Source of the DNA: a virus
Lineage: Duplodnaviria; Heunggongvirae; Uroviricota; Caudoviricetes
Direction: 5' to 3' (one strand)
Virus record (IMG/VR): IMGVR_UViG_2908567220_000006
Span: 1 to 43,859 of that record
Length of the DNA stretch: 43,859 bases
Shown here: piece by piece, positions 1-43,859 of the stretch
Layout of the letters: each line of letters opens with the position of its first letter
Numbering within the stretch: the stretch's first letter is position 1
Position numbers and translations under genes: made by a program
The notes under the pieces: generated by a model
The model's input: only the letters and a program-made list of their open reading frames with translations
Database searches by the model: none
Told to the model about the DNA's origin: nothing

Positions 1-660
1 CTATCCTTCCTGGACTTTGGTAAGCGTCAGATTTCCGCAGAACACTGCGCCGGTGTCGATGTACATCTGGTTTGCATACACCAGTGGGTGATGTGCTGGC
101 GTATGACCGAAGATGAACAAATCGGCACCGGTTATCTCCGAGACAATACCGTCCTGCGCGTCGCTAACCCGTTCACGATTCCATATCACCATTTCTTCTG
201 GTACTGGCTTATCGAATGCGTATTCGTTGTGCGGGTAGTCTGCGTGACAGATGACGACCTTCTTATTGCCGGTAACCAGTTCGATAATCATCGGGAGGTT
301 GGTAATCTTTGGCAGAAGGTATTTGAGTTGCACATCCTGCTCAGAATCAAGTTGGTGCCACCATCCACCGCCGTTTGACATCCAATGTCCGAAACTTCCG
401 CCGTTGACCAGTGCATCCAGCATCATCTGCTCATGGTTGCCACGAACAGCTCGGAACCACGGCATAGTAATCAAATCCAGGCATTCGACGTTTTCAGCGC
501 CGCGGTCAACAAGGTCACCAACGGAAATAAGTAAATCGCGCGCCGGGTCGAATGAAACTTTGTCGAGTTCGTTCATCAGCAGCGTGTAGCACCCATGCAG
601 ATCGCCGACGACGAAGATATTGCACCAGTCAGCGCCATTGATGCGTTGATATAGGTTCAT
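1..660 (-). CDS. PPP-family serine/threonine protein phosphatase (lambda NinI/PP-lambda-like)
   Basis: Translation contains metallophosphatase signatures GDLHG, GDLVDRG and GNHE. Start taken at MNLYQRING (ATG 658-660), overlapping the upstream gene stop; the ORF-track 1..780 N-terminal extension is not used. Confidence 0.85.
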
Positions 661-1307
661 GCTGCACGCTCCCGCCCCTGGTTGTCTATTGGTGACACCG
701 GAGCATTGCTGAATGCATTTGTTAATCCGCCAATATCCAACTCGTATCCAGGGTGTAGTTGCACTGCCGGGTCTTCGCACTGATTACCCCAAACATCGAA
801 GCCATGAGACGACTGGCGGGCGAACAGTTCAATGCGAGAAACATCGCCTAACAATTGCACAAGTTTTTCACGAACGACATCTGGTTTTCTTGAATGCTCA
901 AGCCGCGGTGCGGTAAATGACTGAACGATCCCTGCATTAATGCGCGGAGGTAGTTTTCCCTTTACTGCAAACAGGCAATCTTCACTATTGGCGCGAGTCA
1001 TGTGTCCCATACCCATAACCAGTTTATCTGGTTGTCGACTACCACATTTTATCCACGTGAAGCCCTTCATGGTCATCAGACGGAATCCCCAGGCTTCAAC
1101 AACTTTTAGTGCTTCGAGTGGTTGTGTTGGCACCCACCACATGGCCAACAGACAGTTTTCATCGGCCAAATCCCACACAGGAAGGCGGCAGATATCCAGC
1201 ACACTCATAACCGGATATTTAAAACCGGCACCGCGATTACCATCTGCGGCTTTGTCCCGGTATACCCAGGGTGGATCTGCATAGATTAGTGTGTATTTCT
1301 TAGTCAT
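657..1307 (-). CDS. MT-A70 family DNA N6-adenine methyltransferase
   Basis: Catalytic DPPW motif (YADPPWVY) near the N-terminus, about 216 aa; stop overlaps the phosphatase start (ATGA). Confidence 0.8.
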
Positions 1308-1599
1308 AAACCACCCCGCAACATCCTATGCCGCTATAGTCGCCACGGCGAAGGCCGTTACCTTTTGTGATACATTGGTCCCTGCGAACCGCGATCCTTG
1401 CACGCTCAACATCACCAGAAGCAACATCCATACACTGAAGCCAAAGGTGGGCGGCAATGCGGAACTGCCCTTTTTTCTCTCTTTCAATCGCGCGTTTTTC
1501 GATCTCTATCGCCGCAGGAGTAACGGCAACAACCTTTGAAGGGCTGCGCATTGAAACCTTGTTCATGTGATATTTTTCAAGTCGGCTTAACTTTCTCAC
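1300..1599 (-). CDS. hypothetical protein
   Basis: ORF in operon context with apparent GTG start; an alternative ATG (MNKVS) lies at about 1566. No recognisable motif. Confidence 0.35.
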   Translation of the reverse strand: MRKLSRLEKYHMNKVSMRSPSKVVAVTPAAIEIEKRAIEREKKGQFRIAAHLWLQCMDVASGDVERARIAVRRDQCITKGNGLRRGDYSGIGCCGVVYD

Positions 1600-1708
1600 T
1601 TAATCCAACCCTCTCTGAAAATTAATGCCAGCAGATAAAGCCATGCTGAAACAGAGGCCAGGAATAAGTACCATCCTGACCATTTGCTCCAGTGCCTTAG
1701 CAGCACAC

Positions 1709-1957
1709 TCATGCCGCGTTGCTCACGGGACGATATACACGTTGCTGAACAGGAGGTTTTTTACCCTGGAACTCTTCCGGACTTGCTGCCTGACGTTCAT
1801 CAAGCCAACGCTCAACTTCATCACGGTTCCATGCGCAGCGTTTATCGGTGATATACCAGCGTTTAGGAAATTCCCCTGCGCGCTCCATACGATCGATAGT
1901 GCTCCATGACAGTGGCACCACCGCCAGGAGTTCCTTCTTACCTAATGCACCTTTCAT
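1709..1957 (-). CDS. AlpA-family transcriptional regulator / excisionase-like protein
   Basis: 82 aa with an AlpA/Vis/Xis-like HTH pattern (SWSTIDRMERAGEFPKRWYI...WNRDEVERWL). Confidence 0.7.
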   Translation of the reverse strand: MKGALGKKELLAVVPLSWSTIDRMERAGEFPKRWYITDKRCAWNRDEVERWLDERQAASPEEFQGKKPPVQQRVYRPVSNAA

Positions 1958-2006
1958 AAATACCTCTCTTGGTTGCAGTGCGGCGCGTGTGGCGCCGCGG
2001 TGGTGG

Positions 2007-3029
2007 TTACTCGAATTCTGGACGCATATCGTTAAGCGTCATCATGAATTTTTGGTGATATTCATCACCGAGCTTTTCAGCCATGGTGTTAATCTCATTT
2101 TCAGCGCGCTTGAACATCGTTTTTGCATCTTCAGCAGATGGATCCAGGCTATTAAGTATCGCGATGATATATTCTCGAGCTTCTTCTCGTTCTGAATCTG
2201 AAATTGGCGACAGGTGTTGACGCTCATCGTCAACTACGGAATATTCACCAGTGATAACAGCTGCGTTATCTTGGCTAAGTCCAGCTTCAGCGCGCTCATC
2301 CATAACAACAGCCTTCTGCATTTCAATAGAAACAGGAAGATATTTGAATAGTCGGCGAATTACTGTTTTTTTAGCCATCTCATCGAAGTGATCAACCCAT
2401 GGGCCACTGCTACCGGCTTTGCTCAGTGCACGAACTTTCTCAATGTCTGCCCGGCTCATAACTTCAAATTGGACTCCGCCATCTTTCAGTCGTGCAACGG
2501 CGTAAACGTGCGTTAATTCTCCTCGGTCACCTGTTTCGCAAGGTAAATGCTCGAGCGTTTCTTCCAGGCCGTATGAGTAGCTGAATTTGTCGTTTGTATG
2601 TACGGTACGAGCCGAGATACTCAGGATCTGCCCAGAGCGGCGGGCAAGGTCAATCATTCCGCGATAGCCGATAATCAGCTGTGCTTCTGTAGATACGGTT
2701 TCCCATCTTCCATTTACTTTCTGGCGTTTGTCGAACGGTATCAGGTAAGCGTGTCCAAGAGCTCCGCCTGGTTCAAGACCCAATTGGGCACATTGCATAA
2801 TTGCCCCCAGGAAGCTGGCTTGGTCGCATGATGCAAGTTTTGGAACCTTTCGGATCTCTGTGGTTGCTATGCGCGCCAGACGGTCTGCTGTCATGTGCTT
2901 TGGAAGTGCCAAAGCCATCTGAGCTTTAATTTTTGGGTCTGCCAGAAGTCCGGCCAGAGTTGTTGGTTTCTCATTATGATGTGCAACTTGGTTACCGGTA
3001 GCCGCTGCCTTAAGTGCATTGATAGACAT
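2007..3029 (-). CDS. recT: RecT-family single-strand annealing recombinase
   Basis: 340 aa; position directly downstream of a YqaJ exonuclease gene; RecT-like core sequence with acidic C-terminal tail. Confidence 0.8.
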   Translation of the reverse strand: MSINALKAAATGNQVAHHNEKPTTLAGLLADPKIKAQMALALPKHMTADRLARIATTEIRKVPKLASCDQASFLGAIMQCAQLGLEPGGALGHAYLIPFDKRQKVNGRWETVSTEAQLIIGYRGMIDLARRSGQILSISARTVHTNDKFSYSYGLEETLEHLPCETGDRGELTHVYAVARLKDGGVQFEVMSRADIEKVRALSKAGSSGPWVDHFDEMAKKTVIRRLFKYLPVSIEMQKAVVMDERAEAGLSQDNAAVITGEYSVVDDERQHLSPISDSEREEAREYIIAILNSLDPSAEDAKTMFKRAENEINTMAEKLGDEYHQKFMMTLNDMRPEFE

Positions 3030-3038
3030 TTTTTCTCC

Positions 3039-3938
3039 TTACTTCATTCTGAAGACGCGTTGTGTCGTTGTTGTTTTGAATTTTTCGAATAACTCAGGGT
3101 GTACTGACTGGAATAGCTTCTGGTCGAATCTGTTGCTGATCTGAGATTTCCATGTGCAGAGCGGCTTTCCGTCCAGGGTCAGGACTGAGTGCTCTTGCAT
3201 GTACATCTTCAGCTTCTCTTCTGATATAGCTATTTCTTCTTCCAGTGATTTTCTGCGTGACTTCATGTCTCGTAGATCGTTGAATAGTGCGAGTGCCTTT
3301 CCGTCAGCCTCGATACTTGTCCCGGCATCTTTCTCAAACATCAGCGATATATCGCTTACGCTGGTAGCTTCCGGCGGGTTAAGATTTTTCACTCGGTCCC
3401 AGAAAGCGATTTCTTTTTCTAAGATTGCCTGGATAGTTTCTTCATCACGCTCAACCCGATAGATTCGGAAGTCGTCGCCACCGATAAGCACACCGAAAAC
3501 GCATACCTGTTTGTTTGTAACCATCAACCCGTGCATGGCCTGGGCCGTGTAATGCACAGGAATTGCATCTGTCTGGATTTCTCCCCATTCTTTGGCTTTG
3601 AACGGACTAACTGTTTTGATCTCAATGTTCTCGCCTGACGCTGCTTCTGCATCGATCTCAGCTGCAATAAAATCGTAATCACGGTGGATATAGCGGTTTC
3701 CGCGATGAACGATTTCCATCCCTGTTTCCTCAGAAAGCAGGTCTATTACGTATGGCTCCATACGCTGGCCACGCGTGAAAACTTTCTGCTTGCTTGGGTC
3801 TACTGGTTTGACACGTGGCTGTACCTTATCCAGATAAACCTCAAGCGGTGTGCGCCATGGGCTAATTCCAAGAATCCCTGCAACATCGCTTCCTCCGATG
3901 TATTTTGTTCTATCCATGATTCCAGCGTTCCGCATCAT
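3039..3938 (-). CDS. YqaJ-type viral recombinase exonuclease
   Basis: 299 aa; N-terminal motif KYIGGSDVAGILGISPWRTPLEVY typical of YqaJ/lambda-Exo-like nucleases; paired with RecT. Confidence 0.8.
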   Translation of the reverse strand: MMRNAGIMDRTKYIGGSDVAGILGISPWRTPLEVYLDKVQPRVKPVDPSKQKVFTRGQRMEPYVIDLLSEETGMEIVHRGNRYIHRDYDFIAAEIDAEAASGENIEIKTVSPFKAKEWGEIQTDAIPVHYTAQAMHGLMVTNKQVCVFGVLIGGDDFRIYRVERDEETIQAILEKEIAFWDRVKNLNPPEATSVSDISLMFEKDAGTSIEADGKALALFNDLRDMKSRRKSLEEEIAISEEKLKMYMQEHSVLTLDGKPLCTWKSQISNRFDQKLFQSVHPELFEKFKTTTTQRVFRMK

Positions 3939-4234
3939 GCCGCGTCCCTCTGTCCATCAAGCTGATCAGCCAGATCCCAGCGGGCGATAATTGCCATTGC
4001 CTCGCGCCGGTAGGAATCCATCAGTTCTTCGAACTCTGGACTGTCTTTAGCGGCCTCCAGTACTTCCTGGCGAACGCCTTTACCTGTTACAGCGTCGAAA
4101 GTTGAGGCTAGTTGATGAAGCCGGATGCTCTCGATCAGTTCAACTTGTCGGTCATATAGCTGTTCTGACAGGCGGTAGTCCTTGTCGAATGCCAGCATGA
4201 TTTTTTGAAGATTTTTCTGCTGATTAACGTTCAT
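3935..4234 (-). CDS. hypothetical early protein
   Basis: Start taken at MNVNQQ, which has a GGGAGGG Shine-Dalgarno 5 nt upstream; overlaps the exonuclease start. Confidence 0.5.
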   Translation of the reverse strand: MNVNQQKNLQKIMLAFDKDYRLSEQLYDRQVELIESIRLHQLASTFDAVTGKGVRQEVLEAAKDSPEFEELMDSYRREAMAIIARWDLADQLDGQRDAA

Positions 4235-4236
4235 TA

Positions 4237-4389
4237 TCAGCCCTCCCATATCTCGTTATCGTTGGCTACATCGCGAGCTTCTTTGCTGACGAAAGCCCAC
4301 TTAATGCCTTCCTGTAAGGTGCGGAACTTCCAGCTCATGAATCCGCATGCAGTAACGCAGCACCAACCGTTGATGATTTTCCACTGCAT
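4237..4389 (-). CDS. small Cys/Trp-rich hypothetical protein (50 aa)
   Basis: Own translation: MQWKIINGWCCVTACGFMSWKF...; first gene downstream of the putative leftward early promoter, the position occupied by kil/cIII-like genes in lambdoid phages. Below the ORF-track size cutoff. Confidence 0.3.
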   Translation of the reverse strand: MQWKIINGWCCVTACGFMSWKFRTLQEGIKWAFVSKEARDVANDNEIWEG

Positions 4390-4408
4390 AATTTGTTACC
4401 TCGGCTTG

Positions 4409-4485
4409 TTACCGTTGAGGTAATGATTATGCGTATTTGGTTTGGTGTCAATAGATATGAGTTAAAAAAATTACCCTTTAGGTAA
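4409..4485. promoter_or_regulatory. oL-like operator pair (TTACC-N5-GGTAA at 4409-4423 and 4471-4485) with leftward early promoter
   Basis: Two perfect copies of the 15-bp palindrome between the repressor gene 3' end and the first early-left gene. Confidence 0.55.
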
Positions 4486-4493
4486 TCAAACAG

Positions 4494-4520
4494 GCAATAA
4501 AAAAGCCGCCAGAAGGCGGC
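4494..4520 (-). terminator. intrinsic terminator downstream of repressor gene
   Basis: GCCGCC-AGAA-GGCGGC hairpin followed on the minus strand by a T-run, about 25 bp after the repressor stop. Confidence 0.5.
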
Positions 4521-4542
4521 TTACTTACTGAAAAATATGATT

Positions 4543-5127
4543 TTATTGTTTGTTTTTTTCGTTCTGGTTGATGACAAATTCAATGTAACTTTCGATCTTT
4601 GCTTTCTCGGTTTCGGGTAACAATGCGTAGCGCGAGCGGTCATAGTTGATGGTCGCAGGGTCGTGCGGGTGAATCAGTAATTCATAGCCGTGACGCCCGA
4701 ATGCGGATGCAACATTCTCCAGGGTGGAAATGGAAACGCTGACCTCATTGTTTAACAGGCGGCTGATTGTCACCTGGGAGACGCCAGATGCGCGGTGAAG
4801 TTTTCCCTGTGTTGAAAGGTCGCGGCTTTCGCTCATCCAGCGTTCCAGGTTGTGAGCCGCCAGTTGACCAATGTCGCTTGGTCCGACAGGCTGAAAACCT
4901 TCCTGAGAAAGCGAGCGATCGATATCAAGCCAGTTACGGGGTTTATTGGCGGCAGCTTCGATTTTTCGCGCAACCTGGTCGCCGATAACCTTCTTGCCAA
5001 GAGCCCAGCGGTTTACCAGATTTGCCTGAGTTCCAAGTTTTTCTGCCATCCGCGTCTGAACACCATTGAATTCACGGTCGATCAAGTCGTTGAGATTTTG
5101 CCTGCGGACGTCCTGGATACTTTTCAT
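4543..5127 (-). CDS. CI-like phage repressor with two tandem XRE-type HTH domains
   Basis: 194 aa; two HTH-like segments (GVQTRMAEKLGTQANLVNRW and LHRASGVSQVTISRLLNNE); divergent from a Cro-like gene; no S24 peptidase motif is apparent. Confidence 0.7.
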   Translation of the reverse strand: MKSIQDVRRQNLNDLIDREFNGVQTRMAEKLGTQANLVNRWALGKKVIGDQVARKIEAAANKPRNWLDIDRSLSQEGFQPVGPSDIGQLAAHNLERWMSESRDLSTQGKLHRASGVSQVTISRLLNNEVSVSISTLENVASAFGRHGYELLIHPHDPATINYDRSRYALLPETEKAKIESYIEFVINQNEKNKQ

Positions 5128-5182
5128 TTTCTGGAAAATCGCCTCATATCTGAATCAGAAGATGATTCAATTTAAAGCAATA

Positions 5183-5245
5183 TTACCCAACAGGTAAATG
5201 CACCTCATGGGTAACTATCCTTGATTTTTGTTACCTTATAGGTGA
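5183..5245. promoter_or_regulatory. oR-like operator cluster with divergent pRM-like and pR-like promoters
   Basis: Three palindrome copies in the 154-bp repressor-cro intergenic region: 5183-5197 perfect, 5200-5214 GCACC..GGTAA, 5231-5245 TTACC..GGTGA. Candidate pR: -35 TTGATT 5221-5226, -10 GAATAT 5244-5249. Confidence 0.6.
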
Positions 5246-5281
5246 ATATTTATTATCTGAAATAAATATCAGGCAATAGCT

Positions 5282-5512
5282 ATGAGCGATAACGGACATT
5301 TCGATTTCAAAAAGCACTGGCTTGCACTTACTCCGGATGAGCGTGAAGCCTTCGCACAGGAAGCCGGAACGACGAGTCACTATATCCAGACTCACTTAAC
5401 AGGTAAGCGCAAAATGCCAGGTAAGGTATTGATGGATGGGCTTTTTAAAGCCTGTAAATCAAGACAATGGCTGCGCTCAAAAGCAGAACTGGCATACTTC
5501 TTCTACTCATGA
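5282..5512 (+). CDS. Cro-like / YdaS-type small HTH regulator
   Basis: 76 aa, divergent from the repressor, transcribed from the operator region. Confidence 0.6.
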   Translation: MSDNGHFDFKKHWLALTPDEREAFAQEAGTTSHYIQTHLTGKRKMPGKVLMDGLFKACKSRQWLRSKAELAYFFYS

Positions 5513-5533
5513 TATCCAGCCACAACCCTCTGT

Positions 5534-5557
5534 AGACCGCCATCCGGCGGTCTTTTC
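5534..5557 (+). terminator. intrinsic terminator after cro (tR1-like)
   Basis: Perfect 8-bp stem AGACCGCC-ATCC-GGCGGTCT followed by TTTTC; a palindrome copy (5568-5582) lies immediately downstream. Confidence 0.6.
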
Positions 5558-5663
5558 ATATCTATTCGTACCTCAAAGGTAATAAAAAACCAAATATGGT
5601 TGATCTTTTTTTTTGTGTCAGCACAAAATAACCGTAATCCCAATACTAATAACAGGGCTTACC

Positions 5664-5864
5664 ATGGAAATCATTACACGTATTGATGCCGCAAAGCGCG
5701 GACTTAAACGCTACTACACCGGAAAACCATGTAAGCACGGACATGACAGTGAACGCTGGGTTTACAACGGACACTGTGTTGAGTGCACCATGGAATCAAA
5801 CCGTCGCATCAGGGCAGAGATTAAGCAGATCATGATTAATTCCTCCCCACAACACTCAAGCTGA
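5664..5864 (+). CDS. small putative zinc-binding protein in cII position
   Basis: Start taken at MEIITRIDAAKRG; Cys/His cluster (CKHGH...CVEC). Confidence 0.4.
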   Translation: MEIITRIDAAKRGLKRYYTGKPCKHGHDSERWVYNGHCVECTMESNRRIRAEIKQIMINSSPQHSS

Positions 5865-5879
5865 TAGCGGAGATTAATC

Positions 5880-6695
5880 ATGAGCAGACATGCAACAGAT
5901 TGGGCCTGGGAGACAGATCCAGGTAGCTCATCATTAAAGCTCATACTGCTCTCGATGGCTGACAGAGCCGATGAATATAACCTCTGCTACCCCAGCATAG
6001 AACGCCTCGTTAAAGACACTTGCCTGAATAAAAAAACCGTGCAGGCCGGGCTTATATCGCTCATGAAAATGGGGCTTATTTCAGATACCGGAGATAGAAA
6101 GGGAGCGACAAAAAGAGTGCGGGTTTTCTCTCTTAATATAACCAAAAACGGGAACATTAAAGGCAACCGGGAAGGGGGTAATGAACCCGAAAACGGTAAT
6201 GTTACCGAAAACGGGAATATACCCAAAAACGGGATGTTGAATGATCCCAAAAACGGGATGTTGAATGATCCCAAAAACGGGATCCAGAACCAGTCATATA
6301 ACCAGTCATTTAACCAAGAGAGGGAGAGCAGGACAAAAAGCGGGGATTCTGTGCCTCATGACCCCGGCGCAAACAACGCCGTGATGAATAACTTTGTTCC
6401 TCCTGGTTGGCCAGGGCAATTAGGCAAATTTGTCATGCATGAACAATGGCAACCATCAGATGACTTTCTTCGGAAAAGCTCATTGCAGGGGATCTACCTG
6501 GACAGTCTGCCAACGGCACAGGAACTTGCAGAGTTCAGAATTTACTGGATGGCTGAGGGTAAGGCATACCATCAGGCACAGTGGGAGCAGAAGCTGGCAA
6601 GGAGGCTGCAGATTAGCAGACAGAAGCAATCAACATTACCTGATAACAACGTTCCGCACTGGAACAGCCCTGAAGCATGGGAGGATTTCTTGTGA
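5880..6695 (+). CDS. replication initiator (O-like; N-terminal winged-HTH, C-terminal DnaT-like domain)
   Basis: 271 aa; Asn/Gly-rich repetitive linker encoded by iteron-like DNA repeats; directly upstream of the P-like helicase loader. Confidence 0.7.
   Translation: MSRHATDWAWETDPGSSSLKLILLSMADRADEYNLCYPSIERLVKDTCLNKKTVQAGLISLMKMGLISDTGDRKGATKRVRVFSLNITKNGNIKGNREGGNEPENGNVTENGNIPKNGMLNDPKNGMLNDPKNGIQNQSYNQSFNQERESRTKSGDSVPHDPGANNAVMNNFVPPGWPGQLGKFVMHEQWQPSDDFLRKSSLQGIYLDSLPTAQELAEFRIYWMAEGKAYHQAQWEQKLARRLQISRQKQSTLPDNNVPHWNSPEAWEDFL
6140..6285. repeat. iteron array (putative replication origin) inside initiator gene
   Basis: Six copies of CC(C/G)AAAACGGGAA-like units spaced 18-24 bp, including a perfect tandem 24-bp duplication cccaaaaacgggatgttgaatgat at 6222-6269. 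Confidence 0.55.
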
Positions 6696-7477
6696 ACAAC
6701 GTTTTTACCGCGATACAAAACCGTGACGGAGAAGCCCTTTCTCGCATGTCAGGTTATGAGCATCAGTACACCAACAATGATAACGTGGTGAACATGTCAG
6801 CAGAGAGGCTTGTTGATGCCCTTTTCAAACAGCTGAAACAACTGTTTCCGGCGGCAGTGGTAACCAACCTGAAGACGCCAGAGCAGGAAGTTGCTGCAAA
6901 ACAGCAGTGGATTGCTGCGTTTGCCGAAGGGGGGATCCGAACCCGTGAACAGGTTTCTGCTGGTATGCGCCACGCCCGCGCCAGTGAATCTCCGTTCTGG
7001 CCGTCGCCTGGGCAATTCATCAAGTGGTGTAAAGACAGCAAGATGGTTCTTGGCGTCACCATTGACGATGTGATGGCGGAGTTTAACCGGTACAGCAAGG
7101 AAAAAAGTTTATATCCTGGTGGTCCCGAAAGATTCCCGTGGCGACATCCGGTTATGTACTGGGTCGTATGTGATACCCGCCGTGCAATGTATCAGCGCCA
7201 GCTTAGCGAGATTGAGGTTGAGAAACACGCGCGCAAGCTGCTCGATGATTGGGCGAAAAAGGTGGCTTCCGGACAGCAGATACCCGATCCGGTGATCAGC
7301 ATACAGGCAAAGCCAGAACCCATGAGTACACCTCCGGACACAGGGAGAGACGTTTACCATCCACCAGGGCGAAGTTTCGGGTGCATGCCTAACGCCGCCA
7401 CCCTTGGTGGAATAACACCGGCGCAGTGGCTGATGGAGGAATACAGGCGAGGAAAGGCGGCAGGATTTATCAAGTAA
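6692..7477 (+). CDS. replication protein P-like helicase loader
   Basis: Motif SPFWPSPGQFIKWCKD matches the recalled lambda P motif RPFLPSPGQFVAWCRE. GTG start at 6692 with GGGAGG SD preferred over the ORF-track ATG at 6677. Confidence 0.75.
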   Translation: MNNVFTAIQNRDGEALSRMSGYEHQYTNNDNVVNMSAERLVDALFKQLKQLFPAAVVTNLKTPEQEVAAKQQWIAAFAEGGIRTREQVSAGMRHARASESPFWPSPGQFIKWCKDSKMVLGVTIDDVMAEFNRYSKEKSLYPGGPERFPWRHPVMYWVVCDTRRAMYQRQLSEIEVEKHARKLLDDWAKKVASGQQIPDPVISIQAKPEPMSTPPDTGRDVYHPPGRSFGCMPNAATLGGITPAQWLMEEYRRGKAAGFIK

Positions 7478-7514
7478 TACCAGCGCGATAGCGCATTTTT
7501 TTACGCCTCGACAA

Positions 7515-7591
7515 TTACCTGTTAGGTAATAAAATATTCTAAAATCTATTGATTTCGTGTCTTATGTGGTTTTTAATTACCTTAGAGGTAA
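7515..7591. promoter_or_regulatory. two palindrome copies (7515-7529, 7577-7591) upstream of nin-like operon
   Basis: Perfect TTACC-N5-GGTAA copies; the second overlaps the Shine-Dalgarno of the gene starting at 7595. Confidence 0.5.
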
Positions 7592-7594
7592 ATC

Positions 7595-7939
7595 ATGAGA
7601 AAACAGATACAGGCTCTTGGTCGACTCAAAACAGGCCAGATGAACAAAACAGAATCTGCGTATTGCCAGCACCTTGAGCAGCGTAAACGTGCAGGGGAAG
7701 TCGCCTGGTATCGGTTCGAGGGTATCAAGCTGCGGCTGGCTGACAACACGTTTTATACGCCCGATTTCGCTGTGATGCTCGCCACCGGAGAGATGGAACT
7801 GCACGAAGTGAAAGGTTTCTGGACCGACGACGCCAGGGTGAAAATCAAAGTCGCCGCAGATCAGTATCCGTTCCGAATCATCGGGGTAACGGTTAAACCA
7901 AAGAAAGCAGGTGGTGGCTGGAAAATCGAAGAGTTCTGA
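7595..7939 (+). CDS. DUF1064-like phage protein (inferred)
   Basis: 114 aa; family assignment is from memory of the motif pattern, not a search. Confidence 0.45.
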   Translation: MRKQIQALGRLKTGQMNKTESAYCQHLEQRKRAGEVAWYRFEGIKLRLADNTFYTPDFAVMLATGEMELHEVKGFWTDDARVKIKVAADQYPFRIIGVTVKPKKAGGGWKIEEF

Positions 7940-8000
7940 ATCGACGATCTTTTTAGTTACCAATGTAATCAATAAGTTATGTGGATAAGCGAGGGTAAAG

Positions 8001-8579
8001 ATGGAAAGTAATATTAAAGGGTTAGTTTCCGCCGGGCATGAGATGGCTTCGGAACTGAAAGCAGAATGTGGTGCCGTTGATATGCGCAGTGTGGCAAAGC
8101 TGATCAGCGATTTGGCAACGCAACTGGAAGTGCAACTGGTGCGTGCTAATGTGCTGGCCGAAGACCACCAGAAAGCGATTGAGTCAATTAAGCAGGCTGA
8201 TGCGGCTGTTAAGTTTGCACACGAGAAGTTTTCAGCGCTGGCGGCGGAGAATGCGGGGCTGAAGTCTGGCGCTATGGACGAAATCAAGGTTATCAACCGT
8301 GGAGGGCAGGCATATTGCGTAAAAGATGGAGTGCAAGTTAATCCCATGTATGCAAGAGGGTGGAATGACTATCGCGCAAAGTCTCTGCAATCAGACACCC
8401 CAGCCACCGACTCTTTCCTGTCTGAAGTACGGGCGCAGGGGGTGGATATGGCTCGTAACGCGATGATTGATTTTGTTGATGGTGAAGTTGGGCCAAACAA
8501 GAACGTTCCGGGGCTGATTAGAGGCGCAGAGATATGCGTAAGTATTGCTGAACAGCTTCGCAAAGGAGGCAGCCAGTGA
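8001..8579 (+). CDS. hypothetical phage protein
   Basis: 192-aa ORF in a compact plus-strand operon. Confidence 0.5.
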   Translation: MESNIKGLVSAGHEMASELKAECGAVDMRSVAKLISDLATQLEVQLVRANVLAEDHQKAIESIKQADAAVKFAHEKFSALAAENAGLKSGAMDEIKVINRGGQAYCVKDGVQVNPMYARGWNDYRAKSLQSDTPATDSFLSEVRAQGVDMARNAMIDFVDGEVGPNKNVPGLIRGAEICVSIAEQLRKGGSQ

Positions 8580-9121
8580 GTGTAACGGTTGAAAAGATTG
8601 ATGTGTTGTCATTCGTTATAACCGGTGCAGAGCGACTAGATCCGGTTAGAGTGATGATTGAAAACTACGAACCCGGTAAGGGAAGAATCACCATCACCTG
8701 CTACGGAAAAGCGTGGACTGCGGCTTGGTTTGCTATGGGCGGTGATGATGTGCAGACGTTCATTAAGCGGGTCAGCAACGAGTATCTAATCGGCTATTTC
8801 GACCCACAACTGCGAAGCACTGTCGACGATGACAACGATGCAAATCTGCTTTTCGTGAAGTCAGAAATCATAAAGTTACGAAGAGAGAGAGAAATAGACG
8901 CCGTACTGGCTCGCGAAATGTGGGACGAGGCGGAAAACGCCGATGACGTAAAAGAAAGCTGCTGCTGTTTCGGCGTCGGTAACAAACTACTGAATCTCTT
9001 TGGTGATGATCCGTGGTATGCCGACTGGCCAACGGTACCAAACCCGAAATACCAGTATCTGGAACGCGTACTTAATGCAGTGAGAGACGGTCTTAAGCAA
9101 ATAGAGAAGGTGGAACCATGA
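8576..9121 (+). CDS. hypothetical phage protein
   Basis: 181 aa; start overlaps upstream stop. Confidence 0.5.
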   Translation: MSVTVEKIDVLSFVITGAERLDPVRVMIENYEPGKGRITITCYGKAWTAAWFAMGGDDVQTFIKRVSNEYLIGYFDPQLRSTVDDDNDANLLFVKSEIIKLRREREIDAVLAREMWDEAENADDVKESCCCFGVGNKLLNLFGDDPWYADWPTVPNPKYQYLERVLNAVRDGLKQIEKVEP

Positions 9122-9417
9122 CTGTATGTCTTATTGATAAACGTCGACGTGGGCAACAAATACCATCTGTTGAAATGCCGAATCACACATGGTTTTGCGT
9201 ACTTGATATCGATGGTATGGATGCGTTGGTTGACACTCGTCATTACTGCGATACCGCAACAGCTACTCCGGCGAAAGCAAAGAAAATGGCTGCTCTGATA
9301 GAAAACTGGACTCCACCTGATGGTTGGTGCAATGGGAATGATCGAGATTGGCACGAAAAAATTAAGGGCTATATCTGCGATTTTTTACGTAAATGCAACG
9401 GATTCAGGGTGATGTGA
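9118..9417 (+). CDS. hypothetical phage protein
   Basis: 99 aa; start overlaps upstream stop. Confidence 0.45.
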   Translation: MTVCLIDKRRRGQQIPSVEMPNHTWFCVLDIDGMDALVDTRHYCDTATATPAKAKKMAALIENWTPPDGWCNGNDRDWHEKIKGYICDFLRKCNGFRVM

Positions 9418-9480
9418 CATGAGCGAAATTGACTATCAGGCTTCAATTGCCGCAGGCATTCGCATCAAAGAAGGTGAGTA

Positions 9481-9657
9481 ATGCGTGCGGCATGTATCGG
9501 CTTGTTACCGTACCCGACTCGTTTTTGGGCTTCTGCGCTAATTGCAAAGCCACATGTCCTGATGGCTGACAACATCATCCCGGCACCAAAGCGCCGCCAT
9601 ACCGGTATTGCAGCGGCACGACGAGCAGCAAAGAGACGCAGGAGAGCAAAGCGATGA
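9481..9657 (+). CDS. small basic hypothetical protein (58 aa)
   Basis: Own translation MRAACIGLLPYPTRFW...RRAAKRRRRAKR; ATG overlaps stops on both sides. Confidence 0.3.
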   Translation: MRAACIGLLPYPTRFWASALIAKPHVLMADNIIPAPKRRHTGIAAARRAAKRRRRAKR

Positions 9658-9830
9658 AAAACCGTAAGGCAAAACGACTTTTTTTACAGCGACCTGTGCG
9701 TGTGGTGGAGCTGGTTATTAGCAACCATAAGATAGCGGTACTCCATCCATTTGGTCAGGTGGCTTTTGCCGCAAAGCGTAAGCCTACTGCGTCACAGAAC
9801 AGGCGGAAGAAAGGGTACGCAGTAAGATGA
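9654..9830 (+). CDS. small basic hypothetical protein (58 aa), paralog of next gene
   Basis: Own translation MKNRKAKRLFLQRPVRV...; shares the MKNRKAK N-terminus and start context with the gene at 9827. Confidence 0.35.
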   Translation: MKNRKAKRLFLQRPVRVVELVISNHKIAVLHPFGQVAFAAKRKPTASQNRRKKGYAVR

Positions 9831-10015
9831 AAAACCGTAAAGCAAAGATTCTGTTAGTTCGTAGAAACGCTCCTGGCGTCTGGCAGTGGGTGAGACTCAG
9901 CAACCGACGGATGGGGTTGATGAAATATTACGGGATGATGGATTGTGGTTTTTGCAAAAAGTCCAGCGCGGCGCAAAACCGCTGGAGAAACCATTTGCGC
10001 ACTAAAGGAGAGTGA
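9827..10015 (+). CDS. small basic hypothetical protein (62 aa)
   Basis: ORF-track protein MKNRKAKILLVRRNAPG...; ATGA overlap with the upstream paralog. Confidence 0.4.
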   Translation: MKNRKAKILLVRRNAPGVWQWVRLSNRRMGLMKYYGMMDCGFCKKSSAAQNRWRNHLRTKGE

Positions 10016-10017
10016 TA

Positions 10018-10226
10018 TGGCTATTGCCGCAAGTTACACCATGCATCTCTATTGTGACTGCCGCCAGTGTACGGAAGGTGTATATCCAGTGCCAGACTTC
10101 GGTGAGTATATCGGTACGTCATGGTCTGGTTGTGCAAAAGAGGCCCGTAAAGACGGGTGGCGAATAAGCAAAGACAAAACTCGTGCTTTTGCGCCAGGGC
10201 ATAAAGTTTTAAGGATTAACAAATGA
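10018..10226 (+). CDS. small Cys-rich hypothetical protein
   Basis: Start taken at MAIAASYTMHLYCDCRQC, which has a GGAG SD upstream. Confidence 0.45.
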
Positions 10227-11191
10227 CCACTATTACCAGAGAAAACGCGGAAATTAAATCATTCATCACTGGTTTCCTGAGCGACCCGGCGCACGATAAC
10301 CAATCTACAGACAGCCTGCTTGCCAATGTGTTTCGTATCGCACAGGCATCGCTGGAAGCAGAGCCTATTGGTGAAGTTTCAGAGAAGCGATATGGCCTTG
10401 TTATGGATGGAACGGTAGACCTTGGCGGGAAATCAACTTATCGCATCATTAAGGGAGAAAAAGCGATGAAGTTGTTGCCGTTGGGGACGAAGTTTTATAC
10501 CGCACCGCCAGCGCCGGTAATACAGGCTGATATCGCGCAAGCAATTGAAAACCTAAAGCAAAAGTTAGTGGAATGCAATCGCTATAACTACTGCGCAGAT
10601 GCAGTTAAAGGTGTTGAGGATGCCAGCCGCGTCTTGGCACTCCAATATCAAAATATGTCAACGCCGATAACGCCGGAGGCCATTGAAAACGCAATTGAAT
10701 ACATCCGCAGTATCGCTTTTCACATCGATGAAGACGATTACCACGGCAAGCATATTGCGTATTTCATGCGACAAGCACTGGCCTGGCTGGAAGGGCATTC
10801 ATGCAGCGACGACAGACTGGGTAAAGCCGAGAATCAAACAGTACACGGCAACCAGGCTGCCGAATCCAATCGCGGTAATGAGTGGACCGGCAATCCTGAT
10901 ATTGATAACGCAATCATCATGCTCGACCGCATAGATACGCTGGAAAGTTGCGATGATGACCGTATTGAGGCTGTTAAGGCTGTTTTGCGTAGACTGGCTG
11001 GCAACTCTCCGGTAACTCCGGATGGTTGGGTTATGGTGCCGAAGGAGTTAACCCCGGAAATGATGAGAGCCGTTCAGATTAGAAGTGAGCTTGGAGGGTA
11101 TGCCACTTCCAATCTATCTGGTGCATACAATATGTTTTCTGAGTTCTGGAATGTTGCTGTCTCAGCTGCGCCTAAGGTTGATGATTTATGA
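10223..11191 (+). CDS. hypothetical phage protein (322 aa)
   Basis: Long ORF in operon; no motif assigned. Confidence 0.55.
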   Translation: MTTITRENAEIKSFITGFLSDPAHDNQSTDSLLANVFRIAQASLEAEPIGEVSEKRYGLVMDGTVDLGGKSTYRIIKGEKAMKLLPLGTKFYTAPPAPVIQADIAQAIENLKQKLVECNRYNYCADAVKGVEDASRVLALQYQNMSTPITPEAIENAIEYIRSIAFHIDEDDYHGKHIAYFMRQALAWLEGHSCSDDRLGKAENQTVHGNQAAESNRGNEWTGNPDIDNAIIMLDRIDTLESCDDDRIEAVKAVLRRLAGNSPVTPDGWVMVPKELTPEMMRAVQIRSELGGYATSNLSGAYNMFSEFWNVAVSAAPKVDDL

Positions 11192-11490
11192 ATCTATATC
11201 GCTGCCCATTCTGTGGTTCCACTGTGCTTAACATCGGATACTCATTCAGTATCAGAGGGAAAATGCGCTATGTGTCATGCAAATGTGGTGCCCAAGGACC
11301 AGAAAAACGAACTAAATCTGAAGCGATTTCTTCATGGAATAGTCGAATGAAAGTATGGGTTTATGATCCAGAAACCATATTAAACGCTGAAGAGCGCAGG
11401 AGAACGGAAGTCTATATTCATAACCTTAATGAAGATGGATTTACACCAGTGCTTGTAAAGGCTACTCCGCAGGAGGTTAACCGTGGCTAA
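11188..11490 (+). CDS. Lar-family restriction-alleviation-like protein (zinc ribbon)
   Basis: N-terminal CPFCGS...CKC motif as in Lar-family proteins. Confidence 0.5.
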   Translation: MNLYRCPFCGSTVLNIGYSFSIRGKMRYVSCKCGAQGPEKRTKSEAISSWNSRMKVWVYDPETILNAEERRRTEVYIHNLNEDGFTPVLVKATPQEVNRG

Positions 11491-11764
11491 CCTTCAACTT
11501 GCCGTCAAAGGTGAATACTTCGATGCCATGATTCGAGGAGAGAAAACGGAAGAGTATCGCCTGTGTAATAACTATTGGAATAAGCGAATTATGTTCCGGG
11601 AGTATGACCGCCTGATTATCACAAAGGGATATCCGAAGCGTGACGATTCCAGCCGCAGAATTGACGTTCCGTATGGCGGCTATGAAATCAAGACAATCAC
11701 ACATCCGCACTTCGGCGATAAACCGGTAAAGGTGTACGCGATAAAGGTGAATATTGATGGCTAA
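11483..11764 (+). CDS. ASCH/PUA-like domain protein
   Basis: LAVKGEYFDAMIRGEKTEEYR pattern resembles ASCH-fold proteins. Confidence 0.45.
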   Translation: MANLQLAVKGEYFDAMIRGEKTEEYRLCNNYWNKRIMFREYDRLIITKGYPKRDDSSRRIDVPYGGYEIKTITHPHFGDKPVKVYAIKVNIDG

Positions 11765-12095
11765 ATCAGCAGCAGAGCGCAAAGCCGCTCAGAGAGCCAG
11801 ACAAGCTGCATCTGGTGTGCGTAAGCTGGAAATTGTGCTTGATGCTCAGGAAATTGAAATGCTGGAGCGTAACTGTGCCACGCGTCGCCCCGGGCGTGCG
11901 CCTTACGAATTTGGTGAGTATATAGCGTTACTGATCCGCCAGGATGATGCACGCGTGCGCGGGCGTATAAAATCGATCAGCAGAAAATGTTGCGGTAAGT
12001 GCGGCGAGAGAGTTCCAGTTAATTCATGCCCGTGTAATGGTGACTCGCAATGCTGGGTGACTAAAGGCTGGCATGAAACGAAATTAATAGTGTGA
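11754..12095 (+). CDS. Cys-rich hypothetical protein; candidate late-gene regulator
   Basis: C-terminal CCGKCG...CPCNGDSQC cluster; last gene before a terminator and the terminase operon. Regulator role is inference from position only. Confidence 0.45.
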   Translation: MMAKSAAERKAAQRARQAASGVRKLEIVLDAQEIEMLERNCATRRPGRAPYEFGEYIALLIRQDDARVRGRIKSISRKCCGKCGERVPVNSCPCNGDSQCWVTKGWHETKLIV

Positions 12096-12144
12096 CATGT
12101 CACGAGTAGATTATGCATGATGAATTTGATGGGTTTTGAATACT

Positions 12145-12170
12145 GCCGCCAACTATGGCGGCTTTATTTT
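12145..12170 (+). terminator. intrinsic terminator upstream of terminase operon
   Basis: GCCGCC-AACTAT-GGCGGC hairpin followed by TTTATTTT. Confidence 0.5.
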
Positions 12171-12181
12171 GCATGGTACTA

Positions 12182-12214
12182 TTACCACAACGGTAACTAT
12201 TACCACGGTGGTTA
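12182..12214. promoter_or_regulatory. palindrome pair immediately upstream of small terminase start
   Basis: 12182-12196 perfect TTACCacaacGGTAA; 12200-12214 TTACCacggtGGTTA overlapping the SD. Confidence 0.5.
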
Positions 12215-12216
12215 TG

Positions 12217-12810
12217 ATGCCTGCTGAACCTAAAACCTATAAACGCAAATCAACGCAATTTAAGCCACTAACAGCAATGCAGGAGGCTTATTGCCAGTCA
12301 TACATCAAAACGCCTGAAAACCAGACTCAGGCAGCGATTAACGCAGGATTCTCCCCAAATACAGCGGCAGTTAAAGCCAGTGTCATGATGCGCGATGAAC
12401 GCATTCAAAAACGGATTGCCGAGTTGATGGAGGAGCGCAACAAACGAATGCGCGTCAGTGCTGATTACGTTCTCATGCGCCTGGTGGAGATCGACCAGAT
12501 GGACGTGATCGACATCCTCAACGACGATGGGAGCCTTAAACCAATCCGTGAGTGGCCGAAAATCTGGCGCACTACGCTTAGTGGCTTTGATCTGTCATCG
12601 ACCATCATGAACATGAACGAGGATTCGATAGAGACAATCCTCAAAAAAATTAAATGGCCTGACAAGGTGAAGAACCTTGAGCTGATTGGTAAGCATGTTG
12701 ATGTCAACGCGTTCAAAGAACGTCTGGATGTTAATGTGAATGTGACAATTGCTGATCGCATAGCAGCAGCCAGGAAGCGACTCAAAGAACGTCAGGATGG
12801 TAATCAGTGA
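12217..12810 (+). CDS. terminase small subunit
   Basis: Start at MMPAEP with GGTGG SD; about 197 aa, directly upstream of and overlapping the large terminase. The ORF-track start at 12136 would read through the operator copies. Confidence 0.7.
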   Translation: MPAEPKTYKRKSTQFKPLTAMQEAYCQSYIKTPENQTQAAINAGFSPNTAAVKASVMMRDERIQKRIAELMEERNKRMRVSADYVLMRLVEIDQMDVIDILNDDGSLKPIREWPKIWRTTLSGFDLSSTIMNMNEDSIETILKKIKWPDKVKNLELIGKHVDVNAFKERLDVNVNVTIADRIAAARKRLKERQDGNQ

Positions 12811-14282
12811 CAGATACAGCGTTATCTCCTGAAGAGCAGTTGATCGAGGATATTGCAGGGTTCACTCACGATCCGCTTGGCTATGCCCTCTATGCGTTCC
12901 CGTGGGGGGAAGAGGGGACTGAACTGGCACATGCCACCGGCCCACGTCAGTGGCAGGCTGATGCGTTCCGAGAGATACGTGATCACCTGCAGAATCCAGA
13001 GACGCGCTATCAGCCGCTTATGCTGGCACGCGCTTCTGGTCACGGTATTGGTAAATCCGCATTCATCTCAATGCTGATCAACTGGGGCATGTCCACTTGC
13101 GAGGATTGTAAGGTCGTGGTGACCGCCAACACCGACAACCAGCTACGAACGAAGACCTGGCCGGAAATTATCAAGTGGTCGAACCTTGCTATCACGAAAG
13201 ACTGGTTTACCTGTACCGCTACCGCGATGTACAGCAATGATCCTGGACACGACAAGCGGTGGCGAGCTGACGCAATACCCTGGTCTGAGCACAACACTGA
13301 GGCATTCGCCGGACTACACAACGAGCGCAAACGCATCATCGTGGTATTCGATGAAGCGTCGAACATTGCGGATCTGGTGTGGGAAGTTGCCGAGGGTGCG
13401 CTAACGGACGAAGACACTGAGATTATCTGGGTGGCGTTCGGAAACCCGACGCGTAATACCGGACGTTTCCGCGAATGTTTCCGCAAATATAAACACCGCT
13501 GGAAAACTGCGCAGATTGACAGCCGGACGGTGGAAGGCACCAACAAACAGCAGTTGCAGAAATGGGTTGATGACTACGGGGAAGACAGCGACTTCGTAAA
13601 AATCCGTGTGCGCGGCATATTCCCTGATGCATCTGAATTGCAGTTTATCCCTACCGGTCTTACTGACGAGGCAATGAAACGGGTGGTAACTGCTGCGCAG
13701 GTGGCACATGCTCCGGTGATAATCGGCGTTGACCCTGCATACTCCGGTGTTGATGACGCGGTGATATACCTGCGGCAGGGGCTGCACAGTAAGGTGCTGT
13801 GGACCGGCAACAAGACCACTGACGATCTGATTATGGCAAAGCGTATCGCTGACTTTGAAGACCAGTATCAGGCTGACGCGGTGTTCATCGACTTCGGTTA
13901 CGGTACCGGGCTGAAGTCAATCGGTGACGGTTGGGGGCGCACATGGCAACTTGTTCCGTTCGGTGGTGCGTCCACTGACCCGCAGATGCTTAACAAGCGT
14001 GGGGAGATGTTCAATGCATGCAAGACATGGCTGAGGCTGGGCGGCATGCTGGATGACCAGGAAACAGCGGACGAACTGTCGGCGGCAGAGTACAAAGTTC
14101 GCGTGGACGGTAAAATCGTTATCGAACCGAAGGAAGATATCAAGGAGCGGCTTGGGCGTTCGCCGGGTAAAGGCGATGCGCTACTGCTGACGTTTGCTTT
14201 CCCGGTGTCGAAGCGTCTGCGAATTCCCGGTCAGCAGAACCAGCAAGGCAAGGCCATTACAGATTACGATCCCTATGCTTAA
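12807..14282 (+). CDS. terminase large subunit
   Basis: 491 aa; Walker-A-like ARASGHGIGKS; GTG start overlapping upstream stop. Confidence 0.85.
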   Translation: MTDTALSPEEQLIEDIAGFTHDPLGYALYAFPWGEEGTELAHATGPRQWQADAFREIRDHLQNPETRYQPLMLARASGHGIGKSAFISMLINWGMSTCEDCKVVVTANTDNQLRTKTWPEIIKWSNLAITKDWFTCTATAMYSNDPGHDKRWRADAIPWSEHNTEAFAGLHNERKRIIVVFDEASNIADLVWEVAEGALTDEDTEIIWVAFGNPTRNTGRFRECFRKYKHRWKTAQIDSRTVEGTNKQQLQKWVDDYGEDSDFVKIRVRGIFPDASELQFIPTGLTDEAMKRVVTAAQVAHAPVIIGVDPAYSGVDDAVIYLRQGLHSKVLWTGNKTTDDLIMAKRIADFEDQYQADAVFIDFGYGTGLKSIGDGWGRTWQLVPFGGASTDPQMLNKRGEMFNACKTWLRLGGMLDDQETADELSAAEYKVRVDGKIVIEPKEDIKERLGRSPGKGDALLLTFAFPVSKRLRIPGQQNQQGKAITDYDPYA

Positions 14283-14333
14283 TCCTCTGGAGGGGATAAT
14301 GCTGCTGATATCCTCTGGTGAGGATAAAACAAA

Positions 14334-14359
14334 GCCAGCTCATCGGCTGGCTGTTTGTG
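14334..14359. terminator. bidirectional hairpin between terminase operon and convergent moron
   Basis: GCCAGC-TCATCG-GCTGGC stem flanked by T-rich tracts on both strands. Confidence 0.45.
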
Positions 14360-14372
14360 ACATGTCACGGTG

Positions 14373-14729
14373 TTATTGCTCGCTTAACTTCTGCTTCAGC
14401 AAGTAACCTTCGAGCATCCAGATTTTGTTTACAGCATTCTGCCGGGCAATCTTCCGACCAATTTCTGCATCAAAATTTTCCGGACTTGCACAGGCACTCT
14501 CTCCGGTGACGGTGAAGCCATTCTTCAGTACCAATACGCAGAAAGTCAGGAGGTCTGTAGATTTATGCGCTGTCCATGAATCGCCAACGCCCATATTGGC
14601 AGCACGAATGCCGTCATAAGCAGTAAAGAAATGCTCTTCAAGAATGATGCTTTCGATATATTGAGGCGTAACTCGCGGAGCGGTTTTGCCTTTCTCAACG
14701 ATTTCTTTTTCGATTTGCTGGTCGTTCAT
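14373..14729 (-). CDS. hypothetical protein, reverse-oriented moron in the late region
   Basis: 118 aa; AAGGTGAG SD; opposite strand to all flanking structural genes; a weak resemblance to small phage Gp49/Sf6 gp66-like proteins is recalled but unverified. Confidence 0.5.
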   Translation of the reverse strand: MNDQQIEKEIVEKGKTAPRVTPQYIESIILEEHFFTAYDGIRAANMGVGDSWTAHKSTDLLTFCVLVLKNGFTVTGESACASPENFDAEIGRKIARQNAVNKIWMLEGYLLKQKLSEQ

Positions 14730-14740
14730 AATCTCACCTT

Positions 14741-14764
14741 AAAAAAATGCCCGGCGAACCGGGC
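14741..14764 (-). terminator. intrinsic terminator immediately upstream of moron gene
   Basis: GCCCGG-TTCG-CCGGGC hairpin followed on the minus strand by TTTTTTT, about 10 nt before the gene's SD. Confidence 0.6.
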
Positions 14765-14840
14765 GAACTGGAAGCAATGAGTTATGCCTTCCGTGGCTGT
14801 ACTGGTTTACAGCATGAAGTCATCGCAATGGCGTCCTGCT

Positions 14841-14884
14841 GTAAAAAGGGCGGTGATAGTCCTTCAAGGGAAACCATCACCGCC
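14841..14884 (-). terminator. intrinsic terminator downstream of tRNA-Arg
   Basis: 9-bp stem GGCGGTGAT/ATCACCGCC followed on the minus strand by CTTTTT, about 45 nt after the tRNA 3' end. Confidence 0.55.
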
Positions 14885-14927
14885 AAGCACCTGGAACTTC
14901 TGGCATCACGGTCCTTAGGCGTGATTC

Positions 14928-15004
14928 TGGCGTGGCATGCAGGATTCGAACCTGCGACCAACCGCTTAGAAGGCGGTTGCTCTGTCCAGCTGAGCTAATG
15001 CCAC
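14928..15004 (-). tRNA. tRNA-Arg (anticodon UCU)
   Basis: Manual fold of the reverse complement: 7-bp acceptor stem GTGGCAT/ATGCCAC, D-arm GCTCAGCTGGACAGAGC, anticodon stem ACCGC/GCGGT with loop CTTCTAA, T-arm GCAGGTTCGAATCCTGC, discriminator G plus CCA. Acceptor stem differs from my recollection of host argU. Confidence 0.9.
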
Positions 15005-15326
15005 AACGCTGAGAGCACTTAGCCTGTTAAGGCGCCACACTTTGTCGCGGCTCCATAAATGCTCTCATCGTTGTGCCCTCGTCTCTTCCGAGGCGTCACA
15101 CCGAATCGCCGGGATGGTGAATCCCCGTGCGCGGAATAAAACCGCTCGACTTGCACATTCCGGCTACCTGGTTCGTTTGCCCGAGCAAGGGAGGGTGCCC
15201 CTTAAACGTATCCAGACCGCTATCGGCGCATGTGCCATACGCCGTACTGCTCAAAATAAAAGTTCACTCCACCTGTTCAATTTAACGACAAGCCAGTCAG
15301 GTTAATAACCGGAATGAACCCTTTGC

Positions 15327-15341
15327 TTACCTGAAAGGTAA
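15327..15341. promoter_or_regulatory. palindrome copy upstream of portal/head operon
   Basis: Perfect TTACCtgaaaGGTAA about 90 bp upstream of the first ORF of the head operon. Confidence 0.5.
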
Positions 15342-15431
15342 TAATTTGTGCGTTAAATGTCAACTGTCTACGATAAATAAATCATATGTGGTTAAATTGG
15401 TAATAATTTAATTGCGTACGGAGTCATTGAT

Positions 15432-15638
15432 ATGTGCATGGGTAGCTCACCATCAGTGCCTGCAACACCAGAAGTTCAGGCAGCACCACAGGAGCAGGAT
15501 GCCGCCGTTGTTGATGCCCGCGACGAAGAAACTCGTCGCCGTCGCGCTGCTGCTGGTCGTAGTTCTACGCTGCTTACCGGTTCTCAGGGCGACACATCAA
15601 CCGCTAATACCAGCGGTAAAACGCTGCTTGGTCAGTAA
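15432..15638 (+). CDS. small hypothetical protein upstream of portal
   Basis: 68 aa; GGAG SD; its start context cggagtcattga is repeated before the portal start. Confidence 0.4.
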   Translation: MCMGSSPSVPATPEVQAAPQEQDAAVVDARDEETRRRRAAAGRSSTLLTGSQGDTSTANTSGKTLLGQ

Positions 15639-15652
15639 CCGGAGTCATTGAA

Positions 15653-17332
15653 ATGGCGGAAACAACTAAAGAGCGATTGAACAAACAGTTCGCACAACTT
15701 GAAAGCGAGCGTCAGTCGTTCGAGCCGCACTGGCGCGAGTTGAGTGATTACATCAACCCGCGTGGTTCCCGCTTTCTGACTTCTGAGGTCAACCGTAACG
15801 ATCGACGCAATACACGCATTATTGATTCGACCGGGACTATGGCGGCGCGCACTCTCGCCAGCGGCATGATGTCAGGCATCACAAGCCCCGCGCGTCCGTG
15901 GTTTCGCCTGGCTACGCCAGATCCTGAAATGATGGATTATGGCCCTGTTAAGTTGTGGCTTGAGGCGGTGCAGAACCGTATGAACGATATGTTCAATAAG
16001 TCGAATCTCTATCAGTCGCTGCCGCAGTTATACGGAAGCCTCGGCACATACAGCACTGGTGCAATGGCGGTGCTGGAGGATGACGAGGACATCATTCGCA
16101 CAATGCCATTCCCGATAGGCAGTTACTACCTGGCTAACTCACCTCGTGGCAGTGTGGACACCTGTTTTCGCAAGTTCTCTATGACTGTTCGTCAGCTTGT
16201 TCAGGAATTCGGACTAAATAACGTCAGCGAATCCGTAAAAAGCATGTGGGAAAGCGGCACCTACGAGAAGTGGATTGAAGTGATGCATTCGGTTTACCCG
16301 AACATTGACCGCGATACATCGAAGCTGGATAGCAAGAACAAGCCATTCAAATCGGTTTATTACGAGGTTGGTGGCGACAACGACAAGTTGTTACGTGAAT
16401 CCGGATTCGATGAGTTTCCAATTATGGCTCCGCGCTGGGAAGTTAACGGCGAAGATGTTTATGGATCATCATGCCCGGGTATGCTGGCGCTTGGACCTGT
16501 TAAGGCATTGCAGCTTCTTCAGAAGCGCAAGTCGCAGTTGATTGATAAAGCCACCAATCCGCCGATGGTTGCTCCGACTTCCCTCAAGAATCAGCGCGCC
16601 TCCCTTCTTCCTGGCGACATCACGTATATCGATCAGATTACTGGTCAGGATGGTTTCAGGCCTGCTTATCTGGTTAACCCCAGTACAGCAGATCTGGTGG
16701 CAGACATTCAGGACACTCGTCAAATCATTAACAGCGCCTACTTTGTCGATCTGTTCATGATGTTGCAGAACATCAATACCCGCTCGATGCCTGTGGAAGC
16801 GGTGATCGAAATGAAAGAAGAAAAACTTCTGATGTTGGGGCCGGTTCTGGAGCGTCTGAACGACGAATGTCTTAATCCTCTCATTGACCGCGCTTTCTCG
16901 ATGATGGTGCGTAAAAACATGCTGCCGCCACCGCCTGACGCGATGGAAGGCATGCCCCTGAAGGTCGAATACATTTCCGTCATGGCTCAGGCGCAGAAGT
17001 CTATCGGCCTGTCCAGTCTGGCGTCCACGGTTAACTTCATTGGTCAACTTGCGCAAGCGAAACCAGAAGCTCTCGACAAACTCAACGTTGATCAGGCGAT
17101 CGATGCATTCGCTGATATGTCCGGAGTGTCTCCAACCGTCATTGTTCCGCAGGAACAGGTTGAGCAGGCTCGCCAGCAACGGGCACAGCAGCAACAGCAG
17201 CAACAAATGATGGCGATGGGGATGGCGGCGGCACAGGGTGCCAAGACGCTAAGCGAAGCTAAAACTTCGGATCCGAGTGTTTTGTCAGCTATGGCGAATG
17301 CAGTTAGTGGTCAGGGTGGGCAATCACAATGA
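15653..17332 (+). CDS. portal (head-to-tail connector) protein
   Basis: 559 aa; position after the terminase region; Gln-rich C-terminus QQRAQQQQQQQMMAMGMAAAQ reminiscent of T7-type connectors. Confidence 0.7.
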   Translation: MAETTKERLNKQFAQLESERQSFEPHWRELSDYINPRGSRFLTSEVNRNDRRNTRIIDSTGTMAARTLASGMMSGITSPARPWFRLATPDPEMMDYGPVKLWLEAVQNRMNDMFNKSNLYQSLPQLYGSLGTYSTGAMAVLEDDEDIIRTMPFPIGSYYLANSPRGSVDTCFRKFSMTVRQLVQEFGLNNVSESVKSMWESGTYEKWIEVMHSVYPNIDRDTSKLDSKNKPFKSVYYEVGGDNDKLLRESGFDEFPIMAPRWEVNGEDVYGSSCPGMLALGPVKALQLLQKRKSQLIDKATNPPMVAPTSLKNQRASLLPGDITYIDQITGQDGFRPAYLVNPSTADLVADIQDTRQIINSAYFVDLFMMLQNINTRSMPVEAVIEMKEEKLLMLGPVLERLNDECLNPLIDRAFSMMVRKNMLPPPPDAMEGMPLKVEYISVMAQAQKSIGLSSLASTVNFIGQLAQAKPEALDKLNVDQAIDAFADMSGVSPTVIVPQEQVEQARQQRAQQQQQQQMMAMGMAAAQGAKTLSEAKTSDPSVLSAMANAVSGQGGQSQ

Positions 17333-17625
17333 CAGATTACGAAGACGATCAACTGAAAGAAGAAAACGCCCGTAAGCAACGTGACATGGCACAGCGTGAA
17401 ATTGATGACATTCGCTTTGTCATGAGCAGTAAACAGGGGCGTCGCGTTGTCTGGTCGGTGCTGGAGAAAGGCCGTGTGTTTTCCGCTATCTCACCGATGG
17501 ACGCTATGGCAATGGCATTTAATGAGGGGCAACGCAATCTGGCGCTGGAACTGTTTCAGCGCGTTATGGCGCATTGCCCTGAACAGTATTTGAAGATGGC
17601 CAAAGAGGCCAGTGAACAGGAGTGA
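17329..17625 (+). CDS. hypothetical head-assembly protein
   Basis: 98 aa, translationally coupled between portal and scaffold genes. Confidence 0.45.
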   Translation: MTDYEDDQLKEENARKQRDMAQREIDDIRFVMSSKQGRRVVWSVLEKGRVFSAISPMDAMAMAFNEGQRNLALELFQRVMAHCPEQYLKMAKEASEQE

Positions 17626-17627
17626 TC

Positions 17628-18323
17628 ATGAATTTATTTGAGCGTTTGCTGTATCGCCGTCTTTGCAATGAGCAACCAGTCGATGGTGGAGCAGCTCCGG
17701 CTGCGTCAGAACCGTCAGCGCCTGCAGGTGATAACCCTGCTCCAGTTGGTGATCCATCACAACAAGAAGGTGATAAGCCGCAACCTGTTGCTGATGGCGA
17801 TAAACCTGCTGATGACAAAAAGCCTGAAAGCGATAAGCAGGGTGAAAAAAAGGACGGCGATAAACCGGATGGTGCGCCGGAGAAGTACGAGTTTCAGGCT
17901 GCCGAAGGCGTAGAGCTGGATACAGAAGCGTTGAAGGAATTCGAGCCAGTGGCGCGAGAACTTAACCTGACCAACGAGCAAGCGCAAAAGCTGGTTGATG
18001 CTTATCCGAAGATTCTGGCAGGTGTTCAGCAGCGCCAGGCAGAAGCCTGGCAGAAAACAACCGAGCAGTGGGCTGCGGATGTAAAAGCTGACAAAGAAAT
18101 CGGTGGCGACAAGTTGATTTCTAACCTTAGCGCCGCACAGCGTGCGCTTGACCAGTTCGGGACACCTGAACTCAAAGAATATCTGAACACCACCGGGCTG
18201 GGTAATCACCCTGATCTGGTCAAAACGTTCGTGAAAATCGGAAAGGCGATGTCTGAAGATGGCATGGTCACCGGTGGTAATGAAGGCCAGCGTAGTGCGG
18301 CCGAAGTGCTCTATGGCAAATAA
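17628..18323 (+). CDS. scaffolding protein (putative)
   Basis: Acidic, Ala/Pro/Asp-rich, low-complexity N-terminus and helical C-terminus; located between portal and capsid genes. ATG 17628 has a CAGGAG SD. Confidence 0.55.
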   Translation: MNLFERLLYRRLCNEQPVDGGAAPAASEPSAPAGDNPAPVGDPSQQEGDKPQPVADGDKPADDKKPESDKQGEKKDGDKPDGAPEKYEFQAAEGVELDTEALKEFEPVARELNLTNEQAQKLVDAYPKILAGVQQRQAEAWQKTTEQWAADVKADKEIGGDKLISNLSAAQRALDQFGTPELKEYLNTTGLGNHPDLVKTFVKIGKAMSEDGMVTGGNEGQRSAAEVLYGK

Positions 18324-18331
18324 GAGAGGAA

Positions 18332-19324
18332 ATGACAATGGCTGTTAAAGGCTTAACTGCGCTAACGCTGGCTGACTGGGGTAAGCGCGTCGATCCAAAC
18401 GGGAAAGTCGATAAGATTATCGAGCTTCTCAGTCAAACCAACCCAATCCTTCAGGATATGCCTTTTGTTGAAGGAAACCTTCCTACCGGACACCGAACCA
18501 CCATTCGTTCTGGTTTGCCTTCCGCTACCTGGCGTTTGCTGAACTATGGCGTACAACCGAGCAAATCAACAACGGTGCAGGTCACTGATTCCATTGGCAT
18601 GCTGGAAACCTATGCTGAAGTCGATAAGTCTCTGGCTGATCTGAACGGTAATACTGCCGAATTCCGCCTGTCTGAAGACCGAGCATTTATTGAAGCGATG
18701 AATCAGGCGATGGCGCAGACGCTGTTTTACGGTGATTCCAGCGTTAACCCTCAGCAGTTTATGGGACTGTCCTCCCGCTATTCCAGCCTGTCTGCGGGTA
18801 ATGCTCAGAACATCATTGATGCTGGTGGCACGGGTACAGATAACACTTCAATCTGGTTAGTGGTGTGGGGCGAAAACACCGTGCATGGCATCTTCCCGAA
18901 AGGGCAGAAGGCTGGCATCCAGATGGAAGATAAAGGCCAGGTGACACTGGAAGATGCTAATGGCGGCAAGTACGAAGGTTATCGTACCCATTATAAGTGG
19001 GACAACGGGCTGACATTGCGTGACTGGCGCTATGTTGTTCGCATTGCAAACATCGATGTCAGCAATCTTGACGCTCCTTCTACTGCTGCGAATATCGCAA
19101 AACTGATGATTCGTGCCCTTCATCGAATCCCAAATCGTGGGATGGGACGTCCTATTTTCTACATGAACAGAACCATTAACGAAGTGCTTGACCTGCAATC
19201 TCTGGAGAAGAGTTCTCTGGCGATCAGCGTGAAAGAGACAGAAGGCGAATGGTGGACAGAACTTCGTGGTGTGCCGATTCGCGAAACTGACGCACTTCTG
19301 GAAACAGAAGCCCGCGTGGTGTAA
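18332..19324 (+). CDS. major capsid protein (putative)
   Basis: 330 aa, immediately after the scaffold gene and followed by a strong stem-loop, as for T7 gene 10. Confidence 0.6.
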   Translation: MTMAVKGLTALTLADWGKRVDPNGKVDKIIELLSQTNPILQDMPFVEGNLPTGHRTTIRSGLPSATWRLLNYGVQPSKSTTVQVTDSIGMLETYAEVDKSLADLNGNTAEFRLSEDRAFIEAMNQAMAQTLFYGDSSVNPQQFMGLSSRYSSLSAGNAQNIIDAGGTGTDNTSIWLVVWGENTVHGIFPKGQKAGIQMEDKGQVTLEDANGGKYEGYRTHYKWDNGLTLRDWRYVVRIANIDVSNLDAPSTAANIAKLMIRALHRIPNRGMGRPIFYMNRTINEVLDLQSLEKSSLAISVKETEGEWWTELRGVPIRETDALLETEARVV

Positions 19325-19350
19325 CGCCTGTTATTAACCTGTGGGTCGTA

Positions 19351-19369
19351 ACAGACCCACTAATGGAGA
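19351..19369 (+). terminator. stem-loop after capsid gene
   Basis: GTGGGTC-GTAACA-GACCCAC perfect 7-bp stem; no T-run, so possibly a processing or attenuating structure. Confidence 0.4.
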
Positions 19370-19375
19370 AAGAAG

Positions 19376-19813
19376 ATGATCACCGACAAACTGTTGATGT
19401 TCTCCGAAGCTCAGGCGGTTACGAATACCGCGGCTTCTACTGACGTAATCGATCTCGGTCCAATTGACGGAAACCGTCGCGATATCGGTGTGGGTTACCC
19501 GCTTGAGTTTTGGGCGCTGGTTAACGAAGCCGCCACGGCAAGTGGTGAGGCAACTGTAAACATCCAGTTGCAGACGAGTGAGAATAACAGCTCATGGTCC
19601 ACTATTTATGATAGTGGCGCACTGGCAAAGGCCACCCTGACAGCAGGTAAGCGAGTTGTTTCTGCAAAGGTGCCAGCCGGTGTTCAGCGATATCTGCGTG
19701 TTAACTACTCCGTCGCAACTGGCCCACTAACGGCTGGCAAATTCACTGCGGGTATCAATCTTGATGTTGATGCCAATACGCCGTATCCGATCCGCTCAAA
19801 AGTAACTGGTTAA
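19376..19813 (+). CDS. hypothetical virion protein (possible capsid decoration)
   Basis: 145 aa, strong SD, beta-rich composition. Confidence 0.45.
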   Translation: MITDKLLMFSEAQAVTNTAASTDVIDLGPIDGNRRDIGVGYPLEFWALVNEAATASGEATVNIQLQTSENNSSWSTIYDSGALAKATLTAGKRVVSAKVPAGVQRYLRVNYSVATGPLTAGKFTAGINLDVDANTPYPIRSKVTG

Positions 19814-19814
19814 G

Positions 19815-20159
19815 GTGATATTGATGTCAGGTGAGAAACCAAGATACCGCGTTCTGCGCCTCTCTCATATCCATAACACTCTGTGGCCGGAGGGGGCAGA
19901 AATCGAATACGAAGGTGAGCCTGGTAGCGCACTGGAACCTGTTAACGATGCAGCCAGACAGGCAAAAGCAAAGGTAGCAGGAAAGGTGTCTATGGCAGCA
20001 ACCAGCACCAAAATCATCAACGATGTGTCAGATGATGGTGAACTGGATAAGCTCCGTGAAGAGTACGAATTGCTCTTTAACGAGAAGCCACACCATAACG
20101 CCAAAGCAGAAACGCTCCGCGAGAAGATCGCAGATAAGCGTAAAGAACTGGGCGTGTAA
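19815..20159 (+). CDS. hypothetical virion protein
   Basis: 114 aa; followed by an intrinsic terminator. Confidence 0.45.
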   Translation: MILMSGEKPRYRVLRLSHIHNTLWPEGAEIEYEGEPGSALEPVNDAARQAKAKVAGKVSMAATSTKIINDVSDDGELDKLREEYELLFNEKPHHNAKAETLREKIADKRKELGV

Positions 20160-20175
20160 GCCTCGCGGATGAGAC

Positions 20176-20197
20176 AAGGGGCTTCGGCCCCTTTATT
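20176..20197 (+). terminator. intrinsic terminator
   Basis: AAGGGGC-TTCG-GCCCCTT hairpin followed by TATTG. Confidence 0.55.
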
Positions 20198-20203
20198 GCA
20201 GGA

Positions 20204-20533
20204 GTGTATATGGAACTCGTAAACCTCAAAACCGGCACTGACAGCTACCAGGATGAGAGCGGAGAAACCAGAACTCGCGATGAATACCCGTGGGGGCTGT
20301 GCATCACGCTGAATAACGACACATTGAATAAGCTGAAGGCGCAACCTCAGGGCGTCGGAACAGAAGTGATGATAACTGCAAAGGCTGTTATTCGAGGCCT
20401 GTCTGCCAGAGAAACTGACGATGGCGTTAATCGCAGCGCCGATCTGCAGATCACTGATATGGCGATCGCTCCTGTTTCCGGGGATGTAGAAAAATCAGCG
20501 GCTGAAACTCTGTACGGTAACGGAGGTGAGTGA
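20204..20533 (+). CDS. hypothetical virion protein
   Basis: 109 aa. Confidence 0.45.
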   Translation: MYMELVNLKTGTDSYQDESGETRTRDEYPWGLCITLNNDTLNKLKAQPQGVGTEVMITAKAVIRGLSARETDDGVNRSADLQITDMAIAPVSGDVEKSAAETLYGNGGE

Positions 20534-21138
20534 TGGCCTCTGTAGTAGAGATCTGCAATCGTGCGCTGTCCAATATTGGCAACAGCCGCAGCATTAACAG
20601 CCTGACGGAAGCCAGCAAGGAAGCGGGGGAATGTTCGCTGCACTTTGAGGCCTGCCGTGATGCTGTGCTTTCTGATTTTGACTGGAACTTTGCTACCAAA
20701 CGCGTGGCGCTTGCAGATACGAGCAATCCACCGCCTGACTGGGAATATGCGTACCAGTACCCGTCAGATTGTCTGCGCATTACTGAAATTATGCTTCCTG
20801 GTGTACGCAATCCAACAGCATCAATGCGCGTTCAGTACGAAGTTGGTGCAGACACCAACGGAACAGGAAAGTTGATCTACACAGACCAGCCTCAGGCATG
20901 GCTCAAGTATGTATCTCGCGTTTCAGATGTGAACATGTTTGATGCCATTTTTATGGAGGCGTTGGCCTGGCGTCTTGCGGCAGCTATTAACATGGCGCTG
21001 ACTGGGAATGCAGACCTCGGTACGTTTGCCCTCAATATGTACAATCGCGTGATTCTTAGTGCTGGCTCGCATAGCCAGAATGAATCACAGGAACCACAGC
21101 CACCGGTTGATGAGTTTACCATTGCGAGGTTGTCCTGA
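20530..21138 (+). CDS. tail tubular protein A-like (T7 gp11 position)
   Basis: 202 aa; assignment by size and gene order, not by alignment. Confidence 0.45.
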   Translation: MMASVVEICNRALSNIGNSRSINSLTEASKEAGECSLHFEACRDAVLSDFDWNFATKRVALADTSNPPPDWEYAYQYPSDCLRITEIMLPGVRNPTASMRVQYEVGADTNGTGKLIYTDQPQAWLKYVSRVSDVNMFDAIFMEALAWRLAAAINMALTGNADLGTFALNMYNRVILSAGSHSQNESQEPQPPVDEFTIARLS

Positions 21139-23609
21139 TGGCTATCAGTTGGATCCAGCCCAGCTTTGCCGGTGGTGAGATTGGACCGTCGTTGTACGGG
21201 CGTATTGACATGGCGAAGTACCAGGTGGCATTGCGCAAGTGCGATAACTTTATCGTGCGGCAGTATGGCGGCGTTGAGAATCGACCTGGTACGCGTTTTG
21301 TCGGTGCCGCCAAATACCCAAATCGGAAATGCCGCCTGATACCGTTCCAGTTCTCGACGGTTCAGACTTATGCTCTGGAGTTCGGACACCAGTACATGCG
21401 CGTTATCAAAGATGGTGCGTTGGTGCTGAACAGCAGCAATGTTATTTATGAAATTGCCACGCCATATACTGAAGCCGATCTGTTCCGAATTAAATTCACG
21501 CAAAGCGCAGACGTGCTTACGCTTGTTCATCCGGCATACCCGCCGAAAGAGTTGCGTCGCTATGCGCATGACAACTGGCAACTGGTTGATGTGGTAACGA
21601 AGAACGGGCCATTTGAAGATATCAATATTGACGAGTCAGTGACGGTTTATGCCAGCGCCAGCACCGGGACAATTACGTTAACGGCAAGCGCCTCTATTTT
21701 TGGCGCGGAGCAGGTAGGCAAATTGTTCTATCTGGAACAGCCTGCAGTGGATTCAGTGCCGGTATGGGAAACCAGTAAGAGTACGTCGATTGGCGATATT
21801 CGCCGTGCAGACAGTAACTACTATCGCGCCGTTACAGCAGGCAAAACAGGCACTTTGCGCCCTTCGCATACAGAAGGCACATCATGGGATGGCTGGGGCG
21901 GATCCGGTGATGATGATACTGGCATTGAGTGGGAATATCTGCACAGTGGTTTTGGCATTGCCCGTATCACTGCTGCAAATGGAACTACTGCAACTGCTGA
22001 GGTGATTTCCTATATCCCTTCGCAGGTCGTTGGCGAGGATAATGCCAGCTATAAATGGGCTAAATATGCCTGGAACAGTGTTAACGGTTATCCTGGCACG
22101 GTTGTTTATTATCAACAACGTCTTTACTTCGCCGCATCGACAGCGTTCCCTCAGACTATCTGGGCCAGCCGTACTGGGGATTATAAGGATTTTGGCAAAA
22201 GCAATCCTACGCAGGATGACGACAGAATTATCTACACCTATGCCGGGCGTCAGGTTAATGAGATCCGCCACCTGATTGATGTCGGTTCGCTGGTGGCACT
22301 GACTTCCGGAGGTGAGTACGTCATCACCGGCGACCAGAATAAAGTGTTAACCCCATCATCATTTGCATTCAGCTCTCAGGGATCAAATGGCTCAAGCAAC
22401 GTCCCACCAATTGCCGTGGCGAATATTGCTCTGTTCGTCCAGGAGAAAGGCAGTGTTGTCCGTGATCTGGCCTACTCATTCGATGTTGACGGCTATCAGG
22501 GGAACGACCTGACCATCCTTGCCAATCATCTTTTTCAGAAGCACAGCATTGTTGACTGGTGCTTCTCTATTGTCCCTTACTCCAGCGCCTTCTGCATTCG
22601 TGATGACGGTAAATTACTGGTGATGACCTATTTGCGTGATCAGCAGGTTTTTGCATGGGCACCACAGTCCAGTACCGGAAAATATGAAAGCACATGCAGT
22701 ATCAGCGAAGGAAATGAAGATGCGGTGTATTTCGTCGTTAACCGAACCGTTAACGGGCAAACAGTGAGATACATCGAGCGACTGTCCAGCCGTTTATTTA
22801 CCAGCGATGAAGATGCTTTCTTTGTTGATTCTGGCCTTAGCTATGATGGAAGAAACACGTCTGACAGAACGATGACCATCACTGGTGGTTCTGGCGAATG
22901 GGATTACCGCGCGGAATATACAATCAGTGTTTCTGGTGGTGCGTACTTCACCAGTAGTGATGTTGGTGCGCAACTACAGTTCCCTTATACCGGAGCTGAT
23001 CCTAATACTGGCTATGAAGTGTCAAAAGAATTACGTTGCGACATTATTTCTGTAACCAGCAATACCGCAGTAGTGGTTCGTGCTAACAGGAACGTCCCGC
23101 CATCCCTCAGGAATGTGGCCACCACGAACTGGCAGATGGCGCGCCGGACATTTGGCGGCTTGTCTCATCTTGAAGGCCAGACCGTAAACATCCTCTCTGA
23201 TGCGAACGTGGAACCACAAAAAGTGGTTTCCGGAGGTGCCGTCACGCTGGAATCACCGGGGGCTGTTGTGCACATCGGCCTGCCAATAACTGCTGAATTC
23301 GAAACACTGGATATCAACATTAACGGACAGGAAACGCTGCTGGACAAAAAACAGGTGATCCCGTCCGTTACTCTGGTTGTGAATGCCAGTCGCGGCATCT
23401 GGGCGACTACGCCCGGCGGTAAATGGTACGAATATCCACAGCGTGAATTCGAGTTCTACGATGATCCTGTTGATGATGCTACCGGAAAAGTAGAAGTGAA
23501 ACTGGACAGTAACTGGGGCAAAAACGGGCGTGTAAAAATCCGTCAGCTTGACCCGTTGCCGCTGTCTGTTCTTGCCGTTATTCCTCGCCTTACTGTTGGG
23601 GGATTCTGA
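21138..23609 (+). CDS. tail tubular protein B-like (T7 gp12 position)
   Basis: 823 aa; assignment by size and gene order. Confidence 0.5.
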   Translation: MAISWIQPSFAGGEIGPSLYGRIDMAKYQVALRKCDNFIVRQYGGVENRPGTRFVGAAKYPNRKCRLIPFQFSTVQTYALEFGHQYMRVIKDGALVLNSSNVIYEIATPYTEADLFRIKFTQSADVLTLVHPAYPPKELRRYAHDNWQLVDVVTKNGPFEDINIDESVTVYASASTGTITLTASASIFGAEQVGKLFYLEQPAVDSVPVWETSKSTSIGDIRRADSNYYRAVTAGKTGTLRPSHTEGTSWDGWGGSGDDDTGIEWEYLHSGFGIARITAANGTTATAEVISYIPSQVVGEDNASYKWAKYAWNSVNGYPGTVVYYQQRLYFAASTAFPQTIWASRTGDYKDFGKSNPTQDDDRIIYTYAGRQVNEIRHLIDVGSLVALTSGGEYVITGDQNKVLTPSSFAFSSQGSNGSSNVPPIAVANIALFVQEKGSVVRDLAYSFDVDGYQGNDLTILANHLFQKHSIVDWCFSIVPYSSAFCIRDDGKLLVMTYLRDQQVFAWAPQSSTGKYESTCSISEGNEDAVYFVVNRTVNGQTVRYIERLSSRLFTSDEDAFFVDSGLSYDGRNTSDRTMTITGGSGEWDYRAEYTISVSGGAYFTSSDVGAQLQFPYTGADPNTGYEVSKELRCDIISVTSNTAVVVRANRNVPPSLRNVATTNWQMARRTFGGLSHLEGQTVNILSDANVEPQKVVSGGAVTLESPGAVVHIGLPITAEFETLDININGQETLLDKKQVIPSVTLVVNASRGIWATTPGGKWYEYPQREFEFYDDPVDDATGKVEVKLDSNWGKNGRVKIRQLDPLPLSVLAVIPRLTVGGF

Positions 23610-24073
23610 TGATCGATGTTCAAATTATTCCCGCTACCGAAGAGCATCTTCAGATGATTTTGCCGGATGTTCGTCAGGCTGATATTGACGAACTGTATGC
23701 GGTATCGCTGATGACTACCGAAGATGCGCTGCGCGTTGGTCTTCGCACTGCGACTATGGCCTGGTCAGGGTTCGCGAACGGAGAACTGGTAACCATGTTT
23801 GGTGTATCTCCGGCGTCAATGATCGGTGGCAATGGTACGCCCTGGCTGGTAGGAACCAGCCGTATTGAAAAATATCAGAAGACATTTCTGCGCCACTGCC
23901 GCCCTGTATTGCAGCAGATGCTGGCAGTTTATCCGCGCCTGGAAAACTACGTCGACGAGCGAAACCATGTTGCCAAAGCATGGCTGCACTGGCTTGGATT
24001 CAGGCTTGAAGAAGCCGCGCCTTATGGTGCTCTTGGTCTTAATTTCCACAGATTTCACATGGAGAGAAAATAA
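23609..24073 (+). CDS. internal virion protein (gp13-like position)
   Basis: 154 aa, coupled to neighbours. Confidence 0.4.
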   Translation: MIDVQIIPATEEHLQMILPDVRQADIDELYAVSLMTTEDALRVGLRTATMAWSGFANGELVTMFGVSPASMIGGNGTPWLVGTSRIEKYQKTFLRHCRPVLQQMLAVYPRLENYVDERNHVAKAWLHWLGFRLEEAAPYGALGLNFHRFHMERK

Positions 24074-24648
24074 TGTGCGATCCGGTTATTGCTGGTGGCG
24101 CAATGCTCGCCATGAGTGGCATTCAGGCATACACCCAGTACCAACAGGGAAAGTATGCCTCGAAGGTTGCAGAAGCGAACGCAGATATAGCCACAGCTCA
24201 GGCAAATGATGCAATAAACAGAGGTAACGCTGAAGCTGAGCAACGACGCAGAGAGACCCGACAGCGGCTTGGTACACAGGCGGCGACAATGGGGGCTACC
24301 GGCGCTGATTTATCTACAGGTAACGCGCTGGATATATTTGGCGACACTGCCCAGTTTGGCGCTCTTGATTCTCTGACGACGGTGAATAACGCGCAACGCG
24401 AGGCTTACGGTTATCAGGTTCAGGCTGCCAACTATAAAGCAGAAGCCAGTTCAGCCCGTAAACAGGGGAATGTGGGAGCAGCAACAACATTGCTCACTGC
24501 GCCTCTGAAGGCATACGGTGCGTACCAGATGTTTGGTGGGACGTGGAGTCCGTTCTCTAAAGGAAGTACATCTAGTGGTGGGACGCCAATGTTATCTAAC
24601 TCAGGTTTTATGAATTCTGACTCCCGATTCAAAATAGGAGGTTACTGA
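24073..24648 (+). CDS. internal virion protein (gp14-like position)
   Basis: 191 aa; Ala/Gln-rich N-terminus, Gly/Ser-rich C-terminus. Confidence 0.4.
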   Translation: MCDPVIAGGAMLAMSGIQAYTQYQQGKYASKVAEANADIATAQANDAINRGNAEAEQRRRETRQRLGTQAATMGATGADLSTGNALDIFGDTAQFGALDSLTTVNNAQREAYGYQVQAANYKAEASSARKQGNVGAATTLLTAPLKAYGAYQMFGGTWSPFSKGSTSSGGTPMLSNSGFMNSDSRFKIGGY

Positions 24649-27395
24649 TGCCTGTTGTTCCTACTACATCCGGACGCCAGGTGCAAAGTCGTGGTGTGCA
24701 AACCGGTGGTTTTCAGACCTTCGATGTTCCTCAAGCAGGTCAGGTGCTGGCGAATGTCGCAGATCAGTATGCGGTGGCATATGGTGAAGCTAGGCAGAAA
24801 GCGAATGTTGCTATGGCCCAGGAGGCGTTACTGCAATTTAACCAATTTGCAGATGACCAGATTAACAACCCTGAAAATGGGCTGATTTCTAAACAGGGTA
24901 AAAACGCTCTTGGTCAGAGTGACGCTGTTATGAAAAATATGCAGGAAAGGGCTCAGGCATTATTAGGCTCAATTCCTGAAAGTGAGGAAAGGAATAAATT
25001 ATCCTTTCAACTCCAGCAGTCTATGCAGTCTTATTACAATCAGGCACGTCGATATGAAGTTGGGCAGTTTCAGCAATTCCAAGATCAAACGTATTTGTCA
25101 GGAAATGCATTGGCTGTCACTCAGTCTGCGGGGCTATATAGCGATAACCAAGCATTTGTCGATTTAGCCAAGCAGCGATTTGAATCTATTGATCAATACG
25201 CTGATGCGCATGGGCTTCCTGATGAGTGGCGTGTTCAGCAGAAAACTCAGCTCAAGGAACAAATGGGGCAGCAAGCATGGATAGGAAATATCGCTCAAAA
25301 ATACAACGAGTTTCTTCAGGTTAATGGAGAGCCAGGGGATCTTGATGGTGTGAGTCGTGCAATATCACATGGTAATTCATTGGATGCTCGTGGTTTACGT
25401 AATAATAACCCTGGTAATATTGAAGCGAGCAAATCTAACCCGTGGGAAGGTCAGATCGGTAGCGATGGACGTTTTGCAACGTTTGCTACCCCTGAGCATG
25501 GAATCCGCGCGTTGGGTAAAAATATGTTGTCTTACCAGCGTCAAGGCTATGACACCGTTAGCGAGATTGTTAATCGCTATGCTCCGGCTAGTGATGGTAA
25601 TAATACTGATGCTTATATTAGGGCATTGTGTAGTGAGCTTGGTGTTGGGGAGAATGATCAGCTTGATATCTCTAACCCAAAGACACTAGCTGCTTTATGT
25701 GCTGGGATTATTAAACACGAAAATGGCAGTATGCCTTATAGCACCGAACAGCTTGAAACTGGTATCTCGGCAGCCCTTGGTCTAACTAACCTTGATTCAC
25801 CTAAGCGTTATACGGGCAATGCGGCATTTGACGCTATGAGCCCTCAAATGCAAATACAGGCATTGAGGCAGGCTAATGAGCTGAGAAATCAGTACCGCCA
25901 GCAGTATGCGGACCAGCTTAGCACCGTAGTTAAAGATGCATATTCAGCCCTTGATGAAGGATTGAAACCTGAGAAGTTACCTTCTGAGGACGATTTTATC
26001 CGGGCCAATGGTCCGCGCATTGGCGCTATGAAGTGGAAGGATATGCAGGCGCAGATACAATATGGAGGTGTCATTGGTGCCGCTAAAGACCTCACTCCAG
26101 AAGGACGACAAGACATTCTTGAACGTTTACGTCCACAGGATCCAAATGCTCCTGGATTTGCAGCTAACCAGCAACGCTGGGAGAAAATGCAGGCCAAATT
26201 TAAAGAGATGGATAGGGAGTGGGAGATTCAGCAGGGAAGAAACAGGTTCGTGTCTTCAATGCAAAATAACTTCCCGCTGGACCCTAACGACAAAAACAAT
26301 CAGGCAGCGGTAGACCGTTATTTCGCGCAGGATATCGCGCCTTCGTTTTCCATATCTGATCCGCAGAGCATCAATACACTGGTCACCGTCACAACTAAAA
26401 GCGGCATGATACCAACTCAGGTTAAAACAATGCTTAACAGTGGAGCAACATCAAGAGATCCTGCGCTGGTTGTCCCGATGGCAAAATTCTACGGTCAGTT
26501 ATTCGATAATAATCCGGCGGCAGCGGCAACACTTGATAAAAGTACGATGGCATTTTACGGCAAGGTTTACGATTATTCCCGCGCTGGCGTGCCGGAGGAT
26601 AAGGCTGTTGATATGGCTTACAGCCAGGTGTTCCAACAGGATGACCGAATGAAACAGATGCTTTCCACTGCCATGCGAGACAAAAAATATGTCGCGGCGA
26701 GGGCAACTGCTGCACAAAATAACGCCAGCAGTCTGACTTCCTTTGGTTCGTGGTCTCCGGATATTACCGATCCAGGAAAATCAAATGCGGCCTATCAGCG
26801 AGATTACCAGACAATTTACGATGCTAACTTTGTACAGACAGGTGGCGATGCAGAACAGGCTGAGAAAATGACCAATGCCATGATCAGAACCACCTGGGGA
26901 GTTTCTACAGTTAATGGCAAAGCAGAGGTTATGAAGTATGCACCTGAGGCATTGTACGGAGTAAATAATGGTGCTGGTAACTGGATACAGGGGCAGTGGG
27001 AGCAGGAAAAACGCGAGCTTAAATCAAAATCCTTTGGCGGTCCTCGCAGTGATACGGACTTAATACTTGTTTCTGATGGCCTTACGGCAAGGGATAGGAG
27101 TTATGCTGTTATGGTTTTACAGCCTGACGCAAACGGAGCGATAGAACCGAGAAATTATATTGGAGAAAATGGTCTCCCTGTTCGTTTCAAGCCGGATCAG
27201 CTGACATCTCCAATGTACAGGCAAACCATTCAGTTCCAGCAACAGCGTGTTGATGAGGCTAGAGTGCGGAGAGAAGGCAATCCGCTGCCGCAGTTCAGCA
27301 ATAAAGATGGATATACTCCTCCAGATCTGACCAAACCATTCGGTTATGGTTCAGCCAATTACCTTCCGAGCAATATATACGCAGGGGGCAAATAA
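24648..27395 (+). CDS. large internal virion/ejection protein with putative muralytic segment
   Basis: 915 aa; contains LRNNNPGNIEAS...W.GQIGSDGRFATFATPEHGIRA, a motif I associate with virion-associated peptidoglycan hydrolase domains. Confidence 0.5.
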   Translation: MPVVPTTSGRQVQSRGVQTGGFQTFDVPQAGQVLANVADQYAVAYGEARQKANVAMAQEALLQFNQFADDQINNPENGLISKQGKNALGQSDAVMKNMQERAQALLGSIPESEERNKLSFQLQQSMQSYYNQARRYEVGQFQQFQDQTYLSGNALAVTQSAGLYSDNQAFVDLAKQRFESIDQYADAHGLPDEWRVQQKTQLKEQMGQQAWIGNIAQKYNEFLQVNGEPGDLDGVSRAISHGNSLDARGLRNNNPGNIEASKSNPWEGQIGSDGRFATFATPEHGIRALGKNMLSYQRQGYDTVSEIVNRYAPASDGNNTDAYIRALCSELGVGENDQLDISNPKTLAALCAGIIKHENGSMPYSTEQLETGISAALGLTNLDSPKRYTGNAAFDAMSPQMQIQALRQANELRNQYRQQYADQLSTVVKDAYSALDEGLKPEKLPSEDDFIRANGPRIGAMKWKDMQAQIQYGGVIGAAKDLTPEGRQDILERLRPQDPNAPGFAANQQRWEKMQAKFKEMDREWEIQQGRNRFVSSMQNNFPLDPNDKNNQAAVDRYFAQDIAPSFSISDPQSINTLVTVTTKSGMIPTQVKTMLNSGATSRDPALVVPMAKFYGQLFDNNPAAAATLDKSTMAFYGKVYDYSRAGVPEDKAVDMAYSQVFQQDDRMKQMLSTAMRDKKYVAARATAAQNNASSLTSFGSWSPDITDPGKSNAAYQRDYQTIYDANFVQTGGDAEQAEKMTNAMIRTTWGVSTVNGKAEVMKYAPEALYGVNNGAGNWIQGQWEQEKRELKSKSFGGPRSDTDLILVSDGLTARDRSYAVMVLQPDANGAIEPRNYIGENGLPVRFKPDQLTSPMYRQTIQFQQQRVDEARVRREGNPLPQFSNKDGYTPPDLTKPFGYGSANYLPSNIYAGGK

Positions 27396-30300
27396 TGCCG
27401 ATATATGAACAGGATCCTAAAGAGTTGCTTGGCGAGGATATTCAGCAAATAGCAGCACCTGATGACAGTAATTTCTATATGGAAACACCTTCTTTGCTTT
27501 CTGCTGTGAACCCATTTACCAGTGATCAACGCGTTCAAAGGTCTAGACAAGCAGCATTTCGTATAGATAACACGCTGGGTAGCTTTATTGCCAGTGCTCC
27601 TTTCAGTCAGTTTGACAGGGTTGAAGGATATAACCCATTTGATAACGATGCAGCAGATATTAAAGGCTATGAAGATTTTGCAGATTCGTTTATCAACTCC
27701 GGTTCGCATGAAGAAACAATGGCAATTAAACATCGAATCGATAAGCAAAGAACAGATAGAGAATATCTATCTGAAATGGGTGGTGCTGGTACTATTTCAA
27801 GCTTAGCAATGGGAATGATAGACCCGGTTAATGTGGCTGCAATGTTCATCCCTGTAGGGGCGGTAGCGCGTGGAGGAAGTATTGCTGAGACGGCAGGGCG
27901 TTTTGCCCTGGCGAATGCTGCTGGTGGGGGAGTATCAGAAGCCGCATTACAGGCCACTCAGGAAGCTCGCTCACCGATGGAGAGCGTATCGAACGTTGTT
28001 GTTGATGCTCTCGTTGGTGGGATCCTTGGTGCTGGTGCACAGCTACTTGCTGGACCTAGCGCGCGCGAGGCAGTGGTTAACTCAGTAGGTAATCATTTGC
28101 GAGGTATGGATTCTCCTCAAAGCATTGGTGCAGCTCAGGTTTTCAATACCACACTCGATCAGGAACAGCTCGCTGGACTTGGACTTGCTAACAAAACGTT
28201 GAGTGTCACTCCTGCTGGCCGCTTGGCGCAATCACCATCTCTTGTCTCCCGTCAGATTAACCAGCAGCTTGCCGAAAATAACTATTTCTTCGCCAAAAAT
28301 GATGAGGGGTTGGCTACGTTTACGGCAGTCGAGACTAAGATTAAGCAATACGACGCCATGCTTTATAAGCAGATGGAAGCTACTCGTGATGCTTACCAGC
28401 AGTACAGCAAATCTGTCAGCGCCCGCGGCGTGAAGAGGATGAACTTTATTGATTTCAATGAAGCTGTTGGCATGGCTATGCGCCGTGGTGATCAGAGTGA
28501 TATTCCTGAGGTTTCACAAGCAGCCGCCAGAATCCGCCCCATTTTTGAGACCACAAAAGCCCGTATGCAGGAATTGGGGATCCTTCCTGAGGATATCGAT
28601 GTCGTGACGGCGAAGAGTTATCTTCCCCGCATTTATAAGTTCGATAAGATACTTTCCGACCGCACTGAATTCAGAGGGCGAATTGCCAACTGGATACAAG
28701 TGATTAGTGCCAAAGGTGCTGACAAAGCAGGTCAGCGAATTGAAAAGATAAATTCATTGCTAAAAACTGCAGAGGAATCAGCACCGCGCGCTGATGCTCT
28801 CGCTAGTGAAATCGCTGAAGCGGAGAAATGGTCTGGTAAAAAAATTCTACTCATGGAAGAACTGGATAAACGAAATAAGCTTATATCTCAGGAGACTGAC
28901 ACACAGGCGCGTCTTACAAGAATAGAAAAAGAGTTGGCCGAGACTTCATCAGAAAAACTTCAGGCAAGAATGATGAAAGAAAGCTCTGACCTTAAAACAC
29001 GCCTTGATGATATAGCGCAGGCAAAGAGTGAGCTTCCTGTCTATCAGCGCCATATGGAGTTGCTGGATAATCCACGGAAATATCGTTCTGAGCTTCGCCG
29101 ACTGCAAAAACGGGCAAATTCAACCACAAGGCTGAATGCAAGCCGCGAGCGAGCACTGAAGCAGATGGAGCCTCTATCCCGAGAGGAAGCAGAGGACGCT
29201 GCTGACGAGATCGTGAATAAAATAATAGGCGCACCTTCCGGGCTTGTACCAGCCGATATTATCCCAGAGAGACTCGTTGGTCGGGCTGGTTTCACTAAAA
29301 GCAGAACGCTGCTTATTCCTGATGAGCGTATAGAAGATTTTCTTGAATCAGATGTTAACTACATCATGGAAAGTTATCTCCGGCAGGTGGCACCAGAAAT
29401 TGAGCTGACTGCGCAGTTTGGCCGTAAAGATATGGGGGAGCAAATCCGTCAGGTTAGTGAGGAATATACCCGGCTAATAAAAGAGGCTAAAACACCTAAA
29501 CGACGTGCAGTTCTTGAGAAGCAACGGGAGGCTGATATTAGGGATATTACGGCTATGCGTGATCGACTGCTTGGTACTTACGGTGCACCTCAAGATCCAC
29601 GCAGTTTCTTTGTTCGTGCCGGGCGAGTTGCTAGGAATATTAACTTCCTCCGTTTGCTTGGTGGAATGACTGTCTCCGCTGCAACTGATCTGATGCGACC
29701 GATGATGCAGCATGGCCTGAGAAAATCTCTCGGACCAATGGTAAGCATGCTTAAAAATATGGACTCAGTGAAAATTGCAACCAGGGATTTGCGAGAAATG
29801 GCAGTTGGGCTTGATTATGTCCTGTCTACGCGTACAAAGGCTATAGCGGATCTTACTGACCCCTATAGCCGGAGAAGCGCCGCTGAGCGAGGTCTGAACT
29901 GGATGACGCAGAAATTCGGTAACTGGACGCTGATGAATCAGTGGAACAGCGCACTTAAATCATGGTCTGGGATGATAGTGCAGTCGAGGATACTTGACGC
30001 GGCTCGCCAAGTTTCTGCTGGTGGCACGCTCTCCAAAAGTGAAATGCGGAAGATGGCACAGGTCGGCATCAATGAAGATGTTCTGCGCCGAATCGGGGAG
30101 CAATTCGGGAAGCACGGAGAGGATATGGACGGGCTGTTAACCGGGCATAGTCATCTGTGGGATGACCGTTTCGCTAGAGAGATTTTCCAGTCTGCAGTGC
30201 TGAAAGATGTAGACTCAGTGATTGTAACGCCTGGCGTAGGTGATACACCGCTGTTTTTTAGTAAAGAAGGCTGGAAGATGATCACGCAGTTCAAAACGTT

Positions 30301-30784
30301 TATCTTCGCACAGCATAACAGGGTGCTGGTATCTGGTATCCAGCAGGGCGATGCTGCATTCTATCTTGGTGCGCTTGGCACGATTGCGCTTGGCTCAATG
30401 GTCTATATGATGAAACAGAAGTTAAGCGGTCGCGATATCGACTACAGCTGGAATAACCTTGTGAAAGAGGGGATCGACCGGGGCGGAATGCTTGGCTGGC
30501 TCTCTGAGCCGCTGAATACCGTTGAGAACATAAGCGGCGGTAGGTTTGGTCTTGGCGCGATGTTTGGTGCGCCTCCGGTATCAAGGTTTCAGAGTCGTAA
30601 TGCTATTGGTGCTTTACTTGGTCCTACCTTTGATCTTGGCGGTGATGCCGCGACGGTTGCAAATGGTGTACTTAACGGAGAATTTGACAGCCAGCAAACC
30701 CACGCTGTCCGTAAAATGCTACCTTTTCAGAATCTGTGGGCGATATCACCATTACTAAATAAAGTTGAAGAGCAGATGAAATAG
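27395..30784 (+). CDS. very large internal virion/ejection protein (T7 gp16 position)
   Basis: 1129 aa with long coiled-coil-like stretches; last core gene before the accessory island. Confidence 0.5.
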   Translation: MPIYEQDPKELLGEDIQQIAAPDDSNFYMETPSLLSAVNPFTSDQRVQRSRQAAFRIDNTLGSFIASAPFSQFDRVEGYNPFDNDAADIKGYEDFADSFINSGSHEETMAIKHRIDKQRTDREYLSEMGGAGTISSLAMGMIDPVNVAAMFIPVGAVARGGSIAETAGRFALANAAGGGVSEAALQATQEARSPMESVSNVVVDALVGGILGAGAQLLAGPSAREAVVNSVGNHLRGMDSPQSIGAAQVFNTTLDQEQLAGLGLANKTLSVTPAGRLAQSPSLVSRQINQQLAENNYFFAKNDEGLATFTAVETKIKQYDAMLYKQMEATRDAYQQYSKSVSARGVKRMNFIDFNEAVGMAMRRGDQSDIPEVSQAAARIRPIFETTKARMQELGILPEDIDVVTAKSYLPRIYKFDKILSDRTEFRGRIANWIQVISAKGADKAGQRIEKINSLLKTAEESAPRADALASEIAEAEKWSGKKILLMEELDKRNKLISQETDTQARLTRIEKELAETSSEKLQARMMKESSDLKTRLDDIAQAKSELPVYQRHMELLDNPRKYRSELRRLQKRANSTTRLNASRERALKQMEPLSREEAEDAADEIVNKIIGAPSGLVPADIIPERLVGRAGFTKSRTLLIPDERIEDFLESDVNYIMESYLRQVAPEIELTAQFGRKDMGEQIRQVSEEYTRLIKEAKTPKRRAVLEKQREADIRDITAMRDRLLGTYGAPQDPRSFFVRAGRVARNINFLRLLGGMTVSAATDLMRPMMQHGLRKSLGPMVSMLKNMDSVKIATRDLREMAVGLDYVLSTRTKAIADLTDPYSRRSAAERGLNWMTQKFGNWTLMNQWNSALKSWSGMIVQSRILDAARQVSAGGTLSKSEMRKMAQVGINEDVLRRIGEQFGKHGEDMDGLLTGHSHLWDDRFAREIFQSAVLKDVDSVIVTPGVGDTPLFFSKEGWKMITQFKTFIFAQHNRVLVSGIQQGDAAFYLGALGTIALGSMVYMMKQKLSGRDIDYSWNNLVKEGIDRGGMLGWLSEPLNTVENISGGRFGLGAMFGAPPVSRFQSRNAIGALLGPTFDLGGDAATVANGVLNGEFDSQQTHAVRKMLPFQNLWAISPLLNKVEEQMK

Positions 30785-30785
30785 G

Positions 30786-31637
30786 ATGAAAAAAATAAAT
30801 TTGTTTTTTGGCATAGTGCTTTCAATAGTCTCTGTAAATCCTACAGCTGCCAGTTCATTGCAATGCAATAAGGATAACTTTGATGCATGCAAAACGTGCG
30901 AACAATTATCAAAGGCTATCGACTTAAAAGAACCTAATCGTGGCGATTACTATAGAGGGGCTTTATGGAATGGGCTTTACGCCTCTTATGTAATTAATTG
31001 CCCTGTGGTTGCAGAGAAGTTACTGAGCCATGGTGCTATACCATCATATGGCGGATATATGGGGTCTATGGGGGCGGTTCTGACAGGAAAATGGCCTCAT
31101 AACAATGAATCAATAAATCTTTCATGGGCAGATTTGCTTATAAAACATGGATTTGATGTTAATAGGCATACGGGGAATTATAAATCAGCTACTGAAGTAT
31201 GGGCTATAGATAAAAAACAGATTGAATATAAGTCAGTTTTTGACAAGTTAATTCAATCCAGCGAAGTAAAACCACTCGATCCTTCAAGAAATTTAGAATG
31301 GTGTGCGTCTGAAGGGTATCGCTCAGTTGTCGTTTATTCCCTTAACTCATGTATAGAAAATGCTATAAAACGTTTGGATGACGGTGTTTCTTCAGCGTCT
31401 GATATTTCATCAGCAGCCGTAAATTCCTGTACTAGCGATGTAGAAAATTTCAATAAGCATTTGGCATGCAAAGCAGCTGTTAAAGAAAACTCTGATAAAG
31501 AGAGAAGCAACGTTTACCAGTTATTAACCAGTGATAGTCAAATGAATAAAAATGTTATTGATATGCTGAAGGAAAGAAATATTGAAACGGTTCTTGAATT
31601 TAGAGCTGAAAATCGATCAGCGAAAACTGCACAGTGA
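30786..31637 (+). CDS. secreted Cys-rich protein with ankyrin-repeat-like segments (moron)
   Basis: N-terminal signal peptide MKKINLFFGIVLSIVSVNPTAA; AT-rich codon usage unlike flanking genes; segments ALWNGLYASYVINCPVVAEKLLSHGA and WADLLIKHGFDVN resemble ankyrin repeats. Confidence 0.55.
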   Translation: MKKINLFFGIVLSIVSVNPTAASSLQCNKDNFDACKTCEQLSKAIDLKEPNRGDYYRGALWNGLYASYVINCPVVAEKLLSHGAIPSYGGYMGSMGAVLTGKWPHNNESINLSWADLLIKHGFDVNRHTGNYKSATEVWAIDKKQIEYKSVFDKLIQSSEVKPLDPSRNLEWCASEGYRSVVVYSLNSCIENAIKRLDDGVSSASDISSAAVNSCTSDVENFNKHLACKAAVKENSDKERSNVYQLLTSDSQMNKNVIDMLKERNIETVLEFRAENRSAKTAQ

Positions 31638-31643
31638 TCAAAC

Positions 31644-31668
31644 AGGCCGCTTTCGCGGCCTTGTTTTT
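31644..31668. terminator. intrinsic terminator shared by convergent genes
   Basis: GGCCGC-TTTC-GCGGCC hairpin followed by TTGTTTTT on the plus strand. Confidence 0.6.
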
Positions 31669-31828
31669 AACGAATGCCACCGCCGCCCGGACGGGAATCC
31701 GCAGAACGCCCACCGCAGCGGGAGCCGTCAGCGGCAGTATCGCTGTCGTGCTGACAACGACCGGCAAAGGCCTGAGTTGAAGCTACCAGAGACAACAAAA
31801 CGAACAGTGCAGCAAATGCTTTTTTCAT
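31667..31828 (-). CDS. small secreted Gly-rich hypothetical protein
   Basis: Start at MKKAFAALFVLLSLVASTQAFA (signal-peptide-like); weak SD. Confidence 0.35.
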   Translation of the reverse strand: MKKAFAALFVLLSLVASTQAFAGRCQHDSDTAADGSRCGGRSADSRPGGGGIR

Positions 31829-31911
31829 TGTGAAAAATTTCCATCTATAAGCCACCTCAATGTGGCGTCAATGAGTGTAGCACTGACTTTTGTTTCGTCC
31901 ATAAAAAACTA

Positions 31912-32424
31912 CTATGCAGGCTTTTTGGATTTGTACGAATAATCCCACGGATAAACATTTCTACTAAGTGGAGCTGTATTCGTTCGTTCATGAAATAATT
32001 TTGTGAAATTCAATACGGAATCCATCCAAACTTTTGCGTTAGCTTTGGTGTGTGCGGGCGGGTCCCAATAAGCTAGTAAGGCTGCATCTCTTATTTCATT
32101 GACTGCATATATGAGATATGCGTTACTGGTTGGTTTTGGCCTGTAATTTCCTTGTTCATCAATCAATCCATATGACCACTCATCCCAACACTGTTCAGTA
32201 CATGAGTATGAATATGATGCATATTCACCAATATTGACATGAACCTTTCTGAGATGGAAGCCTAATACTTCCTCTGGTCTTTCAAAAAGAGTATCTTTTC
32301 CCAGATCAGGATGATGACCATGACGCCAGTGTTGTTTAAAAGCATCTTTTAGCGAAATCAGAAAGTCATCAGTTTTAAACTCACCAGTAGGTATAACCTT
32401 CCCGCTATACTCACTCAAAAACAT
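31912..32424 (-). CDS. hypothetical protein B (170 aa), downstream gene of a two-gene accessory operon
   Basis: Start overlaps the upstream gene by 14 nt; AT-rich; motif region HWRHGHHPDLGKDTLF...GFHLRKVHVNI; no confident family assignment. Confidence 0.55.
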   Translation of the reverse strand: MFLSEYSGKVIPTGEFKTDDFLISLKDAFKQHWRHGHHPDLGKDTLFERPEEVLGFHLRKVHVNIGEYASYSYSCTEQCWDEWSYGLIDEQGNYRPKPTSNAYLIYAVNEIRDAALLAYWDPPAHTKANAKVWMDSVLNFTKLFHERTNTAPLSRNVYPWDYSYKSKKPA

Positions 32425-32737
32425 CGAATTCCTCTTCCTTCATATGCGTTTCTAATGAGTTAAGCTGGCGGAAAGATATCTCTTTTGATTCTGCAGATGA
32501 GAGTTTTTTTATCCGCTTTATATTCTTTGTGATAGGAATAGACATTGTATGCACATCAGCGGATGCTCTTGGCTTTGTGCTGATAAAAATATGGCGCAAT
32601 GCCGCATTTTCACTATTGAACGAGCCAATAGCTGATTTACGTGCTACAACCTTACCAGTAAAAATACGACTCTTGCTACGCTTTGCATGAGTTCCGCTTC
32701 TTACCGGACCTCTCATCACGAATCCAAGTTTTGTCAT
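32411..32737 (-). CDS. hypothetical protein A (108 aa), upstream gene of a two-gene accessory operon
   Basis: GGAG SD 7 nt before the ATG; basic N-terminus; candidate promoter (-35 TTGCAG, -10 TACTAT) abutting the palindrome at 32780-32794. Confidence 0.5.
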   Translation of the reverse strand: MTKLGFVMRGPVRSGTHAKRSKSRIFTGKVVARKSAIGSFNSENAALRHIFISTKPRASADVHTMSIPITKNIKRIKKLSSAESKEISFRQLNSLETHMKEEEFDVFE

Positions 32738-32779
32738 CTTTAATCTCCGGTAAGTTACAGGTATAAAATAAAAACAGGT

Positions 32780-32794
32780 TTACCTTTAAGGTAA
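32780..32794. promoter_or_regulatory. palindrome copy at promoter of two-gene accessory operon
   Basis: Perfect TTACCtttaaGGTAA 43 bp upstream of the 108-aa gene start. Confidence 0.5.
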
Positions 32795-32867
32795 TAGTAC
32801 GCTATTCACCCCCGGTCTGCAATCTGTACAGAATTATTTAAAGGCACGTCCCTGTGCCGCCGACCCG

Positions 32868-33560
32868 TCAGAAGAACCCTGCCTTGTCGTTGATGTACTC
32901 CGCGTGGGTCTGGATATCACGCAGGCATTTGCTCACACCGACGATGTAGCAGAACATGGTGGTCAGTTCCGCCGCCGCGCCCGATACATCGTGCCCGTCT
33001 TCCTGTAACTGGTTCAGCAGATTCATCAGCAGTGAGTTCTCCGTCAGGCCGAGAACACCAGACGGCGAGTGAATCAGGCTACGGTAGCCGGGCTTCAGCG
33101 GGGCGCTGTAGGTTTTGTTCTCTATCTTCATCGCCTGCATTACTGCTGACGCCGTGGCGTTGGCTACCTGGTCGGCAACCATCTTTATGCGTTCTTCCTG
33201 CGGGAGCGAGTTTTTAATGTAACTTCCGGTGCGGCGGATCTGAGGAAGAACCTCACCTGTAACCCATTCAAGAAATCTGAATGCTCTCGTTCCCTCAGTC
33301 ATTGCCTCTTTGCAACGCAGAATAAGGATGTAGAGACCTGATTCTGAAACGATGGATAGTTCTTGTATTCCACCAGGGGTCTGTATTGAATACAGCCCCT
33401 TTTTGTTCCAGCCTTTTTTATCAAGTTTTCTCGCTTGTGTAACATCAATATTCAAAGCATTGCACACATCTTTGGTGACAAACCAAGGTTCTCCGTCAAT
33501 CATGAACATACGGATCTGGCAGGATGACTCAAAGGAAAAGATGGAAGGTTTGGTATTCAT
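32868..33560 (-). CDS. antirepressor (Bro-N domain with C-terminal Ant/KilA-C-like domain)
   Basis: Start at MNTKPSIFSFESSCQIRMFMIDGEPWFVTKDVC (Bro-N signature) with AAAGGTGA SD. Confidence 0.7.
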   Translation of the reverse strand: MNTKPSIFSFESSCQIRMFMIDGEPWFVTKDVCNALNIDVTQARKLDKKGWNKKGLYSIQTPGGIQELSIVSESGLYILILRCKEAMTEGTRAFRFLEWVTGEVLPQIRRTGSYIKNSLPQEERIKMVADQVANATASAVMQAMKIENKTYSAPLKPGYRSLIHSPSGVLGLTENSLLMNLLNQLQEDGHDVSGAAAELTTMFCYIVGVSKCLRDIQTHAEYINDKAGFF

Positions 33561-33827
33561 GGCGATCACCTTTGTAGTTAGGTTAATCACCACCGCTGAG
33601 ACCAATCAGATGGTGGTGAACTGTGCAGAGTTGGTCTTACCGGCTACAAAGGAACCCGGCGCACCTTTCGGTGCCCCCACACAGCCCACCATAGAATAGG
33701 TGCGCTTTACACATAAAAAAACCGCTTATGCGGCATATGTGCCTCTGTAGTAATCCGGGAGACCAATCCCGGCACTGGATTTTGCCAGTGCCCGATTACT
33801 ATGGCACAAGAGGAGTGCGATGTAAAT

Positions 33828-33842
33828 TTACCGCAAAGGTAA
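33828..33842. promoter_or_regulatory. palindrome copy upstream of Bro-N antirepressor
   Basis: Perfect TTACCgcaaaGGTAA. Confidence 0.45.
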
Positions 33843-33873
33843 ATATAAGCACTCCATTTGGTAATTGCAAACC

Positions 33874-34131
33874 TTATCTGGTTTGTTTTCGTAATTGTTC
33901 GGCACAATAGTCGAGATGTGTTTGCAGATCCTGCATAGACATCTGTGAGCTGGTGACGTAGTTAATCAGTGCAGTCAGTTCGGCAAGTGGGCCATCGACA
34001 TTAAATCCATCCTTATCGAGATCCCGGAGTAATTTCATCAAGTGCGATCCCTCCACCAGTGACCTGACGCCTCCCGGCGTGTGAATCCTTTCGGTAAATC
34101 CGTCTTCCAGTGGATAGTGATACTGCTGCAT
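33874..34131 (-). CDS. small antirepressor-domain protein, paralog of the Ant C-terminal domain; putative SOS-inducible antirepressor
   Basis: Start at MQQYHYPL with GGAG SD; SHLMKLLRDLDKDGFNVDGPLAELTALINYV...DLQTHLDY aligns by eye with the Bro-N antirepressor C-terminus; a LexA box overlaps its promoter. Confidence 0.55.
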   Translation of the reverse strand: MQQYHYPLEDGFTERIHTPGGVRSLVEGSHLMKLLRDLDKDGFNVDGPLAELTALINYVTSSQMSMQDLQTHLDYCAEQLRKQTR

Positions 34132-34152
34132 CTTATCTTCTCCATGCAATAA

Positions 34153-34168
34153 CTGTATATTTATACAG
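34153..34168. promoter_or_regulatory. LexA (SOS) box
   Basis: CTGTATATTTATACAG: perfect CTGT-N8-ACAG with AT-only spacer, one base from CTGTATATATATACAG; 22 bp upstream of the small antirepressor-domain gene. Confidence 0.7.
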
Positions 34169-34207
34169 TATCAAATAATTTGTTTGCTATCCAGCACGTT
34201 TTGCCAA

Positions 34208-34222
34208 TCACCTGAAAGGTAA
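34208..34222. promoter_or_regulatory. near-perfect palindrome copy (TCACC-N5-GGTAA) in divergent region before tailspike
   Basis: One mismatch; lies between the LexA box and the tailspike promoter region. Confidence 0.4.
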
Positions 34223-34326
34223 TATCTATTCGTATTTACAGCCTTTCTATCCATATATGGTTTTTCAGGTAATAGAATAACCAGATATGCGGCGCAACGG
34301 GTGCTGCGACTATCTGGAGATTTAAC

Positions 34327-37002
34327 ATGACGGTCTCAACCGAAGTTGACCACAACGAATACACTGGCAATGGTGTTACGACGACATTCCCTTACAAATT
34401 TAGGATCTTCAAAAAATCAGATCTGGTAGTACAGGTTGTTGACATTAACGAGAATATAAACGTACTGGTTCTTGATACAGATTACATCGTCACCGGAGCA
34501 GGAGGGTACAGCGGCGGTAATGTAATTCTCTCGAAGGCGTTGGCTAACGGTCATCAGATATCTATATCACGAGAACTACCAGCTACTCAGGAAACGGATT
34601 TACGTAATCAGGGTAAGTTCTTCGCTGAGGTACATGAGGATGCGTTCGACAAGTTGACCATGCTTATCCAGCAGTGCTTCAGCTTTCTACGCCTGTCCCT
34701 GCGCAAGCCCTCTTTCATCGCGAACTATTACGATGCGCTCAACAACCGCATTCGTAACCTGCGTGACCCGTCACAGGCGCAGGACGCAGCCACGAAGAAT
34801 TATGTTGATGGGCAGATCGTTGACAATACCAATGCCTGGAAAGCTGGTGATGACATTCTTGATCAGAAAATTGATAGCAATTTCCGAAGAACAATTCGGG
34901 TTCCTGAAAGTGATGTTGATATGGTTCCTACTATAGCTGCAAGAAAAAACTCGCTATTTGGGTGGAACAGCTCCAGTCAACCTGTCCCGATATTTTCTAT
35001 GACGGAAACTGCTGACCTGGCTATTAAGCTAGCAAGCACTGAGATGGGATTGGGTGGCAACCTTGTTGGTATTTACGATGGACGACCGCCAGTTGTTGTT
35101 ACCAATACAGTAACAGATAAAATCAAGGATGGTGCAGCCGGCCTGCGTAAGGATTTCGGAGCTGTAGGTGACGGATACCACGACGATACCGCCGCTTTTA
35201 ATGACTGGTGGGAATGCCTCATGGACCTTCTCTATAAGCGCCGGGGTGTTGAGAGCGACGAAACTGCAGTGCCGTTTATGCTTCAGAAAGGGCCCAGACT
35301 TCATATCGAAAACGGCACATTTATTTATAACGGTCCCGGACTAAATATCACTGATACTGACGCATTTGTTTTTATCGCCGATGGTGAGAGTTCGCTCGCT
35401 ACAAAAATTTTGCTTCCGGATGGTGTTTACTTATTCGATTTTGATAAAAACCCGGTTCATGCGCACCTTGCCAATCTGACCATTCATGGTGGGCTTGGTG
35501 CAGTGCGTTATAAATCTAAACAGCGTTCAACTAACAGCATTCATCTTTTTGAAAATCTACGACTGTCTCGATATAAAGAATGCGGTATTAGTAATAATGC
35601 TATCGATATGCCGTATTTTCGTGTCAGTGGCTCAATGTTTTACGGGGACCCGACAAAACAAACCGTTGGTGTTTGCGTTTCAGGATATGCCGCCGGTGGT
35701 TTTATTCGTGATTCCGTTTTCAGTGATAACCGATACGGCATTAAGTTGGCTGTAGGGAAAAACAGCGTCGAGAGCAACGGCCCTGCAACTCCATACCTTA
35801 TTCAGTGCAATGATTTTTACCGTACTGGTAATCGCGGAGGCTCTGCATCATACGACATCTGGATTGAGCCGGGGGTAACCAGCAATAATGCCGGTCGCGG
35901 TATAAAACTGAGTCAAAACAAGTTCGGACAGGAGAACTTAAAATCTCCGGATACGCATATTTTGATTGCTGATGCCGCTGTATCCGGTAGTGGCTTAGGG
36001 CTAAATGGCGACAGGGCTCACGTTGAAACGCAGTCGGCAGGTTTTGTTTCTGGGGTGAGGTTTGACGGCAATGATGTTAACTCAAACAGCGCCGGGTATA
36101 TTGCGCCGTTTATCCGGACATTTACACCTAACGTGGGGAATTTCAGGTTTTCTGATTTGTACGACAACGATATGCCATCACGCATCATTGAGTTTGCAGG
36201 TGGTATTACTCAGTCACAAATAGGGAACCTGGGGCGTACAAATGTGTTTGACGCGTCTATGTGCCTGGCATTGCAGAAAGGTGTTGAACCTAAGCTGCTA
36301 TCCAACATGAATGACGTCTTCCGCCTGATTGATCCTCTGAATTATTACGTGGGGCACCCGCAGTCAACACTGGTTCCTGTTGGGGGCCAGCAGGATGATT
36401 TTGAATTACTTTACTCCGGTCCTACGTCTACTATCGGACTTAGTAACGCCAGCCGGTCATCGCTCAATAATTCATATGGGGGAATATTTGAAGCAGCTGA
36501 AATCACAATGAATACAGACGAAGGTCGCGCAGTTGCGTCTATAAGTGGTGGGCTGGCGGGGCGTAAACACTGGATTGATTTTGATATTCGTCGAGGCTCT
36601 TCAAATCCCGTAGGCTCTGTTGTGATGGAGGTCATGGACCCTACAGGGGTAACCATTCTGTTTCGTAGAATAATCCTGGTTGATACCATTACTCGATGGC
36701 AAAAAGTCGTTCTCCCGTACATTCCTAATGTAAACGGAGATATTATCGTCCGGTTCCGCTCAAATGTTTATGTGGCTGGATCAGCTACGAATTTTGTTAT
36801 TGGCAACCTCAATGTTTACCGAAACGAAACGCCAGTGAATACGGGGCATAATAGCGGTCTGCGTATGCAGTGGGATCTGCAACACGCAGTGAAAGGCGCA
36901 CGACATGAATGGTATGATAATGCAGGTAATCTGAGAGCTAAAAATGGTGCGCCGACGTCTGCCACCGATGGCGTAATTATCAGTGCAAACCCGGTAGTGT
37001 GA
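34327..37002 (+). CDS. tailspike protein (N-terminal particle-binding domain plus beta-helix-like enzymatic domain)
   Basis: 891 aa; N-terminus MTVSTEVDHNEYTGNGVTTTFPYKFRIF typical of podovirus tailspike/fibre adaptor domains; long Gly/Asn/Ser-rich beta-rich body. Confidence 0.75.
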   Translation: MTVSTEVDHNEYTGNGVTTTFPYKFRIFKKSDLVVQVVDINENINVLVLDTDYIVTGAGGYSGGNVILSKALANGHQISISRELPATQETDLRNQGKFFAEVHEDAFDKLTMLIQQCFSFLRLSLRKPSFIANYYDALNNRIRNLRDPSQAQDAATKNYVDGQIVDNTNAWKAGDDILDQKIDSNFRRTIRVPESDVDMVPTIAARKNSLFGWNSSSQPVPIFSMTETADLAIKLASTEMGLGGNLVGIYDGRPPVVVTNTVTDKIKDGAAGLRKDFGAVGDGYHDDTAAFNDWWECLMDLLYKRRGVESDETAVPFMLQKGPRLHIENGTFIYNGPGLNITDTDAFVFIADGESSLATKILLPDGVYLFDFDKNPVHAHLANLTIHGGLGAVRYKSKQRSTNSIHLFENLRLSRYKECGISNNAIDMPYFRVSGSMFYGDPTKQTVGVCVSGYAAGGFIRDSVFSDNRYGIKLAVGKNSVESNGPATPYLIQCNDFYRTGNRGGSASYDIWIEPGVTSNNAGRGIKLSQNKFGQENLKSPDTHILIADAAVSGSGLGLNGDRAHVETQSAGFVSGVRFDGNDVNSNSAGYIAPFIRTFTPNVGNFRFSDLYDNDMPSRIIEFAGGITQSQIGNLGRTNVFDASMCLALQKGVEPKLLSNMNDVFRLIDPLNYYVGHPQSTLVPVGGQQDDFELLYSGPTSTIGLSNASRSSLNNSYGGIFEAAEITMNTDEGRAVASISGGLAGRKHWIDFDIRRGSSNPVGSVVMEVMDPTGVTILFRRIILVDTITRWQKVVLPYIPNVNGDIIVRFRSNVYVAGSATNFVIGNLNVYRNETPVNTGHNSGLRMQWDLQHAVKGARHEWYDNAGNLRAKNGAPTSATDGVIISANPVV

Positions 37003-37009
37003 GGAAATT

Positions 37010-37264
37010 ATGGCATTAAAAATGACATTCAATTTTAACGGCGTGACCGTGGTAGATGGCGTGCTTAATGTGATTATGCCATCAATCAGCACCGACAAGA
37101 CAACGCTTAATTTCGGACTGGCTTACCGGGTCAGCGAAAGCGATCCATTGCTTAACTCGGAAACGTACAGTTGCCCGTATGACCTGACGGGAGCGGACCC
37201 TTTCACACAAGCATACAGCTTCATAAAAAATCTTGGCTCTTTTTATGGGGCGAAAGATATATAA
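37010..37264 (+). CDS. hypothetical protein downstream of tailspike
   Basis: 84 aa, AT-rich, 8 bp after the tailspike stop. Confidence 0.4.
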   Translation: MALKMTFNFNGVTVVDGVLNVIMPSISTDKTTLNFGLAYRVSESDPLLNSETYSCPYDLTGADPFTQAYSFIKNLGSFYGAKDI

Positions 37265-37382
37265 AATATTTACTGTACTAGTAATTAGATTGATATATTT
37301 TAAGTTTACCAATTATCCATAAACGGTTTATTGTGTATGATGAACTTACCCAACTAAGGAGGTTCATCATGCATAGTAAACG

Positions 37383-37796
37383 GTGGTCATCATGTCCGCA
37401 TCGCTAACCGCTGATACAATAAATCAGGGGCTTAGCTACGGTGCGCTGGCGGCAGTTATCGCCGGCGTACCTCCTGAAGTGGCGCTGGGATCGCTGGCCG
37501 GGGCGGTAATTTTTGTTACCTCTGCAGTTGAGTATCCGGTCAAGCGCCGCGTTCTCCTGGCGCTACTTAGCTTTCTCTGCGGCCTTCTCTTCTACAAACC
37601 CACAGCATCAATCCTTATCGGCGTTGCCAGCATGATCCCCACCATCACACAGGACTCGTTCGAGCGGGGTATCGTCTACTCCGCCGGCGCGTTCGTTGCG
37701 GCAATTGTCGCAGTGCGGGTCGGGATATGGCTGTATCACCGCTCTGACAATCCGCGCGATTTAATCCCGGGAGGAAAAGACGATGACAGGCCATGA
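37383..37796 (+). CDS. putative holin (multi-TM membrane protein)
   Basis: 137 aa with several hydrophobic helices; first gene of the cassette ending in endolysin and spanins. Confidence 0.5.
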   Translation: MVIMSASLTADTINQGLSYGALAAVIAGVPPEVALGSLAGAVIFVTSAVEYPVKRRVLLALLSFLCGLLFYKPTASILIGVASMIPTITQDSFERGIVYSAGAFVAAIVAVRVGIWLYHRSDNPRDLIPGGKDDDRP

Positions 37797-38088
37797 TCTG
37801 CTGCTTATCGCTAATTCCATCATCTGCGGCGGGATAGCGCTGCGGGTGATGTTCTTCCAGCGCAACGGATCGCGCCATCGCCGCTGGGGCGGGTGGATAG
37901 CCTATTTCCTCATCGTGGCGGCAGCCAGCATCCCGCTGCGCACCGCGTACTCATACCTGTACCACTTCCCTATGACCGCAGATCTTTCTGAGGTCGTTAT
38001 CAATGCTGTGATGTTCGCCGCGGTGCTGAAGACACGCGGCAACGTCGTGCAAATATTCAAGATATCGAGGTCGCAACATGGACATTAA
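37783..38088 (+). CDS. putative holin/antiholin-like membrane protein
   Basis: 101 aa with 2-3 predicted TM helices; overlaps both neighbours. Confidence 0.45.
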
Positions 38089-38707
38089 CGAGTTTCAGAA
38101 AGCTGCCGGCGTTAGCCTGGCGCTGGCCACACGCTGGCATCCGCACATTGTGGCGGCCATGAAAGAGTTTGGCATTATCAAGCCGTTGGATCAGGCGATG
38201 TTTATTGCCCAGGCCGGGCATGAAAGCACTGGATTTACCCAGCTAGTTGAGAGCTTCAACTACAGCGTCAGCGGACTGGCTAACTTCGTTCGGGCTGGGC
38301 GTCTCACTCAGGGACAGGCTAATGCACTGGGTCGCCGTGCTGGTGAACCGCCATTACCACTCGAGCGCCAGCGCGCGATCGCAAATCTGGTGTACAGCAA
38401 ACGCATGGGTAACAATGCTCCTGGCGATGGCTGGAGTTACCGAGGTCGCGGACTTATCCAGATTACCGGCTTGAATAACTATCGTGACTGCGGAAACGGT
38501 CTGAAAGTTGACCTGCTGGAGAATCCTGAACTGCTGGCACAGGACGAATACGCGGCTCGTAGCGCGGCCTGGTTCTTCTCCTGCAAAGGCTGCATGAAGT
38601 ATATCGGCGATATTGCACGTGTAACTCTGATTATCAATGGTGGCAGGAACGGCATTGATGACCGGCGCGCGCGATACATCATTGCCAGTAAGGTGCTGGC
38701 TGTATGA
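38078..38707 (+). CDS. endolysin, glycoside hydrolase family 19 (chitinase-like lysozyme)
   Basis: Motifs [12 protein letters not shown] and [13 protein letters not shown] typical of GH19 endolysins. Confidence 0.8.
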
Positions 38708-39186
38708 TCTGGGCATTCGTAAAAGCATACTGGAAACAGTTGCTTATCGTGGCGATGCTTGCTGTTCTTGCCACATCAGGAGTTGTTGCCTGGAATATAC
38801 ACGGCAGCCGCCAGTACGATGCCGGGTATGCGCAGGCGGTAGAAGACCGCAAAGACGAAGAAGACAAAGTTCGTCAGTACTACGAACAGGAGAAAGTGAC
38901 CAATGAACGTGAAGCGCAGCATAGGATCGATCAGGCGCGCAGTGATGCTCTTGATGCTGCCGCTCGCGCTGGCAGGTTGCAGCAACAGCTCGTTGCCATC
39001 CGTGAGCAGCTCAGGCAGTATAACGCCATTGTCGGCGCTGGGACGTCAGCCGCAGACACCGGAGTTTTGCTTGCCGACGTGCTCAGCAAATCTCTCGAGA
39101 GAAATAGACAACTGGCAGAGTATGCTGACCGGGCAGCCGAAGCCGGAAGAGTCTGCGAAAAACAGTATGACACCCTGACAAGATAG
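38704..39186 (+). CDS. i-spanin (Rz-like)
   Basis: N-terminal TM helix then a charged coiled-coil periplasmic domain; follows the endolysin. Confidence 0.6.
38903..39178 (+). CDS. o-spanin (Rz1-like lipoprotein) embedded in the Rz frame
   Basis: Alternate frame wholly inside the Rz gene; signal peptide with lipobox LALAGC; Pro/Ser-rich mature part. Confidence 0.55.
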   Translation: MNVKRSIGSIRRAVMLLMLPLALAGCSNSSLPSVSSSGSITPLSALGRQPQTPEFCLPTCSANLSREIDNWQSMLTGQPKPEESAKNSMTP

Positions 39187-39360
39187 CATGGCATTTTTCA
39201 TGGTACTGATTTCCGGTGACGGTATATAAAACGGTACTAAAAAAATGAAGTTTTGGAAAAATGTTATCACTCAATTGGTTATGGCTGCCGTAAATAATTG
39301 AGTGGGAATGATTTAACGTCTGGCAACAGCCTGCACGTAAAAGCAGTAAAGTACCTCTAA

Positions 39361-39390
39361 GCCCGCGTAACTGCGGGCTTTTTTGTTTTT
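39361..39390 (+). terminator. intrinsic terminator after lysis cassette
   Basis: GCCCGC-GTAACT-GCGGGC followed by TTTTTTGTTTTT. Confidence 0.65.
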
Positions 39391-39618
39391 GTGTCTGGCA
39401 CTTTCTGGCAGCTGTTAGCAACGGGAAGCACGGTTTTTTCAATGGAATTTTTGATGGTACTCTCTGATTTCGAATTCAGGTTTGAAAAAGTACCATGTGA
39501 TAAATTTCGGTTGAGTTATGGTATTTGTTTTTTTATAACTCAATTAAAAACAGATAGTTAAACAACTTTTCTGAATTTTTTACAACATGGTATTTTTGAT
39601 AAAGGAAAACAATAAACC

Positions 39619-40809
39619 ATGTTGACTGACACCAGGCTGCGTCACCTTAAGCCGAAGGAGAAACTCTATAAAGTTAATGACCGTGATGGTCTGTATGTTG
39701 CGGTCACTCCGGCTGGAACTATTTCATTTCGTTATAACTATTCAATAAACGGAAGACAGGAGACTGTTACTTTTGGCCGCTATGGTGTTGGAGGGATCAC
39801 GCTTGCAGAAGCGCGTGAACGGCTCAATGAAGCCAAAAAAATGGTTGCCAGTGGAATATCGCCTGCGAGGGAAAAAGCCAGAGATAAAGCGCGTATTAAA
39901 GATGCGGAGACTTTTGGTGCGTGGACTGAGAAATGGTTACGCGGTTATCAAATGGCTGAATCGACGCGTGATATGCGGCGTTCGGTATATCAAAGGGAGT
40001 TGAAGTCAAAATTTGCCCAGCAGAAACTTAGTGAGATTACACATGAAGACTTACGCGCATTAACCGATAACATTGTCGAGAGAGGGGCACCAGCGACAGC
40101 TGTACACGCTAGAGAGATTGTATTGCAAGTCTATCGCTGGGCTATTGAGCGCGGTCAGAAGGTGGAGAATCCTGCTGATCTGGTACGGCCTGCAAGCATA
40201 GCGAAATTTGAGCCTCGAGACAGGGCATTGACGCCAGTTGAAATTGGTCTGATGTATCGGTACATGGAACGGGTAGGAACGACGCCATCAATCAGAGCAG
40301 CGGTTAAACTTTTGCTGTTAACGATGGTACGTAAAAGTGAGCTTACTAACGCAACCTGGAACGAGATCAATTTTAGTGAGGCATTATGGACGATACCAAA
40401 GGAAAGGATGAAACGACGTAATCCACATTTGGTTTTTCTTTCCAGACAGGCAATGGATATTATGATTGCTCTCAAAACCTTTGCCGGTAGCTCTGATTTT
40501 ATCCTTCCTTCGCGGTACGATTCCGATGCGCCAATGAGTAGCGCTACTTTAAACCGGGTTTTGACACTGACGTATCGCCTGGCTCAGAAAGAAGGGGAGT
40601 TGTTGCCTAAGTTTGGTCCCCATGACTTACGGCGTACAGCCAGCACCTTGCTACATGAGGCCGGGTACAATACTGACTGGATTGAGAAGAGCCTTGCCCA
40701 TGAACAAAAAGGGGTACGAGCTGTTTATAACAAGGCAGAATATCGTGAGCAGAGGGCTGAGATGCTACAAGATTGGGCGAATATGATTGATGAATGGACT
40801 AGTAAGTAG
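39619..40809 (+). CDS. int: tyrosine integrase (P4-type)
   Basis: 396 aa; P4-like N-terminal arm-binding region (LYKVNDRDGLYVAVTPAGTISFRYNYSINGRQ) and C-terminal catalytic region (HDLRRTAST...Y). Confidence 0.85.
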   Translation: MLTDTRLRHLKPKEKLYKVNDRDGLYVAVTPAGTISFRYNYSINGRQETVTFGRYGVGGITLAEARERLNEAKKMVASGISPAREKARDKARIKDAETFGAWTEKWLRGYQMAESTRDMRRSVYQRELKSKFAQQKLSEITHEDLRALTDNIVERGAPATAVHAREIVLQVYRWAIERGQKVENPADLVRPASIAKFEPRDRALTPVEIGLMYRYMERVGTTPSIRAAVKLLLLTMVRKSELTNATWNEINFSEALWTIPKERMKRRNPHLVFLSRQAMDIMIALKTFAGSSDFILPSRYDSDAPMSSATLNRVLTLTYRLAQKEGELLPKFGPHDLRRTASTLLHEAGYNTDWIEKSLAHEQKGVRAVYNKAEYREQRAEMLQDWANMIDEWTSK

Positions 40810-40944
40810 TTAATAATCAGTAAGTTAAGTGGTTGTGCTTCTTTTTTCTACGGTAGGAGAGCAATTTTAGCCGCTAAAATTTACTGAATCTTTACTGGTT
40901 TTATCTGGATTGCATAAAAAGGAAAAATAAAAGTGGATTTGCCC

Positions 40945-41850
40945 CTATATTTCCAGACATCTGTTATCACTTAACCCATTACAAGCCCGCTGCCGCAGAT
41001 ATTCCCGTGGCGAGCGATAACCCAGCGCACTATGCGGATGCCATTCGTTATAATGCTCGAACGCCTCTGCAAGGTTCTTTGCTGCCGTTAACCCGTCTGG
41101 TTTGGGCATGATACTGATGTAGTCACGCTTTATCGTTTTCACGAAGCTCTCTGCTATTCCGTTACTCTCCGGACTCCGCACCGCCGTGTTCTTCGGTTCA
41201 AGTCCCAACATCCGGGCGAACTGGCGTGTTTCATTAGCCCGGTAGCATGAACCATTATCCGTCAGCCACTCCACTGGAGACGACGGAAGATCGTTGCCGA
41301 AGCGGCGTTCCACCGCTCCCAGCATGACGTCCTGTACTGTTTCACTGTTGAAGCCGCCGGTAGTGACCGCCCAGTGCAGTGCCTCACGATCACAGCAGTC
41401 CAGCGCGAACGTGACACGCAGTCTCTCTCCGTTATCACAGCAGAACTCGAACCCGTCAGAGCACCATCGCTGATTGCTTTCTTTCACGGCCACTCTGCCT
41501 GTATGTGCCCGTTTCGATGGCGGTACAGCAGGTTTTCGCTCAAGCAACAGCGCATTCTGGCGCATGATCCGGTAAACACGTTTGGCATTGATCGCAGGCA
41601 TACCATCAAGTTCTGCCTGTCTGCGAAGCAGCGCCCATACCCGACGATAACCATACGTGGGCAGCTCTCCGATAACATGGTGTATACGGAGAAGCACATC
41701 CGTATCATCAGTGTGACGACTGCGGCGGCCATCCATCCAGTCATCGGTTCGTCTGAGAATGACGTGCAACTGCGCACGCGACACCCGGAGACAACGGCTG
41801 ACTAAGCTTACTCCCCATCCCCGGGCAATAAGGGCGCGTGCGCTATCCAC
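40945..41850 (-). CDS. insD: IS2 transposase OrfB (InsD)
   Basis: 301 aa, recognised as IS2 OrfB from memory; expressed by frameshift from OrfA. Confidence 0.85.
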
Positions 41851-42218
41851 TTTTTTGCCCGTCCATATTCAACGGCTTCTTTGAGGAGTTCATTTTCCAT
41901 CGTTTTCTTGCCGAGCAGGCGCTGGAGTTCTTTAATCTGCTTCATGGCGGCAGCAAGTTCAGAGGCAGGAACAACCTGTTCTCCGGCGGCGACAGCAGTA
42001 AGACTTCCTTCCTGGTATTGCTTACGCCAGAGAAATAACTGGCTGGCTGCTACACCATGTTGCCGGGCAACGAGGGAGACCGTCATCCCCGGTTCAAAGC
42101 TCTGCTGAACAATTGCGATCTTTTCCTGTGTGGTACGCCGTCTGCGTTTCTCCGGCCCTAAGACATCAATCATCTGTTCTCCAATGACTAGTCTAAAAAC
42201 TAGTATTAAGACTATCAC
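41808..42218 (-). CDS. insC: IS2 transposase OrfA (InsC)
   Basis: HTH-containing OrfA; overlaps OrfB in a different frame. Confidence 0.85.
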
Positions 42219-42295
42219 TTAAATAAGTGATATTGGTTGTCTGGAGATTCAGGGGGCCAGTCTAAAAAGTGCCTGAGTTGTCTGTAATTATACAA

Positions 42296-42898
42296 TGGAT
42301 GAATCAATACCCTAAGACCGGCTGGCTATTGCTGTGTATCTATATTGCACTCGGTGTAGTTCGTCACAGAGTAATTAATGCTGAATCTGGAAGTGTATTT
42401 CGTGGACTACTCAATCTTAGGAAGCGCCGGCTAGAGCAAATGCTGACACAGCCATATTCGAATAAAAATGCGGTCCGTCTGGCAAAGCGTGAGCTTCGTC
42501 AGCGCAGCCTTTATCGGCTCACAGGCTTGTATAATTATCGGCTGCAGGATTTGGCTGTAATAATGTGTGATCGTTATGGGTTGCGGGCTGGTTATCTCAA
42601 GCCGTGGCGTAACTGGCTCGAAGAACGGGATGGACGGATTGTGTTCAACAGGAAATGGCATTGTTTTCGCTGGCGTCTTTTTCTGGTAGGTCAGATTGTA
42701 AACACAGTTCTACTAATATTATTCATTATGTATATAGTTTCTCATTCTTCGGCCGAAATGATCGCACCGCTTATGTTACTCTTCATGCTTGTATGGTGGT
42801 TTCCTTGGCTAATGATCACCTCGGTACCTACCCCTAGGTGGACTCGCGAAATGGAAGTCTATCTTGAGAAATTTAACGCTGAACAGACCATGGTTTAA
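42296..42898 (+). CDS. hypothetical membrane protein (N-terminal TM, basic soluble domain, two C-terminal TM helices)
   Basis: Start at ATG 42296 (MDESIP) rather than the ORF-track start at 42269, which lies in the IS2 target duplication; IS2 sits 27 bp upstream. Confidence 0.5.
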   Translation, partial: WMNQYPKTGWLLLCIYIALGVVRHRVINAESGSVFRGLLNLRKRRLEQMLTQPYSNKNAVRLAKRELRQRSLYRLTGLYNYRLQDLAVIMCDRYGLRAGYLKPWRNWLEERDGRIVFNRKWHCFRWRLFLVGQIVNTVLLILFIMYIVSHSSAEMIAPLMLLFMLVWWFPWLMITSVPTPRWTREMEVYLEKFNAEQTMV

Positions 42899-42945
42899 AC
42901 TGTTCTTTGTTACCATGCATTCAGAGTGAAGGTAATGACTCCAAC

Positions 42946-43449
42946 TTATTGATAGTGTTTTATGTTCAGATAATGCCCGATGACTTTGTCATGCAGCTCC
43001 ACCGATTTTGAAAACGACAGCGACTTCCGTCCCAGCCGTGCCAGGTGCTGCCTCAGATTCAGGTTATGCCGCTCAATTCGCTGCGTATATCGCTTGCTGA
43101 TTACGTGCAGCTTTCCCTTCAGGCGGGATTCATACAGCGGCCAGCCATCCGTCATCCATATCACCACGTCAAAGGGTGACAGCAGGCTCATAAGACGCCC
43201 CAGCGTCGCCATAGTGCGTTCACCGAATACGTGCGCAACAACCGTCTTCCGGAGACTGTCATACGCGTAAAACAGCCAGCGCTGGCGCGATTTAGCCCCG
43301 ACATAGCCCCACTGTTCGTCCATTTCCGCGCAGACGATGACGTCACTGCCCGGCTGTATGCGCGAGGTTACCGACTGCGGCCTGAGTTTTTTAAGTGACG
43401 TAAAATCGTGTTGAGGCCAACGCCCATAATGCGGGCTGTTGCCCGGCAT
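42946..43449 (-). CDS. insB: IS1 transposase InsB
   Basis: 167 aa, recognised as IS1 InsB. Confidence 0.85.
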
Positions 43450-43643
43450 CCAACGCCATTCATGGCCATATCAATGATTTTCTGGTGCGTACCGGGTTGA
43501 GAAGCGGTGTAAGTGAACTGCAGTTGCCATGTTTTACGGCAGTGAGAGCAGAGATAGCGCTGATGTCCGGCGGTGCTTTTGCCGTTACGCACCACCCCGT
43601 CAGTAGCTGAACAGGAGGGACAGCTGATAGAAACAGAAGCCAC
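43368..43643 (-). CDS. insA: IS1 InsA
   Basis: 91 aa, [43 protein letters not shown] recognised as IS1 InsA. Confidence 0.85.
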
Positions 43644-43698
43644 TGGAGCACCTCAAAAACACCATCATACACTAAATCAGTAAGTTGGCAGCATCACC

Positions 43699-43859
43699 GG
43701 AAGAATGGAAATAATATTAACGGTTTTAGTTTCTTGTTTGGTATTCAGTTGATCGGTTTGATAAACATCGGCGGCATGATCGTCAGCATTTGACTGGCAT
43801 CCTGCCAGAGTGAATGACGCTAACATTGCCACAGGCAGAAGACATTTTTTAAATTTCAT
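43699..43859 (-). pseudogene. lipoprotein gene truncated at its 3' end by IS1
   Basis: Starts at the window edge with MKFKKCLLPVAMLASFTLAGCQ (signal peptide and lipobox); the reading frame runs into the IS1 terminus. Confidence 0.45.

Follow-up and report, generated by a model that had tools for sequence, protein, structure and literature searches.

An orphan MT-A70 methyltransferase gene and a NinI-type phosphatase gene at the end of a prophage leftward operon are probably independent accessories brought together by cargo-slot exchange

Here, we describe the genes at positions 1-1307 of a 43,859-nucleotide stretch of Caudoviricetes DNA (IMG/VR record IMGVR_UViG_2908567220_000006; hereafter the window), which encode a predicted N6-adenine methyltransferase and a predicted serine/threonine phosphatase. 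Its sequence marks the window as a Uetakevirus prophage of the phiV10/epsilon15 type, integrated next to guaA. Its positions 1-1700 share 98.9% DNA identity with phage vB_EcoP_PAS61 (OQ921333) and 99.6% with E. coli chromosomal prophages (e.g., NZ_AP022222). The relatives have the order guaA, attL, int (+) and then, convergent with int, ppp, MT-A70, PerC-like gene, 38-aa ORF, AlpA, RecT, exonuclease and repressor; in PAS61 and the E. coli chromosomes the stop codons of int and ppp are 2 nt apart. This gene order suggests that the prophage's own integrase gene is located immediately left of window position 1. The gene at 39619-40809 encodes another integrase, is cut by IS elements and belongs to a different guaA-adjacent island. 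Because window position 1 falls on the ppp stop codon, the phosphatase gene is complete. The features of the locus, all on the minus strand, are as follows.

1 to 660, minus strand: ppp, gene of a 219-aa NinI/lambda-phosphatase-type Ser/Thr PPP-family metallophosphatase; it ends the leftward operon and is probably a swapped-in cargo cassette
657 to 660, minus strand: ATGA stop/start overlap of the MT-A70 gene and ppp, read directly from the sequence; left junction of the proposed cassette swap
657 to 1307, minus strand: gene of an orphan MT-A70 (beta-class, DPPW) N6-adenine methyltransferase, 216 aa; core aa 1-187 and lineage-specific C-terminal tail aa 188-216
1300 to 1599, minus strand: gene of a PerC/ANR-like small protein, 99 aa from GTG 1599 or 88 aa from ATG 1566
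1596 to 1712, minus strand: 38-aa hydrophobic ORF, homologue of phiV10 gp35/epsilon15 gp32, with 4-nt overlaps with the AlpA-like and PerC-like genes
1709 to 1957, minus strand: gene of an AlpA-family excisionase/regulator (Pfam Phage_AlpA 3e-05; PHROG 66 excisionase)
2007 to 3029, minus strand: RecT gene (Pfam RecT 2.6e-57)
3039 to 3938, minus strand: YqaJ-type exonuclease gene (Pfam YqaJ 2.7e-23)
4409 to 4522, minus strand: predicted early-left promoter, operator-like palindromes and repressor-gene terminator (consensus scan, repeats)

An earlier note on this DNA had placed the two genes at the distal end of a leftward early operon that also carries exo, recT and an AlpA-like gene. The three companions are indeed on the same strand, and the placement is well supported by the promoter and terminator sites, the gene overlaps and the comparison with relatives. 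A consensus scan revealed a promoter-like site, TTGACA-17-AATCAT, at 4451-4423 of the minus strand (-35 at 4451-4446, -10 at 4428-4423), with operator-like TTACC-N5-GGTAA palindromes on either side of it (4409-4423 and 4471-4485). The same palindrome is also present in the repressor (cI)/cro intergenic region and occurs 15 times against 0.87 expected. A predicted intrinsic terminator (4522-4503) follows the repressor gene (4543-5127, two HTH domains), while no minus-strand terminator-like site was found from 4490 down to position 1, nor was one found after ppp in a relative. We infer that the operon is transcribed from the predicted early-left promoter. No sigma-70-like minus-strand promoter was found within positions 1-1700 or at the equivalent E. 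coli locus, and transcription of ppp in the lysogen in the manner of a moron is therefore without support.

Each gene from AlpA to ppp overlaps its successor, by ATGA at 1709-1712 (AlpA and the small ORF, whose phiV10 and epsilon15 homologues are annotated as membrane protein), by GTGA at 1596-1599 (small ORF and PerC-like gene) and by ATGACTAA at 1300-1307, where the stop of the PerC-like gene and the start of the methyltransferase gene share 8 nt. The ORF at 3935-4249 overlaps the exonuclease gene as well, and the operon overlaps other than that of MT-A70 and ppp span 4-8 nt. Direct reading of the sequence confirmed the ATGA overlap that had been reported at 657-660: these positions read tcat on the plus strand, with the ppp ATG at 660-658 and the methyltransferase TGA at 659-657. 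A Shine-Dalgarno-like GGGAG precedes the ppp ATG by 8 nt. The junction thus combines a stop/start overlap with a putative ribosome-binding site inside the upstream gene, which is the sequence criterion for a coupled pair, and translational coupling is predicted.

Profile searches upheld both domain assignments of the earlier note, a PPP-family phosphatase and an MT-A70 methyltransferase with DPPW. The ppp product matched Pfam Metallophos (PF00149) with 58.7 bits (cut-off 21.5; E=1.4e-15). Its alignment with lambda phosphatase 1G5B (E=9e-100) spans residues 1-217 and has no gaps. Its motifs GDLHG, GDLVDRG and GNHE are all there, and in the 1G5B alignment every metal-binding or catalytic residue is kept (D20, H22, D49, R53, R73, N75, H76, H139 and H186 in lambda numbering). 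The protein further matched PHROG 246 (NinI-like, 9e-108) and NCBIfam PRK11439 (3e-79, under the model's cut-off). With NCBIfam scores of 266 and 222 bits, below the curated cut-offs of 326 and 332, it is no equivalog of PrpA or PrpB. It is 100% identical to the PAS61 phosphatase, and phosphatases of this type are common in phages (1456 of 50,697 records). 1G5B/NinI is a Mn-dependent phosphoprotein phosphatase. The ppp product would likewise be a Mn-dependent phosphoprotein phosphatase that dephosphorylates host phosphoproteins in lytic growth, and dephosphorylation of host proteins is its most likely activity as judged by these homologies. Our literature search found nothing specific on the biological role of NinI or on an anti-defence role of a NinI-type phosphatase.

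The methyltransferase, with DPPW at aa 11-14, matched MT-A70 (PF05063) over the whole model (1-172/172; E=7e-22, 78.6 bits against a cut-off of 23.9). PADLOC identified it as MTase_II (7e-77), which was the sole PADLOC match at the locus; there was none for ppp. Neither Pfam nor PADLOC found a cognate restriction endonuclease or nuclease gene beside it, where its neighbours are the PerC-like gene and ppp, and we therefore class it as an orphan. Among proteins of solved structure, ciliate MTA1 and human METTL3 are nearest to it in both sequence and fold, the fold being judged from its AlphaFold model (pLDDT 70). METTL3-METTL14 and MTA1c work as heteromers in which METTL3 and MTA1 are the catalytic subunits. 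The C-terminal tail, modelled at low confidence, is conserved in phiV10 and Tyrion. Values of dN/dS are 0.07-0.09 for the methyltransferase gene and about 0.13 for ppp (against phi80 ppp); both genes are thus under purifying selection (0.07-0.13 against distant homologues, with dS near saturation). By these measures both are functional; they probably act independently of each other.

The two genes appear to be neighbours because a variable cargo slot separates the methyltransferase gene from the convergent int. The methyltransferase gene, by contrast with the slot content, is backbone-linked in this phage group. Identity between the window and phiV10 runs to ...GCAGCATGAA and breaks right after ATGA(A), beyond which the sequences are unrelated; on the other side it is restored some 15-20 nt ahead of the int stop. 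In phiV10 the slot holds gp32, a 64-aa DUF1382 gene that begins at the same ATG as ppp. The phosphatase gene is thus an ORF-for-ORF replacement, and the ATGA overlap is therefore a property of the slot and not of the pair. The arrangement int-ppp-MT-PerC occurs in 143 of 5426 complete E. coli genomes (~2.6%), while most of the ~500 phiV10-type E. coli loci carry DUF1382 and a few carry Ant or a DGQHR-domain gene. Among the best 80 IMG/VR relatives, 17 have ppp and 47 have DUF1382, and the distance from the end of the methyltransferase gene to the end of int varies from 9 to 1273 bp. Overall, ppp is present in ~21-25% of the phiV10 group and DUF1382 in about three quarters of the E. coli relatives, and the methyltransferase gene is found about three times more often without ppp than with it. 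Still other small genes occupy the slot in epsilon15 and Tyrion. A tblastn search of the window gave no significant match to DUF1382, PNB-1 or the Tyrion gp30 and gp28 proteins.

The phosphatase gene also occurs on a second, diverged backbone. In contig L123, ppp is 97% identical to that of the window, with both junctions the same, while identity is 83% for the methyltransferase, 67% for the PerC-like gene, 77% for AlpA and 89% for int. It follows that ppp travels as a cassette, and the conserved flanks that it uses are the 3' tail of the methyltransferase gene on one side and the 3' end of int on the other. The GC profile showed no compositional break at the cassette. We propose that the ppp ORF took the place of the common DUF1382 ORF, between the ATGA start that both use and the last int codons, and that it spreads between diverged backbones via recombination in these flanks. 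The ATGA together with the upstream GGGAG would let any cargo of the slot be translated by ribosomes that finish the methyltransferase gene. The presence of the same cassette in the same slot of two diverged backbones could also reflect selection for a position next to the methyltransferase gene, and not just easy recombination.

A wider survey took in one locus from each of 40 other species whose methyltransferases share 62-90% identity with that of the window. Just one of these loci had a phosphatase homologue within 3 kb, and none had it directly beside the methyltransferase gene. The single case is a lambdoid nin region (NinB, MT-A70, ..., NinI, NinG) with the two genes about 860 bp apart; elsewhere, the methyltransferase gene follows ninB in P22-like nin regions or follows the lysis cassette. 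Window positions 1-1307 thus probably hold the last two genes of a repressor-controlled leftward operon, an MT-A70 and a NinI-type gene that are independent accessories and became adjacent through exchange in the cargo slot.

The nearest characterized relative of the methyltransferase is M.EcoPA8orf6770P of Stx2a phage PA8. The purified enzyme on its own is nearly inactive on DNA (GATC) in vitro; bound 1:1 to PNB-2, which is encoded by an overlapping gene upstream, it prefers 16S rRNA in 30S subunits and raises spontaneous induction (PMC10810198; Gong, Chakraborty & Koudelka 2023). M.EcoGV from an O104:H4 Stx phage, described as highly similar, methylates GATC in vivo when over-produced without PNB-2 (PMC10810198). 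Two further MT-A70 enzymes, p32 of Serratia phage BZS1 and M.EfaBMDam of Tn1549, are GATC-specific (PMC7556043). Over aa 1-187 the window methyltransferase is 83% identical to M.EcoPA8orf6770P, with unrelated tails, and it is 82% identical to the enzyme of O104:H4 phage P13374, which in turn is 99% identical to that of PA8. With the phiES15 homologue of BZS1 p32 the window enzyme shares 42% identity, a distance at which the GATC specificity of BZS1 p32 and M.EfaBMDam is not safely transferable. No PNB-2 homologue was found in the window by tblastn (nothing at E<=1), and the enzyme may therefore need another partner or have another substrate. The C-terminal 27 residues of the STEC type that were proposed for PNB-2 binding are likewise absent, as identity stops at residue 187. 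A 76-aa ORF of phage 06-3462 was tried as PNB-2 and discarded, since that phage lacks the terminator sequence given in the paper.

By analogy, the window methyltransferase is most likely a Dam-like GATC DNA enzyme made on induction, and an RNA target is a real possibility. We favour GATC because of the three literature anchors, the PA8-type loop combined with an unrelated tail, and the absence of PNB-2. Upon induction or infection, with the operon active, the enzyme would methylate the adenine of GATC sites in phage DNA; it may act on RNA too and affect induction like its Stx-phage relative. GATC occurs 158 times in the window against 170 expected, a neutral frequency that favours neither side. 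E. coli already methylates GATC through Dam. Since GATC methylation adds little restriction protection in a Dam-positive host, the anti-restriction role suggested in the earlier note is weakened, and we regard it as doubtful given that the nearest relatives with tested activity methylate GATC (Dam-like) or 16S rRNA (PMC10810198, PMC7556043).

All structural relatives of the enzyme (METTL3-METTL14, MTA1c) act as heteromers, an observation that weighs against our preferred reading. One could propose that the methyltransferase is mainly a 16S rRNA m6A enzyme that tunes spontaneous prophage induction, with the PerC-like protein as the partner in place of PNB-2. We consider this unlikely, though it is the alternative that fares best. 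It draws on the core identity to M.EcoPA8orf6770P with the same variable loop, on the requirement of the PA8 enzyme for an upstream-encoded partner before it prefers 16S rRNA in 30S subunits (PMC10810198), on the fold, nearest to the heteromeric METTL3 and MTA1, and on the recurrence of a PerC-like ORF, which 13 of the 40 species loci carry upstream and on the same strand, both in Uetakevirus-type backbones and in others. In three loci PerC is fused to a winged helix, the motif predicted for PNB-2. However, PNB-2 itself has neither a homologue in the window nor detectable similarity to the PerC-like family, and the tail that the authors linked to PNB-2 binding is replaced in the window enzyme. 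PerC-family proteins are transcription activators and not RNA binders according to family annotation, several relatives have other small ORFs between the PerC-like and methyltransferase genes, and the 16S rRNA site is unmapped in the source paper (PMC10810198).

The PerC-like gene (Pfam PerC 6e-07; PHROG 868) deserves attention beyond this question. Its 13 loci upstream of an MT-A70 gene cover at least two phage backbones; seven are Uetakevirus-type and six have other backbones, some with RusA downstream. As a lead from these gene orders, the recurrent PerC-like/MT-A70 arrangement points more credibly to a functional link than does the pairing with the phosphatase gene. A bolder proposal, that the two form a mobile two-gene module of several temperate-phage backbones in which the PerC-like protein would be a targeting or activating subunit comparable to PNB-2, strikes us as rather improbable; if true, it would assign a biochemical function to the PerC/Pch family, which is poorly understood. 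The idea that PNB-2 is a divergent PerC-like protein was tried and rejected (no BLASTP alignment, hhalign probability 0.1). The in-frame PerC-methyltransferase fusions P0001 and P0002 are rare and known from single contigs; we left them out as evidence because they are probably indels.

The earlier note had viewed the MT-A70 gene and ppp as a translationally coupled early package for host takeover or anti-restriction. Spelled out, the methyltransferase would protect phage DNA and the phosphatase would disarm host signalling or kinase-based defence. The ATGA overlap with its Shine-Dalgarno-like GGGAG and the position of both genes at the end of a repressor-controlled early operon agree with this view, as do the persistence of the pair in the 143 E. 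coli genomes and, with identical junctions, in the second backbone, and the ability of phage metallophosphoesterases to counter host defence (PMC12287305; a distant enzyme). Yet the same ATGA junction serves DUF1382 in about three quarters of the relatives, overlaps of 4 to 8 bases are usual throughout the operon, and ppp accompanies the methyltransferase gene in about one quarter of the group without wider linkage, the one phosphatase gene within 3 kb among the 40 other species loci being non-adjacent. NinI is usually found in nin regions without an MT-A70 gene, ppp lacks a PADLOC match, and enzymes that target GATC or rRNA, as the tested relatives do, would protect little against restriction where the host is Dam-positive (PMC10810198, PMC7556043). 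A functional package is thus very unlikely, and two independent accessory genes joined through the cargo slot remain our preferred reading. That either gene or both are now passengers in decay, without a present function, is hardly credible: lambda NinI, encoded in the nin region, is dispensable and listed among the nonessential genes (PMC10695390) and the slot content is highly variable, but both ORFs are intact with all catalytic motifs kept, dN/dS is 0.07-0.13 against distant homologues and near-identical copies are present in hundreds of genomes.

Both genes are ordinary accessory genes of well-known families, and their arrangement is already known, being annotated in the cultured phage PAS61 and in ~2.6% of complete E. 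coli genomes. The locus is of use in smaller ways. It offers a clean case of cargo exchange that is precise to the ORF, at a phage operon end where alternative genes reuse a shared ATGA, and it cautions that a stop/start overlap is no proof of functional partnership. The phiV10-type enzyme is also a natural variant of the Stx-phage "rRNA methyltransferase". As it lacks PNB-2 and has a different tail, it offers a direct control for the question of GATC-DNA versus rRNA as target.

Among known systems, PAS61 and the guaA-adjacent prophages of the NZ_AP022222 type are closest, with the same order of int and, convergent with it, ppp, MT-A70, PerC, small ORF and AlpA. Both genes are annotated there, as serine/threonine phosphatase and MT-A70/adenine methyltransferase, although the PAS61 paper does not discuss them. 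Nothing relevant differs at the locus; the upstream recombination genes are mosaic, and those of the window (epsilon15-type RecT and YqaJ exonuclease) are unlike those of the PAS61-type relatives. In phiV10, gp33 is 97% identical to the window methyltransferase and has the same operon and the same int-adjacent position, and the same ATGA overlap leads into DUF1382 rather than a phosphatase gene. Epsilon15 gp29 is 77% identical but without the C-terminal tail, and the slot cargo is a small membrane protein rather than the phosphatase.

The PA8 and M.EcoGV enzymes resemble the window methyltransferase in their DPPW core (82-83% identical over aa 1-187), in the variable loop shared by the PA8 enzyme, in their int-proximal position in a temperate coliphage and in the overlap with an upstream gene. 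They differ in the last 21-29 residues, which are unrelated between PA8 and the window, in the upstream gene, which encodes PNB-2 (143 aa, winged helix) in PA8 where the window has the PerC-like gene, and in the Sepvirinae backbone of PA8. BZS1 p32 and M.EfaBMDam are, like the window enzyme, phage- or transposon-borne orphans of the bacterial MT-A70 (beta-class) subgroup, and the MT-A70 gene is int-proximal in BZS1, HK639 and phiES15 as well. For the phosphatase, the closest known systems are lambda NinI (ORF221; 1G5B), a full-length ungapped homologue with 67% identity by tblastn, phi80 Ppp, whose gene has 79% DNA identity to ppp, and E. coli PrpA/PrpB. In lambda, phi80 and HK225, the phosphatase gene lies in the rightward nin region between ninE and ninG (ninG/rap in lambda and phi80), whereas in the window it is the final gene of the leftward operon and convergent with int.

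The space between the MT-A70 methyltransferase gene and the convergent integrase gene int holds variable cargo. Among the complete E. coli genomes H203, H221 and H225 and the 80 best IMG/VR relatives (L060-L139), this slot is 9 to 1273 bp long and mostly carries DUF1382; elsewhere it is occupied by the phosphatase, by an Ant antirepressor together with one hypothetical gene, or by a DGQHR-domain protein, the last a candidate defence gene solely by its domain name. The phosphatase cassette of the window recurs at the same ATGA junction in L123 (IMGVR_UViG_2571042753_000003, 3645-4301). Because the L123 phosphatase is 97% identical in amino acid sequence, while the genes flanking it are 67-89% identical to their window counterparts, sequence comparison indicates that the cassette was transferred between backbones through conserved flanks.

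On the other side of the methyltransferase gene, 13 of the MT-A70 loci from 40 other species carry a small PerC/ANR-like ORF upstream on the same strand, and no case of such an ORF downstream of or antisense to the gene was found among these 40 loci.

Loci with a PerC/ANR-like ORF:
Window, 1300-1599, minus strand
Loci from other species, L009-L012, L014, L016, L017, L025, L026, L029, L030, L033, L047

The gene order is shared by Uetakevirus-type and other backbones, some with RusA downstream, and in L025, L026 and L029 an N-terminal winged helix is fused to the PerC domain. The PerC-like and MT-A70 genes may form a two-gene module. Two rare proteins, P0001 (297 aa) and P0002 (263 aa), each from one contig, join the PerC-like protein in-frame with the methyltransferase; they are not established fusion proteins and probably arose by a deletion or by indels within the 8-nt overlap.

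The recombination module (2007-3938, minus strand) is mosaic. It encodes an epsilon15-type RecT (340 aa) and a YqaJ exonuclease (299 aa), whereas otherwise near-identical E. coli prophages (compared with L003, 7007-8706) have a shorter RecT and a PD-(D/E)XK nuclease; in phiV10, RecE and RecT are fused. The right end of the window (39300-43859) lies outside this prophage, whose own int is left of position 1, and matches a separate guaA-adjacent island of other E. coli.

Features of the right end:
39619-40809, second P4-type integrase, shortened (396 aa)
40945-42218, ORFs of an IS3-family element
42946-43643, IS1
43859, host lipoprotein-like gene, start only

The palindrome TTACC-N5-GGTAA occurs in 15 copies in the window (at most one mismatch), against 0.87 expected.

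TTACC-N5-GGTAA positions:
4409-4423, 4471-4485, 5183-5197, 5231-5245, 5568-5582, 7515-7529, 7577-7591
12182-12214, 15327-15341, 32780-32794, 33828-33842, 34208-34222, 35099-35113, 35817-35831

The predicted early-left promoter has a copy on either side, and the repressor/cro region contains several; about ten are far outside the immunity region, including in structural and late regions.

Enterobacter phage Tyrion (L007) offers a further arrangement, with two small winged-helix ORFs flanking its MT-A70 gene.

Winged-helix ORFs of Tyrion:
2284-2511 and 3145-3351, comprising gp30 (upstream, 11-nt overlap with the MT-A70 gene) and gp28 (downstream, ATGA overlap)

Sequence similarity of gp30 or gp28 to PNB-2, the winged-helix partner of the Stx-phage MT-A70 enzyme, was undetected; their position beside MT-A70 is nevertheless reminiscent of it. 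In L003 (3742-5660, a stretch reaching left of window position 1), int and the phosphatase gene ppp converge, and their stop codons are separated by 2 nt. Since this junction lacks an intrinsic terminator, transcription of the early-left operon should continue into int in the antisense direction. By analogy, such transcription may exert a control of integrase expression similar to that by sib in lambda.

Follow-up and report, generated by a model that had tools for sequence, protein, structure and literature searches.

The gap between the recT and alpA genes of the viral DNA analysed here, a stretch of 43,859 nt referred to below as the window, holds a hairpin, H1, which on the comparative evidence is a real stem-loop held by selection as a structure of the sense-strand RNA. 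It probably serves as ordinary punctuation, giving the genes on either side differing expression, and we tentatively assign it, by analogy and at somewhat under even confidence, to the protective 3′ structures without a U tract that are known from the interior of Escherichia coli operons. H1 opens no long-standing question and its counterpart in Salmonella phage epsilon15 had already been annotated; the one new observation is the complementarity of its 5′ flank to codons 12–14 of alpA. The element stands at the junction of phage recombination genes and an AlpA-type excision/regulatory gene in prophages of many enterobacterial genera, and provides a small, portable and well-conserved example of operon punctuation. 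If H1 sets the ratio of the flanking gene products, it would be part of the timing of excision versus recombination functions in phages of the epsilon15/phiV10 type.

The hairpin and its setting

All genes neighbouring H1 lie on the − strand, and the + strand sequence GCGGCGC (1980–1986), GTGTG (1987–1991) and GCGCCGC (1992–1998) is therefore read in the mRNA as GCGGCGC-CACAC-GCGCCGC, with the 5′ arm at 1998–1992, the loop at 1991–1987 and the 3′ arm at 1986–1980, as taken directly from the sequence. The initial annotation had reported a perfect GC hairpin at 1980–2000 within a 50-bp gap. The hairpin itself is confirmed; the stem, however, occupies 1980–1998, bases 1999–2000 (GG on the + strand) being flank outside it, and the gap from the recT stop codon to the alpA ATG measures 49 nt. 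The stop codon (TAA, 2009–2007, − strand) doubles as a mosaic junction where homology to relatives with other recombinase genes ends. It is followed by the 8-nt 5′ flank CCACCACC (1999–2006, − strand), whose core ACCACC (2004–1999) adjoins the stem without spacer and is the proposed 5′ strand of a second helix, H2, described below. Between the end of H1 and the alpA start codon (ATG, 1955–1957, − strand) lie 22 nt that include the alpA Shine-Dalgarno sequence AAGAGAGG (1963–1970, − strand), at least 90% conserved in the alignment presented below and unpaired in the consensus structure, within the loop closed by H2.

Pfam matches uphold the identities first given to the two flanking genes, RecT (PF03837) and Phage_AlpA (PF05930), and add a YqaJ-type exonuclease upstream and PerC and an MT-A70 methylase downstream. 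The operon reads gp37-gp36-exo-recT and, beyond the gap, alpA-membrane protein-PerC-methylase. It appears to start at a promoter-like site at 4451–4423, the only one found for it by a promoter scan, and to run down to position 1; on the − strand the same scan returned nothing near the recT-alpA gap. This gap is the only one in the operon that exceeds 9 nt, the other junctions overlapping or measuring at most 9 nt, and H1 therefore marks the boundary between two tightly packed gene blocks. The earlier description of a hairpin on the transcribed strand that separates the recombination genes from the alpA block thus holds good. Identity of the region to phiV10-like E. coli phages reaches 98% and to epsilon15 81%, both belonging to the genus Uetakevirus; the polycistronic mRNA that carries H1 is the early-left message of a phage of this type.

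Folded alone, H1 has a free energy of −13.7 kcal/mol, and its probability is about 1.0 in all contexts folded. It is the most stable 25-nt local fold of the whole window (read on the + strand) and the only perfect 7-bp all-G/C hairpin within it. Dinucleotide-preserving shuffles of the window hold a mean of 0.14 such hairpins, with at least one in 12.7% of shuffles; taken alone, the single sequence is only mildly unusual against chance and not compelling. Folding z-scores around H1 (101–141 nt) range from −0.5 to −1.6 and are not significant. H1 is judged to be more than a chance palindrome because it is conserved, with compensatory change, across its relatives. A terminator scan made no call at H1, and an Rfam cmscan of window positions 1–6000 at E-values up to 10 gave no match overlapping 1916–2009.

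Conservation of the stem

Related loci were gathered through the AlpA protein, so as not to select for the hairpin itself. They provided 66 distinct element-bearing spacers upstream of alpA which, trimmed to the stop codon, yielded 54 distinct sequences (alignment A1) from prophages of E. coli, Salmonella, Klebsiella, Enterobacter, Scandinavium, Superficieibacter and Pseudocitrobacter; many of the loci sampled are close relatives. RNAalifold predicts H1 from the homologue alignment. The seven core pairs of the stem are formed in 374 of 378 cells, the remaining 4 being unpaired, and sliding the 3′ partner by 1–3 columns lowers pairing to 13–68%. At pair 2, 46 sequences have C-G and 8 have U-A, a compensatory double change; pair 4 is G-C in 44, G·U in 7 and A-U in 1, representing a full route via a wobble intermediate. 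G·U or U·G wobbles are found at four pair positions, in 11 cells overall. They are standard only on the mRNA strand and become A·C mismatches in the antisense reading, for which the number of paired cells drops from 374 to 364 of 378. Single-sided changes in the stem are mostly sense-strand C-to-T substitutions that keep a G·U pair (11 cells versus 1); by our own count, this asymmetry would correspond to five independent events against one, which is suggestive but not decisive.

The stem measures 7 bp in every relative, with 8 bp in one clade. The loop, by contrast, exists in 18 sequences of 3, 4 or 5 nt among the 54 distinct homologues and the spacer 3′ of the hairpin in 17 forms, whereas the ACCAC immediately 5′ of the stem is invariant in 54 of 54. 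The AlpA proteins of stem-bearing relatives have meanwhile diverged down to 76% identity. A constant stem, a loop free in sequence and length, and the strand asymmetry of the wobbles together argue for intrastrand pairing in the sense RNA and against a protein-binding palindrome in the DNA. The absence of a T-run, reported at the outset, extends to the whole family: in the 18 alignment columns 3′ of the stem the longest run of T is 2 in all 54 distinct homologues.

Two features of the variable positions deserve mention. Among E. coli prophages whose AlpA is 99% identical to that of the window and whose flanking spacer is nearly identical, the loop at 1987–1991 is hypervariable (CACAC, CACGC, CACGT, CATAC and AACGC in L006–L085); the differences are mostly transitions, and the loop behaves as a local mutational hotspot. 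Among the window and its homologues (L089, L277), the C/A-rich 5′ flank varies in the copy number of a trinucleotide, being CACCACC in epsilon15, CCACCACC in the window and CACCACCACC in Klebsiella, which looks like CCA/ACC slippage.

Complementarity between the flank and alpA

In the window, the 9-nt sequence CACCACCGC (2005–1997) is exactly complementary to GCGGUGGUG (1924–1916), which covers alpA codons 12–14, GCG GUG GUG (1916–1924, − strand); within it, GGUGGU (1922–1917) is the proposed 3′ strand of H2. This relation was followed in 64 distinct sequences that begin at the stop codon and reach +66. In 63 of the 64 the codon 12–14 site is a perfect complement of the 6-mer ACCACY, and no other downstream 6-mer window shows perfect complementarity to ACCACY in any of them. 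The RNAalifold consensus stacks a 6-bp H2 directly on H1, the two helices enclosing alpA from its Shine-Dalgarno sequence and AUG up to codon 11. Among 22 alpA representatives with less than 97% mutual identity, the third positions of codons 11, 13, 12 and 14 rank 1, 2, 5 and 6 as the least variable of 30 four-fold sites. This conserved complementarity suggests a long-range helix stacked on H1 that would enclose the alpA ribosome-binding site, and we consider the putative H2 more likely to be real than otherwise.

The covariation and the individual folds temper this picture. The pair at the junction of the two helices is C-G in 49 sequences, U-A in 13, U·G in 1 and C·A in 1. The 13 U-A sequences form one clade, and the covariation in H2 therefore counts as a single event. 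The C·A case (L279) has a hairpin of the epsilon15 type and alpA codons 11–16 close to those of the clade with GCA at codon 12, and looks like a recombinant. In the fold of the window itself, H2 lies 3.1 kcal/mol above the minimum-free-energy structure, with a probability of 2–6%; in epsilon15-type sequences its probability is about 0%, the flank pairing there with GGUG at codons 3–4. Only for Klebsiella-, Scandinavium-, L221-, L223- and L282-type sequences is H2 predicted as the minimum-free-energy fold or as one of the major species. A distant AlpA gene with no upstream hairpin (L092) still carries GGTGGT at the codon 12–14 site, because Val-Val is encoded there. In the same gene, a perfect Chi octamer, GCTGGTGG, is found at codons 10–13.

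Distribution and mobility of the element

A 161-bp region around the element is present in 556 of 5426 complete E. coli genomes (about 10%), with a median of 1 and a maximum of 2 copies per carrier genome; E. coli APEC O1 is among the carriers. A pattern search of viral contigs for flank plus hairpin returned at least 119 stretches; among the matches listed, all but one lie in a recombinase-alpA context, the exception (L132) being a high-GC chance match. Homology to relatives with other recombinase genes stops exactly at the stop codon (window position 2010), and 17 phage records (H4–H19, including two RefSeq/GenBank duplicate pairs) match the window at 1600–2010 only. An identical H1 allele, for instance the one with loop CACGC, follows two differing recombinase 3′ ends, ...CCAGAATTCGAGTAA and ...GAAACATCTATGTAA (L002, L003, L004, L005, L006, L007, L089), and the element therefore travels with the alpA module. 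Whichever recombinase lies upstream, its stop codon is located 1–4 nt 5′ of ACCAC and 7–10 nt before H1 in all relatives. The recT-alpA spacer may serve as a joint for the swapping of recombinase modules.

A possible protective hairpin inside the operon

The reading that we tentatively prefer assigns H1 to the protection of the upstream message. An endonuclease would cut the less protected downstream mRNA, the 3′-to-5′ exonucleases PNPase and RNase II would trim back and halt at the all-G/C stem, and the exo-recT segment would outlive the alpA-distal segment. A single promoter would in this manner supply much annealase and exonuclease and little AlpA-type regulator or excisionase. The ACCAC(Y) flank would probably pair with GUGGU in early alpA and stack on H1; the stacked H2 would perhaps lengthen the structure that stops the exonucleases, and closure of the alpA ribosome-binding domain would lower independent initiation at alpA. 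That H1 holds up decay, that expression is tilted towards exo-recT and that alpA translation is restrained are our inferences; the outcome would be biologically sensible, an annealase presumably being needed in bulk and an excisionase or regulator sparingly.

The precedent comes from E. coli, where 26 of 34 operon junctions with a stabilised upstream gene end just past a stable hairpin, these 26 hairpins showing neither a U tract nor a Rho effect (PMC5927463). Of the 26 structures, 17 extend into the downstream ORF with enhanced wobble conservation over them, and the authors suggested that such structures have two roles, one of them being to block initiation at the neighbouring gene (PMC5927463). 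H1 resembles the members of this Dar and Sorek class in being a stable hairpin just past the upstream gene at the boundary of operon segments, in having no U tract after its stem, and in being conserved in relatives, with raised wobble conservation where the structure overlaps alpA. It differs from them as a phage early-operon element that moves with the downstream module and bears the invariant ACCAC flank. It is not a REP sequence.

Several of the results described above accord with a protective role. What stays conserved in H1 is its stability, the stem being kept and the loop left free. The structure belongs to the sense strand, has no U tract in any homologue and sits just past recT in the sole real gap of the operon, with no promoter nearby. 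The unique partner of the flank in 63 of 64 sequences, the consensus H2 and the wobble conservation at codons 11–14 match the extension into the downstream ORF. Other results fit less well. The element moves with alpA when the upstream recombinase is swapped, which is unexpected of a device serving the upstream gene, and an invariant ACCAC flank is more than a plain exonuclease barrier would require. H2 is weak in the window's own fold, close to absent in epsilon15 types and marked by a single clade-level covariation; its GGTGGT strand occurs in L092, where Val-Val is encoded and the hairpin is missing; and the regional folding z-scores are not significant.

A possible translational switch

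A second reading, in which H1 would be a rigid scaffold, best accounts for three things: a flank that never varies, a stop codon at a set distance and an element linked to alpA. ACCAC(Y) would pair with early alpA and close its initiation region, and a ribosome terminating on recT would cover the flank and open H2, thereby coupling the two genes; we hold this to be unlikely overall, though deserving of attention. The partner could be codons 12–14 or, in E. coli and epsilon15 types, GGUG at codons 3–4, and in a variant of the reading H1 would insulate alpA from re-initiation by recT ribosomes. The invariant ACCAC abuts the stem without a spacer and has a unique complementary partner in all but one sequence of the set; RNAalifold stacks the two helices; the wobble positions of codons 11–14 are conserved and the junction pair covaries from C-G to U-A; and H2 is the minimum-free-energy fold in Klebsiella-, Scandinavium-, L221-, L223- and L282-type sequences. 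The stop codon also lies a constant 1–4 nt from ACCAC, whichever recombinase is upstream, and this reading explains why the element travels with alpA. Against these points, the consensus leaves the Shine-Dalgarno sequence and the AUG unpaired in a loop of about 57 nt, so that inhibition of initiation is not evident; H2 has a low probability in the window and in epsilon15 and rests on one covariation event; and the Val-Val codons also explain GGUGGU (L092).

In the strict form of this reading, which appears doubtful, H1 would be the fixed half of a two-helix ribosome-sensing switch, and only a ribosome terminating on the upstream recombinase would open the alpA domain. If true, translating the recombination genes would control, in cis, the expression of an AlpA-type excisionase or regulator, and one cassette would serve whichever recombinase is swapped in at the stop codon. 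In the coat-replicase system of phage MS2, translation is coupled by long-range mRNA pairing that the upstream ribosome opens. The likeness is that a sequence beside the translated region of one cistron is complementary to the early region of its neighbour and that an upstream ribosome would melt the pairing. In contrast with MS2, the Shine-Dalgarno sequence and the AUG are here enclosed and not paired, and the putative helix of 6–9 bp is marginal in the window.

Possible pausing or attenuation

Salmonella phage epsilon15 carries a direct homologue of H1 in the same place, between RecT and the AlpA-like gp33, annotated at 30056–30073 as 'stem-loop; transcriptional pausing', the sole feature so labelled in NC_004775.2. 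The two stems differ only in that pair 2 has changed, with compensation, from C-G to U-A, and the epsilon15 loop has 4 nt, whereas the window carries the E. coli allele with the GCGGCGC stem and the 5-nt loop. The record (L001/L304) places the stem-loop feature on the + strand, although the genes on both sides and the evidence for an RNA structure point to the − strand. The label was apparently drawn from sequence alone. A literature search for the epsilon15 stem-loop near RecT found nothing useful and no experiment behind the pausing label, and the paper on the phiV10-like phage vB_EcoP_ZX5 makes no mention of AlpA, RecT, a hairpin or a terminator.

According to the label, nascent H1 would slow RNA polymerase after recT, either keeping polymerase and ribosome in synchrony or imposing partial Rho polarity on alpA and the distal genes. 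Besides the annotation, the C/A-rich and G-poor flanks (CCACCACC upstream, ACUGCAACCAA or ACUGAAAAAA downstream) speak for it, loosely recalling a rut site around a hairpin. The annotation nevertheless looks sequence-derived, the 8–12 nt that follow the stem, in which a hairpin-dependent pause site would be expected, vary among relatives, and a reading of the homologues revealed no conserved pyrimidine-then-G pause motif 10–12 nt after the stem. Pause hairpins, moreover, do not need a 7-bp all-G/C stem. Rho loading is unlikely because the gap is only 49 nt long, the alpA Shine-Dalgarno sequence is strong and early alpA is G-rich. We accordingly give nascent-hairpin pausing a modest chance at best. 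The initial annotation had offered an attenuator as one of two functions; a weaker form acting through pausing or Rho-assisted polarity may apply but gains no positive support, since it would call for a conserved spacer after the hairpin and that spacer varies.

In its intrinsic form, the attenuator proposal is not supported. H1 shares with intrinsic terminators a G/C-rich stem of similar size and energy (7 bp, all G/C, −13.7 kcal/mol) located after a stop codon. Unlike them, it lacks a U tract behind the stem, on either strand, and an A tract in front of it throughout the 54 distinct homologues; an alternative terminator/antiterminator pairing was not observed at H1. A terminator for the opposite strand is likewise rejected, the tail on that side, GGTGGTGGTTAC, being without a T run.

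Less probable readings

Two further readings were considered. In one, very improbable in our view, the element would be a palindromic protein-binding site or a conserved linker for the exchange of recombinase modules. The break of homology exactly at the adjacent stop codon and the occurrence of one hairpin allele behind two differing recombinase 3′ ends would suit a linker. A dimer site is poorly compatible with half-site spacings of 3 to 5 bp around a hypervariable centre, and the preference of single-sided changes for G·U is relevant to RNA only. A recombination linker requires identity and not intrastrand pairing, and leaves the compensatory pairs unexplained. In the other, which we rate just as low, H1 would have no function and would be a palindrome arisen by chance or by template switching, hitch-hiking with the alpA module. 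The frequency of such hairpins in the shuffled windows (at least one in 12.7% of them) and the close relationship of many loci lend it some credit, but the stem remains intact across seven enterobacterial genera in spite of diverged loops, 3′ flanks and AlpA proteins, and shows two compensatory pairs.

Cleavage of the H1 stem by RNase III, which would separate the recT and alpA messages and was the other function first suggested, is the least credible of these proposals and is effectively dismissed. Being a perfect helix between two cistrons of a phage early operon, H1 does invite comparison with T7 and lambda, in which RNase III sites are used in just such spacers. RNase III substrates in E. 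coli, however, comprise about two helical turns, approximately 20 bp. The stem of H1 offers 7 bp, or 13–14 bp with a stacked H2 broken by the junction; its loop has 3–5 nt, and in no relative does the stem grow. In NC_004775.2, the predicted RNase III sites are separate features of 37–100 nt, none of which falls on the hairpin.

The remaining candidates can be treated briefly. Programmed read-through or frameshifting at the end of recT, stimulated by H1 8 nt downstream of the stop codon, is rejected, since relatives place the hairpin 7, 8 or 10 nt beyond the stop codon and have different upstream genes, so that no extended reading frame is conserved. A lambda-type nut/boxB site is at variance with a hypervariable loop of 18 sequences, with the lack of any boxA-like sequence seen and of an Rfam match. 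REP/BIME elements are set aside on account of the single context among the matches listed and of the median of 1 and at most 2 copies per E. coli genome. On the + strand, the flank GGTGGTGG is one base off Chi, and the conserved RNA complementarity explains the flank better. An RNase E motif, GU|AUU, is located in the window 3′ of the Shine-Dalgarno sequence and ahead of the AUG; Klebsiella-type spacers (GGUAACGAUG) do not have it, and it is given no weight here.

Other features of the window

The immunity region has a strong terminator-like hairpin with a T tail on either side, at 4503–4522 (− strand) and 5534–5553 (+ strand). One of them follows the gene of a 194-aa helix-turn-helix repressor (4543–5127, − strand) and is located just upstream of the promoter-like site at 4451–4423, the presumed promoter of the early-left operon. 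The 4503–4522 hairpin also draws weak hits, below threshold, from several small-RNA models of Rfam.

Within an ORF at 5880–6695 (+ strand), a candidate replication-protein gene, three adjacent tandem-repeat arrays occupy positions 6177–6316: 18 bp repeated 3.1 times, a perfect 24-bp unit (CCCAAAAACGGGATGTTGAATGAT) repeated 2.6 times and 12 bp repeated 2.4 times. The encoded protein has NG-rich repeats at the arrays, and the arrangement resembles origin iterons in a lambda O-like gene. Finally, a tRNA-Arg gene with anticodon TCT, corresponding to the rare AGA codon, is found at 14928–15004 (− strand), between the terminase and portal regions and opposite to the structural genes.

Follow-up and report, generated by a model that had tools for sequence, protein, structure and literature searches.

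The Rep-Ant switch of phage SPC32H is reportedly described in Kim & Ryu, J Virol 2013 and in Kim et al., PNAS 2016. In this type of switch the repressor Rep is inactivated without cleavage of its own, by an antirepressor that is made after cleavage of LexA (PMC7380047; PMC9638917), the antirepressor Ant being under LexA control (PMC7380047). Rep binds palindromic sites as a tetramer, of which one is enough for repression, and is broken up by tetrameric Ant (PMC9638917); its domain scheme, DBD-MDD-CAD, consists of a DNA-binding domain, a middle dimerisation domain and a C-terminal domain for tetramerisation and Ant binding (PMC9986798). In phage ZX5, whose repressor is stated to be identical to that of phiV10, overexpression of the repressor blocked the lytic cycle (PMC9782041).

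Judging from its sequence, the window, by which we mean the whole stretch of 43,859 nucleotides analysed here, very probably carries a Rep-Ant switch like that of SPC32H, governing lysis and lysogeny in an E. coli phage of the genus Uetakevirus (phiV10/epsilon15/SPC32H group). What was computed for the window itself comprises the genes and their domains, the LexA box, the homology of Rep and Ant to the two chains of the solved complex and, for the palindromes, how enriched they are, where they lie and which of them are syntenic with sites in related phages; the coordinates are collected in Table 1. A preliminary description had read the region as an immunity switch; this reading is correct but already known, the mechanism having been worked out in the related Salmonella phage SPC32H.

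Table 1. Features of the switch and of related sites in the window
Feature	Position	Strand	Remarks
Predicted operator OL1	4409..4423		TTACCGTTGAGGTAA; exact; touches the -10/start region of leftward pL
pL-like promoter	4423..4451	-	TTGACA-17-AATCAT, 10/12 matches; consensus scan only; drives leftward early genes (4389 downwards)
Predicted operator OL2	4471..4485		TTACCCTTTAGGTAA; exact; upstream of the pL -35; exactly 62 bp from OL1
Intrinsic terminator behind rep	4503..4522	-	8-bp stem with 6 GC pairs, U-run; dG -20.7, z=-5.9
rep	4543..5127	-	194-aa prophage repressor; ORF, Pfam, PDB 5D50_A, AF2/Foldseek
Predicted operator OR1	5183..5197		TTACCCAACAGGTAA; exact; rep-proximal (pRM) side
Predicted operator OR2	5200..5214		GCACCTCATGGGTAA; degenerate, 2 mismatches; 17 bp from OR1
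pR-like promoter	5228..5256	+	TTGTTA-17-TATTAT, 9/12 matches; consensus scan only; overlaps 5231-5245
Predicted operator OR3	5231..5245		TTACCTTATAGGTGA; one mismatch; within the pR -35 and spacer
cro-like gene	5282..5512	+	76 aa; phrog_35 'transcriptional repressor', 8.7e-13
Intrinsic terminator behind cro-like gene	5534..5553	+	shorter U-run; z=-3.4; annotated in phiV10
Extra operator-like site	5568..5582		GTACCTCAAAGGTAA; one mismatch; just beyond the cro terminator
Palindrome pair	7515..7591		exact, 7515-7529 and 7577-7591, 62 bp apart; after replication genes
Palindrome pair	12182..12214		18 bp apart; between a terminator and the small-terminase start
Exact palindrome	15327..15341		upstream of gp3-like and portal genes
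Bro-N protein	32868..33605	-	C-terminal ~80 aa homologous to Ant; Pfam Bro-N 2e-13; phrog_130 'anti-repressor Ant'
C4 antisense RNA (P1/P7 immI type)	33609..33696	-	Rfam RF01695, 78.6 bits (gathering score 45)
isrK-family sRNA	33715..33791	-	Rfam RF01394, 74.7 bits (gathering score 50); ends in an intrinsic terminator
Rep-type palindrome	33828..33842		exact; abuts the -35 of a promoter-like site before isrK/C4
ant	33874..34131	-	85-aa antirepressor; PDB 5D50_E 'Anti-repressor protein', 4e-47
LexA box	34151..34170		AACTGTATATTTATACAGTA; directly upstream of ant; CTGT-N8-ACAG core 34153-34168
Rep-type palindrome	34208..34222		TCACCTGAAAGGTAA; ant-tailspike intergenic region

The repressor is 99.5% identical to phiV10 p40 and ZX5 ORF21, and over residues 1-190 it matches residues 2-197 of the SPC32H 'Repressor' in the Protein Data Bank (5D50_A, E=4.3e-42), with a further match to the C-terminal domain structure 5D4Z (E=4e-20). 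Identity to SPC32H Rep is 41.8% by tblastn; domain by domain it is 53% in the N-terminal domain, 32% in the middle and 45% in the tail. An N-terminal HTH DNA-binding domain (residues ~1-70) is joined by a linker to an HTH-like middle domain (~85-152), behind which comes the C-terminal tail (~153-194), and the AF2 model (mean pLDDT 79) shows helices at 4-59, 85-151 and 164-193 with disorder at 74-82. A Foldseek search with this model places 5D50 and 5D4Z on top, with TM of 0.70-0.76 to the C-terminal domain chains. The protein has the SPC32H-type architecture of HTH DNA-binding, middle dimerisation and C-terminal tetramerisation/Ant-binding domains, on the published scheme (PMC9986798).

No S24 peptidase was found in Rep by Pfam, even at E<=1, or in NCBIfam and the PHROG-annotated families, which bears out the earlier claim of a repressor that lacks an autocleavage domain. 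The whole length of the protein is assigned to the three Rep domains. It thus lacks the C-terminal S24 domain (Ser-Lys dyad, Ala-Gly cleavage site) of autocleavable repressors such as lambda CI or LexA, its C-terminal half matching the Rep C-terminal domain instead.

The same description had spoken of a tandem HTH, and in sequence there are indeed two HTH-like domains: HTH_3 (1.4e-10) matches in two stretches, best at residues 106-147, where HTH_26, LacI and HTH_31 also match, while residues 20-61 give weaker YdaS/DUF739 HTH matches. The second of them, however, is a dimerisation domain in the solved homologue (PMC9986798), so that this part of the claim holds for the sequence and not for a second DNA-reading head. 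It could still be argued that both domains read DNA and that the operator is bipartite, since it is the second domain that gives the stronger HTH_3 match, its Q118 and R123 are invariant in 40 database homologues, and the structural mechanism of Rep repression 'has not been extensively characterized' (PMC9986798). Q118 and R123 are, moreover, typical HTH_3 residues. Against this, the operator is a plain palindrome of two-fold symmetry whose half-sites are spaced by one helical turn, a geometry that calls for a pair of identical heads; when 26 sites from two genomes are combined into a symmetrised profile, conservation does not reach further than +/-2 bp from the palindrome, with no conserved second motif found beside the palindromes for a second HTH; and the domain serves dimerisation in the solved homologue (PMC9638917; PMC9986798). 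We consider a bipartite operator very unlikely. The preferred reading, with the N-terminal domains as the DNA-reading heads, accords with N36, R40 and W41 of the recognition helix, which are invariant in 41 homologues.

Around rep, TTACC-N5-GGTAA palindromes occur twice on the pL side and three times on the pR/pRM side, which is the count that had been given beforehand. OL1 recurs unchanged in Tyrion and can be aligned with sites in epsilon15 and SPC32H, and its spacing to OL2 is found again in all three phages. OR2 is degenerate in the window; its aligned counterparts in epsilon15 and SPC32H are perfect, while Tyrion shares the degenerate one. The extra site beyond the cro terminator has an equally placed counterpart in Tyrion with the identical mismatch in its first base. 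When the pL and pR regions of the four phages are aligned, variation is seen in the central N5 and in the flanks, and the half-sites do not change. A covariation test of repressor against operator was ruled out by these shared half-sites, and recognition-helix conservation was used instead. The promoters that these sites adjoin come from consensus scans whose results lie barely above the expectation from shuffled sequence. Both of the terminators expected behind the repressor and cro were found, that of rep being annotated at the same place in phiV10, and that of the cro-like gene may be leaky given its short U-tract.

The cro-like protein is 79% identical to SPC32H_042, and its position (divergent from the repressor) and its size would fit a Cro-type protein. 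It has no sequence match in Pfam, NCBIfam or the PDB, and its single-sequence AF2 model is a helical bundle whose best Foldseek matches (YdaS, lambda-repressor-like and C-protein HTH) are non-significant (E at least 1.1, TM~0.6). This protein could share the palindromes with Rep, or could be their main user.

The predicted operators are dispersed across the genome and are not special to the immunity region. The window contains 10 exact palindromes against 0.02 expected and, with at most one mismatch allowed, 15 against 0.87, a number that none of 100 shuffles reached; a comparable excess, with sites at syntenic positions, is seen in epsilon15, Tyrion and SPC32H. At the pair after the replication genes, the first site occupies the spacer of a promoter-like site (7508-7535) and the second covers the ribosome-binding site of the ORF starting at 7595, and the pair is syntenic with the same spacing in epsilon15 (one member annotated), SPC32H and Tyrion. 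The pair before the small terminase has a syntenic counterpart in epsilon15 (annotated) and in Tyrion. The site upstream of the gp3-like and portal genes corresponds to an epsilon15 site annotated as repressor-binding, and that between ant and the tailspike gene to one annotated 'protein_bind repressor', the latter being found in SPC32H and Tyrion as well.

Such a distribution invites the reading that the dispersed palindromes serve some other factor, be it a late regulator or the Cro-like protein by itself, or form a structural or packaging motif, and are not Rep operators. Many copies do lie far from rep, two of them within the tailspike ORF (35099 and 35817), and we know of no dispersed palindrome that has been footprinted. 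We give this reading hardly any credence, for the motif is present to either side of rep, overlapping pL and pR, the epsilon15 GenBank record annotates it as repressor-binding, and recognition helix and half-sites are jointly conserved in four phages whose Reps otherwise share 42-78% identity. Indeed, all four genomes share the TTACC and GGTAA half-sites though the epsilon15 and SPC32H repressors are only 42% identical to that of the window. Sites of Rep remain the favoured interpretation of the palindromes.

The claim that induction would depend on an antirepressor is supported at the level of sequence by ant, whose product is 88% identical to SPC32H Ant and which is divergent from the tailspike gene, the position it also has in SPC32H and epsilon15. 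The core of its LexA box, CTGTATATTTATACAG at 34153-34168, is situated 17 nt upstream of the ant ribosome-binding site, and the box as a whole agrees in 18 of 20 positions with the established E. coli consensus TACTGTATATATATACAGTA. Equivalent boxes occur in SPC32H (19958) and epsilon15, their position being conserved, and in the window the box appears to overlap the putative ant promoter. Three other CTGT-N8-ACAG matches (14797, 19339 and 35750) were set aside, having GC-rich spacers and no suitable downstream gene.

Downstream of ant, the window has a second antirepressor module resembling P1 immI, made up of isrK and C4 RNAs and a fusion of Bro-N to an Ant-like domain. The C4 RNA is upstream of the fusion ORF and co-oriented with it, as in P1 immI. 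The likely true start of the fusion is the ATG at 33560, and over 74-75 residues its C-terminus shares 42% identity with the Ant of the window and 40% with that of SPC32H. The palindrome at 33828-33842 precedes the module, and the predicted start of the promoter-like site next to it coincides with the 5' end of isrK.

This module may be taken as a second, accessory antirepressor. A different weighting would make the fusion, under isrK/C4 control, the main route of induction as in P1 immI or with Gifsy-1 AnrP, the small Ant being secondary or redundant. Apart from the Ant-like domain of the fusion and the two Rfam RNAs directly upstream, a result from ZX5 speaks for this, where the Bro-N 'anti-repressor', when overexpressed, reduced both lysogeny and transcription of the repressor, and where antirepression was ascribed to the Bro-N protein and not to the small Ant (PMC9782041); the ZX5 protein, however, is only 39% identical to that of phiV10 (PMC9782041). 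SPC32H and epsilon15 do without a Bro-N module and have only the small ant at the locus, and a LexA box precedes the small ant alone in the window, the three other core matches lying elsewhere. According to Kim & Ryu 2013, as reported, SPC32H switches through the small ant. We regard the fusion as unlikely to be the main route and keep to the small Ant in that role.

A joint reading of these features is possible, although we hold it to be rather doubtful. The LexA-gated small Ant and the fusion behind isrK/C4, with a Rep-type palindrome at its promoter, would be two coupled antirepressors making induction irreversible, and the dispersed sites would let one tetramer directly clamp late and middle operons. 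If so, loss of Rep, or a second, SOS-independent signal acting via the RNAs, would feed back on Rep, and Rep sites in fixed pairs of 62 bp or 18 bp (terS, portal, tailspike, post-replication) would clamp operons beyond pL and pR as P1 C1 does.

By homology with SPC32H, the switch would probably work as follows. The paired N-terminal domains of Rep tetramers would read a 17-bp palindrome, A-TTACC-N5-GGTAA-T, and lytic transcription would be silenced by occupation of the sites that overlap pL, pR and several other promoter or start regions; where two sites share one face of the DNA at a distance of exactly 62 bp, they would be well placed for a single tetramer to hold both operators. DNA damage would lead to self-cleavage of LexA, the LexA box would be freed and the 85-aa Ant made, which would then bind the Rep C-terminal domains so that the tetramer leaves the DNA, presumably with no cleavage of Rep involved. 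pR and pL would then fire, and the Cro-like protein would presumably take over the same operators. Tetramer binding, disassembly by Ant and the lack of Rep cleavage are carried over to the window phage from its homologue SPC32H, and the oligomeric state and Ant contacts proposed for its Rep are extrapolated across 42% identity to the crystallised Rep (32% in the middle domain).

Of 5426 complete E. coli genomes, 541 contain the immunity region at 95-99% identity, and in these RefSeq names Rep only as 'helix-turn-helix domain-containing protein' and the features of the ant region only as 'hypothetical protein'. The switch of the window opens no new question, and its value is mainly one of annotation, linking common prophages (including O157-typing and O-antigen-modifying phages) to the solved SPC32H Rep-Ant complex. 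Given this link, these prophages should be SOS-inducible via LexA and Ant and not by repressor cleavage, and an Ant that is 88% identical across genera suggests that cross-induction of related prophages is possible.

Amongst other known systems, the C1/immI system of P1 (C4 RNA-icd-ant) resembles the window in its non-cleavable repressor, its scattered operators and a C4 RNA before the ant gene, whereas P1 has asymmetric operators and a C1 with no sequence relationship to the Rep of the window. The Gifsy prophages, coliphage 186 (Tum) and N15 (AntC) follow the same logic, a non-cleavable repressor being inactivated by a small LexA-repressed protein (PMC7380047; see also PMC3121763). Searches of Pfam, PHROG, NCBIfam and the PDB gave no match that would tie Ant to the Gifsy, Tum or AntC antirepressors. 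In the 2013 abstract SPC32H Ant is reportedly described as structurally distinct from the antirepressors of Gifsy, 186 and N15.

In epsilon15, gp38 is the repressor (AY150271.2; 42% identical to that of the window) and the motif is the same, ATTACC-N5-GGTAAT. The record marks sites at pL, upstream of terS and of gp3, in the gap from gp19 to the tailspike gene, and behind the replication gene, all of them positions that recur in the window, and it leaves the three pR-side sites unannotated. The DNA of phiV10 is 97.9% identical to the window over 4200-5700, and both terminators and 'two helix-turn-helix motifs' are mentioned in its record; the small Ant (a 'hypothetical protein' in phiV10, p24), the LexA box and the operators are not named in the phiV10 and ZX5 records or in the ZX5 paper. 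From SPC32H the window differs in having two and not three pL-side sites, a degenerate OR2, and the isrK/C4/Bro-N fusion module. SPC32H belongs to the same genus and shares with the window a rep divergent from a cro-like gene, an ant divergent from the tailspike gene with a LexA box before it, and the same palindromes at the same places and spacings.

By every testable feature, the immunity switch of this phage is a member of the Rep-Ant family of Salmonella phage SPC32H, another Uetakevirus. A PDB sequence search with the repressor Rep matched 5D50 chain A ('Repressor') over its whole length (E=4e-42) and 5D4Z over the C-terminal 107 aa (4e-20); these entries are the SPC32H Rep-Ant complex and the Rep C-terminal domain, respectively. 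Overall identity to the crystallised protein is 42 %, and only 32 % in the middle domain. An AlphaFold model from 40 homologues (mean pLDDT 79) placed helical domains at aa 4-59 (N-terminal) and 85-151, with a disordered linker (74-82) between them; after the second domain come a short helix and a long one at the terminus (164-193). Its best PDB matches were 5D50 and 5D4Z, with TM 0.70-0.76 to C-terminal domain chains.

The preliminary description had proposed two tandem helix-turn-helix (HTH) domains and no autocleavage domain. The latter holds, as a Pfam scan of Rep gave no Peptidase_S24 even at E<=1. The former stands at the sequence level: HTH_3 was found in two stretches (1.4e-10), the better one at aa 106-147 being matched by HTH_26, LacI and HTH_31 as well, aa 20-61 gave sub-threshold YdaS and DUF739 HTH matches, and PHROGs placed aa 1-76 and aa 92-191 in distinct regulator families. 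The phiV10 record already states 'two helix-turn-helix motifs' for its repressor, but the solved homologue uses its second HTH-like domain for dimerisation. In SPC32H Rep, the N-terminal domain binds DNA, the middle one dimerises, and the C-terminal one serves both tetramerisation and antirepressor binding (PMC9986798). The protein occupies palindromic DNA in tetrameric form; the two heads that contact each palindrome are proposed to stem from different dimers, and a single tetramer suffices for repression (PMC9638917).

A second DNA element, as a possible target of the second HTH-like domain, was sought by combining 26 sites of the window and of SPC32H, with 20 bp of flank, into a symmetrised profile. 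Information was confined to (W)A-TTACC-N2-W-N2-GGTAA-T(W), with no second conserved element in the profile and general A+T richness alone outside. For a palindrome of this two-fold kind, whose half-sites are one turn apart, two identical heads are enough. In the N-terminal recognition helix (aa 35-43), N36, R40 and W41 are invariant across 41 homologues including SPC32H Rep, which fits the identical half-sites in four phages (this one, SPC32H, epsilon15 and Tyrion) whose Reps are only 42-78 % identical.

The window holds 10 exact TTACC-N5-GGTAA palindromes against 0.02 expected, and 15 with at most one mismatch against 0.87 expected, and chance is excluded as the source of this abundance. The two pL-side and three pR-side operators proposed earlier were recovered, as were terminator hairpins behind both rep and the cro-like gene, each of them already marked by phiV10's annotators. 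When the rep/cro intergenic regions of the four phages were aligned, the three sites coincided, with invariant half-site columns and variable central five bases; the degenerate 5200 site pairs with perfect sites of epsilon15 and SPC32H. Of the three pL-side sites in epsilon15 and SPC32H, two align with those of the window.

Coordinates of the switch components and associated features in the window
Feature	Position	Strand	Remarks
rep	4543-5127	-	ORF, 194 aa
cro-like gene	5282-5512		ORF, 76 aa; divergent from rep
Exact palindromes	4409, 4471 (pL side); 5183 (pR side)		motif scan
One-mismatch palindromes	5231 (pR side); 5568		motif scan
Two-mismatch palindrome	5200 (pR side)		motif scan
pL-like promoter	4451->4423		TTGACA-17-AATCAT; between the two left sites, touching 4409; consensus match only
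pR-like promoter	5228-5256		encloses 5231; consensus match only
Promoter-like site, leftward	5621->5593		adjoins 5568-5582
Palindromes	7515, 7577		after replication genes; 7515 in spacer of promoter-like site, 7577 over next gene's ribosome-binding site
Palindromes	12182, 12200		between terminator and small-terminase (terS) start
tRNA-Arg (anticodon TCT)	14928-15004	-	ARAGORN and Rfam
Palindrome	15327		ahead of gp3-like and portal genes
Palindromes	32780, 33828, 34208		around antirepressor genes
Bro-N protein ORF	32868-33605	-	likely start 33560
C4 antisense RNA	33609-33696	-	Rfam 78.6 bits, above gathering score
isrK-family sRNA	33715-33791	-	Rfam 74.7 bits, above gathering score
ant	33874-34131	-	small ORF, directly upstream of and divergent from tailspike gene
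LexA box AACTGTATATTTATACAGTA	34151-34170		ends 17 nt ahead of ant GGAG ribosome-binding site
Palindromes	35099-35113, 35817-35831		within tailspike ORF (34327-37002); one of two exact
Integrase gene	39619-40809
IS3-family orfB; orfA	40945-41850; 41808-42218		transposase genes
IS1 transposase	42946-43449

The immunity region is not the only place for these operators; they occur genome-wide, and the dispersed sites may be occupied by Rep, by the Cro-like protein or by both. Epsilon15, Tyrion and SPC32H carry 15-18 sites each in corresponding places, and the epsilon15 GenBank record tags seven as 'protein_bind: repressor'. Spacing is exactly 62 bp in the pL and post-replication pairs (8/8 pairs, four Uetakevirus genomes), 18 bp in the terS pair, and 17 and 30-31 bp within the pR triplet. 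These fixed spacings suggest a fixed geometry for a tetrameric repressor; 62 bp is about six helical turns, so that two palindromes on one face of the DNA would be within reach of a single tetramer. Just past the cro terminator, the operator-like GTACCTCAAAGGTAA (5568-5582) has a Tyrion counterpart at the same place with the same first-base mismatch, and may be a distal looping partner or control the downstream replication operon.

The cro-like protein shares 79 % identity with SPC32H_042 and was assigned to phrog_35 ('transcriptional repressor'), with no sequence match in Pfam, NCBIfam or PDB. Modelled from its single sequence, it forms a bundle of five helices; the closest folds in the PDB (YdaS, lambda-repressor-like and controller-protein HTH) are not significant matches. 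By position, the 'Cro' label is reasonable, not proven.

Ant, the small antirepressor, shares 88 % identity with SPC32H Ant, and a PDB search matched it to 5D50 chain E ('Anti-repressor protein', 4e-47); its phiV10 counterpart, p24, is annotated only as hypothetical. Ahead of it lies a CTGT-N8-ACAG LexA box agreeing with the established E. coli consensus at 18 of 20 positions, with an equivalent at the same place in SPC32H and epsilon15. Since the window encodes both Ant and the LexA box, the earlier proposal of induction through an antirepressor and not autocleavage is borne out at the level of sequence. A review groups SPC32H with phages in which LexA self-cleavage leads to production of an antirepressor, the repressor then being inactivated through protein-protein contact (PMC7380047), and antirepressor-based induction here would match this mechanism published for a congener.

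A second antirepressor module adjoins ant. The isrK and C4 RNAs lie between ant and the next ORF, directly upstream of the Bro-N gene, and over its last ~80 residues the Bro-N protein shares 42 % identity with the window's Ant and 40 % with SPC32H Ant. The layout resembles P1 immI, where C4 RNA is followed by ant, and the isrK-anrP locus of Gifsy-1. The exact palindrome at 33828-33842 lies directly against the -35 of a promoter-like site, TTTACA-17-CATAGT, and the start predicted for this site falls on the 5' end of the isrK match; Rep may therefore control the isrK/C4/Bro-N operon, in either direction. SPC32H and epsilon15 lack this module. In phiV10 and Tyrion, a Bro-N gene annotated 'anti-immunity' or 'anti-repressor' occupies its place. 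Overexpression of the ZX5 Bro-N protein gave fewer lysogens and less repressor mRNA, in a study that left the small Ant out of account (PMC9782041).

In nucleotide comparison, identity over positions 4200-5700 is 97.9 % with Escherichia phage phiV10 and its close relatives (O157 typing phages 9 and 10, phiv142-3, ZX5, TL-2011b) and 76-78 % with Enterobacter phages Tyrion and BUCT554, all of the genus Uetakevirus (epsilon15 group). Gene order around rep is that of phiV10: leftward, recombination genes, then 50-aa and 104-aa ORFs, then the repressor; beyond it, the divergent small gene, a 66-aa ORF, DnaT-like and lambda-P-like replication genes and a DUF1064 gene. Lysis genes adjoin int, and the window therefore shows the circularly permuted gene order of an unintegrated phage. 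The IS3 and IS1 genes (40945-43449) lie between the integrase and left-arm early genes. The tRNA-Arg gene of the window (14928-15004) has a tRNA-Arg counterpart in SPC32H at the matching place. Among 5426 complete E. coli genomes, 541 carry the immunity region (4400-5600) at 95-99 % identity; there, RefSeq labels Rep only 'helix-turn-helix domain-containing protein' and the ant region only 'hypothetical protein', and practical relevance lies in this uninformative annotation.

The switch is of the SPC32H type, the repressor is essentially that of phiV10/ZX5, and the operator motif is identical with the annotated epsilon15 motif; the finding is thus correct but already known. Modest additions to the available records are the link of phiV10-lineage genes to the solved Rep-Ant complex, the LexA box and small ant of this lineage, operator spacings that are strictly conserved, and the occurrence of an RNA-gated Bro-N::Ant fusion alongside a LexA-gated Ant. 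Relative to SPC32H, the repressor is the component of the switch that is conserved least. Given the identities of Ant (88 %) and the Cro-like protein (79 %) and the identical operator half-sites, this phage and SPC32H may be homoimmune as far as DNA recognition goes, and the Ant of each may induce the other.

Follow-up and report, generated by a model that had tools for sequence, protein, structure and literature searches.

We asked what a short palindrome, repeated between the genes of a phage, does in that genome. The window, i.e., the whole analysed stretch of 43,859 nt, derives from a phiV10/ε15-like podophage (Uetakevirus, E. coli phiV10 branch) and not from a lambdoid phage, as the original prediction had labelled it. 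The motif had been described as the 15-bp ATTACC-N5-GGTAAT; this form is 17 bp long and matches only twice in the window (sites 4471 and 7515), and the outer A/T is present at approximately 65% of the sites. The invariant core is the 15-mer TTACC-N5-GGTAA with ten fixed bases, and the nine copies listed as perfect (4409, 4471, 5183, 7515, 7577, 12182, 15327, 32780, and 33828) all match it exactly. The degenerate copies were also recovered, with one mismatch at 5231, 5568, 12200, and 34208 and two at 5200.

Over the whole window, 10 perfect copies were observed against 0.02 expected (shuffle mean, for which the earlier chance estimate of 0.04 was about right), and 15 copies with at most one mismatch against 0.87 expected. 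Intergenic DNA, which constitutes 6.9% of the window in the curated gene map, contained nine of the 10 perfect copies (binomial P≈3e-10) and, with one mismatch allowed, 13 of 15. The repeat of the palindrome is thus confirmed. The claim that all copies are intergenic holds for the listed sites but not for a tenth perfect copy (35817) and a one-mismatch copy (35099), which had been overlooked and lie within the tailspike ORF; a two-mismatch intergenic copy upstream of the lysis cassette (37270) had also escaped notice. Numerous coding-sequence copies of similar quality, which had been named as refuting the idea, were not found in the scan with shuffle control. Sites 12182 and 12200 are intergenic with the terS start at 12217, which is the start in the ε15, Tyrion, and TL-2011b RefSeq record and is supported by the terminator at 12145-12162, but not with the earlier terS start of the original phiV10 record. 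The match at 35817..35831 was rejected as an operator: it encodes a conserved F-Y-R-T-G-N peptide of the tailspike, and its DNA is also found in the virulent, Rep-less phages IME11 and TH49, and thus it was considered a coincidence.

Table 1. Predicted operators and neighbouring features in the window (mismatches counted against TTACC-N5-GGTAA).
Feature	Position	Strand	Context
OL1, perfect	4409..4423	.	Overlaps -10/+1 of leftward PL-like promoter
PL-like promoter	-35 TTGACA 4451-4446; -10 AATCAT 4428-4423	leftward	
OL2, perfect full 17-mer	4471..4485	.	Upstream of PL -35; adjoins rep terminator 4503-4522
Rep, 194-aa immunity repressor	4543..5127	-	PDB 5D50 match (E 4e-42, full length); Pfam; alignment
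OR-region operator a, perfect	5183..5197	.	rep-proximal side
OR-region operator b, 2 mismatches	5200..5214	.	17 bp from a; position genus-conserved
OR-region operator c, 1 mismatch	5231..5245	.	Spacer of rightward PR-like promoter
Cro-like 76-aa regulator	5282..5512	+	phrog_35 'transcriptional repressor'
Operator, 1 mismatch	5568..5582	.	Ahead of replication unit
Operator, perfect full 17-mer	7515..7529	.	Spacer between -35 TCGACA (7508) and conserved -10 TAAAAT (7530-7535)
Operator, perfect	7577..7591	.	62 bp downstream of 7515
Operator, perfect	12182..12196	.	20 bp past terminator 12145-12162, ahead of terS
Operator, 1 mismatch	12200..12214	.	18 bp from 12182; overlaps terS SD (GGTGG), terS ATG 12217
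Operator, perfect	15327..15341	.	Between leftward tRNA-Arg unit and rightward gp3/portal unit
Accessory operon genes	32411-32737; YafO-like 31912-32424	leftward	
Operator, perfect	32780..32794	.	Upstream of leftward two-gene accessory operon
Bro-N protein, C-terminal 80 aa an Ant-like domain	32868..33605	-	Second antirepressor candidate
isrK-like RNA (33715-33791) and C4 antisense RNA (33609-33696)	33609..33791	-	Between operator 33828 and Bro-N::Ant gene
Operator, perfect	33828..33842	.	At +1 of leftward promoter
Promoter at 33828	-35 TTGCAA 33870; -10 TATATT 33847-33842	leftward	
Ant, 85-aa antirepressor	33874..34131	-	87% identical to SPC32H Ant
LexA box CTGTATATTTATACAG, near-consensus	34153..34168	.	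At ant promoter
Operator, 1 mismatch	34208..34222	.	Divergent ant/tailspike control region; ε15 homologue annotated as repressor site
Degenerate operator TTACT…AGTAA, 2 symmetric mismatches	37270..37284	.	Upstream of lysis cassette

Sites were found ahead of the early-left, cro, nin-like, terminase, portal, accessory, antirepressor-like, and tailspike units, as originally predicted, and also ahead of the replication unit (Table 1), and the proposed overlaps with Shine-Dalgarno sequences (SDs; 7577 and 12200) and with -10/+1 elements (4409 and 33828) were found. Operator 5568 lies 15 bp past the terminator of the cro gene (5534-5553), and 7515 lies directly behind the terminator of the replication operon, which is annotated in phiV10. 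The OR-region operator at 5231 follows a conserved TTGATTTTT block, 7577 includes the sequence GAGGT, which is the SD for the first nin-like gene (ATG 7595), and 15327 contains the -10 of a leftward TTGACA (15363-15358) promoter. All promoter calls are consensus matches, which were no commoner in the window than in shuffles, and the consensus search returned no convincing rightward σ70 promoter overlapping the operator at terS, portal, or tailspike. Promoter occlusion alone does not account for 7577 and 12200, both of which are situated on SDs, downstream of any promoter.

The sites were conserved among relatives. In nine genomes of E. coli, Salmonella, Enterobacter, and Klebsiella phages, 8-11 perfect copies per genome were found at syntenic sites, and the 62-bp spacing of OL1/OL2 and of the 7515/7577 type was kept in 17 of 18 pairs. 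Where the intergenic DNA has diverged, the conserved islands are the operators and the adjacent -35/-10 blocks; OL1, the PL -10, and the GTCAATAG -35 block, for example, are conserved in seven genomes. Syntenic control regions carrying sites comprise PL, PR, nin-like, terS, portal, tailspike, and lysis, and TL-2011b has a copy at the position matching 32780. At the lysis cassette, the relatives have a perfect or one-mismatch copy. The degeneracy of this operator in the present phage counts against the explanation of the sites as Rep operators. Pseudomonas phage PseuP_224, whose repressor has a related N-terminal domain (NTD) but a different recognition helix, contained no copy without mismatches and one one-mismatch match, inside the integrase gene.

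The suggestion that the arrangement might be undescribed for this kind of phage was not borne out. The GenBank record of ε15 (AY150271.2) annotates seven ATTACC-N5-GGTAAT sites as 'protein_bind, repressor, lysogeny' at the same syntenic positions. The motif is identical, the ε15 repressor (gp38) is homologous to Rep of the window, and shared sites include those at terS, the portal unit, the tailspike gene, the nin-like unit, and the flanks of PL. The record annotates nothing beyond these seven; the three OR-region sites, the second site of the nin-like unit, and the site at the lysis unit carry no annotation. At OL, ε15 also possesses a third site, at a distance of 76 bp from the second. The window differs in its additional sites at the accessory operon (32780) and at the isrK-C4-BroN::Ant unit (33828) and in its degenerate lysis-unit site. 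The finding is correct but repeats a design that was already known, because the annotation of this related Salmonella phage includes the same sites.

The repressor candidate was identified by homology. Rep matched chain A of 5D50, the Rep of SPC32H, with an E-value of 4.3e-42 over residues 1-190, and comprises an N-terminal DNA-binding domain and a C-terminal HTH_3-like domain. Homology to SPC32H Rep (PDB 5D50/5D4Z) extends over the full length, as required of an ε15/SPC32H-type Rep with its C-terminal tetramerisation/Ant-binding domain, at an overall identity of only 42%. Within the genus, Rep identity drops to this value but the NTD block NLVNRW does not vary, and Rep homologues are confined to Uetakevirus-type phages. 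SPC32H carries 10 perfect operator copies at positions as in the window. The Pfam search with Rep matched HTH families alone, and Peptidase_S24 was not found. Rep is described in a secondary source as a tetramer that binds palindromic DNA and is broken by Ant. Published over-expression of Rep abolished lytic growth and lowered holin/endolysin mRNA by 99.97-99.99%.

The gene previously called the antirepressor is a fusion of Bro-N with an Ant domain, whereas a small gp19-like gene (33874-34131) encodes the canonical Ant, the one under LexA control. The LexA box at the ant promoter was kept in eight of eight aligned genomes and is common to the window and the SPC32H switch, in which ant is reportedly under LexA control. 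The Bro-N::Ant-domain protein is additional to the SPC32H system and is predicted to be controlled by Rep, isrK, and C4; its unit runs from the promoter at 33828 through isrK and C4 RNA to the Bro-N::Ant gene, and the two RNAs scored 74.7 and 78.6 bits, both above the gathering score.

Several other origins or functions of the palindromes were considered. Chance is one of them, as is a side effect of the AT-rich composition of intergenic DNA or of promoter and SD sequences. In favour of this reading, the GGTAA half-site overlaps SD-like or -10-like sequence at several sites (GGTAAT resembles both), and the GC content of intergenic DNA is lower (41% against 49%). However, none of 100 dinucleotide-preserving shuffles contained 10 perfect copies (maximum of one), both half-sites and the exact 5-bp gap are kept in the nine genomes, and the control phage PseuP_224 lacks a perfect copy; this reading has a probability close to zero and is effectively refuted. 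It is also very improbable that the palindromes act as hairpins in RNA or DNA, whether as terminators, as processing sites, or as stems sequestering an SD, and not as protein-binding sites. A hairpin of 5-7 bp is possible at each site, and so is pairing of one terS site with the other, which buries the SD (-11.3 kcal/mol), but the individual hairpins are weak (-2.3 to -5.5 kcal/mol), lack a T-tract, and in several cases are no better than shuffles. Over 83 sites, the arms are invariant and do not covary, one-mismatch variants are uncompensated, and sites occur at transcribed and untranscribed positions alike.

Some or all of the distal sites could instead be roadblocks, at which bound Rep halts RNA polymerase reading through the preceding terminator, as gp71 does in phage L5. 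Sites 12-20 bp past terminators, the overlap of 7577 and 12200 with SDs well downstream of promoter-like elements, and the lack of a good rightward σ70 promoter overlapping the terS, portal, and tailspike sites would fit such a role. We consider it unlikely, as the sites are perfectly symmetric (the consensus from 65 distinct sites is symmetric, and polarity is therefore impossible), 4409, 5231, 7515, and 33828 coincide with -35/-10/+1 elements, and the sites number only ~15, all at unit boundaries and none within operons. A roadblock would also be largely redundant because a terminator already precedes each site. The dispersed sites might alternatively be targets mainly of the Cro-like protein, or of both regulators, and serve shutdown or timing in the early and middle lytic phase, not lysogeny. 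CI and Cro share operators in lambdoid switches, and the Cro-like gene is conserved beside the OR sites and matches a phage family of transcriptional repressors. This possibility is doubtful: the ε15 depositors attribute the sites to the repressor, the motif co-occurs with the invariant helix of the Rep NTD, Rep over-expression alone silences the lysis genes, and the Pfam search returned no recognisable HTH in the Cro-like protein.

Dispersed operators in an enterobacterial phage have a precedent in P1, where C1 operators are spread over the genome, with Op51, which belongs to the immI (c4-icd-ant) operon, among them. These operators are asymmetric 17-mers, their repressor C1 has no relationship to Rep, and the P1 late genes are controlled via the activator Lpa, not by direct operators at virion genes. 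The window resembles P1 in having many predicted operators at separate promoters for one repressor, whose binding we infer, and a promoter predicted to be repressor-controlled that leads to C4 antisense RNA and then to an antirepressor gene; it differs in its symmetric operator and in Rep, which is of the HTH_3/XRE type and homologous to 5D50. In L5, the many sites of a single immunity repressor are distributed over the early and late regions, for the most part in short gaps between genes. These stoperators are asymmetric 13-mers that are oriented with transcription, lie inside transcribed regions downstream of promoters, and stop elongation via gp71. The proposed resemblance to L5 is loose: many copies of one repressor's predicted site are distributed over early and late regions, mostly intergenic, as a genome-wide operator set, but they are symmetric, fewer (~15), and in or next to promoter-like elements just past terminators, and Rep is a tetramer. 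The divergent rep and cro-like genes with three operators between them, the second operator cluster at PL, and the palindromic operators are as in lambda and P22. Rep is without the C-terminal S24 peptidase domain through which lambda CI undergoes RecA-stimulated autocleavage, and its induction is predicted to run via Ant and LexA. In place of the N/Q antitermination cascade of lambda and P22, the replication, nin-like, packaging, virion, and lysis units also have operators of their own. The sites look like conventional operators repressing units in parallel, closest to those of P1 C1 and not polar L5-type stoperators, because of their symmetry and their position, which overlaps or adjoins promoter-like elements immediately behind terminators.

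On this comparative evidence, the palindrome is almost certainly the binding site of the master repressor of the phage, placed ahead of nearly every transcription unit. The fuller reading, to which we assign a probability of roughly 0.85, is that the palindromes are operators of an ε15/SPC32H-type Rep, with each unit silenced in parallel and induced through Ant and LexA. The genome would then consist of short units (PL, PR/PRM, replication, nin-like, terminase, portal/tRNA, accessory operon, isrK-C4-BroN::Ant, tailspike, and the lysis unit with its degenerate site), each ending at a rho-independent terminator, after which the next would start with a promoter-like element and one to three operators. 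In the lysogen, Rep would occupy all the sites and silence every unit by promoter occlusion. At OL1/OL2 and 7515/7577, 62 bp centre-to-centre (~6 helical turns), a single Rep tetramer, with its two DNA-binding dimers, could hold both sites by looping. Induction would proceed without cleavage of Rep: DNA damage would take LexA off its box, the small Ant would be produced, and Ant would take the Rep tetramers apart, so that every operator would be released simultaneously. The Bro-N::Ant paralogue, itself predicted to be under Rep control, may thereafter strengthen the switch by feedback.

An exact scan of the window for TTACC-N5-GGTAA gave 10 perfect copies, and 15 when one mismatch was allowed, compared with 0.02 and 0.87 expected, respectively, from dinucleotide-preserving shuffles. 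All nine perfect and five degenerate positions of the original prediction were correct in this exhaustive scan, and the palindrome itself stood; its 17-bp form, ATTACC-N5-GGTAAT, matched the window only twice, and thus the invariant unit is the 15-mer core. The list of copies was incomplete: the tailspike ORF holds two further ones, at 35817 (perfect) and 35099 (one mismatch), and an intergenic one with two mismatches lies at 37270. Intergenic placement was assessed after the gene map had been curated against relatives with annotation, which leaves 6.9% of the window intergenic; a map of greedily chosen longest ORFs was dropped, as wrong-strand ORFs such as 7577-8347(-) were mis-called. Nine of the 10 perfect copies and 13 of the 15 with at most one mismatch were intergenic on the curated map (P≈3e-10). 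A chance or compositional origin was rejected from the shuffle counts, the intergenic enrichment, and a Pseudomonas control phage devoid of perfect copies. A role as RNA hairpins was also rejected, because the stems were weak (-2.3 to -5.5 kcal/mol) and their arms were sequence-invariant rather than covarying.

In alignments of syntenic intergenic regions, the operators (predicted sites of the immunity repressor Rep) and the adjacent promoter-like blocks formed conserved islands. The individual sites and associated features are listed in the table.

Predicted Rep operators, named by start coordinate, and associated features (window positions unless a relative is named; L001-L007 are genomes of relatives, L003 being the original phiV10 record)
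Feature	Position	Strand	Placement
OL1	4409		overlaps -10/+1 of leftward TTGACA promoter-like element (PL)
OL2	4471		upstream of PL -35; 62 bp from OL1
PR/PRM sites (OR)	5183, 5200, 5231		5231 within rightward promoter spacer, after conserved TTGATTTTT
Operator 5568	5568		15 bp 3' of cro-gene terminator
Operator 7515	7515		nin-like unit; after conserved terminator, fills spacer before conserved -10 TAAAAT
Operator 7577	7577		62 bp past 7515; SD (Shine-Dalgarno) of first nin-like gene inside
terS sites	12182, 12200		both after terminator 12145-12162; 12200, the second, on SD
tRNA-Arg (anticodon TCT)	14928-15004	-	
Operator 15327	15327		between leftward TTGACA promoter-like element (would drive tRNA-Arg) and rightward portal unit
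Operator 32780	32780		ahead of two-gene accessory operon including YafO-like protein
C4 antisense RNA	33609-33696	-	Rfam, above gathering score
isrK-like RNA	33715-33791	-	Rfam, above gathering score
Operator 33828	33828		at +1 of predicted promoter for isrK-like RNA, C4 antisense RNA, and Bro-N protein
Operator 34208	34208		divergent ant/tailspike region
IS3-family element	orfA 41808-42218, orfB 40945-41850		between integrase and ninI-like phosphatase gene
IS1 transposase	42946-43449		between integrase and ninI-like phosphatase gene
Operator upstream of int in relatives	L001 26882, L003 26870, L004 238, L005 26960, L007 28568		

The -10 belonging to a conserved leftward -35 TTGACA (15363-15358) would fall inside operator 15327, so the tRNA-Arg may be repressed by Rep. 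In the original phiV10 record, terS begins at a TTG (L003 41-715; window 12136-12217), so that a terminator and two operators would lie within the gene. The ATG further downstream (window 12217), used in ε15, Tyrion, and RefSeq TL-2011b, fits the conservation pattern, and the phiV10 start is probably mis-annotated. The accessory operon (31912-32737, minus strand) encodes a 108-aa protein of unknown function and a 170-aa protein with weak likeness to the YafO toxin, and it has its own perfect operator (32780); the arrangement is the same in TL-2011b, and an accessory operon repressed in the lysogen is unusual.

A second conserved, partly palindromic box resembling CCATATATGGTT was observed at ~5590, ~7563, ~15385, ~34251, and ~37317, which is 15-45 bp 3' of the replication, nin-like, portal, tailspike, and lysis operators, respectively. 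It was conserved across the genus and in three cases was followed 7 nt later by a -10-like TAATAA, TAATAG, or TATGAT. With up to three mismatches allowed, it showed no genome-wide enrichment (38 found vs 34 expected), and it is therefore taken as syntenic conservation only; it could be an activator-dependent element of middle or late promoters.

The perfect copy at 35817 encodes the conserved tailspike peptide F-Y-R-T-G-N. At the homologous tailspike position, the DNA was a perfect match in IME11 and a one-mismatch match in TH49, both unrelated virulent phages without such a repressor. Given this coding constraint and the same DNA in phages lacking the repressor, 35817 is judged not to be an operator but a coincidence brought in with the tailspike module. 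Its spacer, GTACT, is shared with 37270; a duplication or recombination scar was rejected as the source, since the flanks were unrelated and the coding constraint explains 35817. In the lysis-unit operator (37270-37284), two symmetric changes have given TTACT…AGTAA, which is still palindromic, while the copy in relatives is perfect or has one mismatch; the degenerate site may mean weaker Rep control of the lysis genes in the window phage.

The ORF at 4543-5127(-) is a full-length homologue of SPC32H Rep (PDB 5D50, E 4.3e-42). Its Pfam hits were an HTH_3 domain (C-terminal half) and a weak HTH (N-terminal half), with no S24 peptidase domain. The SPC32H ant gene is a homologue of ε15 gp19, and its counterpart in the window (33874-34131, minus strand) shares 87% identity with it. 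At 34153-34168, 22 bp 5' of the ant start codon, there is a near-consensus LexA box, CTGTATATTTATACAG, which was kept in all eight aligned genomes. Kim and Ryu reportedly found in 2013 that induction is controlled by LexA, and not by Rep cleavage. As described in a secondary source, the form of SPC32H Rep that binds palindromic DNA is a tetramer, with DNA-binding dimers formed across dimers, and the tetrameric Ant breaks the Rep tetramer. The Rep of phage ZX5 is 99.5% identical to that of the window; in the ZX5 paper, where neither LexA nor the small Ant is mentioned, Rep over-expression led to no free phage and to a decrease of 99.97-99.99% in holin and endolysin mRNA.

The Bro-N 'antirepressor' (32868-33605, minus strand) is a fusion: its C-terminal residues 162-243 form an Ant-like domain with homology to the small Ant of the SPC32H type (42% identity, E 7e-16; same PHROG), and thus the phage has two Ant-domain proteins. 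One would be controlled by LexA and the other by Rep and C4 RNA, which could yield positive feedback after induction. The isrK-like and C4 RNAs sit between operator 33828 and the Bro-N gene, and this module resembles P1 immI (c4-icd-ant), here under an ε15-type repressor.

Homologues of Rep were found in 37 phage records, all of the Uetakevirus type except one Pseudomonas phage, which matched in the N-terminal domain only. Among nine genomes of E. coli, Salmonella, Enterobacter, and Klebsiella phages, each had 8-11 perfect copies at syntenic positions. The consensus of 65 distinct sites was symmetric, A-TTACC-(A/T-rich N5)-GGTAA-T, with A or T as the central base in 62. The N-terminal block NLVNRW was invariant while overall Rep identity dropped to 42%. 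The Pseudomonas phage has ANYISRC in its place, and its sole one-mismatch match to the motif was inside the integrase gene. The OL and nin-like pairs (4409/4471 and 7515/7577) were spaced 62 bp centre to centre in 17 of 18 cases in the nine genomes, and 63 bp once, although the promoter is positioned differently within the two pairs. The OR sites 5200 and 5231 are 31 bp apart, and the two spacings suggest that the sites are helically phased to match how the Rep tetramer is built. The immunity region (4380-5620; rep, cro-like gene, OL, and OR) was present at no less than 95% identity in 540 of 5,426 complete E. coli genomes (~10%), nearly always as a single chromosomal copy.

By sequence comparison, the window phage is placed among the phiV10/ε15-like podophages of the genus Uetakevirus, with 96-98% identity over shared parts to phiV10, PAS61, TL-2011b, and ZX5 and ~77% to ε15. 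The attP core ATTGAGTGGGAATGATT, taken from the ZX5 paper, is intact at 39297-39313, and the window therefore looks like a circularly permuted genome that is not integrated. Much of the ~4.5 kb by which it exceeds the 39-kb relatives is due to the IS3-family and IS1 elements (region 40945-43672). A one-mismatch operator, ATTACCYTAAAGGTATA, ~55 bp 5' of the integrase gene was conserved in all relatives examined and was absent from the window (~39500-39619), whose integrase is shorter (396 aa) and differs from those of the relatives.

The best overall explanation, to which we assign a probability of roughly 0.85, is that Rep silences all units and that LexA and Ant govern their release. From the observed sequence features and homologies, we infer Rep binding at each site, bridging, and feedback. 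In the lysogen, every operator would be held by Rep, and the terminator-insulated units would be silenced in parallel. During the SOS response, LexA would be removed and Ant made, and Ant would take apart the Rep tetramers, freeing all units together. One Rep tetramer could bridge a fixed 62-bp pair, and locking of the switch could come from the Bro-N::Ant paralogue, itself under Rep control. The Cro-like protein (phrog_35) might share the operators, which we consider doubtful and which would be compatible with silencing by Rep.

The sites that follow terminators or overlap an SD could instead act as stoperator-like roadblocks; this is unlikely, as the sites are symmetric and several coincide with promoter hexamers. 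Rather tentatively, Rep tetramers bridging the 62-bp pairs, together with roadblocks at the SD and post-terminator sites, might constitute a Gram-negative, symmetric-site counterpart of whole-genome silencing by stoperators, and bridging by single tetramers possibly extends to distant single sites. The asymmetry and polarity that define stoperators were absent from the window sites. In every testable respect, the window feature agreed with the ε15/SPC32H Rep operator regulon. P1 C1 is the closest in working, with many operators at separate promoters and one before a C4-RNA/antirepressor module, but there is no homology to the window system. The divergent OR/OL layout is shared with lambda, whereas autocleavage and an evident antitermination cascade are lacking.

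Seven features are annotated as 'protein_bind, repressor, lysogeny' in the ε15 record (GenBank AY150271.2), and all seven read ATTACC-N5-GGTAAT. They lie before terS, before the gp3/portal unit, in the ant-tailspike region, at PL (three sites), and before the nin-like unit, the same places as the window operators. Our scan of this record identified 11 perfect copies and four with one mismatch, so the ε15 annotation is incomplete, though the concept is on file. Full-text literature searches, whether on the motif or on stoperators of enterobacterial phages, retrieved nothing relevant. The dispersed-operator design is already known, as it is recorded for ε15 and the switch was characterised in SPC32H; hence, no new biological question is opened. 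The original prediction was thus confirmed as to the copies, and its reading of them as genome-wide repressor operators was supported; its claim to novelty was not, owing to the ε15 annotation, and its stoperator analogy is loose, owing to the symmetry of the sites.

The full operator set aids annotation, both of the terS start and of which 'antirepressor' is SOS-controlled; it predicts cross-immunity within the genus and is useful for engineering reporter or therapeutic phages of the phiV10 or ε15 type. A change of specificity would call for simultaneous changes at ten or more sites, and in the aligned sequences both the operator and the recognition helix seem to have stayed fixed over four host genera, even with Rep identity as low as 42%. 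If so, the Uetakevirus-type phages would form one immunity group, without the diversification of lambdoid and cluster-A phages.

Follow-up and report, generated by a model that had tools for sequence, protein, structure and literature searches.

The segment at positions 6139–6346 of the window, as we call the whole 43,859-bp stretch of DNA analysed here, is likely to be the replication origin of a phiV10-like prophage, placed in the linker-coding part of the prophage's own initiator gene. The repeats within it are very probably binding sites for the initiator, as predicted from their sequence and from a layout like that of λ. The embedded layout is in itself ordinary, since origins inside initiator genes are textbook knowledge for λ. 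Such a placement has also been routinely deduced for further phages of the lambdoid group, phage L (PMC8022706) among them. The protein that the gene encodes belongs to a family of poorly described initiators that have, next to the iterons, a second conserved DNA element, a set of short repeats that we call GAACC boxes.

By sequence identity, the window is a phiV10-like (Uetakevirus) prophage, 97–98% identical to Uetakevirus-like phages over ~70–76% of its first 25 kb. The initiator gene (5880–6695, plus strand), an open reading frame that holds the candidate origin elements and occupies the position of λ O, encodes a protein of 271 aa that is 97–99% identical to phiV10 gp43, which is annotated as 'replication initiation protein'. 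Residues 1–87 (coded by 5880–6140, plus strand) form an N-terminal winged-helix DNA-binding domain, matched by Pfam HTH_36 at aa 18–67 and conserved in an alignment of 19 diverse homologues; this domain is the presumed iteron reader. The C-terminal domain (aa 184–252, coded by 6429–6635, plus strand) is DnaT-like, matching the Pfam DnaT DNA-binding domain and the PDB DnaT chains 6aep and 4ou6 at E ~1e-20. The following gene (6677–7477, plus strand) encodes a helicase loader of the λ P family (Pfam Phage_lambda_P, E 1.5e-56) and overlaps the initiator stop codon; in the phiV10 annotation it starts at the equivalent of 6692. Initiator and P occupy the same early-right operon position as in phiV10. 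The region upstream of the initiator contains a minus-strand repressor-like gene, a cro-sized open reading frame, a terminator-like hairpin at 5534–5553, and a promoter-like site at 5228–5256, ~0.9 kb upstream of the array, which we take as the operon promoter. By this position and architecture, the protein is O-like. The segment between the two domains is judged to be disordered from its composition; single-sequence AlphaFold2 prediction of the initiator gave a mean pLDDT of 36.9 and no usable model. Of 5,426 complete E. coli genomes, 424 carry the gene, which goes there by the names 'DnaT-like ssDNA-binding domain-containing protein', 'primosomal protein' and 'helix-turn-helix', and the records of phiV10 and epsilon15 carry no rep_origin feature.

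The core CCNAAAACGG occurs six times in exact form in the window, always on the plus strand, with starts at 6142, 6187, 6205, 6223, 6247 and 6271. These copies span 6142–6280, and shuffled sequences gave a mean of 0.32 copies with a maximum of 4. The original prediction of six core repeats inside the initiator gene, encoding an Asn/Gly-rich product, is confirmed by these counts. Its spacing of 18–24 bp fits four of the five start-to-start distances (18, 18, 24 and 24), but not the first, which is 45 bp. Inside this 45-bp gap, a possible decayed core, CCGGGAAGGG (6167–6176, plus strand), can be read with three mismatches, which is weak evidence for a former unit. The full units on the plus strand are iteron 1 (TAACCAAAAACGGGAA, 6139–6154), iteron 2 (AACCCGAAAACGGTAA, 6184–6199), iteron 3 (TTACCGAAAACGGGAA, 6202–6217), iteron 4 (TACCCAAAAACGGGAT, 6220–6235), and iterons 5 and 6, which share the sequence ATCCCAAAAACGGGAT (6244–6259 and 6268–6283). 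Within the window, perfect dyad arms of 5–6 bp occur only in units 5 (ATCCC/GGGAT) and 6 (GATCCC/GGGATC), while the remaining units have arms of 3–4 bp. A perfect 24-bp tandem repeat begins at 6222, inside iteron 4. The units at 6222–6245 and 6246–6269 are identical, as had been noted, and a third, partial copy runs on for 14 nt. Tandem Repeats Finder reports this system as 2.6 copies of a 24-bp unit at 100% identity (6222–6283), in addition to 3.1 copies of an 18-bp unit (6177–6232) and 2.4 copies of the 12-bp unit AACCAGTCATAT (6288–6316), and positions 6139–6323 as a whole contain these three nested tandem-repeat systems. No further iteron-like copies were found in the window outside the array.

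The iterons start at codon 88, just past the winged-helix domain, and all six are read in a single frame of ORF 5880–6695, giving the Asn/Gly-rich peptide TKNG..PENG..TENG..PKNGMLND (twice)..PKNGIQNQSYNQSFNQ. The repeats could alternatively be read as a slippage-prone, low-complexity coding linker, rich in Asn, Gly, Pro and Lys, that has no function in cis as DNA, with the origin located elsewhere. Several features are in keeping with this explanation: the units are in frame and the copies in the window share one frame, alleles differ in length by multiples of 3 in every case, conservation extends to the peptide motif [PT][KE]NG, and no strong AT-rich region adjoins the array. We nevertheless consider it very unlikely. 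Of 25 homologues, 12 have the core in more than one frame of the same gene (two or three), as with TQKRD and PKNGS in Providencia or TQKRN, TKNGT and PETEL in Desulfovibrio. Since the units in the window all share one frame, this argument depends on the relatives. Synonymous positions are also frozen. When units were defined by the peptide pattern alone and compared with the rest of the same genes, proline was encoded by CCC in 53 of 53 cases, against 17% elsewhere (p = 1e-31), and asparagine by AAC in 47 of 48, against 39% elsewhere; lysine was always AAA (46/46) and glutamate always GAA (22/22). CCC is the rarest proline codon in the window (8%). These codon statistics are inflated, because the units within a gene are homogenised by slippage and conversion and are not independent. 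In a blastn search of the whole gene against phages, Vibrio anguillarum phages (71%) and Edwardsiella phage GF-2 (80%) aligned in the repeat segment only, with ~55% amino-acid identity in the N-terminal domain.

The dyads point in the same direction. In many lineages the units are dyad-symmetric, with arms that differ from one lineage to another and yet match each other, as in ATCCC/GGGAT, ACCCG/CGGGT, ACCCCC/GGGGGT, GTCGGA/TCCGAC, AGTGCCA/TGGCACT and GTACCAA/TTGGTAC, a pattern that has no coding rationale. Distant members of the family encode entirely different peptides and still have their arrays in the same place. The original prediction had named, as the outcome that would count against it, relatives in which the repeats are only low-complexity coding sequence; judged by frames, codons and blastn, the relatives retain the repeats as DNA. 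From these sequence patterns, the iterons are constrained as DNA, independently of coding.

The same dyad arms might instead act through RNA or transcription, forming hairpins that terminate or pause antisense transcription or that structure the mRNA. A consensus scan places minus-strand terminator-like sites at 6273–6254 and 6249–6230, and both are made of GGGAT...ATCCC from neighbouring units followed by a T-run. Such matches, however, number 4 against 3.1 in shuffled sequences, which is equal to expectation, and the stems have 6 pairs only, of which 3 are G-C. Dyads of at least 5 bp are absent in several lineages, such as Her and Providencia, where the arrays are kept, and an RNA-level role would leave the linkage of the array to the DNA-binding domain unexplained. 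We regard such a role as extremely improbable, and return to the reading of the repeats as initiator sites in DNA.

This linkage is seen throughout the initiator family. A genome scan with the N-terminal domain recovered 27 loci from Gamma-, Beta-, Alpha- and Deltaproteobacteria, and every full-length gene among them has a repeat array at the same position. The C-terminal domains of the array-bearing homologues are of the DnaT type, the λ O type or an unknown type, and the genes downstream encode λ P, DnaC/IstB-type AAA+ proteins, Toprim-DnaB or methylases. GF-2, for instance, joins the N-terminal domain of the family to a C-terminus of the λ O type. Tyrion shares the DnaT C-terminus of the window protein, combined with another N-terminal domain, and lacks these repeats; in phiES15, whose N-terminus is Phage_rep_O, the repeats are of a different kind. 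Where the N-terminal domain of the family is more diverged, the units are wholly different and encode other peptides at the same array position. Across the sequences compared, the array thus tracks the HTH_36-type N-terminal domain, irrespective of which C-terminal domain or partner gene accompanies it. Circumstantial support for an origin comes from an 8.46-kb circular E. coli plasmid that carries a cro-like gene, ydaT, an HTH_36-DnaT initiator with CCCAAAAACGG units, and P, with little else in the way of a replication module, and that resembles λ-dv in this respect. The replication module of epsilon15 differs, with a DnaT-like protein of 225 aa and no P gene. Rac oriJ, an experimentally known origin, was considered as a relative of the family and set aside, as YdaU of K-12 is a DUF1376 protein.

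Close relatives of the window differ by whole units. In a set of 80 IMG/VR contigs whose N-terminal domain has an identity of 98% or more, each contig carries between 4 and 9 exact cores. Protein clusters extend from 271 to 311 aa, the longest having eight consecutive PKNG units and 11 units in total, so that the alleles overall range from 4 to 11 units. Since relatives vary by whole units, the array appears to be unstable over short times. The suggestion of a recent expansion in the original prediction is only partly borne out: copy number varies from 4 to 11 among near-identical relatives, while the arrangement in the window (816 bp; 45, 18, 18, 24, 24) is the commonest allele, found in 43 of the 80 contigs. 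By this comparison of alleles, the duplication in the window is the standard form and no private recent event. The array peptide would be a tolerant linker, in which whole 18- or 24-bp units could be gained or lost in frame by slippage, and this would give rise to the 4–11-unit alleles. In Stx phages, iterons added within O make the protein longer and alter the initiation complex (PMC7466680). By analogy with this work, in which the relation of iteron number to origin strength is already under study, an effect of iteron number on the strength of the window origin is a reasonable suggestion.

Directly to the right of the array lie three 12-bp GAACC boxes, AACCAGTCATAT, AACCAGTCATTT and AACCAAGAGAGG (6288–6323, plus strand), followed by a purine-rich tract (6316–6346, plus strand) that occupies the position of the A-rich tract in relatives and in λ and is not AT-rich. 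The box pattern, RGAAYCnnYCA, measures 12–13 bp and is present in every homologue in 2–4 copies at 12–14-bp spacing, joined to the last iteron by a fixed junction of 3–4 nt, mostly CAG. Conservation of the boxes reaches from E. coli as far as Acinetobacter, Sphingobium and Desulfovibrio. In ~10 genes they read QNQS and then EPVI, that is, in frame 2 and then in frame 0; in the window and in Acinetobacter they are read in a single frame, and at one locus the open reading frame terminates inside the boxes. The peptide encoded there differs among relatives. The paired-box pattern is missing from the initiators of λ, phiES15, Tyrion, Rac YdaU and epsilon15. Of 44 paired-box matches found across 225 kb of flanking DNA, 40 fall within the expected 320-nt segment of the initiator gene. 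A scan for the boxes alone, across 2.9 million viral contigs, returned 41 loci, 37 of which lie in an open reading frame with the same N-terminal domain. At these 37 loci an array precedes the boxes, and its units are often quite different, as in TGCCATCAGATGGCA and GGTCAGATTCTGACC. The iterons thus change along with the initiator, and the boxes do not.

The composition of the region bears on where the duplex would open. There is no marked AT-rich unwinding region in the window. The least stable 40-mers lie at 6123–6162 (GC 0.30), at the left edge of the array, and at 6281–6320 (GC 0.38), and ~10% of the 40-mers in the window are less stable than the latter. In the Vibrio, Pseudoalteromonas and Acinetobacter relatives, an A-rich tract follows the boxes. 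In iteron plasmids (RK2 TrfA, F RepE, pPS10 RepA) and at oriC, the duplex opens at 13-mers or DnaA-trios beside the initiator sites. The GAACC boxes are likewise short repeats that form a second set on one side of the initiator sites, at a constant distance and in the same relative position; the likeness is positional only, as they share no sequence similarity with those elements and are not AT-rich. It is possible, and we offer this tentatively, that the boxes are a constant part of the origin, not described before, in a large family of phage initiators of the HTH_36 type, marking the place of duplex opening or of contact between single-stranded DNA and an invariant surface of the initiator, with the iterons alone serving as the phage-specific address. 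Unwinding or single-strand contact is our leading guess for their function. If this reading is true, the boxes would be an analogue of the oriC 13-mers, the DnaA-trios and the DUE repeats of plasmids.

In the mechanism that we propose, modelled on λ, the N-terminal winged-helix domain would bind all six units of the form CC(N)AAAAC GG, with dimers probably occupying the dyad-symmetric ones, and so build a multimeric nucleoprotein complex. The adjacent DNA would then be destabilised, either on the right, at the GAACC boxes and the purine-rich tract, or on the left edge, where the least stable 40-mer lies. Recruitment of the P-like protein carrying host DnaB may fall to the C-terminal part of the initiator, and transcription from the early-right promoter would cross the origin, as in λ. 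DnaA boxes occur at chance level in the window, with none near the array. The minimum of the cumulative GC skew at ~4–6 kb coincides with the divergent early promoters and is therefore uninformative on replication.

Binding of the initiator to the units could also serve a different end. In iteron plasmids, replication is both started and held back through one set of sites, and the units in the window might bind the initiator mainly for control, through autoregulation, titration, handcuffing, or incompatibility or exclusion against related phages, with initiation at a separate site. The freely varying copy number would suit such a role, as would the behaviour of Stx phages, in which 4 of 6 iterons are strongly bound in vitro and the others still matter (PMC7466680). 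The window, however, contains no second cluster of repeats, further iteron copy or group of DnaA boxes that could be the alternative origin, and the array is not located at the operon promoter, which lies ~0.9 kb upstream at 5228–5256. In addition, the way in which the array meets the GAACC boxes at a fixed junction, with an A-rich tract in relatives, resembles an origin core. A mainly regulatory role is thus improbable, and initiation at the array itself remains the preferred reading.

Comparison with λ gives both the model for this reading and its limits. The λ record annotates four iterons, ATCCCTCAAAACGAGGGA and variants, at spacings of 20, 24 and 23; they lie in O codons ~117–145, straight after the Phage_rep_O domain (aa 22–115), and an A-rich tract follows. 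In both phages the origin repeats lie in the linker-coding segment of the initiator gene, just past the N-terminal DNA-binding domain, at a spacing of ~18–24 bp. The units look alike, ATCCCTCAAAACGAGGGA in λ and, in its best form, ATCCCAAAAACGGGAT in the window both being dyads centred on an A-tract. In both, a P-family gene comes next and overlaps the initiator stop codon. The likeness to λ ori in the original prediction accordingly holds for layout, position and P gene, but does not extend to membership of the λ O family. The N-terminal domain in the window is HTH_36 and the C-terminal domain is DnaT-like, unlike those of λ O. The O proteins of λ and phiES15 match Phage_rep_O (PF04492) at 6e-36, whereas the window initiator has no Pfam match to this family, and hhalign of the N-terminal profile against the λ O N-terminus gave a weak 11% probability over 43 columns. 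A published HHpred analysis assigns HTH_36 to λ O (PMC5509034), so that a distant homology is possible. The window further differs from λ in having six units with shorter arms, in lacking the 40-bp AT-rich block, and in having GAACC boxes, which λ does not.

P27 and 933W, two Stx phages, possess six-iteron origins and correspondingly longer O proteins (PMC7466680). There, too, iteron number differs between related phages and has been proposed to alter the initiation complex (PMC7466680). Their initiators, however, are true λ O homologues with binding mapped experimentally, while the window belongs to a different family that is known from sequence, and the polymorphism of this family, at 4–11 units, is much wider. 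In gene 18 of P22 and phage L, iterons have been predicted inside a distant O-like gene (PMC8022706). As in the window, imprecise direct repeats in the initiator gene were interpreted as the origin, with a repeat sequence particular to each type of initiator; the initiator family and the repeats are others, and the partner is the DnaB-type helicase gp12, in contrast to the P-type loader of the window. The protein architecture of the window initiator recurs in DopC of DopC/DopE, a domesticated O/P-like pair of Cellvibrionales and Oceanospirillales, which also combines HTH_36 with a C-terminal DnaT motif and sits beside a λ-P-like gene (PMC5509034). The authors of that study found no iteron-like sequences in dopC and concluded that the origin role had been lost (PMC5509034). 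The window gene, by contrast, lies in a prophage and keeps a full array, and on these grounds it may represent the phage-type ancestral state of DopC.

In our literature search, no account of these iterons or of the GAACC boxes was found, though the genome papers of phiV10 and epsilon15 might mention them. Replication genes of the HTH_36 type appear in a published listing for Stx phages that includes no origin analysis (PMC8951638). A full-text search with the motif strings returned unrelated matches only, such as papillomavirus E2 sites ACCGAAAACGGT.

If this gene were recognised as an initiator with its origin inside, a replication module common among prophages would be annotated correctly. 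The natural alleles of 4–11 units are ready material for asking how iteron number sets origin strength. The constant boxes are the one feature that we consider worth an experiment. In addition, the finding shows what may be the phage-ancestor form of the domesticated DopC/DopE pair. Variable iterons next to constant boxes would offer a simple system in which the 'address' function of an origin can be separated from its 'opening' function.

A constant element of the initiator gene lies immediately beyond its iterons. The GAACC boxes (RGAAYCnnYCA, 12-13 bp, two to four copies) occupy window positions 6288-6323 and recur in related initiator loci at L007 1654-1690 and L008 1607-1650, as well as in L012-L035 and L122-L162. 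They keep a fixed junction to the last iteron, on its downstream side, and are conserved throughout the initiator family, including members with unrelated iterons. The reading frame in which the boxes are translated differs between initiator genes.

Other features fall within the iteron array itself. Three GATC (Dam) sites lie within 42 bp (6243-6246, 6267-6270 and 6281-6284), which the 24-bp units create through their ATCCC/GGGAT arms. These sites are not kept in the Vibrio or Providencia arrays and are therefore probably incidental. On the minus strand, antisense to the initiator gene, two terminator-like sites (6230-6273) consist of GGGAT-N8-ATCCC followed by a T-run, in which the right arm of one iteron is combined with the left arm of the next; overall, the region has no more terminator-like matches than chance would give.

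At the 3' end of the initiator gene, the last ~40-47 nt, encoding VPHWNSPEAWEDFL (window 6650-6695; L009 1501-1547; L010 1501-1537), share 89-95% DNA identity with their counterparts in phages Tyrion and phiES15. The N-terminal domain of the Tyrion protein differs from that of the window initiator, and phiES15 has a lambda-O-type N-terminus. The P-like gene comes next after the initiator gene in all three. The stretch may be a P-contact tail common to the three proteins, a segment for translational coupling, or the site of a recombination joint. Directly 5' of the initiator gene, a small plus-strand ORF (5664-5864) encodes a 66-aa Cys/His-rich protein (..KPCKHGH..NGHCVECT..) with no Pfam match, which is kept in phiV10 (gp42) and epsilon15 (gp40).

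Elsewhere in the prophage, the minus strand carries a tRNA-Arg(TCT) gene (14928-15004) and, at 33609-33791, Rfam hits to C4 antisense RNA and, adjoining it, to isrK, both exceeding the gathering score (78.6 and 74.7 bits, respectively). The two constitute the P1/P7-type antirepressor-control RNA pair.

Related modules occur in other replicons. The domesticated DopC reported from Oceanospirillales is iteron-less (PMC5509034), whereas an HTH_36 and DnaT-type gene of Marinobacterium stanieri (Oceanospirillales; L013 2501-3415) has a complete array of iterons together with GAACC boxes. Because the gene that follows encodes a Dam methylase, the locus probably belongs to a prophage. The circular E. 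coli plasmid NZ_CP148379.1 (L120; 8,461 bp) carries a replication module at 5594-8307 comprising repressor-like, cro-like and ydaT genes, an HTH_36-DnaT initiator gene with units of sequence CCCAAAAACGG, and a short P gene. In its small circular form and this gene set the plasmid resembles lambda-dv, and it may represent a natural mini-replicon of the HTH_36-DnaT initiator module.

Follow-up and report, generated by a model that had tools for sequence, protein, structure and literature searches.

In this study, we find that a chain of five micro-ORFs in a phiV10/epsilon15-like (Uetakevirus) E. coli prophage, the 43,859-nt stretch of DNA analysed here (the window), comprises four apparently genuine protein-coding accessory genes of this temperate phage, o2, o3, o4 and o5, preceded by o1, which reads as an in-frame deletion scar of a ~229-aa ead/Ea22-like gene. 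Moreover, o3 and o4, which both begin with MKNRKAK, are true paralogs. We hold with moderate confidence the joint reading in which o2 to o5 are real genes, o3 and o4 an old tandem, o1 a scar and the operon translationally coupled, and in which o2, o3 and o4 are putative nucleic-acid binders. The five ORFs are as follows.

9419-9481, + strand: o1, 20 aa, MSEIDYQASIAAGIRIKEGE, acidic with a net charge of -2
9481-9657, + strand: o2, 58 aa, net charge +14, pI 12.0, phrog_13831
9654-9830, + strand: o3, 58 aa, net charge +15, pI 12.0; first tandem copy ("o3-type"), ending in …SQNRRKKGYAVR
9827-10015, + strand: o4, 62 aa, net charge +14, pI 11.5; second copy, of the canonical type, ending in SAAQNRW(K/R)NHLRTKGE
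10017-10226, + strand: o5, 69 aa, net charge +4, pI 9.0, phrog_926

Operon context and the Ea22-like scar

All five ORFs of the original prediction are present, only the start of the fifth needing correction, from 10018, which would be read out of frame, to 10017. They occupy the middle of a run of 12 genes (8001-12095) between the replication genes and a terminator, in which their neighbours include a DUF7739 gene, a gene for a 322-aa protein with relatives that carry a DUF551 annotation in other phages, and a Lar-like gene. The features that frame the chain are listed below.

5880-6692: DnaT-like/HTH_36 replication gene, upstream of the ORF chain
6677-7474: homolog of lambda P, a replication gene, upstream of the ORF chain
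7508-7535: promoter-like site
8001-12095, + strand: early accessory operon holding the chain; its 12 genes are spaced by -11 to +1 nt in the junction table
11188-11490: Lar-like restriction-alleviation gene (PF14354, E 7.8e-9; phrog_599), in the same operon, three genes 3' of the chain
12145-12162, + strand: terminator, the only strong and convincing one on the + strand

The geometry of this operon is that of coupled translation. At all junctions from 8576 to 11754 the gap is -11 to +1 nt and the Shine-Dalgarno (SD) site lies inside the upstream gene, with SD energies of -4.0 to -11.6 kcal/mol across the operon junctions, and ribosomes would terminate and re-initiate from gene to gene along it. 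Dense packing is a property of the whole operon and is not specific to o1-o5. The linkage by ATGA or TAATG overlaps that had been proposed for the entire chain holds at o1/o2 (TAATG), o2/o3 and o3/o4 (both ATGA, which is found again between o5 and the next gene), but o4 and o5 do not overlap, being separated by a 1-nt spacer (TGAtATG). The SD sites are strong for o3 (AGGAGA, -7.4 kcal/mol) and o5 (AAGGAG, -9.1 kcal/mol), and weak for o1 (-4.2 kcal/mol) and, in its tandem context, for o4 (-4.5 kcal/mol). In single-copy relatives, the MKNRKAK gene is served by the strong AGGAGA site that o3 uses in the window. Because of this, and because the o4 site is weak, o4 is probably the more dependent on coupling of the pair: in the tandem state the strong site would pass to o3, leaving o4 to lean more on ATGA termination-reinitiation.

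The earlier placing of the chain in a nin-like region is borne out by position and not by gene content. The chain stands 3' of the DnaT-like and lambda-P genes and 5' of the terminator and the terminase genes, and this region is the positional equivalent of the lambda nin region. Its genes, as judged from homologs, correspond to those of the Stx-phage exo-xis/ea accessory region and not to nin genes. Matching accessory genes are found in Stx phages between ea22 and xis (933W, VT2-Sakai, Min27), in phiV10 (p49-p52) and in P1-like phage-plasmids such as RCS47 and D6.

Over most of its first 25 kb, the window is ~97% identical to PAS61, phiv142-3 and TL-2011b. Within the 5880-6692 gene there are six iteron-like direct repeats of ~24 nt (core CCCAAAAACGGGA, spaced by 18-45 nt, window positions 6134-6286), which are probably the phage replication origin; the lambda ori sits inside gene O. 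At 39619-40806 lies a phage integrase with arm-binding, central and catalytic domains, and after it, on the opposite strand, an IS3-type transposase (rve/HTH_21) at 40948-41850. This arrangement suggests that the window is an integrated prophage, with an IS element next to its attachment end.

The first ORF had been counted as one of the five genes of the chain, a status that alignment does not uphold. In a related locus (L030), a 229-aa ead/Ea22-like ORF (MTKINYQALREA…AAGIRINGGE*) stands between the DUF7739 gene and o2, its stop codon overlapping the o2 start. The 5' end of this ORF is matched by window positions 9405-9441 and its 3' end by ~9446-9481, which argues that o1 arose by an in-frame internal deletion that retained the Ea22-like start region and the stop/TAATG junction to o2. 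The homology of relatives to the window begins at 9446-9449. The phages phiV10 and RCS47 keep the upstream Ea22-like gene intact, whereas the window keeps only the 20-codon scar. With only ~8 N-terminal and ~11 C-terminal codons left, o1 was rejected as a member of the ead/Ea22-like family (PF13935/DUF550 context) and is treated here as a remnant; it has no Pfam match. The exact DUF7739-o1-o2 junction of the window occurs in 0 of 5426 complete E. coli genomes.

Scars of this kind nevertheless seem to recur or to move between phages. In the E. coli ECOR29 chromosome (L085, 1501-1560), a 19-codon micro-ORF near-identical to o1, VSEINYQASIAAGIRIKGE, comes after a DUF977 gene, in a prophage setting unrelated to that of the window, its GTG start overlapping the upstream stop. 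At least two more of the listed genomes (H66, H67) also have a near-identical micro-ORF after a DUF977 gene, and two tiny PHROGs (37408 and 19884) match o1 or its near-identical micro-ORF. We assume that the o1 scar persists because the relay and the o2 SD site would both stay intact. In this respect o1 cleanly illustrates how a deletion scar can leave operon packing undisturbed.

The tandem MKNRKAK genes

That two adjacent, strongly basic genes share the same start was correctly seen in the first place. The 20-nt sequence ATGAAAAACCGTAA(G/A)GCAAA is present at 9654 and 9827 and nowhere else in the window, while dinucleotide-preserving shuffles lead one to expect 0, and the products carry net charges of +15 and +14. 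By BLASTP, o3 and o4 are 37% identical (E 1e-8). Both belong to phrog_1380 (a 62-position profile annotated as unknown function), o3 over positions 1-58 (E 6.5e-23) and o4 over 1-62 (E 5.7e-39), and we regard the two as true paralogs on these similarities.

The family to which they belong is small. It comprises 38 clusters in a database of 5.8 billion proteins and 41 representatives in a library of 1.8 billion proteins, essentially all from Escherichia, Shigella or Salmonella elements, and it appears to be restricted to enterobacterial phages. A protein scan of 185,579 species-representative genomes gave a single family match, on a 427-bp contig of Xanthomonas pisi DSM 18956 (contig_257; L092) with 94% identity to the o4 C-terminus, which is most likely enterobacterial contamination of the assembly; a degenerate pattern for AAQNRWKNH had 0 matches in the species-representative genomes. 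In an alignment of 27 o3/o4 family sequences reaching down to ~26% identity (A3), positions N3 R4 K5 A6, S25 N26, K45 and Q50 N51 R52 are near-invariant, corresponding to the family motifs NRKAK, SNR(R/K) and QNR, while residues ~29 to 44 are hypervariable. Across diverged members, the first seven codons differ by synonymous changes only (CGT/CGC, AAG/AAA, GCA/GCT/GCC, AAA/AAG), which argues that MKNRKAK is constrained as protein.

The proposal of a local duplication followed by divergence can be accepted as far as paralogy is concerned, but the event is not local to this genome. The junction between first and second copy, …GGGTACGCAGTAAGATGA, is also present in phiV10 and RCS47, and in HEMP4 with two changes (…GTGCGATGA); in TL-2011b the same two copies abut. 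Whether relatives carry one copy or two had been put forward as a check, and both states occur: among 83 related loci (80 IMG/VR contigs plus RCS47, phiV10 and 933W), 38 have o2-o3-o4 and 44 have o4 alone. On a wider scale, the family is found in 146 phage records and the o3-type in 16, and in complete E. coli genomes the o4 body is present in 428/5426 and the o3 body in 150/5426. These distributions point to an old, polymorphic duplication kept in a minority of carriers, the single copy being the norm.

It seems that the two states interconvert through the gene starts themselves. The o3 presence/absence indel is bounded exactly by the 20-nt repeat (9654-9673 and 9827-9846), and o3 would be gained or lost by homologous recombination between the identical 20-nt starts. 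The same edges suit an explanation in which the tandem never arose by duplication in situ and was instead assembled by unequal recombination, through the 20-nt start, between divergent single-copy alleles of two phages. The region is indeed a mosaic hotspot and bodies have been shuffled between positions, as shown by phiV10 p50, an o4-like body with a first-copy tail, which argues that gene bodies were exchanged. However, the first copies of the window, phiV10, RCS47 and HEMP4 share both the junction and the tail …SQNRR(K/E)KGYAVR*, while last or single copies end in SAAQNRWKNHLRTKGE* followed by the SD of the next gene; no single-copy gene examined in detail has the first-copy tail, which is also carried by P0047 and P0050, two members without known context. 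The common tail and junction argue for one founding event followed by shuffling. We thus consider the assembly from two phages rather unlikely, while noting that the two scenarios are not cleanly separable, and we take the tandem as probably the product of one founding duplication.

A less likely alternative, and one that we doubt, is that o3 is a duplicate of o4 that has lost its function, is on the way to becoming a pseudogene and persists as a mere passenger, so that only o4 matters. It would account for the absence of o3 from about half of the close relatives and from most family-carrying phage records, and for its frequent lack of annotation in RefSeq. Where o3 is present it is nearly invariant, which fits a recent spread: the protein is 100% identical in most related loci carrying it, including every architecture example listed, and a few alleles have 1-3 nonsynonymous differences. 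Against decay, diverged o3-type members exist (P0047, P0050, P0053 and the HEMP4 first copy, at 64% identity) in which the complete ORF, both motifs (ISNHK and SQNRR) and the terminal YAVR are retained, and they suggest that the o3-type forms a separate, diverged subfamily. Moreover, 9 of the 15 o3 variants are synonymous (P 3e-3), with no such bias in the other frames, and the stronger SD site of the pair belongs to o3. We therefore keep to the reading of o3 as a gene in its own right.

Coding evidence and predicted properties of the products

The expectation that the frames would be kept in related phages is confirmed, as every copy of o2-o5 in the 83 related loci is an intact ORF. Against neutral synonymous fractions of 0.20-0.26 (0.26 for o2), synonymous variants account for 15/31 in o2 (P 7e-3), 8/18 in o4 (P 1.4e-2) and 30/50 in o5 (P 2e-9; pS ~0.35, pN ~0.055). 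Together with that of o3, this excess is confined to the named frame and is found in neither of the two alternative frames. For o2-o4 the apparent purifying selection is modest and comes from few variants. That conservation instead acts on DNA or RNA (recombination boundaries, a structured RNA or protein-binding repeats), the ORFs being incidental, would suit the almost identical nucleotides of the 20-nt starts, the recombination hotspot and the differing starts between gene callers, but it is highly improbable given the restriction of the synonymous excess to the named frames, the purely synonymous variation of the MKNRKAK codons across diverged members, the lack of any Rfam match (E up to 1) in window positions 7000-12500 and the protein motifs kept at 40-50% identity in unrelated contexts (Sasha, Av-05, D6).

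With o2-o5 taken as coding, the pattern of their exchange is that of the mosaic accessory regions of tailed phages. Breakpoints of homology among relatives coincide with gene boundaries (9446-9449, 9673/9826, 10021 and 10242), which suggests that each gene is an independently assorting module. Parts of the proteins would tolerate drastic change, as indicated by compensated frameshifts through the variable middle of o4 (P0037, P0038, P0046) and by the common frameshifted o2 tail (P0184, and P0187 on 95 contigs). The cassette also appears to be especially prone to small deletions. In P0056 the N-half of o3 is fused to o5, and in P0031 that of o4 is fused to a DUF4014 protein.

None of o2-o5 has sequence or profile similarity to a characterised family in searches of Pfam and NCBIfam, which assign no family to any of them. 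When o2-o5 and the genes around them were compared with PADLOC, no match was obtained at E up to 0.1, and its models describe defence, not anti-defence, systems. For the o3/o4 family, no A3 member matched a Pfam family, and neither o4 nor the A3 profile found anything significant among PDB chain sequences. The only usable structural model came from AlphaFold2 (AF2) run with the 27-sequence A3 alignment, since a 9-sequence alignment gave a meaningless long helix (pLDDT 68, pTM 0.25). In that model (pLDDT 81.5, pTM 0.50), o4 is predicted to have the topology a1-b1-b2-b3-a2, with helices at residues 4-12 and 48-60 and strands at 20-23, 28-32 and 38-43. Fold searches with this predicted alpha-beta3-alpha fold returned no match to a solved structure. 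Two candidate relationships were rejected. An AP2 or integrase N-terminal (Int-N) three-stranded-sheet fold for o3/o4 shows no significant structural or profile similarity. A C2H2 zinc finger in o4 gave a sub-threshold zf-C2H2_jaz match (E 0.059, 14 bits versus a cut-off of 22.6), and o4 is not considered a zinc finger because the cysteines C40 and C43 are replaced in most homologs (GSGFS, VMCSLN, AFAAK), a single His being the only one present.

By itself, a high positive charge says little about function. Taken with the invariant residues of the o3/o4 family, which are only Asn, Arg, Lys and Gln, and with the predicted alpha-beta3-alpha scaffold, a net charge of +14 to +15 on ~60 residues makes it most likely that o2, o3 and o4 bind nucleic acid, either RNA or DNA. 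The arginine-rich motifs of lambdoid N proteins are very small, extremely positive and nucleic-acid-binding. The likeness of the present proteins to binders of this type lies in their tiny size, charge and early operon expression, and in the Arg/Lys clusters of the o2 tail and of both ends of o3 and o4. They differ in that the prediction for o3 and o4 is a folded domain of alpha-beta3-alpha type, not a short induced-fit peptide.

The second ORF is a family apart. It has full-length similarity to phrog_13831 (annotated as unknown function; E 1.2e-40, 1-58 of 58) and 85 homolog clusters, almost all from Escherichia (alignment A6). It combines a conserved, hydrophobic, Pro-containing N-half with an Arg-rich tail (KRRHTGIAAARRAAKRRRRAKR), and hhalign found no relationship between o2 and the o3/o4 family. 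Its start codon is GTG in L030.

With regard to o5, the evidence points to a different kind of protein. It matches phrog_926 (also annotated as unknown function) over its full length (E 9.2e-37, 1-69 of 69) and has homologs in Escherichia, Salmonella, Lelliottia, Kosakonia and Pantoea. Across 14 diverse homologs (alignment A5), the pattern Y-C-D-C-x2-C is invariant and P-x-H-K nearly so, with C13, C15 and C18 invariant and H62 present in at least 90%. These residues suggest a Cys3His metal site, and o5 is probably a small Cys3His metal-binding protein. No A5 member has a Pfam relative, and neither o5 nor the A5 profile gave a significant match among PDB chain sequences. An obligatory pairing of o4 with o5 was rejected, o5 being missing beside the family member in Sasha, Av-05, PhiR12_2 and HEMP4. 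It would probably act as a separate small zinc-binding partner or module.

At the level of physiology, the early operon, the presence/absence polymorphism and the Lar-like gene suggest a dispensable host-modulating or counter-defence role. The o2-o4 products are probably dispensable proteins that, in the early phase of infection or induction, modulate host or phage gene expression or host defence. A more far-reaching version would make the MKNRKAK family an undescribed nucleic-acid-binding fold peculiar to enterobacterial phages, alpha-beta3-alpha with three invariant Asn-Arg motifs, with an o3/o4 heterodimer, possibly joined by o2 and o5, that early in infection reprograms host gene expression or counters a host defence, and with the hypervariable beta2-beta3 segment caught in an arms race; we think it improbable.

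Relation to known phage cassettes

The closest counterparts of the chain are in phiV10 (PhiV10p49-p52; NC_007804) and RCS47 (FO818745/NC_042128), which have, like the window and in the same order, o2, a first and a second MKNRKAK copy and o5, and share its junction sequences. Over window positions 9449-10242 the identity of RCS47 is 96%, and its o3 protein is 100% identical. In contrast, the bodies of the two phiV10 copies are 63% and 55% identical to o4. The GenBank record of phiV10 already notes that p51 resembles p50, so that the paralogy of o3 and o4 is real and already recorded in public annotation.

The exo-xis/ea region of Stx phages (933W, VT2-Sakai, Min27, phi24B) carries homologs of o2, o4 and o5 with 83-95% protein identity, in an early, non-essential region 3' of an Ea22-like gene. 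The site of the cassette differs, being in a rightward operon after the replication genes in the window and between exo and xis in Stx phages. One of the Stx phages read in detail, 933W (L003), carries one MKNRKAK copy and lacks o3, and of the 16 phage records in which an o3-type copy occurs, only two are Stx2c-converting phages. Genes of the Stx exo-xis region influence the lysis-lysogeny decision (PMC3824215, PMC8614690), and Stx phages harbor extra genes and duplications (PMC8614690). None of the exo-xis genes that have been studied (orf60a, orf63, orf61, orf73, ea22 and ea8.5) is homologous to o2-o5, which are not treated in the exo-xis papers examined, and the literature searched holds no mention of MKNRKAK, PhiV10p50 or VT2-Sap08.

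Genes of 58-62 codons are easily missed or given a wrong start in annotation. In the RefSeq record of RCS47 (NC_042128; L001) o2 and o4 are unannotated, as they are in 933W, where L0068 corresponds to o5 over-extended upstream into o4; the o3 body is without a feature in several E. coli RefSeq plasmids (H124, H125, H127). Many public phages already have the cassette annotated, as hypothetical proteins, and it is common in E. coli phages.

The cassette is ordinary phage accessory "dark matter", and its well-defined small family could merit experimental follow-up. The MKNRKAK family is present in ~8% of complete E. coli genomes, including their Stx phages and P1-like phage-plasmids. Nothing here indicates as yet that a tiny basic protein of this family is a host-takeover or anti-defence factor; if that were true, it would bear on the biology of Shiga-toxin phages.

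Follow-up and report, generated by a model that had tools for sequence, protein, structure and literature searches.

The window, by which we mean the whole 43,859-nucleotide stretch of DNA that was analysed, is an epsilon15/phiV10-like (Uetakevirus) prophage. Three small open reading frames are present on its plus strand: a Lar-like one of 100 aa at 11188-11490, an ASCH-like one of 93 aa at 11483-11764 and a Cys-rich one of 113/112 aa at 11754/11757-12095. This confirms the three proteins named in the preliminary description. The three are translationally coupled. Direct reading of the sequence shows that the start of the Lar ORF (ATGA at 11188) overlaps the stop of the upstream ORF, the GTG start of the ASCH-like ORF at 11483 falls within the 3' end of the Lar ORF, and the ATG of the Cys-rich ORF at 11757 lies 8 bases before the ASCH ORF stop, with AAGGTG 8 bases upstream. 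No Rfam match was found within 9-13 kb. The features on which the argument depends are the following.

11188..11490, plus strand: predicted Lar-family zinc-ribbon protein, 100 aa, with the Lar domain in residues 1-54 and then a conserved extension of ~45 aa (TIGR03655, PF14354, PHROG 599)
11483..11764, plus strand: ASCH-like (PUA-like beta-barrel) protein, 93 aa (PHROG 625, 7e-50; AF2/Foldseek)
11757..12095, plus strand: the Cys-rich ORF, a predicted ribbon-helix-helix (RHH) and C4 zinc-knuckle protein, 112 aa (PHROG 536; family of epsilon15 gp49, N15 gp46 and ZF40 gp22)
12092..12103, no strand: site S1, perfect palindrome GTGACATGTCAC (14-mer TGTGACATGTCACG) over the TGA stop of the RHH-zinc gene; presumed binding site of the RHH-zinc protein
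12145..12170, plus strand: intrinsic terminator between the early operon and terS, GCCGCCA-ACTA-TGGCGGC then TTTATTTT (scan and folding; annotated terminator in phiV10 and epsilon15)
12182..12196, no strand: TTACC-N5-GGTAA, operator-like palindrome between the terminator and terS (10 copies in the window against 0.02 expected)
12214..12810 (start 12214/12217), plus strand: terS, the first late (packaging) gene (PF03592, Terminase_2, 1e-29; PHROG 51)
14325..14354, minus strand: intrinsic terminator of the minus-strand gp49/66-family gene, hairpin AGCCAGC/GCTGGCT with a minus-strand T-run (-15.5 kcal/mol, z = -2.8)
14357..14368, no strand: site S2, second exact GTGACATGTCAC (identical 14-mer), in the gap where terL and the minus-strand gene converge, with the terminator hairpin 2 nt away
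14373-14729, minus strand: gp49/66-family gene, convergent with terL
34763..34774, no strand: GTGACCCGTCAC in the tailspike ORF, GTGAC-N2-GTCAC with a differing centre (CC)

Judged by its sequence, ORF 11188-11490 is a Lar-family member. It scores above both curated cut-offs, with 59.5 bits against TIGR03655 (3e-16; cut-off 39.6) and 36.1 bits against PF14354 (7.8e-9; cut-off 28.6), and it matches PHROG 599 across residues 1-99 (1.8e-18). These scores bear out the Lar-like identity proposed earlier, and the CPFCGS...CKC motif is present in the translation as a four-Cys zinc ribbon (CxxC ... CxC), C6-P-F-C9 ... C31-K-C33. The protein shares this ribbon with the Rac prophage Lar, which acts in restriction alleviation, but adds a conserved C-terminal half. 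ORF 11483-11764 stays below the gathering score of Pfam ASCH (PF04266; 15.7 bits versus 21.2, E = 0.026), whereas the fold search of its AF2 model (pLDDT 84) returned ASCH proteins as the best PDB matches at modest E-values (3iuw, probability 0.99, E = 0.014), followed by PF0470, PH0355, YqfB and ZmASCH (entries 1xne, 2z0t, 9kyf for YqfB and 5gus for ZmASCH). Its homologs carry the NCBI name ASCH, and the ASCH-like label therefore stands. The description of the locus as an anti-restriction cluster fared less well: Lar is the one gene that speaks for it, other matches were absent, and defence or anti-defence models were dropped because PADLOC returned 0 matches among the six proteins tested. 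The genes for the Lar-like and ASCH-like proteins belong to the operon as ordinary accessory genes, and we see no functional tie between them and the Cys-rich protein.

The model of the Cys-rich protein begins with a basic helix, followed by a ribbon-helix-helix core, then a long helix and finally a C4 zinc knuckle, whose cysteines are conserved at 79, 82, 91 and 99 with the spacing C-x2-C-x8-C-x7-C. The core has the strand-helix-helix fold that defines the ribbon-helix-helix superfamily, and the modelled structure thus places ORF 11757-12095 in that superfamily. Its best fold matches are RHH repressors and antitoxins (Arc, Mnt, CopG, MetJ, ParD, TacA) together with IncFII CopB/RepB, and a few PHROG 536 members weakly match RepB-RCR_reg, RHH_5, RHH_1 and TacA1 in Pfam at sub-threshold scores. 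Like these proteins, which have palindromic targets, the RHH-zinc protein has a candidate palindrome. Unlike them, it adds a C-terminal C4 zinc domain, it has no toxin partner, and the candidate site lies at the 3' end of its gene instead of at a promoter. PHROG 536 is labelled 'transcriptional regulator', and its clusters, which come from phages of enterobacteria, Vibrio and Aeromonas, number in the hundreds; no paper on the family was found in the literature searched.

The C-terminal half resembles DksA/TraR in its long helix, the C-x2-C-G-x2-[LI]-P motif and a last Cys that starts the C-terminal helix. TraR and YbiI were the best sequence matches of the family profile against the PDB (E ~0.04), and hhalign gave a probability of 58%. 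However, the counterpart of the TraR helix that inserts into the polymerase belongs to the RHH core here, no family member matched PF01258 (DksA/TraR) at E <=0.1, and the fold search gave no match. A TraR homolog search returned close relatives only. The resemblance to TraR/DksA is marginal by sequence and not seen by Pfam or fold search. No significant similarity to an RNA-polymerase-binding protein was found, which counts against the switch proposed below.

Two exact copies of the palindrome, one over the stop codon of the RHH-zinc gene and a second at 14357, are newly recognised here. The calculated expectation for the exact 12-mer is 0.003 per 44 kb, and the exact 14-mer occurs twice in the window. 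The tailspike copy may be chance or coding-driven, since its centre differs. We surveyed 134 loci with 79 distinct proteins, chosen independently of the palindrome, and found GTGAC-N2-GTCAC within 10 nt of the gene stop in 46 of the 79 proteins and less than 1 kb downstream in 14 more. Sites numbered 95 in 355 kb downstream and 8 in 390 kb upstream, with ~0.7 expected overall. A motif equivalent to S1 occupies the same position after the homologs of ZF40, 65FD, Kp4865-1, ZX5, AH07, a Yersinia P2-like phage, Kpn74 and N15. This association of gene and site extends across Uetakevirus, ZF40, a lambdoid prophage, AH07, N15/Kpn74, P2-like prophages and Vibrio K303. The motif follows homologs of the gene in podoviruses, myoviruses and siphoviruses, at protein identities as low as ~30%. 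Complete genomes carry ~3 exact copies (3 each in epsilon15, ZF40, N15 and K303). The post-terL site corresponding to S2 is kept in many relatives, 2262-3073 nt past the stop of the RHH-zinc gene, and is found in epsilon15 at 2142. The palindromes are therefore strongly non-random and linked to the RHH-zinc gene across phage types. The central dinucleotide is uniform in most genomes (AT in epsilon15 and ZF40, TG/CA in N15). From lineage to lineage it shifts in step with the sequence of the beta-strand, against constant half-sites and a constant basic helix. As an RHH and zinc-finger protein that travels with a palindrome through many temperate phages, the RHH-zinc protein is probably a DNA-binding regulator. 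The palindrome string appeared in no paper of the literature searched.

Alternatively, a host factor or a different phage protein might bind the palindrome, or it might be no more than a recombination junction of mosaic modules that chances to abut the gene. We consider this highly improbable: the motif stands beside homologs of 29-40% identity in unrelated phage backbones, and its central dinucleotide shifts with protein lineage. In its favor, conservation stops exactly at the palindrome, beyond which the sequence is mosaic (the terminator with terS, an insert of 69 aa, a umuD-like gene or xis), and most exact 14-mers in an IMG/VR scan have no adjoining homolog within the fetched fragment (19 of 82 do). 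That reverse association is uninformative, given fragmentary loci and the chance matches to be had in so large a collection; unlinked copies are expected from chance and from second copies on gene-less fragments.

The preliminary description had also noted a terminator after the Cys-rich gene, and both the scan and folding confirmed it at 12145-12170. The hairpin at 14325-14354 also forms in plus-strand transcripts leaving terL. With a permissive predictor, which places 20% of random positions <=60 nt from a predicted terminator, all five Uetakevirus intergenic palindromes lie 0-47 nt from a predicted terminator and immediately upstream in its direction of action: S1 (+), S2 (-) and epsilon15 39612 (+), 19517 (+) and 2142 (-). 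Beyond Uetakeviruses, a terminator adjoins 1 of 12 sites, and we rejected terminator adjacency as a family-wide rule.

Two other readings of the palindrome as a nucleic acid element were set aside. As a nut-like RNA hairpin it would have -2.9 kcal/mol, no better than shuffles, and the conserved C and G would be loop. Its left half (GTGACA) and CATGAT 18 bp on form the sole sigma-70-like match in 8900-13000, followed by the terminator, and GTGACA-17-TAAATT is found in epsilon15 and 65FD. The promoter-like arrangement is absent in ZF40, the L018 group, L077, N15 and S2. The palindrome as the -35 element of a class-II-type late promoter was rejected as a general rule, because in many lineages only 9-19 nt separate the site from the ATG of the next gene, and conservation does not extend to the -10-like element.

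We propose that the product of ORF 11757-12095 is a small protein that binds DNA sequence-specifically as a dimer and whose most likely site is GTGAC-N2-GTCAC. One copy of the palindrome overlaps the stop codon of its own gene, so the newly made protein could occupy it in cis where the delayed-early operon ends. As it accumulates, it would modulate RNA polymerase at transcription-unit boundaries; this step is proposed because the intergenic copies of this phage and epsilon15 lie just upstream of terminators. The most likely effect would be read-through of 12145-12170 by early-operon transcription into terS-terL, which would constitute the delayed-early to late switch, with the zinc domain as a candidate contact to polymerase or a partner. 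We put the probability of this reading, from binding to read-through, at about 0.4. The identity of the protein as the binder, the action on transcription and the direction of the effect are all points that we infer. For Uetakeviruses, control of read-through into terS-terL is plausible since every intergenic copy abuts an intrinsic terminator.

The arrangement is comparable to lambda Q, phage 82 Q and N15 gp40. In each case the gene is the last of the delayed-early operon, a DNA element follows directly 3', and an intrinsic terminator separates the gene from the first late gene. However, the RHH-zinc protein is half the size of these proteins, and its site is a symmetric palindrome which is found also far from promoters. 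It matched no Q family in Pfam, NCBIfam, PHROG, PDB or fold searches, and no homology to Q, Ogr/Delta or antiterminators was found. The early-rightward ORFs scanned against Pfam or PHROGs contained no Q-like protein, in agreement with the earlier remark that none was evident. The lysis genes (holin 37783-38088, GH19 endolysin 38078-38707 and Rz-like 38704-39186) lie downstream of the tailspike, as also stated previously. P2 Ogr and P4 Delta are likewise small Cys-rich phage proteins proposed for late-gene control. The Cys spacing of Ogr is C-x2-C-x22-C-x4-C, different from that of the RHH-zinc protein, which has no Ogr_Delta HMM match.

Several observations count against the proposed switch. 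Homologs coexist with Q-like proteins in N15, where gene 40 has its own promoter-terminator pair 2 kb away, and in AH07, where gene 52 lies beside the holin; Yersinia phage 201.16 (P2-like; NC_070914) carries both a homolog (gp13) and an Ogr-like protein (gp51). The settings of the homologs vary: some close a leftward operon beside xis, and others lie kilobases from late genes. This coexistence with Q or Ogr, and the frequent distance from late genes, weaken a general late-regulator role. The preliminary description had made the Cys-rich protein its best candidate for late control from its position; the part that stands is a likely nucleic-acid-binding regulator, in line with PHROG 536, the RHH fold and the zinc knuckle, and the positional argument for late control is weakened. 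Some sites also lie within ORFs (ZF40 gp08 and cII, N15 repA), and others precede the next start codon by 10-19 nt, too short a distance to accommodate a promoter. Minus-strand read-through at S2 would yield antisense terL RNA, with no obvious benefit. In addition, operator-like TTACC-N5-GGTAA sites stand ahead of terS, of the portal operon and of the tailspike, and their counterparts in epsilon15 carry a repressor-binding annotation; the repressor may therefore control the late units directly.

The bound protein might instead act as a roadblock or insulator, stopping or limiting transcription at the palindromes, reinforcing terminators at the ends of units, switching off genes that lie downstream of its own and shielding terS-terL against convergent or read-through transcripts, without any late promotion. 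We consider this unlikely. A roadblock directly before a strong intrinsic terminator, as at S1 and epsilon15 19517, would be redundant, and blocking entry into terS would call for an independent late promoter. In the stretch 12170-12214 the promoter scan gave no sigma-70-like site, and a weak TATTAC -10-like element is all that is seen there by eye.

It is similarly doubtful that the gene and its site form a mobile module for accessory regulation, controlling an adjoining gene of accessory, antirepressor or excision type or performing a task linked to replication or segregation, with late control left to CI-type operators and another factor. Such a module would fit the range of settings, since it follows gpA in P2-likes, precedes xis in AH07 and L077 and occupies the mid right arm of N15, as well as the presence of Q or Ogr in some of those phages. 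By direct reading, one N15 site stands upstream of the promoter region of the antirepressor operon, ~25 nt from its -35. The ten TTACC-N5-GGTAA copies, which include those before terS and the portal operon, also favor it. On the other hand, the palindromes cluster at packaging and late-unit boundaries in Uetakeviruses and K303, and no consistently co-occurring partner gene was seen.

The half-sites GTGAC/GTCAC are those of matS, the site of MatP. This similarity allows an architectural reading, in which an RHH dimer bridges or marks two or three matS-like sites and organises phage DNA or disturbs MukBEF/Ter instead of acting on transcription. Both systems would have an RHH-based dimer, and they share identical half-sites and a few dispersed sites per replicon. 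However, matS is a 13-bp sequence (GTGAC-RNY-GTCAC) with a 3-bp spacer, whereas the palindrome here has 12 bp and a 2-bp spacer, and the window contains no N3-spaced version even with one mismatch. The modelled RHH-zinc protein has a single N-terminal helix and a zinc knuckle, in contrast to the four-helix bundle, RHH and coiled coil of MatP. MatP was not among the PDB profile matches, and homology by sequence was rejected at an hhalign probability of 0.85%. The shared half-sites could be coincidence, and we regard the architectural reading as improbable. Its extended form, a phage 'mini-MatP' family with 2-3 matS-like sites per genome that would bridge or mark DNA and engage or evade the host chromosome machinery (MukBEF, divisome), is distinctly improbable; the zinc knuckle would then replace the coiled coil of MatP as the partner-binding module, and the protein would be evolutionarily or functionally related to the host Ter organiser. 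The literature searched describes neither a MatP-like system in phages nor an RHH-zinc late regulator in Uetakevirus.

Phages of the epsilon15/phiV10 type serve as reporter and typing phages for O157 and Salmonella, and we know of no Q, Ogr or Mor/C homolog in them. A positional guess has become a testable system of three defined parts, namely a PHROG 536 protein, a 12-bp site and the terminators. The half-sites, being identical to those of matS, also raise a separate question of cross-talk with host chromosome organisation. If the RHH-zinc protein alters termination at its sites, it would represent a new kind of early-to-late switching that depends on a DNA site. Otherwise, it would still be a widespread putative DNA-binding module of RHH and zinc finger, with a site tied to its own stop codon that suggests loading in cis.

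By megablast and tblastn, the region belongs with the epsilon15/phiV10-type podoviruses (genus Uetakevirus), with matches to O157 typing phages 9 and 10, PAS61, TL-2011b, ZX5, phiV10, and epsilon15.

Layout of the window, in order
Start of the layout: leftward early operon
4543-5127, minus: CI-like repressor; then a Cro/CII-like gene
5664-5864: small Cys/His-rich ORF (PHROG 1081, unknown function), between the Cro/CII-like and replication genes
5880-7477: O-like and P-like replication genes, then a run of small accessory genes
11188-11490: Lar-family ORF
11483-11764: ASCH-like ORF
11757-12095, plus: Cys-rich ORF
12145-12170: terminator, then terS and terL
14283-15430: minus-strand insert separating terL from the portal operon
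14373-14729, minus: N4 gp49/Sf6 gene 66-family gene, in the insert
14928-15004, minus: tRNA-Arg(TCT), in the insert
After the insert: portal, head, and tail genes
33609-33696, minus: C4 antisense RNA (Rfam, 78.6 bits)
33715-33791, minus: isrK (Rfam, 74.7 bits), adjoining C4
34327-37002: tailspike, then holin, endolysin, Rz, and finally integrase

Lying between the tail genes and the tailspike gene, the C4/isrK pair is an antirepressor module under antisense control, of the P1/P7 type; the PHROG 1081 ORF is possibly another zinc-binding regulator in the early operon. Two 18-nt repeats, each internally palindromic, lie just past terL (14282 and 14310). The stretch 9429-10015 is without a long ORF; there the 21-nt repeat GATGAAAAACCGTAAGGCAAA occurs at 9653 and 9826, 173 nt apart, each copy beginning a small paralogous ORF (MKNRKAK...), and no tandem array was detected.

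The preliminary description had placed an anti-restriction-type cluster and a Cys-rich candidate late regulator directly before the terminase operon; its observation is confirmed and its interpretation partly supported. The three ORFs exist. Each start overlaps the stop of the preceding gene, including the gene upstream of the trio, which places all three in the distal part of the rightward early operon. The terminator behind them is borne out, and none of the ORFs in this operon resembles Q. The first ORF scores above the cut-offs of both curated Lar models and contains the four-Cys ribbon; its C-terminal 45 residues, too, are conserved within PHROG 599. The second is under the Pfam ASCH threshold; its homologs carry the NCBI label ASCH, and the best PDB matches of its AF2 model (pLDDT 84) are ASCH proteins, in agreement with the proposed assignment. 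No PADLOC model matched either protein or their neighbours, so the anti-restriction label derives from the Lar family name.

The Cys-rich protein has no Pfam or NCBIfam family and falls in PHROG 536, labelled 'transcriptional regulator' (1.7e-54). Its family, which combines a ribbon-helix-helix with a zinc knuckle (RHH-Zn), is large: it has 726 clusters at the 90% identity level and 152 representatives at 50%, and it is found in 149 phage records (Vibrio, Escherichia, Salmonella, Klebsiella, Yersinia, Enterobacter, Aeromonas, and Pectobacterium). When 60 diverse members are aligned, a basic N-terminal helix (ERKxxQRxR) carries near-invariant R8 and R13; after it come a strand-helix-helix segment bearing E54 and L59, a long helix, and the knuckle pattern C79-x2-C82-G-x2-L-P87-x-G-C ... 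G95-D-x2-C99. Four cysteines are conserved; the remaining ones in the window protein are not. The searchable literature contains no mention of the palindrome found beside the gene, nor of a function for the family.

That palindrome, the perfect 12-bp GTGACATGTCAC at 12092-12103, overlaps the TGA stop of the RHH-Zn gene, and the identical 14-mer TGTGACATGTCACG recurs at 14357-14368. Its fold as RNA is weak. The motif accompanies homologs across distant phages.

Position of the motif relative to the RHH-Zn homolog
Pectobacterium ZF40 (myovirus), 67% identity: 3 nt past the stop
Salmonella 65FD, Klebsiella Kp4865-1, and ZX5 (Uetakeviruses): overlapping the stop
Pantoea AH07: overlapping the stop, centre CT, GTGACCTGTCAC
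Yersinia P2-like phage, 41% identity: overlapping the stop, TGTGACGCGTCACA
N15 and Klebsiella Kpn74: overlapping the stop, GTGACTGGTCAC
A lambdoid prophage (L077): 7 nt past the stop
Vibrio K303, 32% identity: 226 nt downstream
P2-like prophage clade, 38% identity: about 540 nt downstream

We surveyed 134 loci with 79 distinct proteins, none picked by the palindrome. A site lay within 10 nt of the stop in 46 cases and further off, up to 1 kb downstream, in 14 more; 10 were without a site in the available flank. Downstream of the gene there were 95 sites in 355 kb, upstream 8 in 390 kb, against about 0.7 expected in all (our calculation, 745 kb / 4^10). About three exact copies are present per complete genome (epsilon15, ZF40, N15, and K303, three each). 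Neither the half-sites nor the basic helix changes between lineages; the central dinucleotide, uniform within epsilon15, ZF40, and N15, does so alongside the beta-strand sequence. This pattern is as expected if the RHH protein reads the palindrome, which we infer from sequence. In one subgroup of E. coli Uetakeviruses (L018 and 15 further IMG/VR loci like it), an inserted gene coding for about 69 aa (MPKIRYDLEDMRD...; 3860-4069) separates the palindrome from the terminator/terS, and the palindrome keeps with the RHH-Zn gene, not the terminator. Yersinia phage 201.16 (L002) has a degenerate second palindrome, TGTGACGTGTCGTG, 19 nt past the first (4297-4342), and an SOS-box-like CTGT-N8-ACAG (about 4462-4477) ahead of the next small gene, comparable to the tum region of phage 186. 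In Kp4865-1 (L006, about 4793-4840), a strong promoter (TTGACT-N17-TATACT) directly after the palindrome overlaps a near-consensus LexA box, TACTGTTTAAATATACAGTA, and drives a UmuD-like gene inserted ahead of terS.

In Uetakeviruses, all five intergenic sites precede an intrinsic terminator, in its direction. The first window site is 41 nt upstream of the terminator separating the early operon from terS; the second falls between the minus-strand gp49/66-family gene's stop and that gene's terminator, 2 nt from the hairpin. The epsilon15 sites overlap the gp49 stop (21 nt ahead of a terminator hairpin), adjoin a hairpin after terL, and overlap the gp18 stop directly ahead of the gp18 terminator. 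Motivated by this adjacency, we hypothesized that protein bound at the site would change termination at unit boundaries. The window's gene-site-terminator order is similar to Q-qut-tR', although the RHH-Zn system has no homology to it and no conserved promoter. Such a read-through role, in which the RHH-Zn protein would act as this phage's late switch, is plausible, at a probability of about 0.4.

A roadblock or insulator at these boundaries is a competing but less probable reading, and an accessory regulator unrelated to late genes is about as probable as the roadblock. Outside Uetakeviruses the terminator adjacency fails (1/12), and sites fall within ORFs (ZF40 gp08 and cII, N15 repA) or 10-19 nt ahead of start codons. 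Two K303 sites (21342 and 35942) each precede an ATG by exactly 19 nt; one of these ATGs is the terS start. N15 has three exact GTGAC(TG/CA)GTCAC sites (28550, 33237, and 39269): one on the gp46 stop, one inside repA, and one about 25 nt upstream of the promoter-like TTGACG-N18-TAGAGT facing the antirepressor operon. The role as the late regulator is not established, since homologs coexist with Q-like or Ogr-like genes: N15 carries the Q-like gene 40, with a promoter-terminator pair lying 2 kb away from gp46, and the Yersinia P2-like phage has Ogr-like gp51 alongside homolog gp13. In AH07 the antiterminator adjoins the holin and the homolog closes a leftward operon before xis; in ZF40 about 5 kb separate the homolog from the first late genes. 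A MatP-like architectural role, less probable still, is suggested by the half-sites shared with matS (GTGAC[AG]N[TC]GTCAC, bound by the RHH protein MatP), but the matS spacer is 3 bp rather than 2 bp, the window has no true matS, and homology of the RHH-Zn protein to MatP is not detectable.

A second palindrome, TTACC-N5-GGTAA, occurs ten times in the window (4409, 4471, 5183, 7515, 7577, 12182, 15327, 32780, 33828, and 35817) where 0.02 would be expected. Of these, three flank the CI-like repressor gene, 12182 lies between the terminator and terS, 15327 is ahead of the portal operon, and further copies precede the C4/antirepressor region. Because the epsilon15 record annotates the equivalent sites as repressor-binding, the repressor may control the late units directly, whether or not the RHH-Zn protein takes part. 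Our firmest new result is the gene-linked palindrome, which would define a widespread, uncharacterised RHH and zinc-knuckle module predicted to bind DNA.
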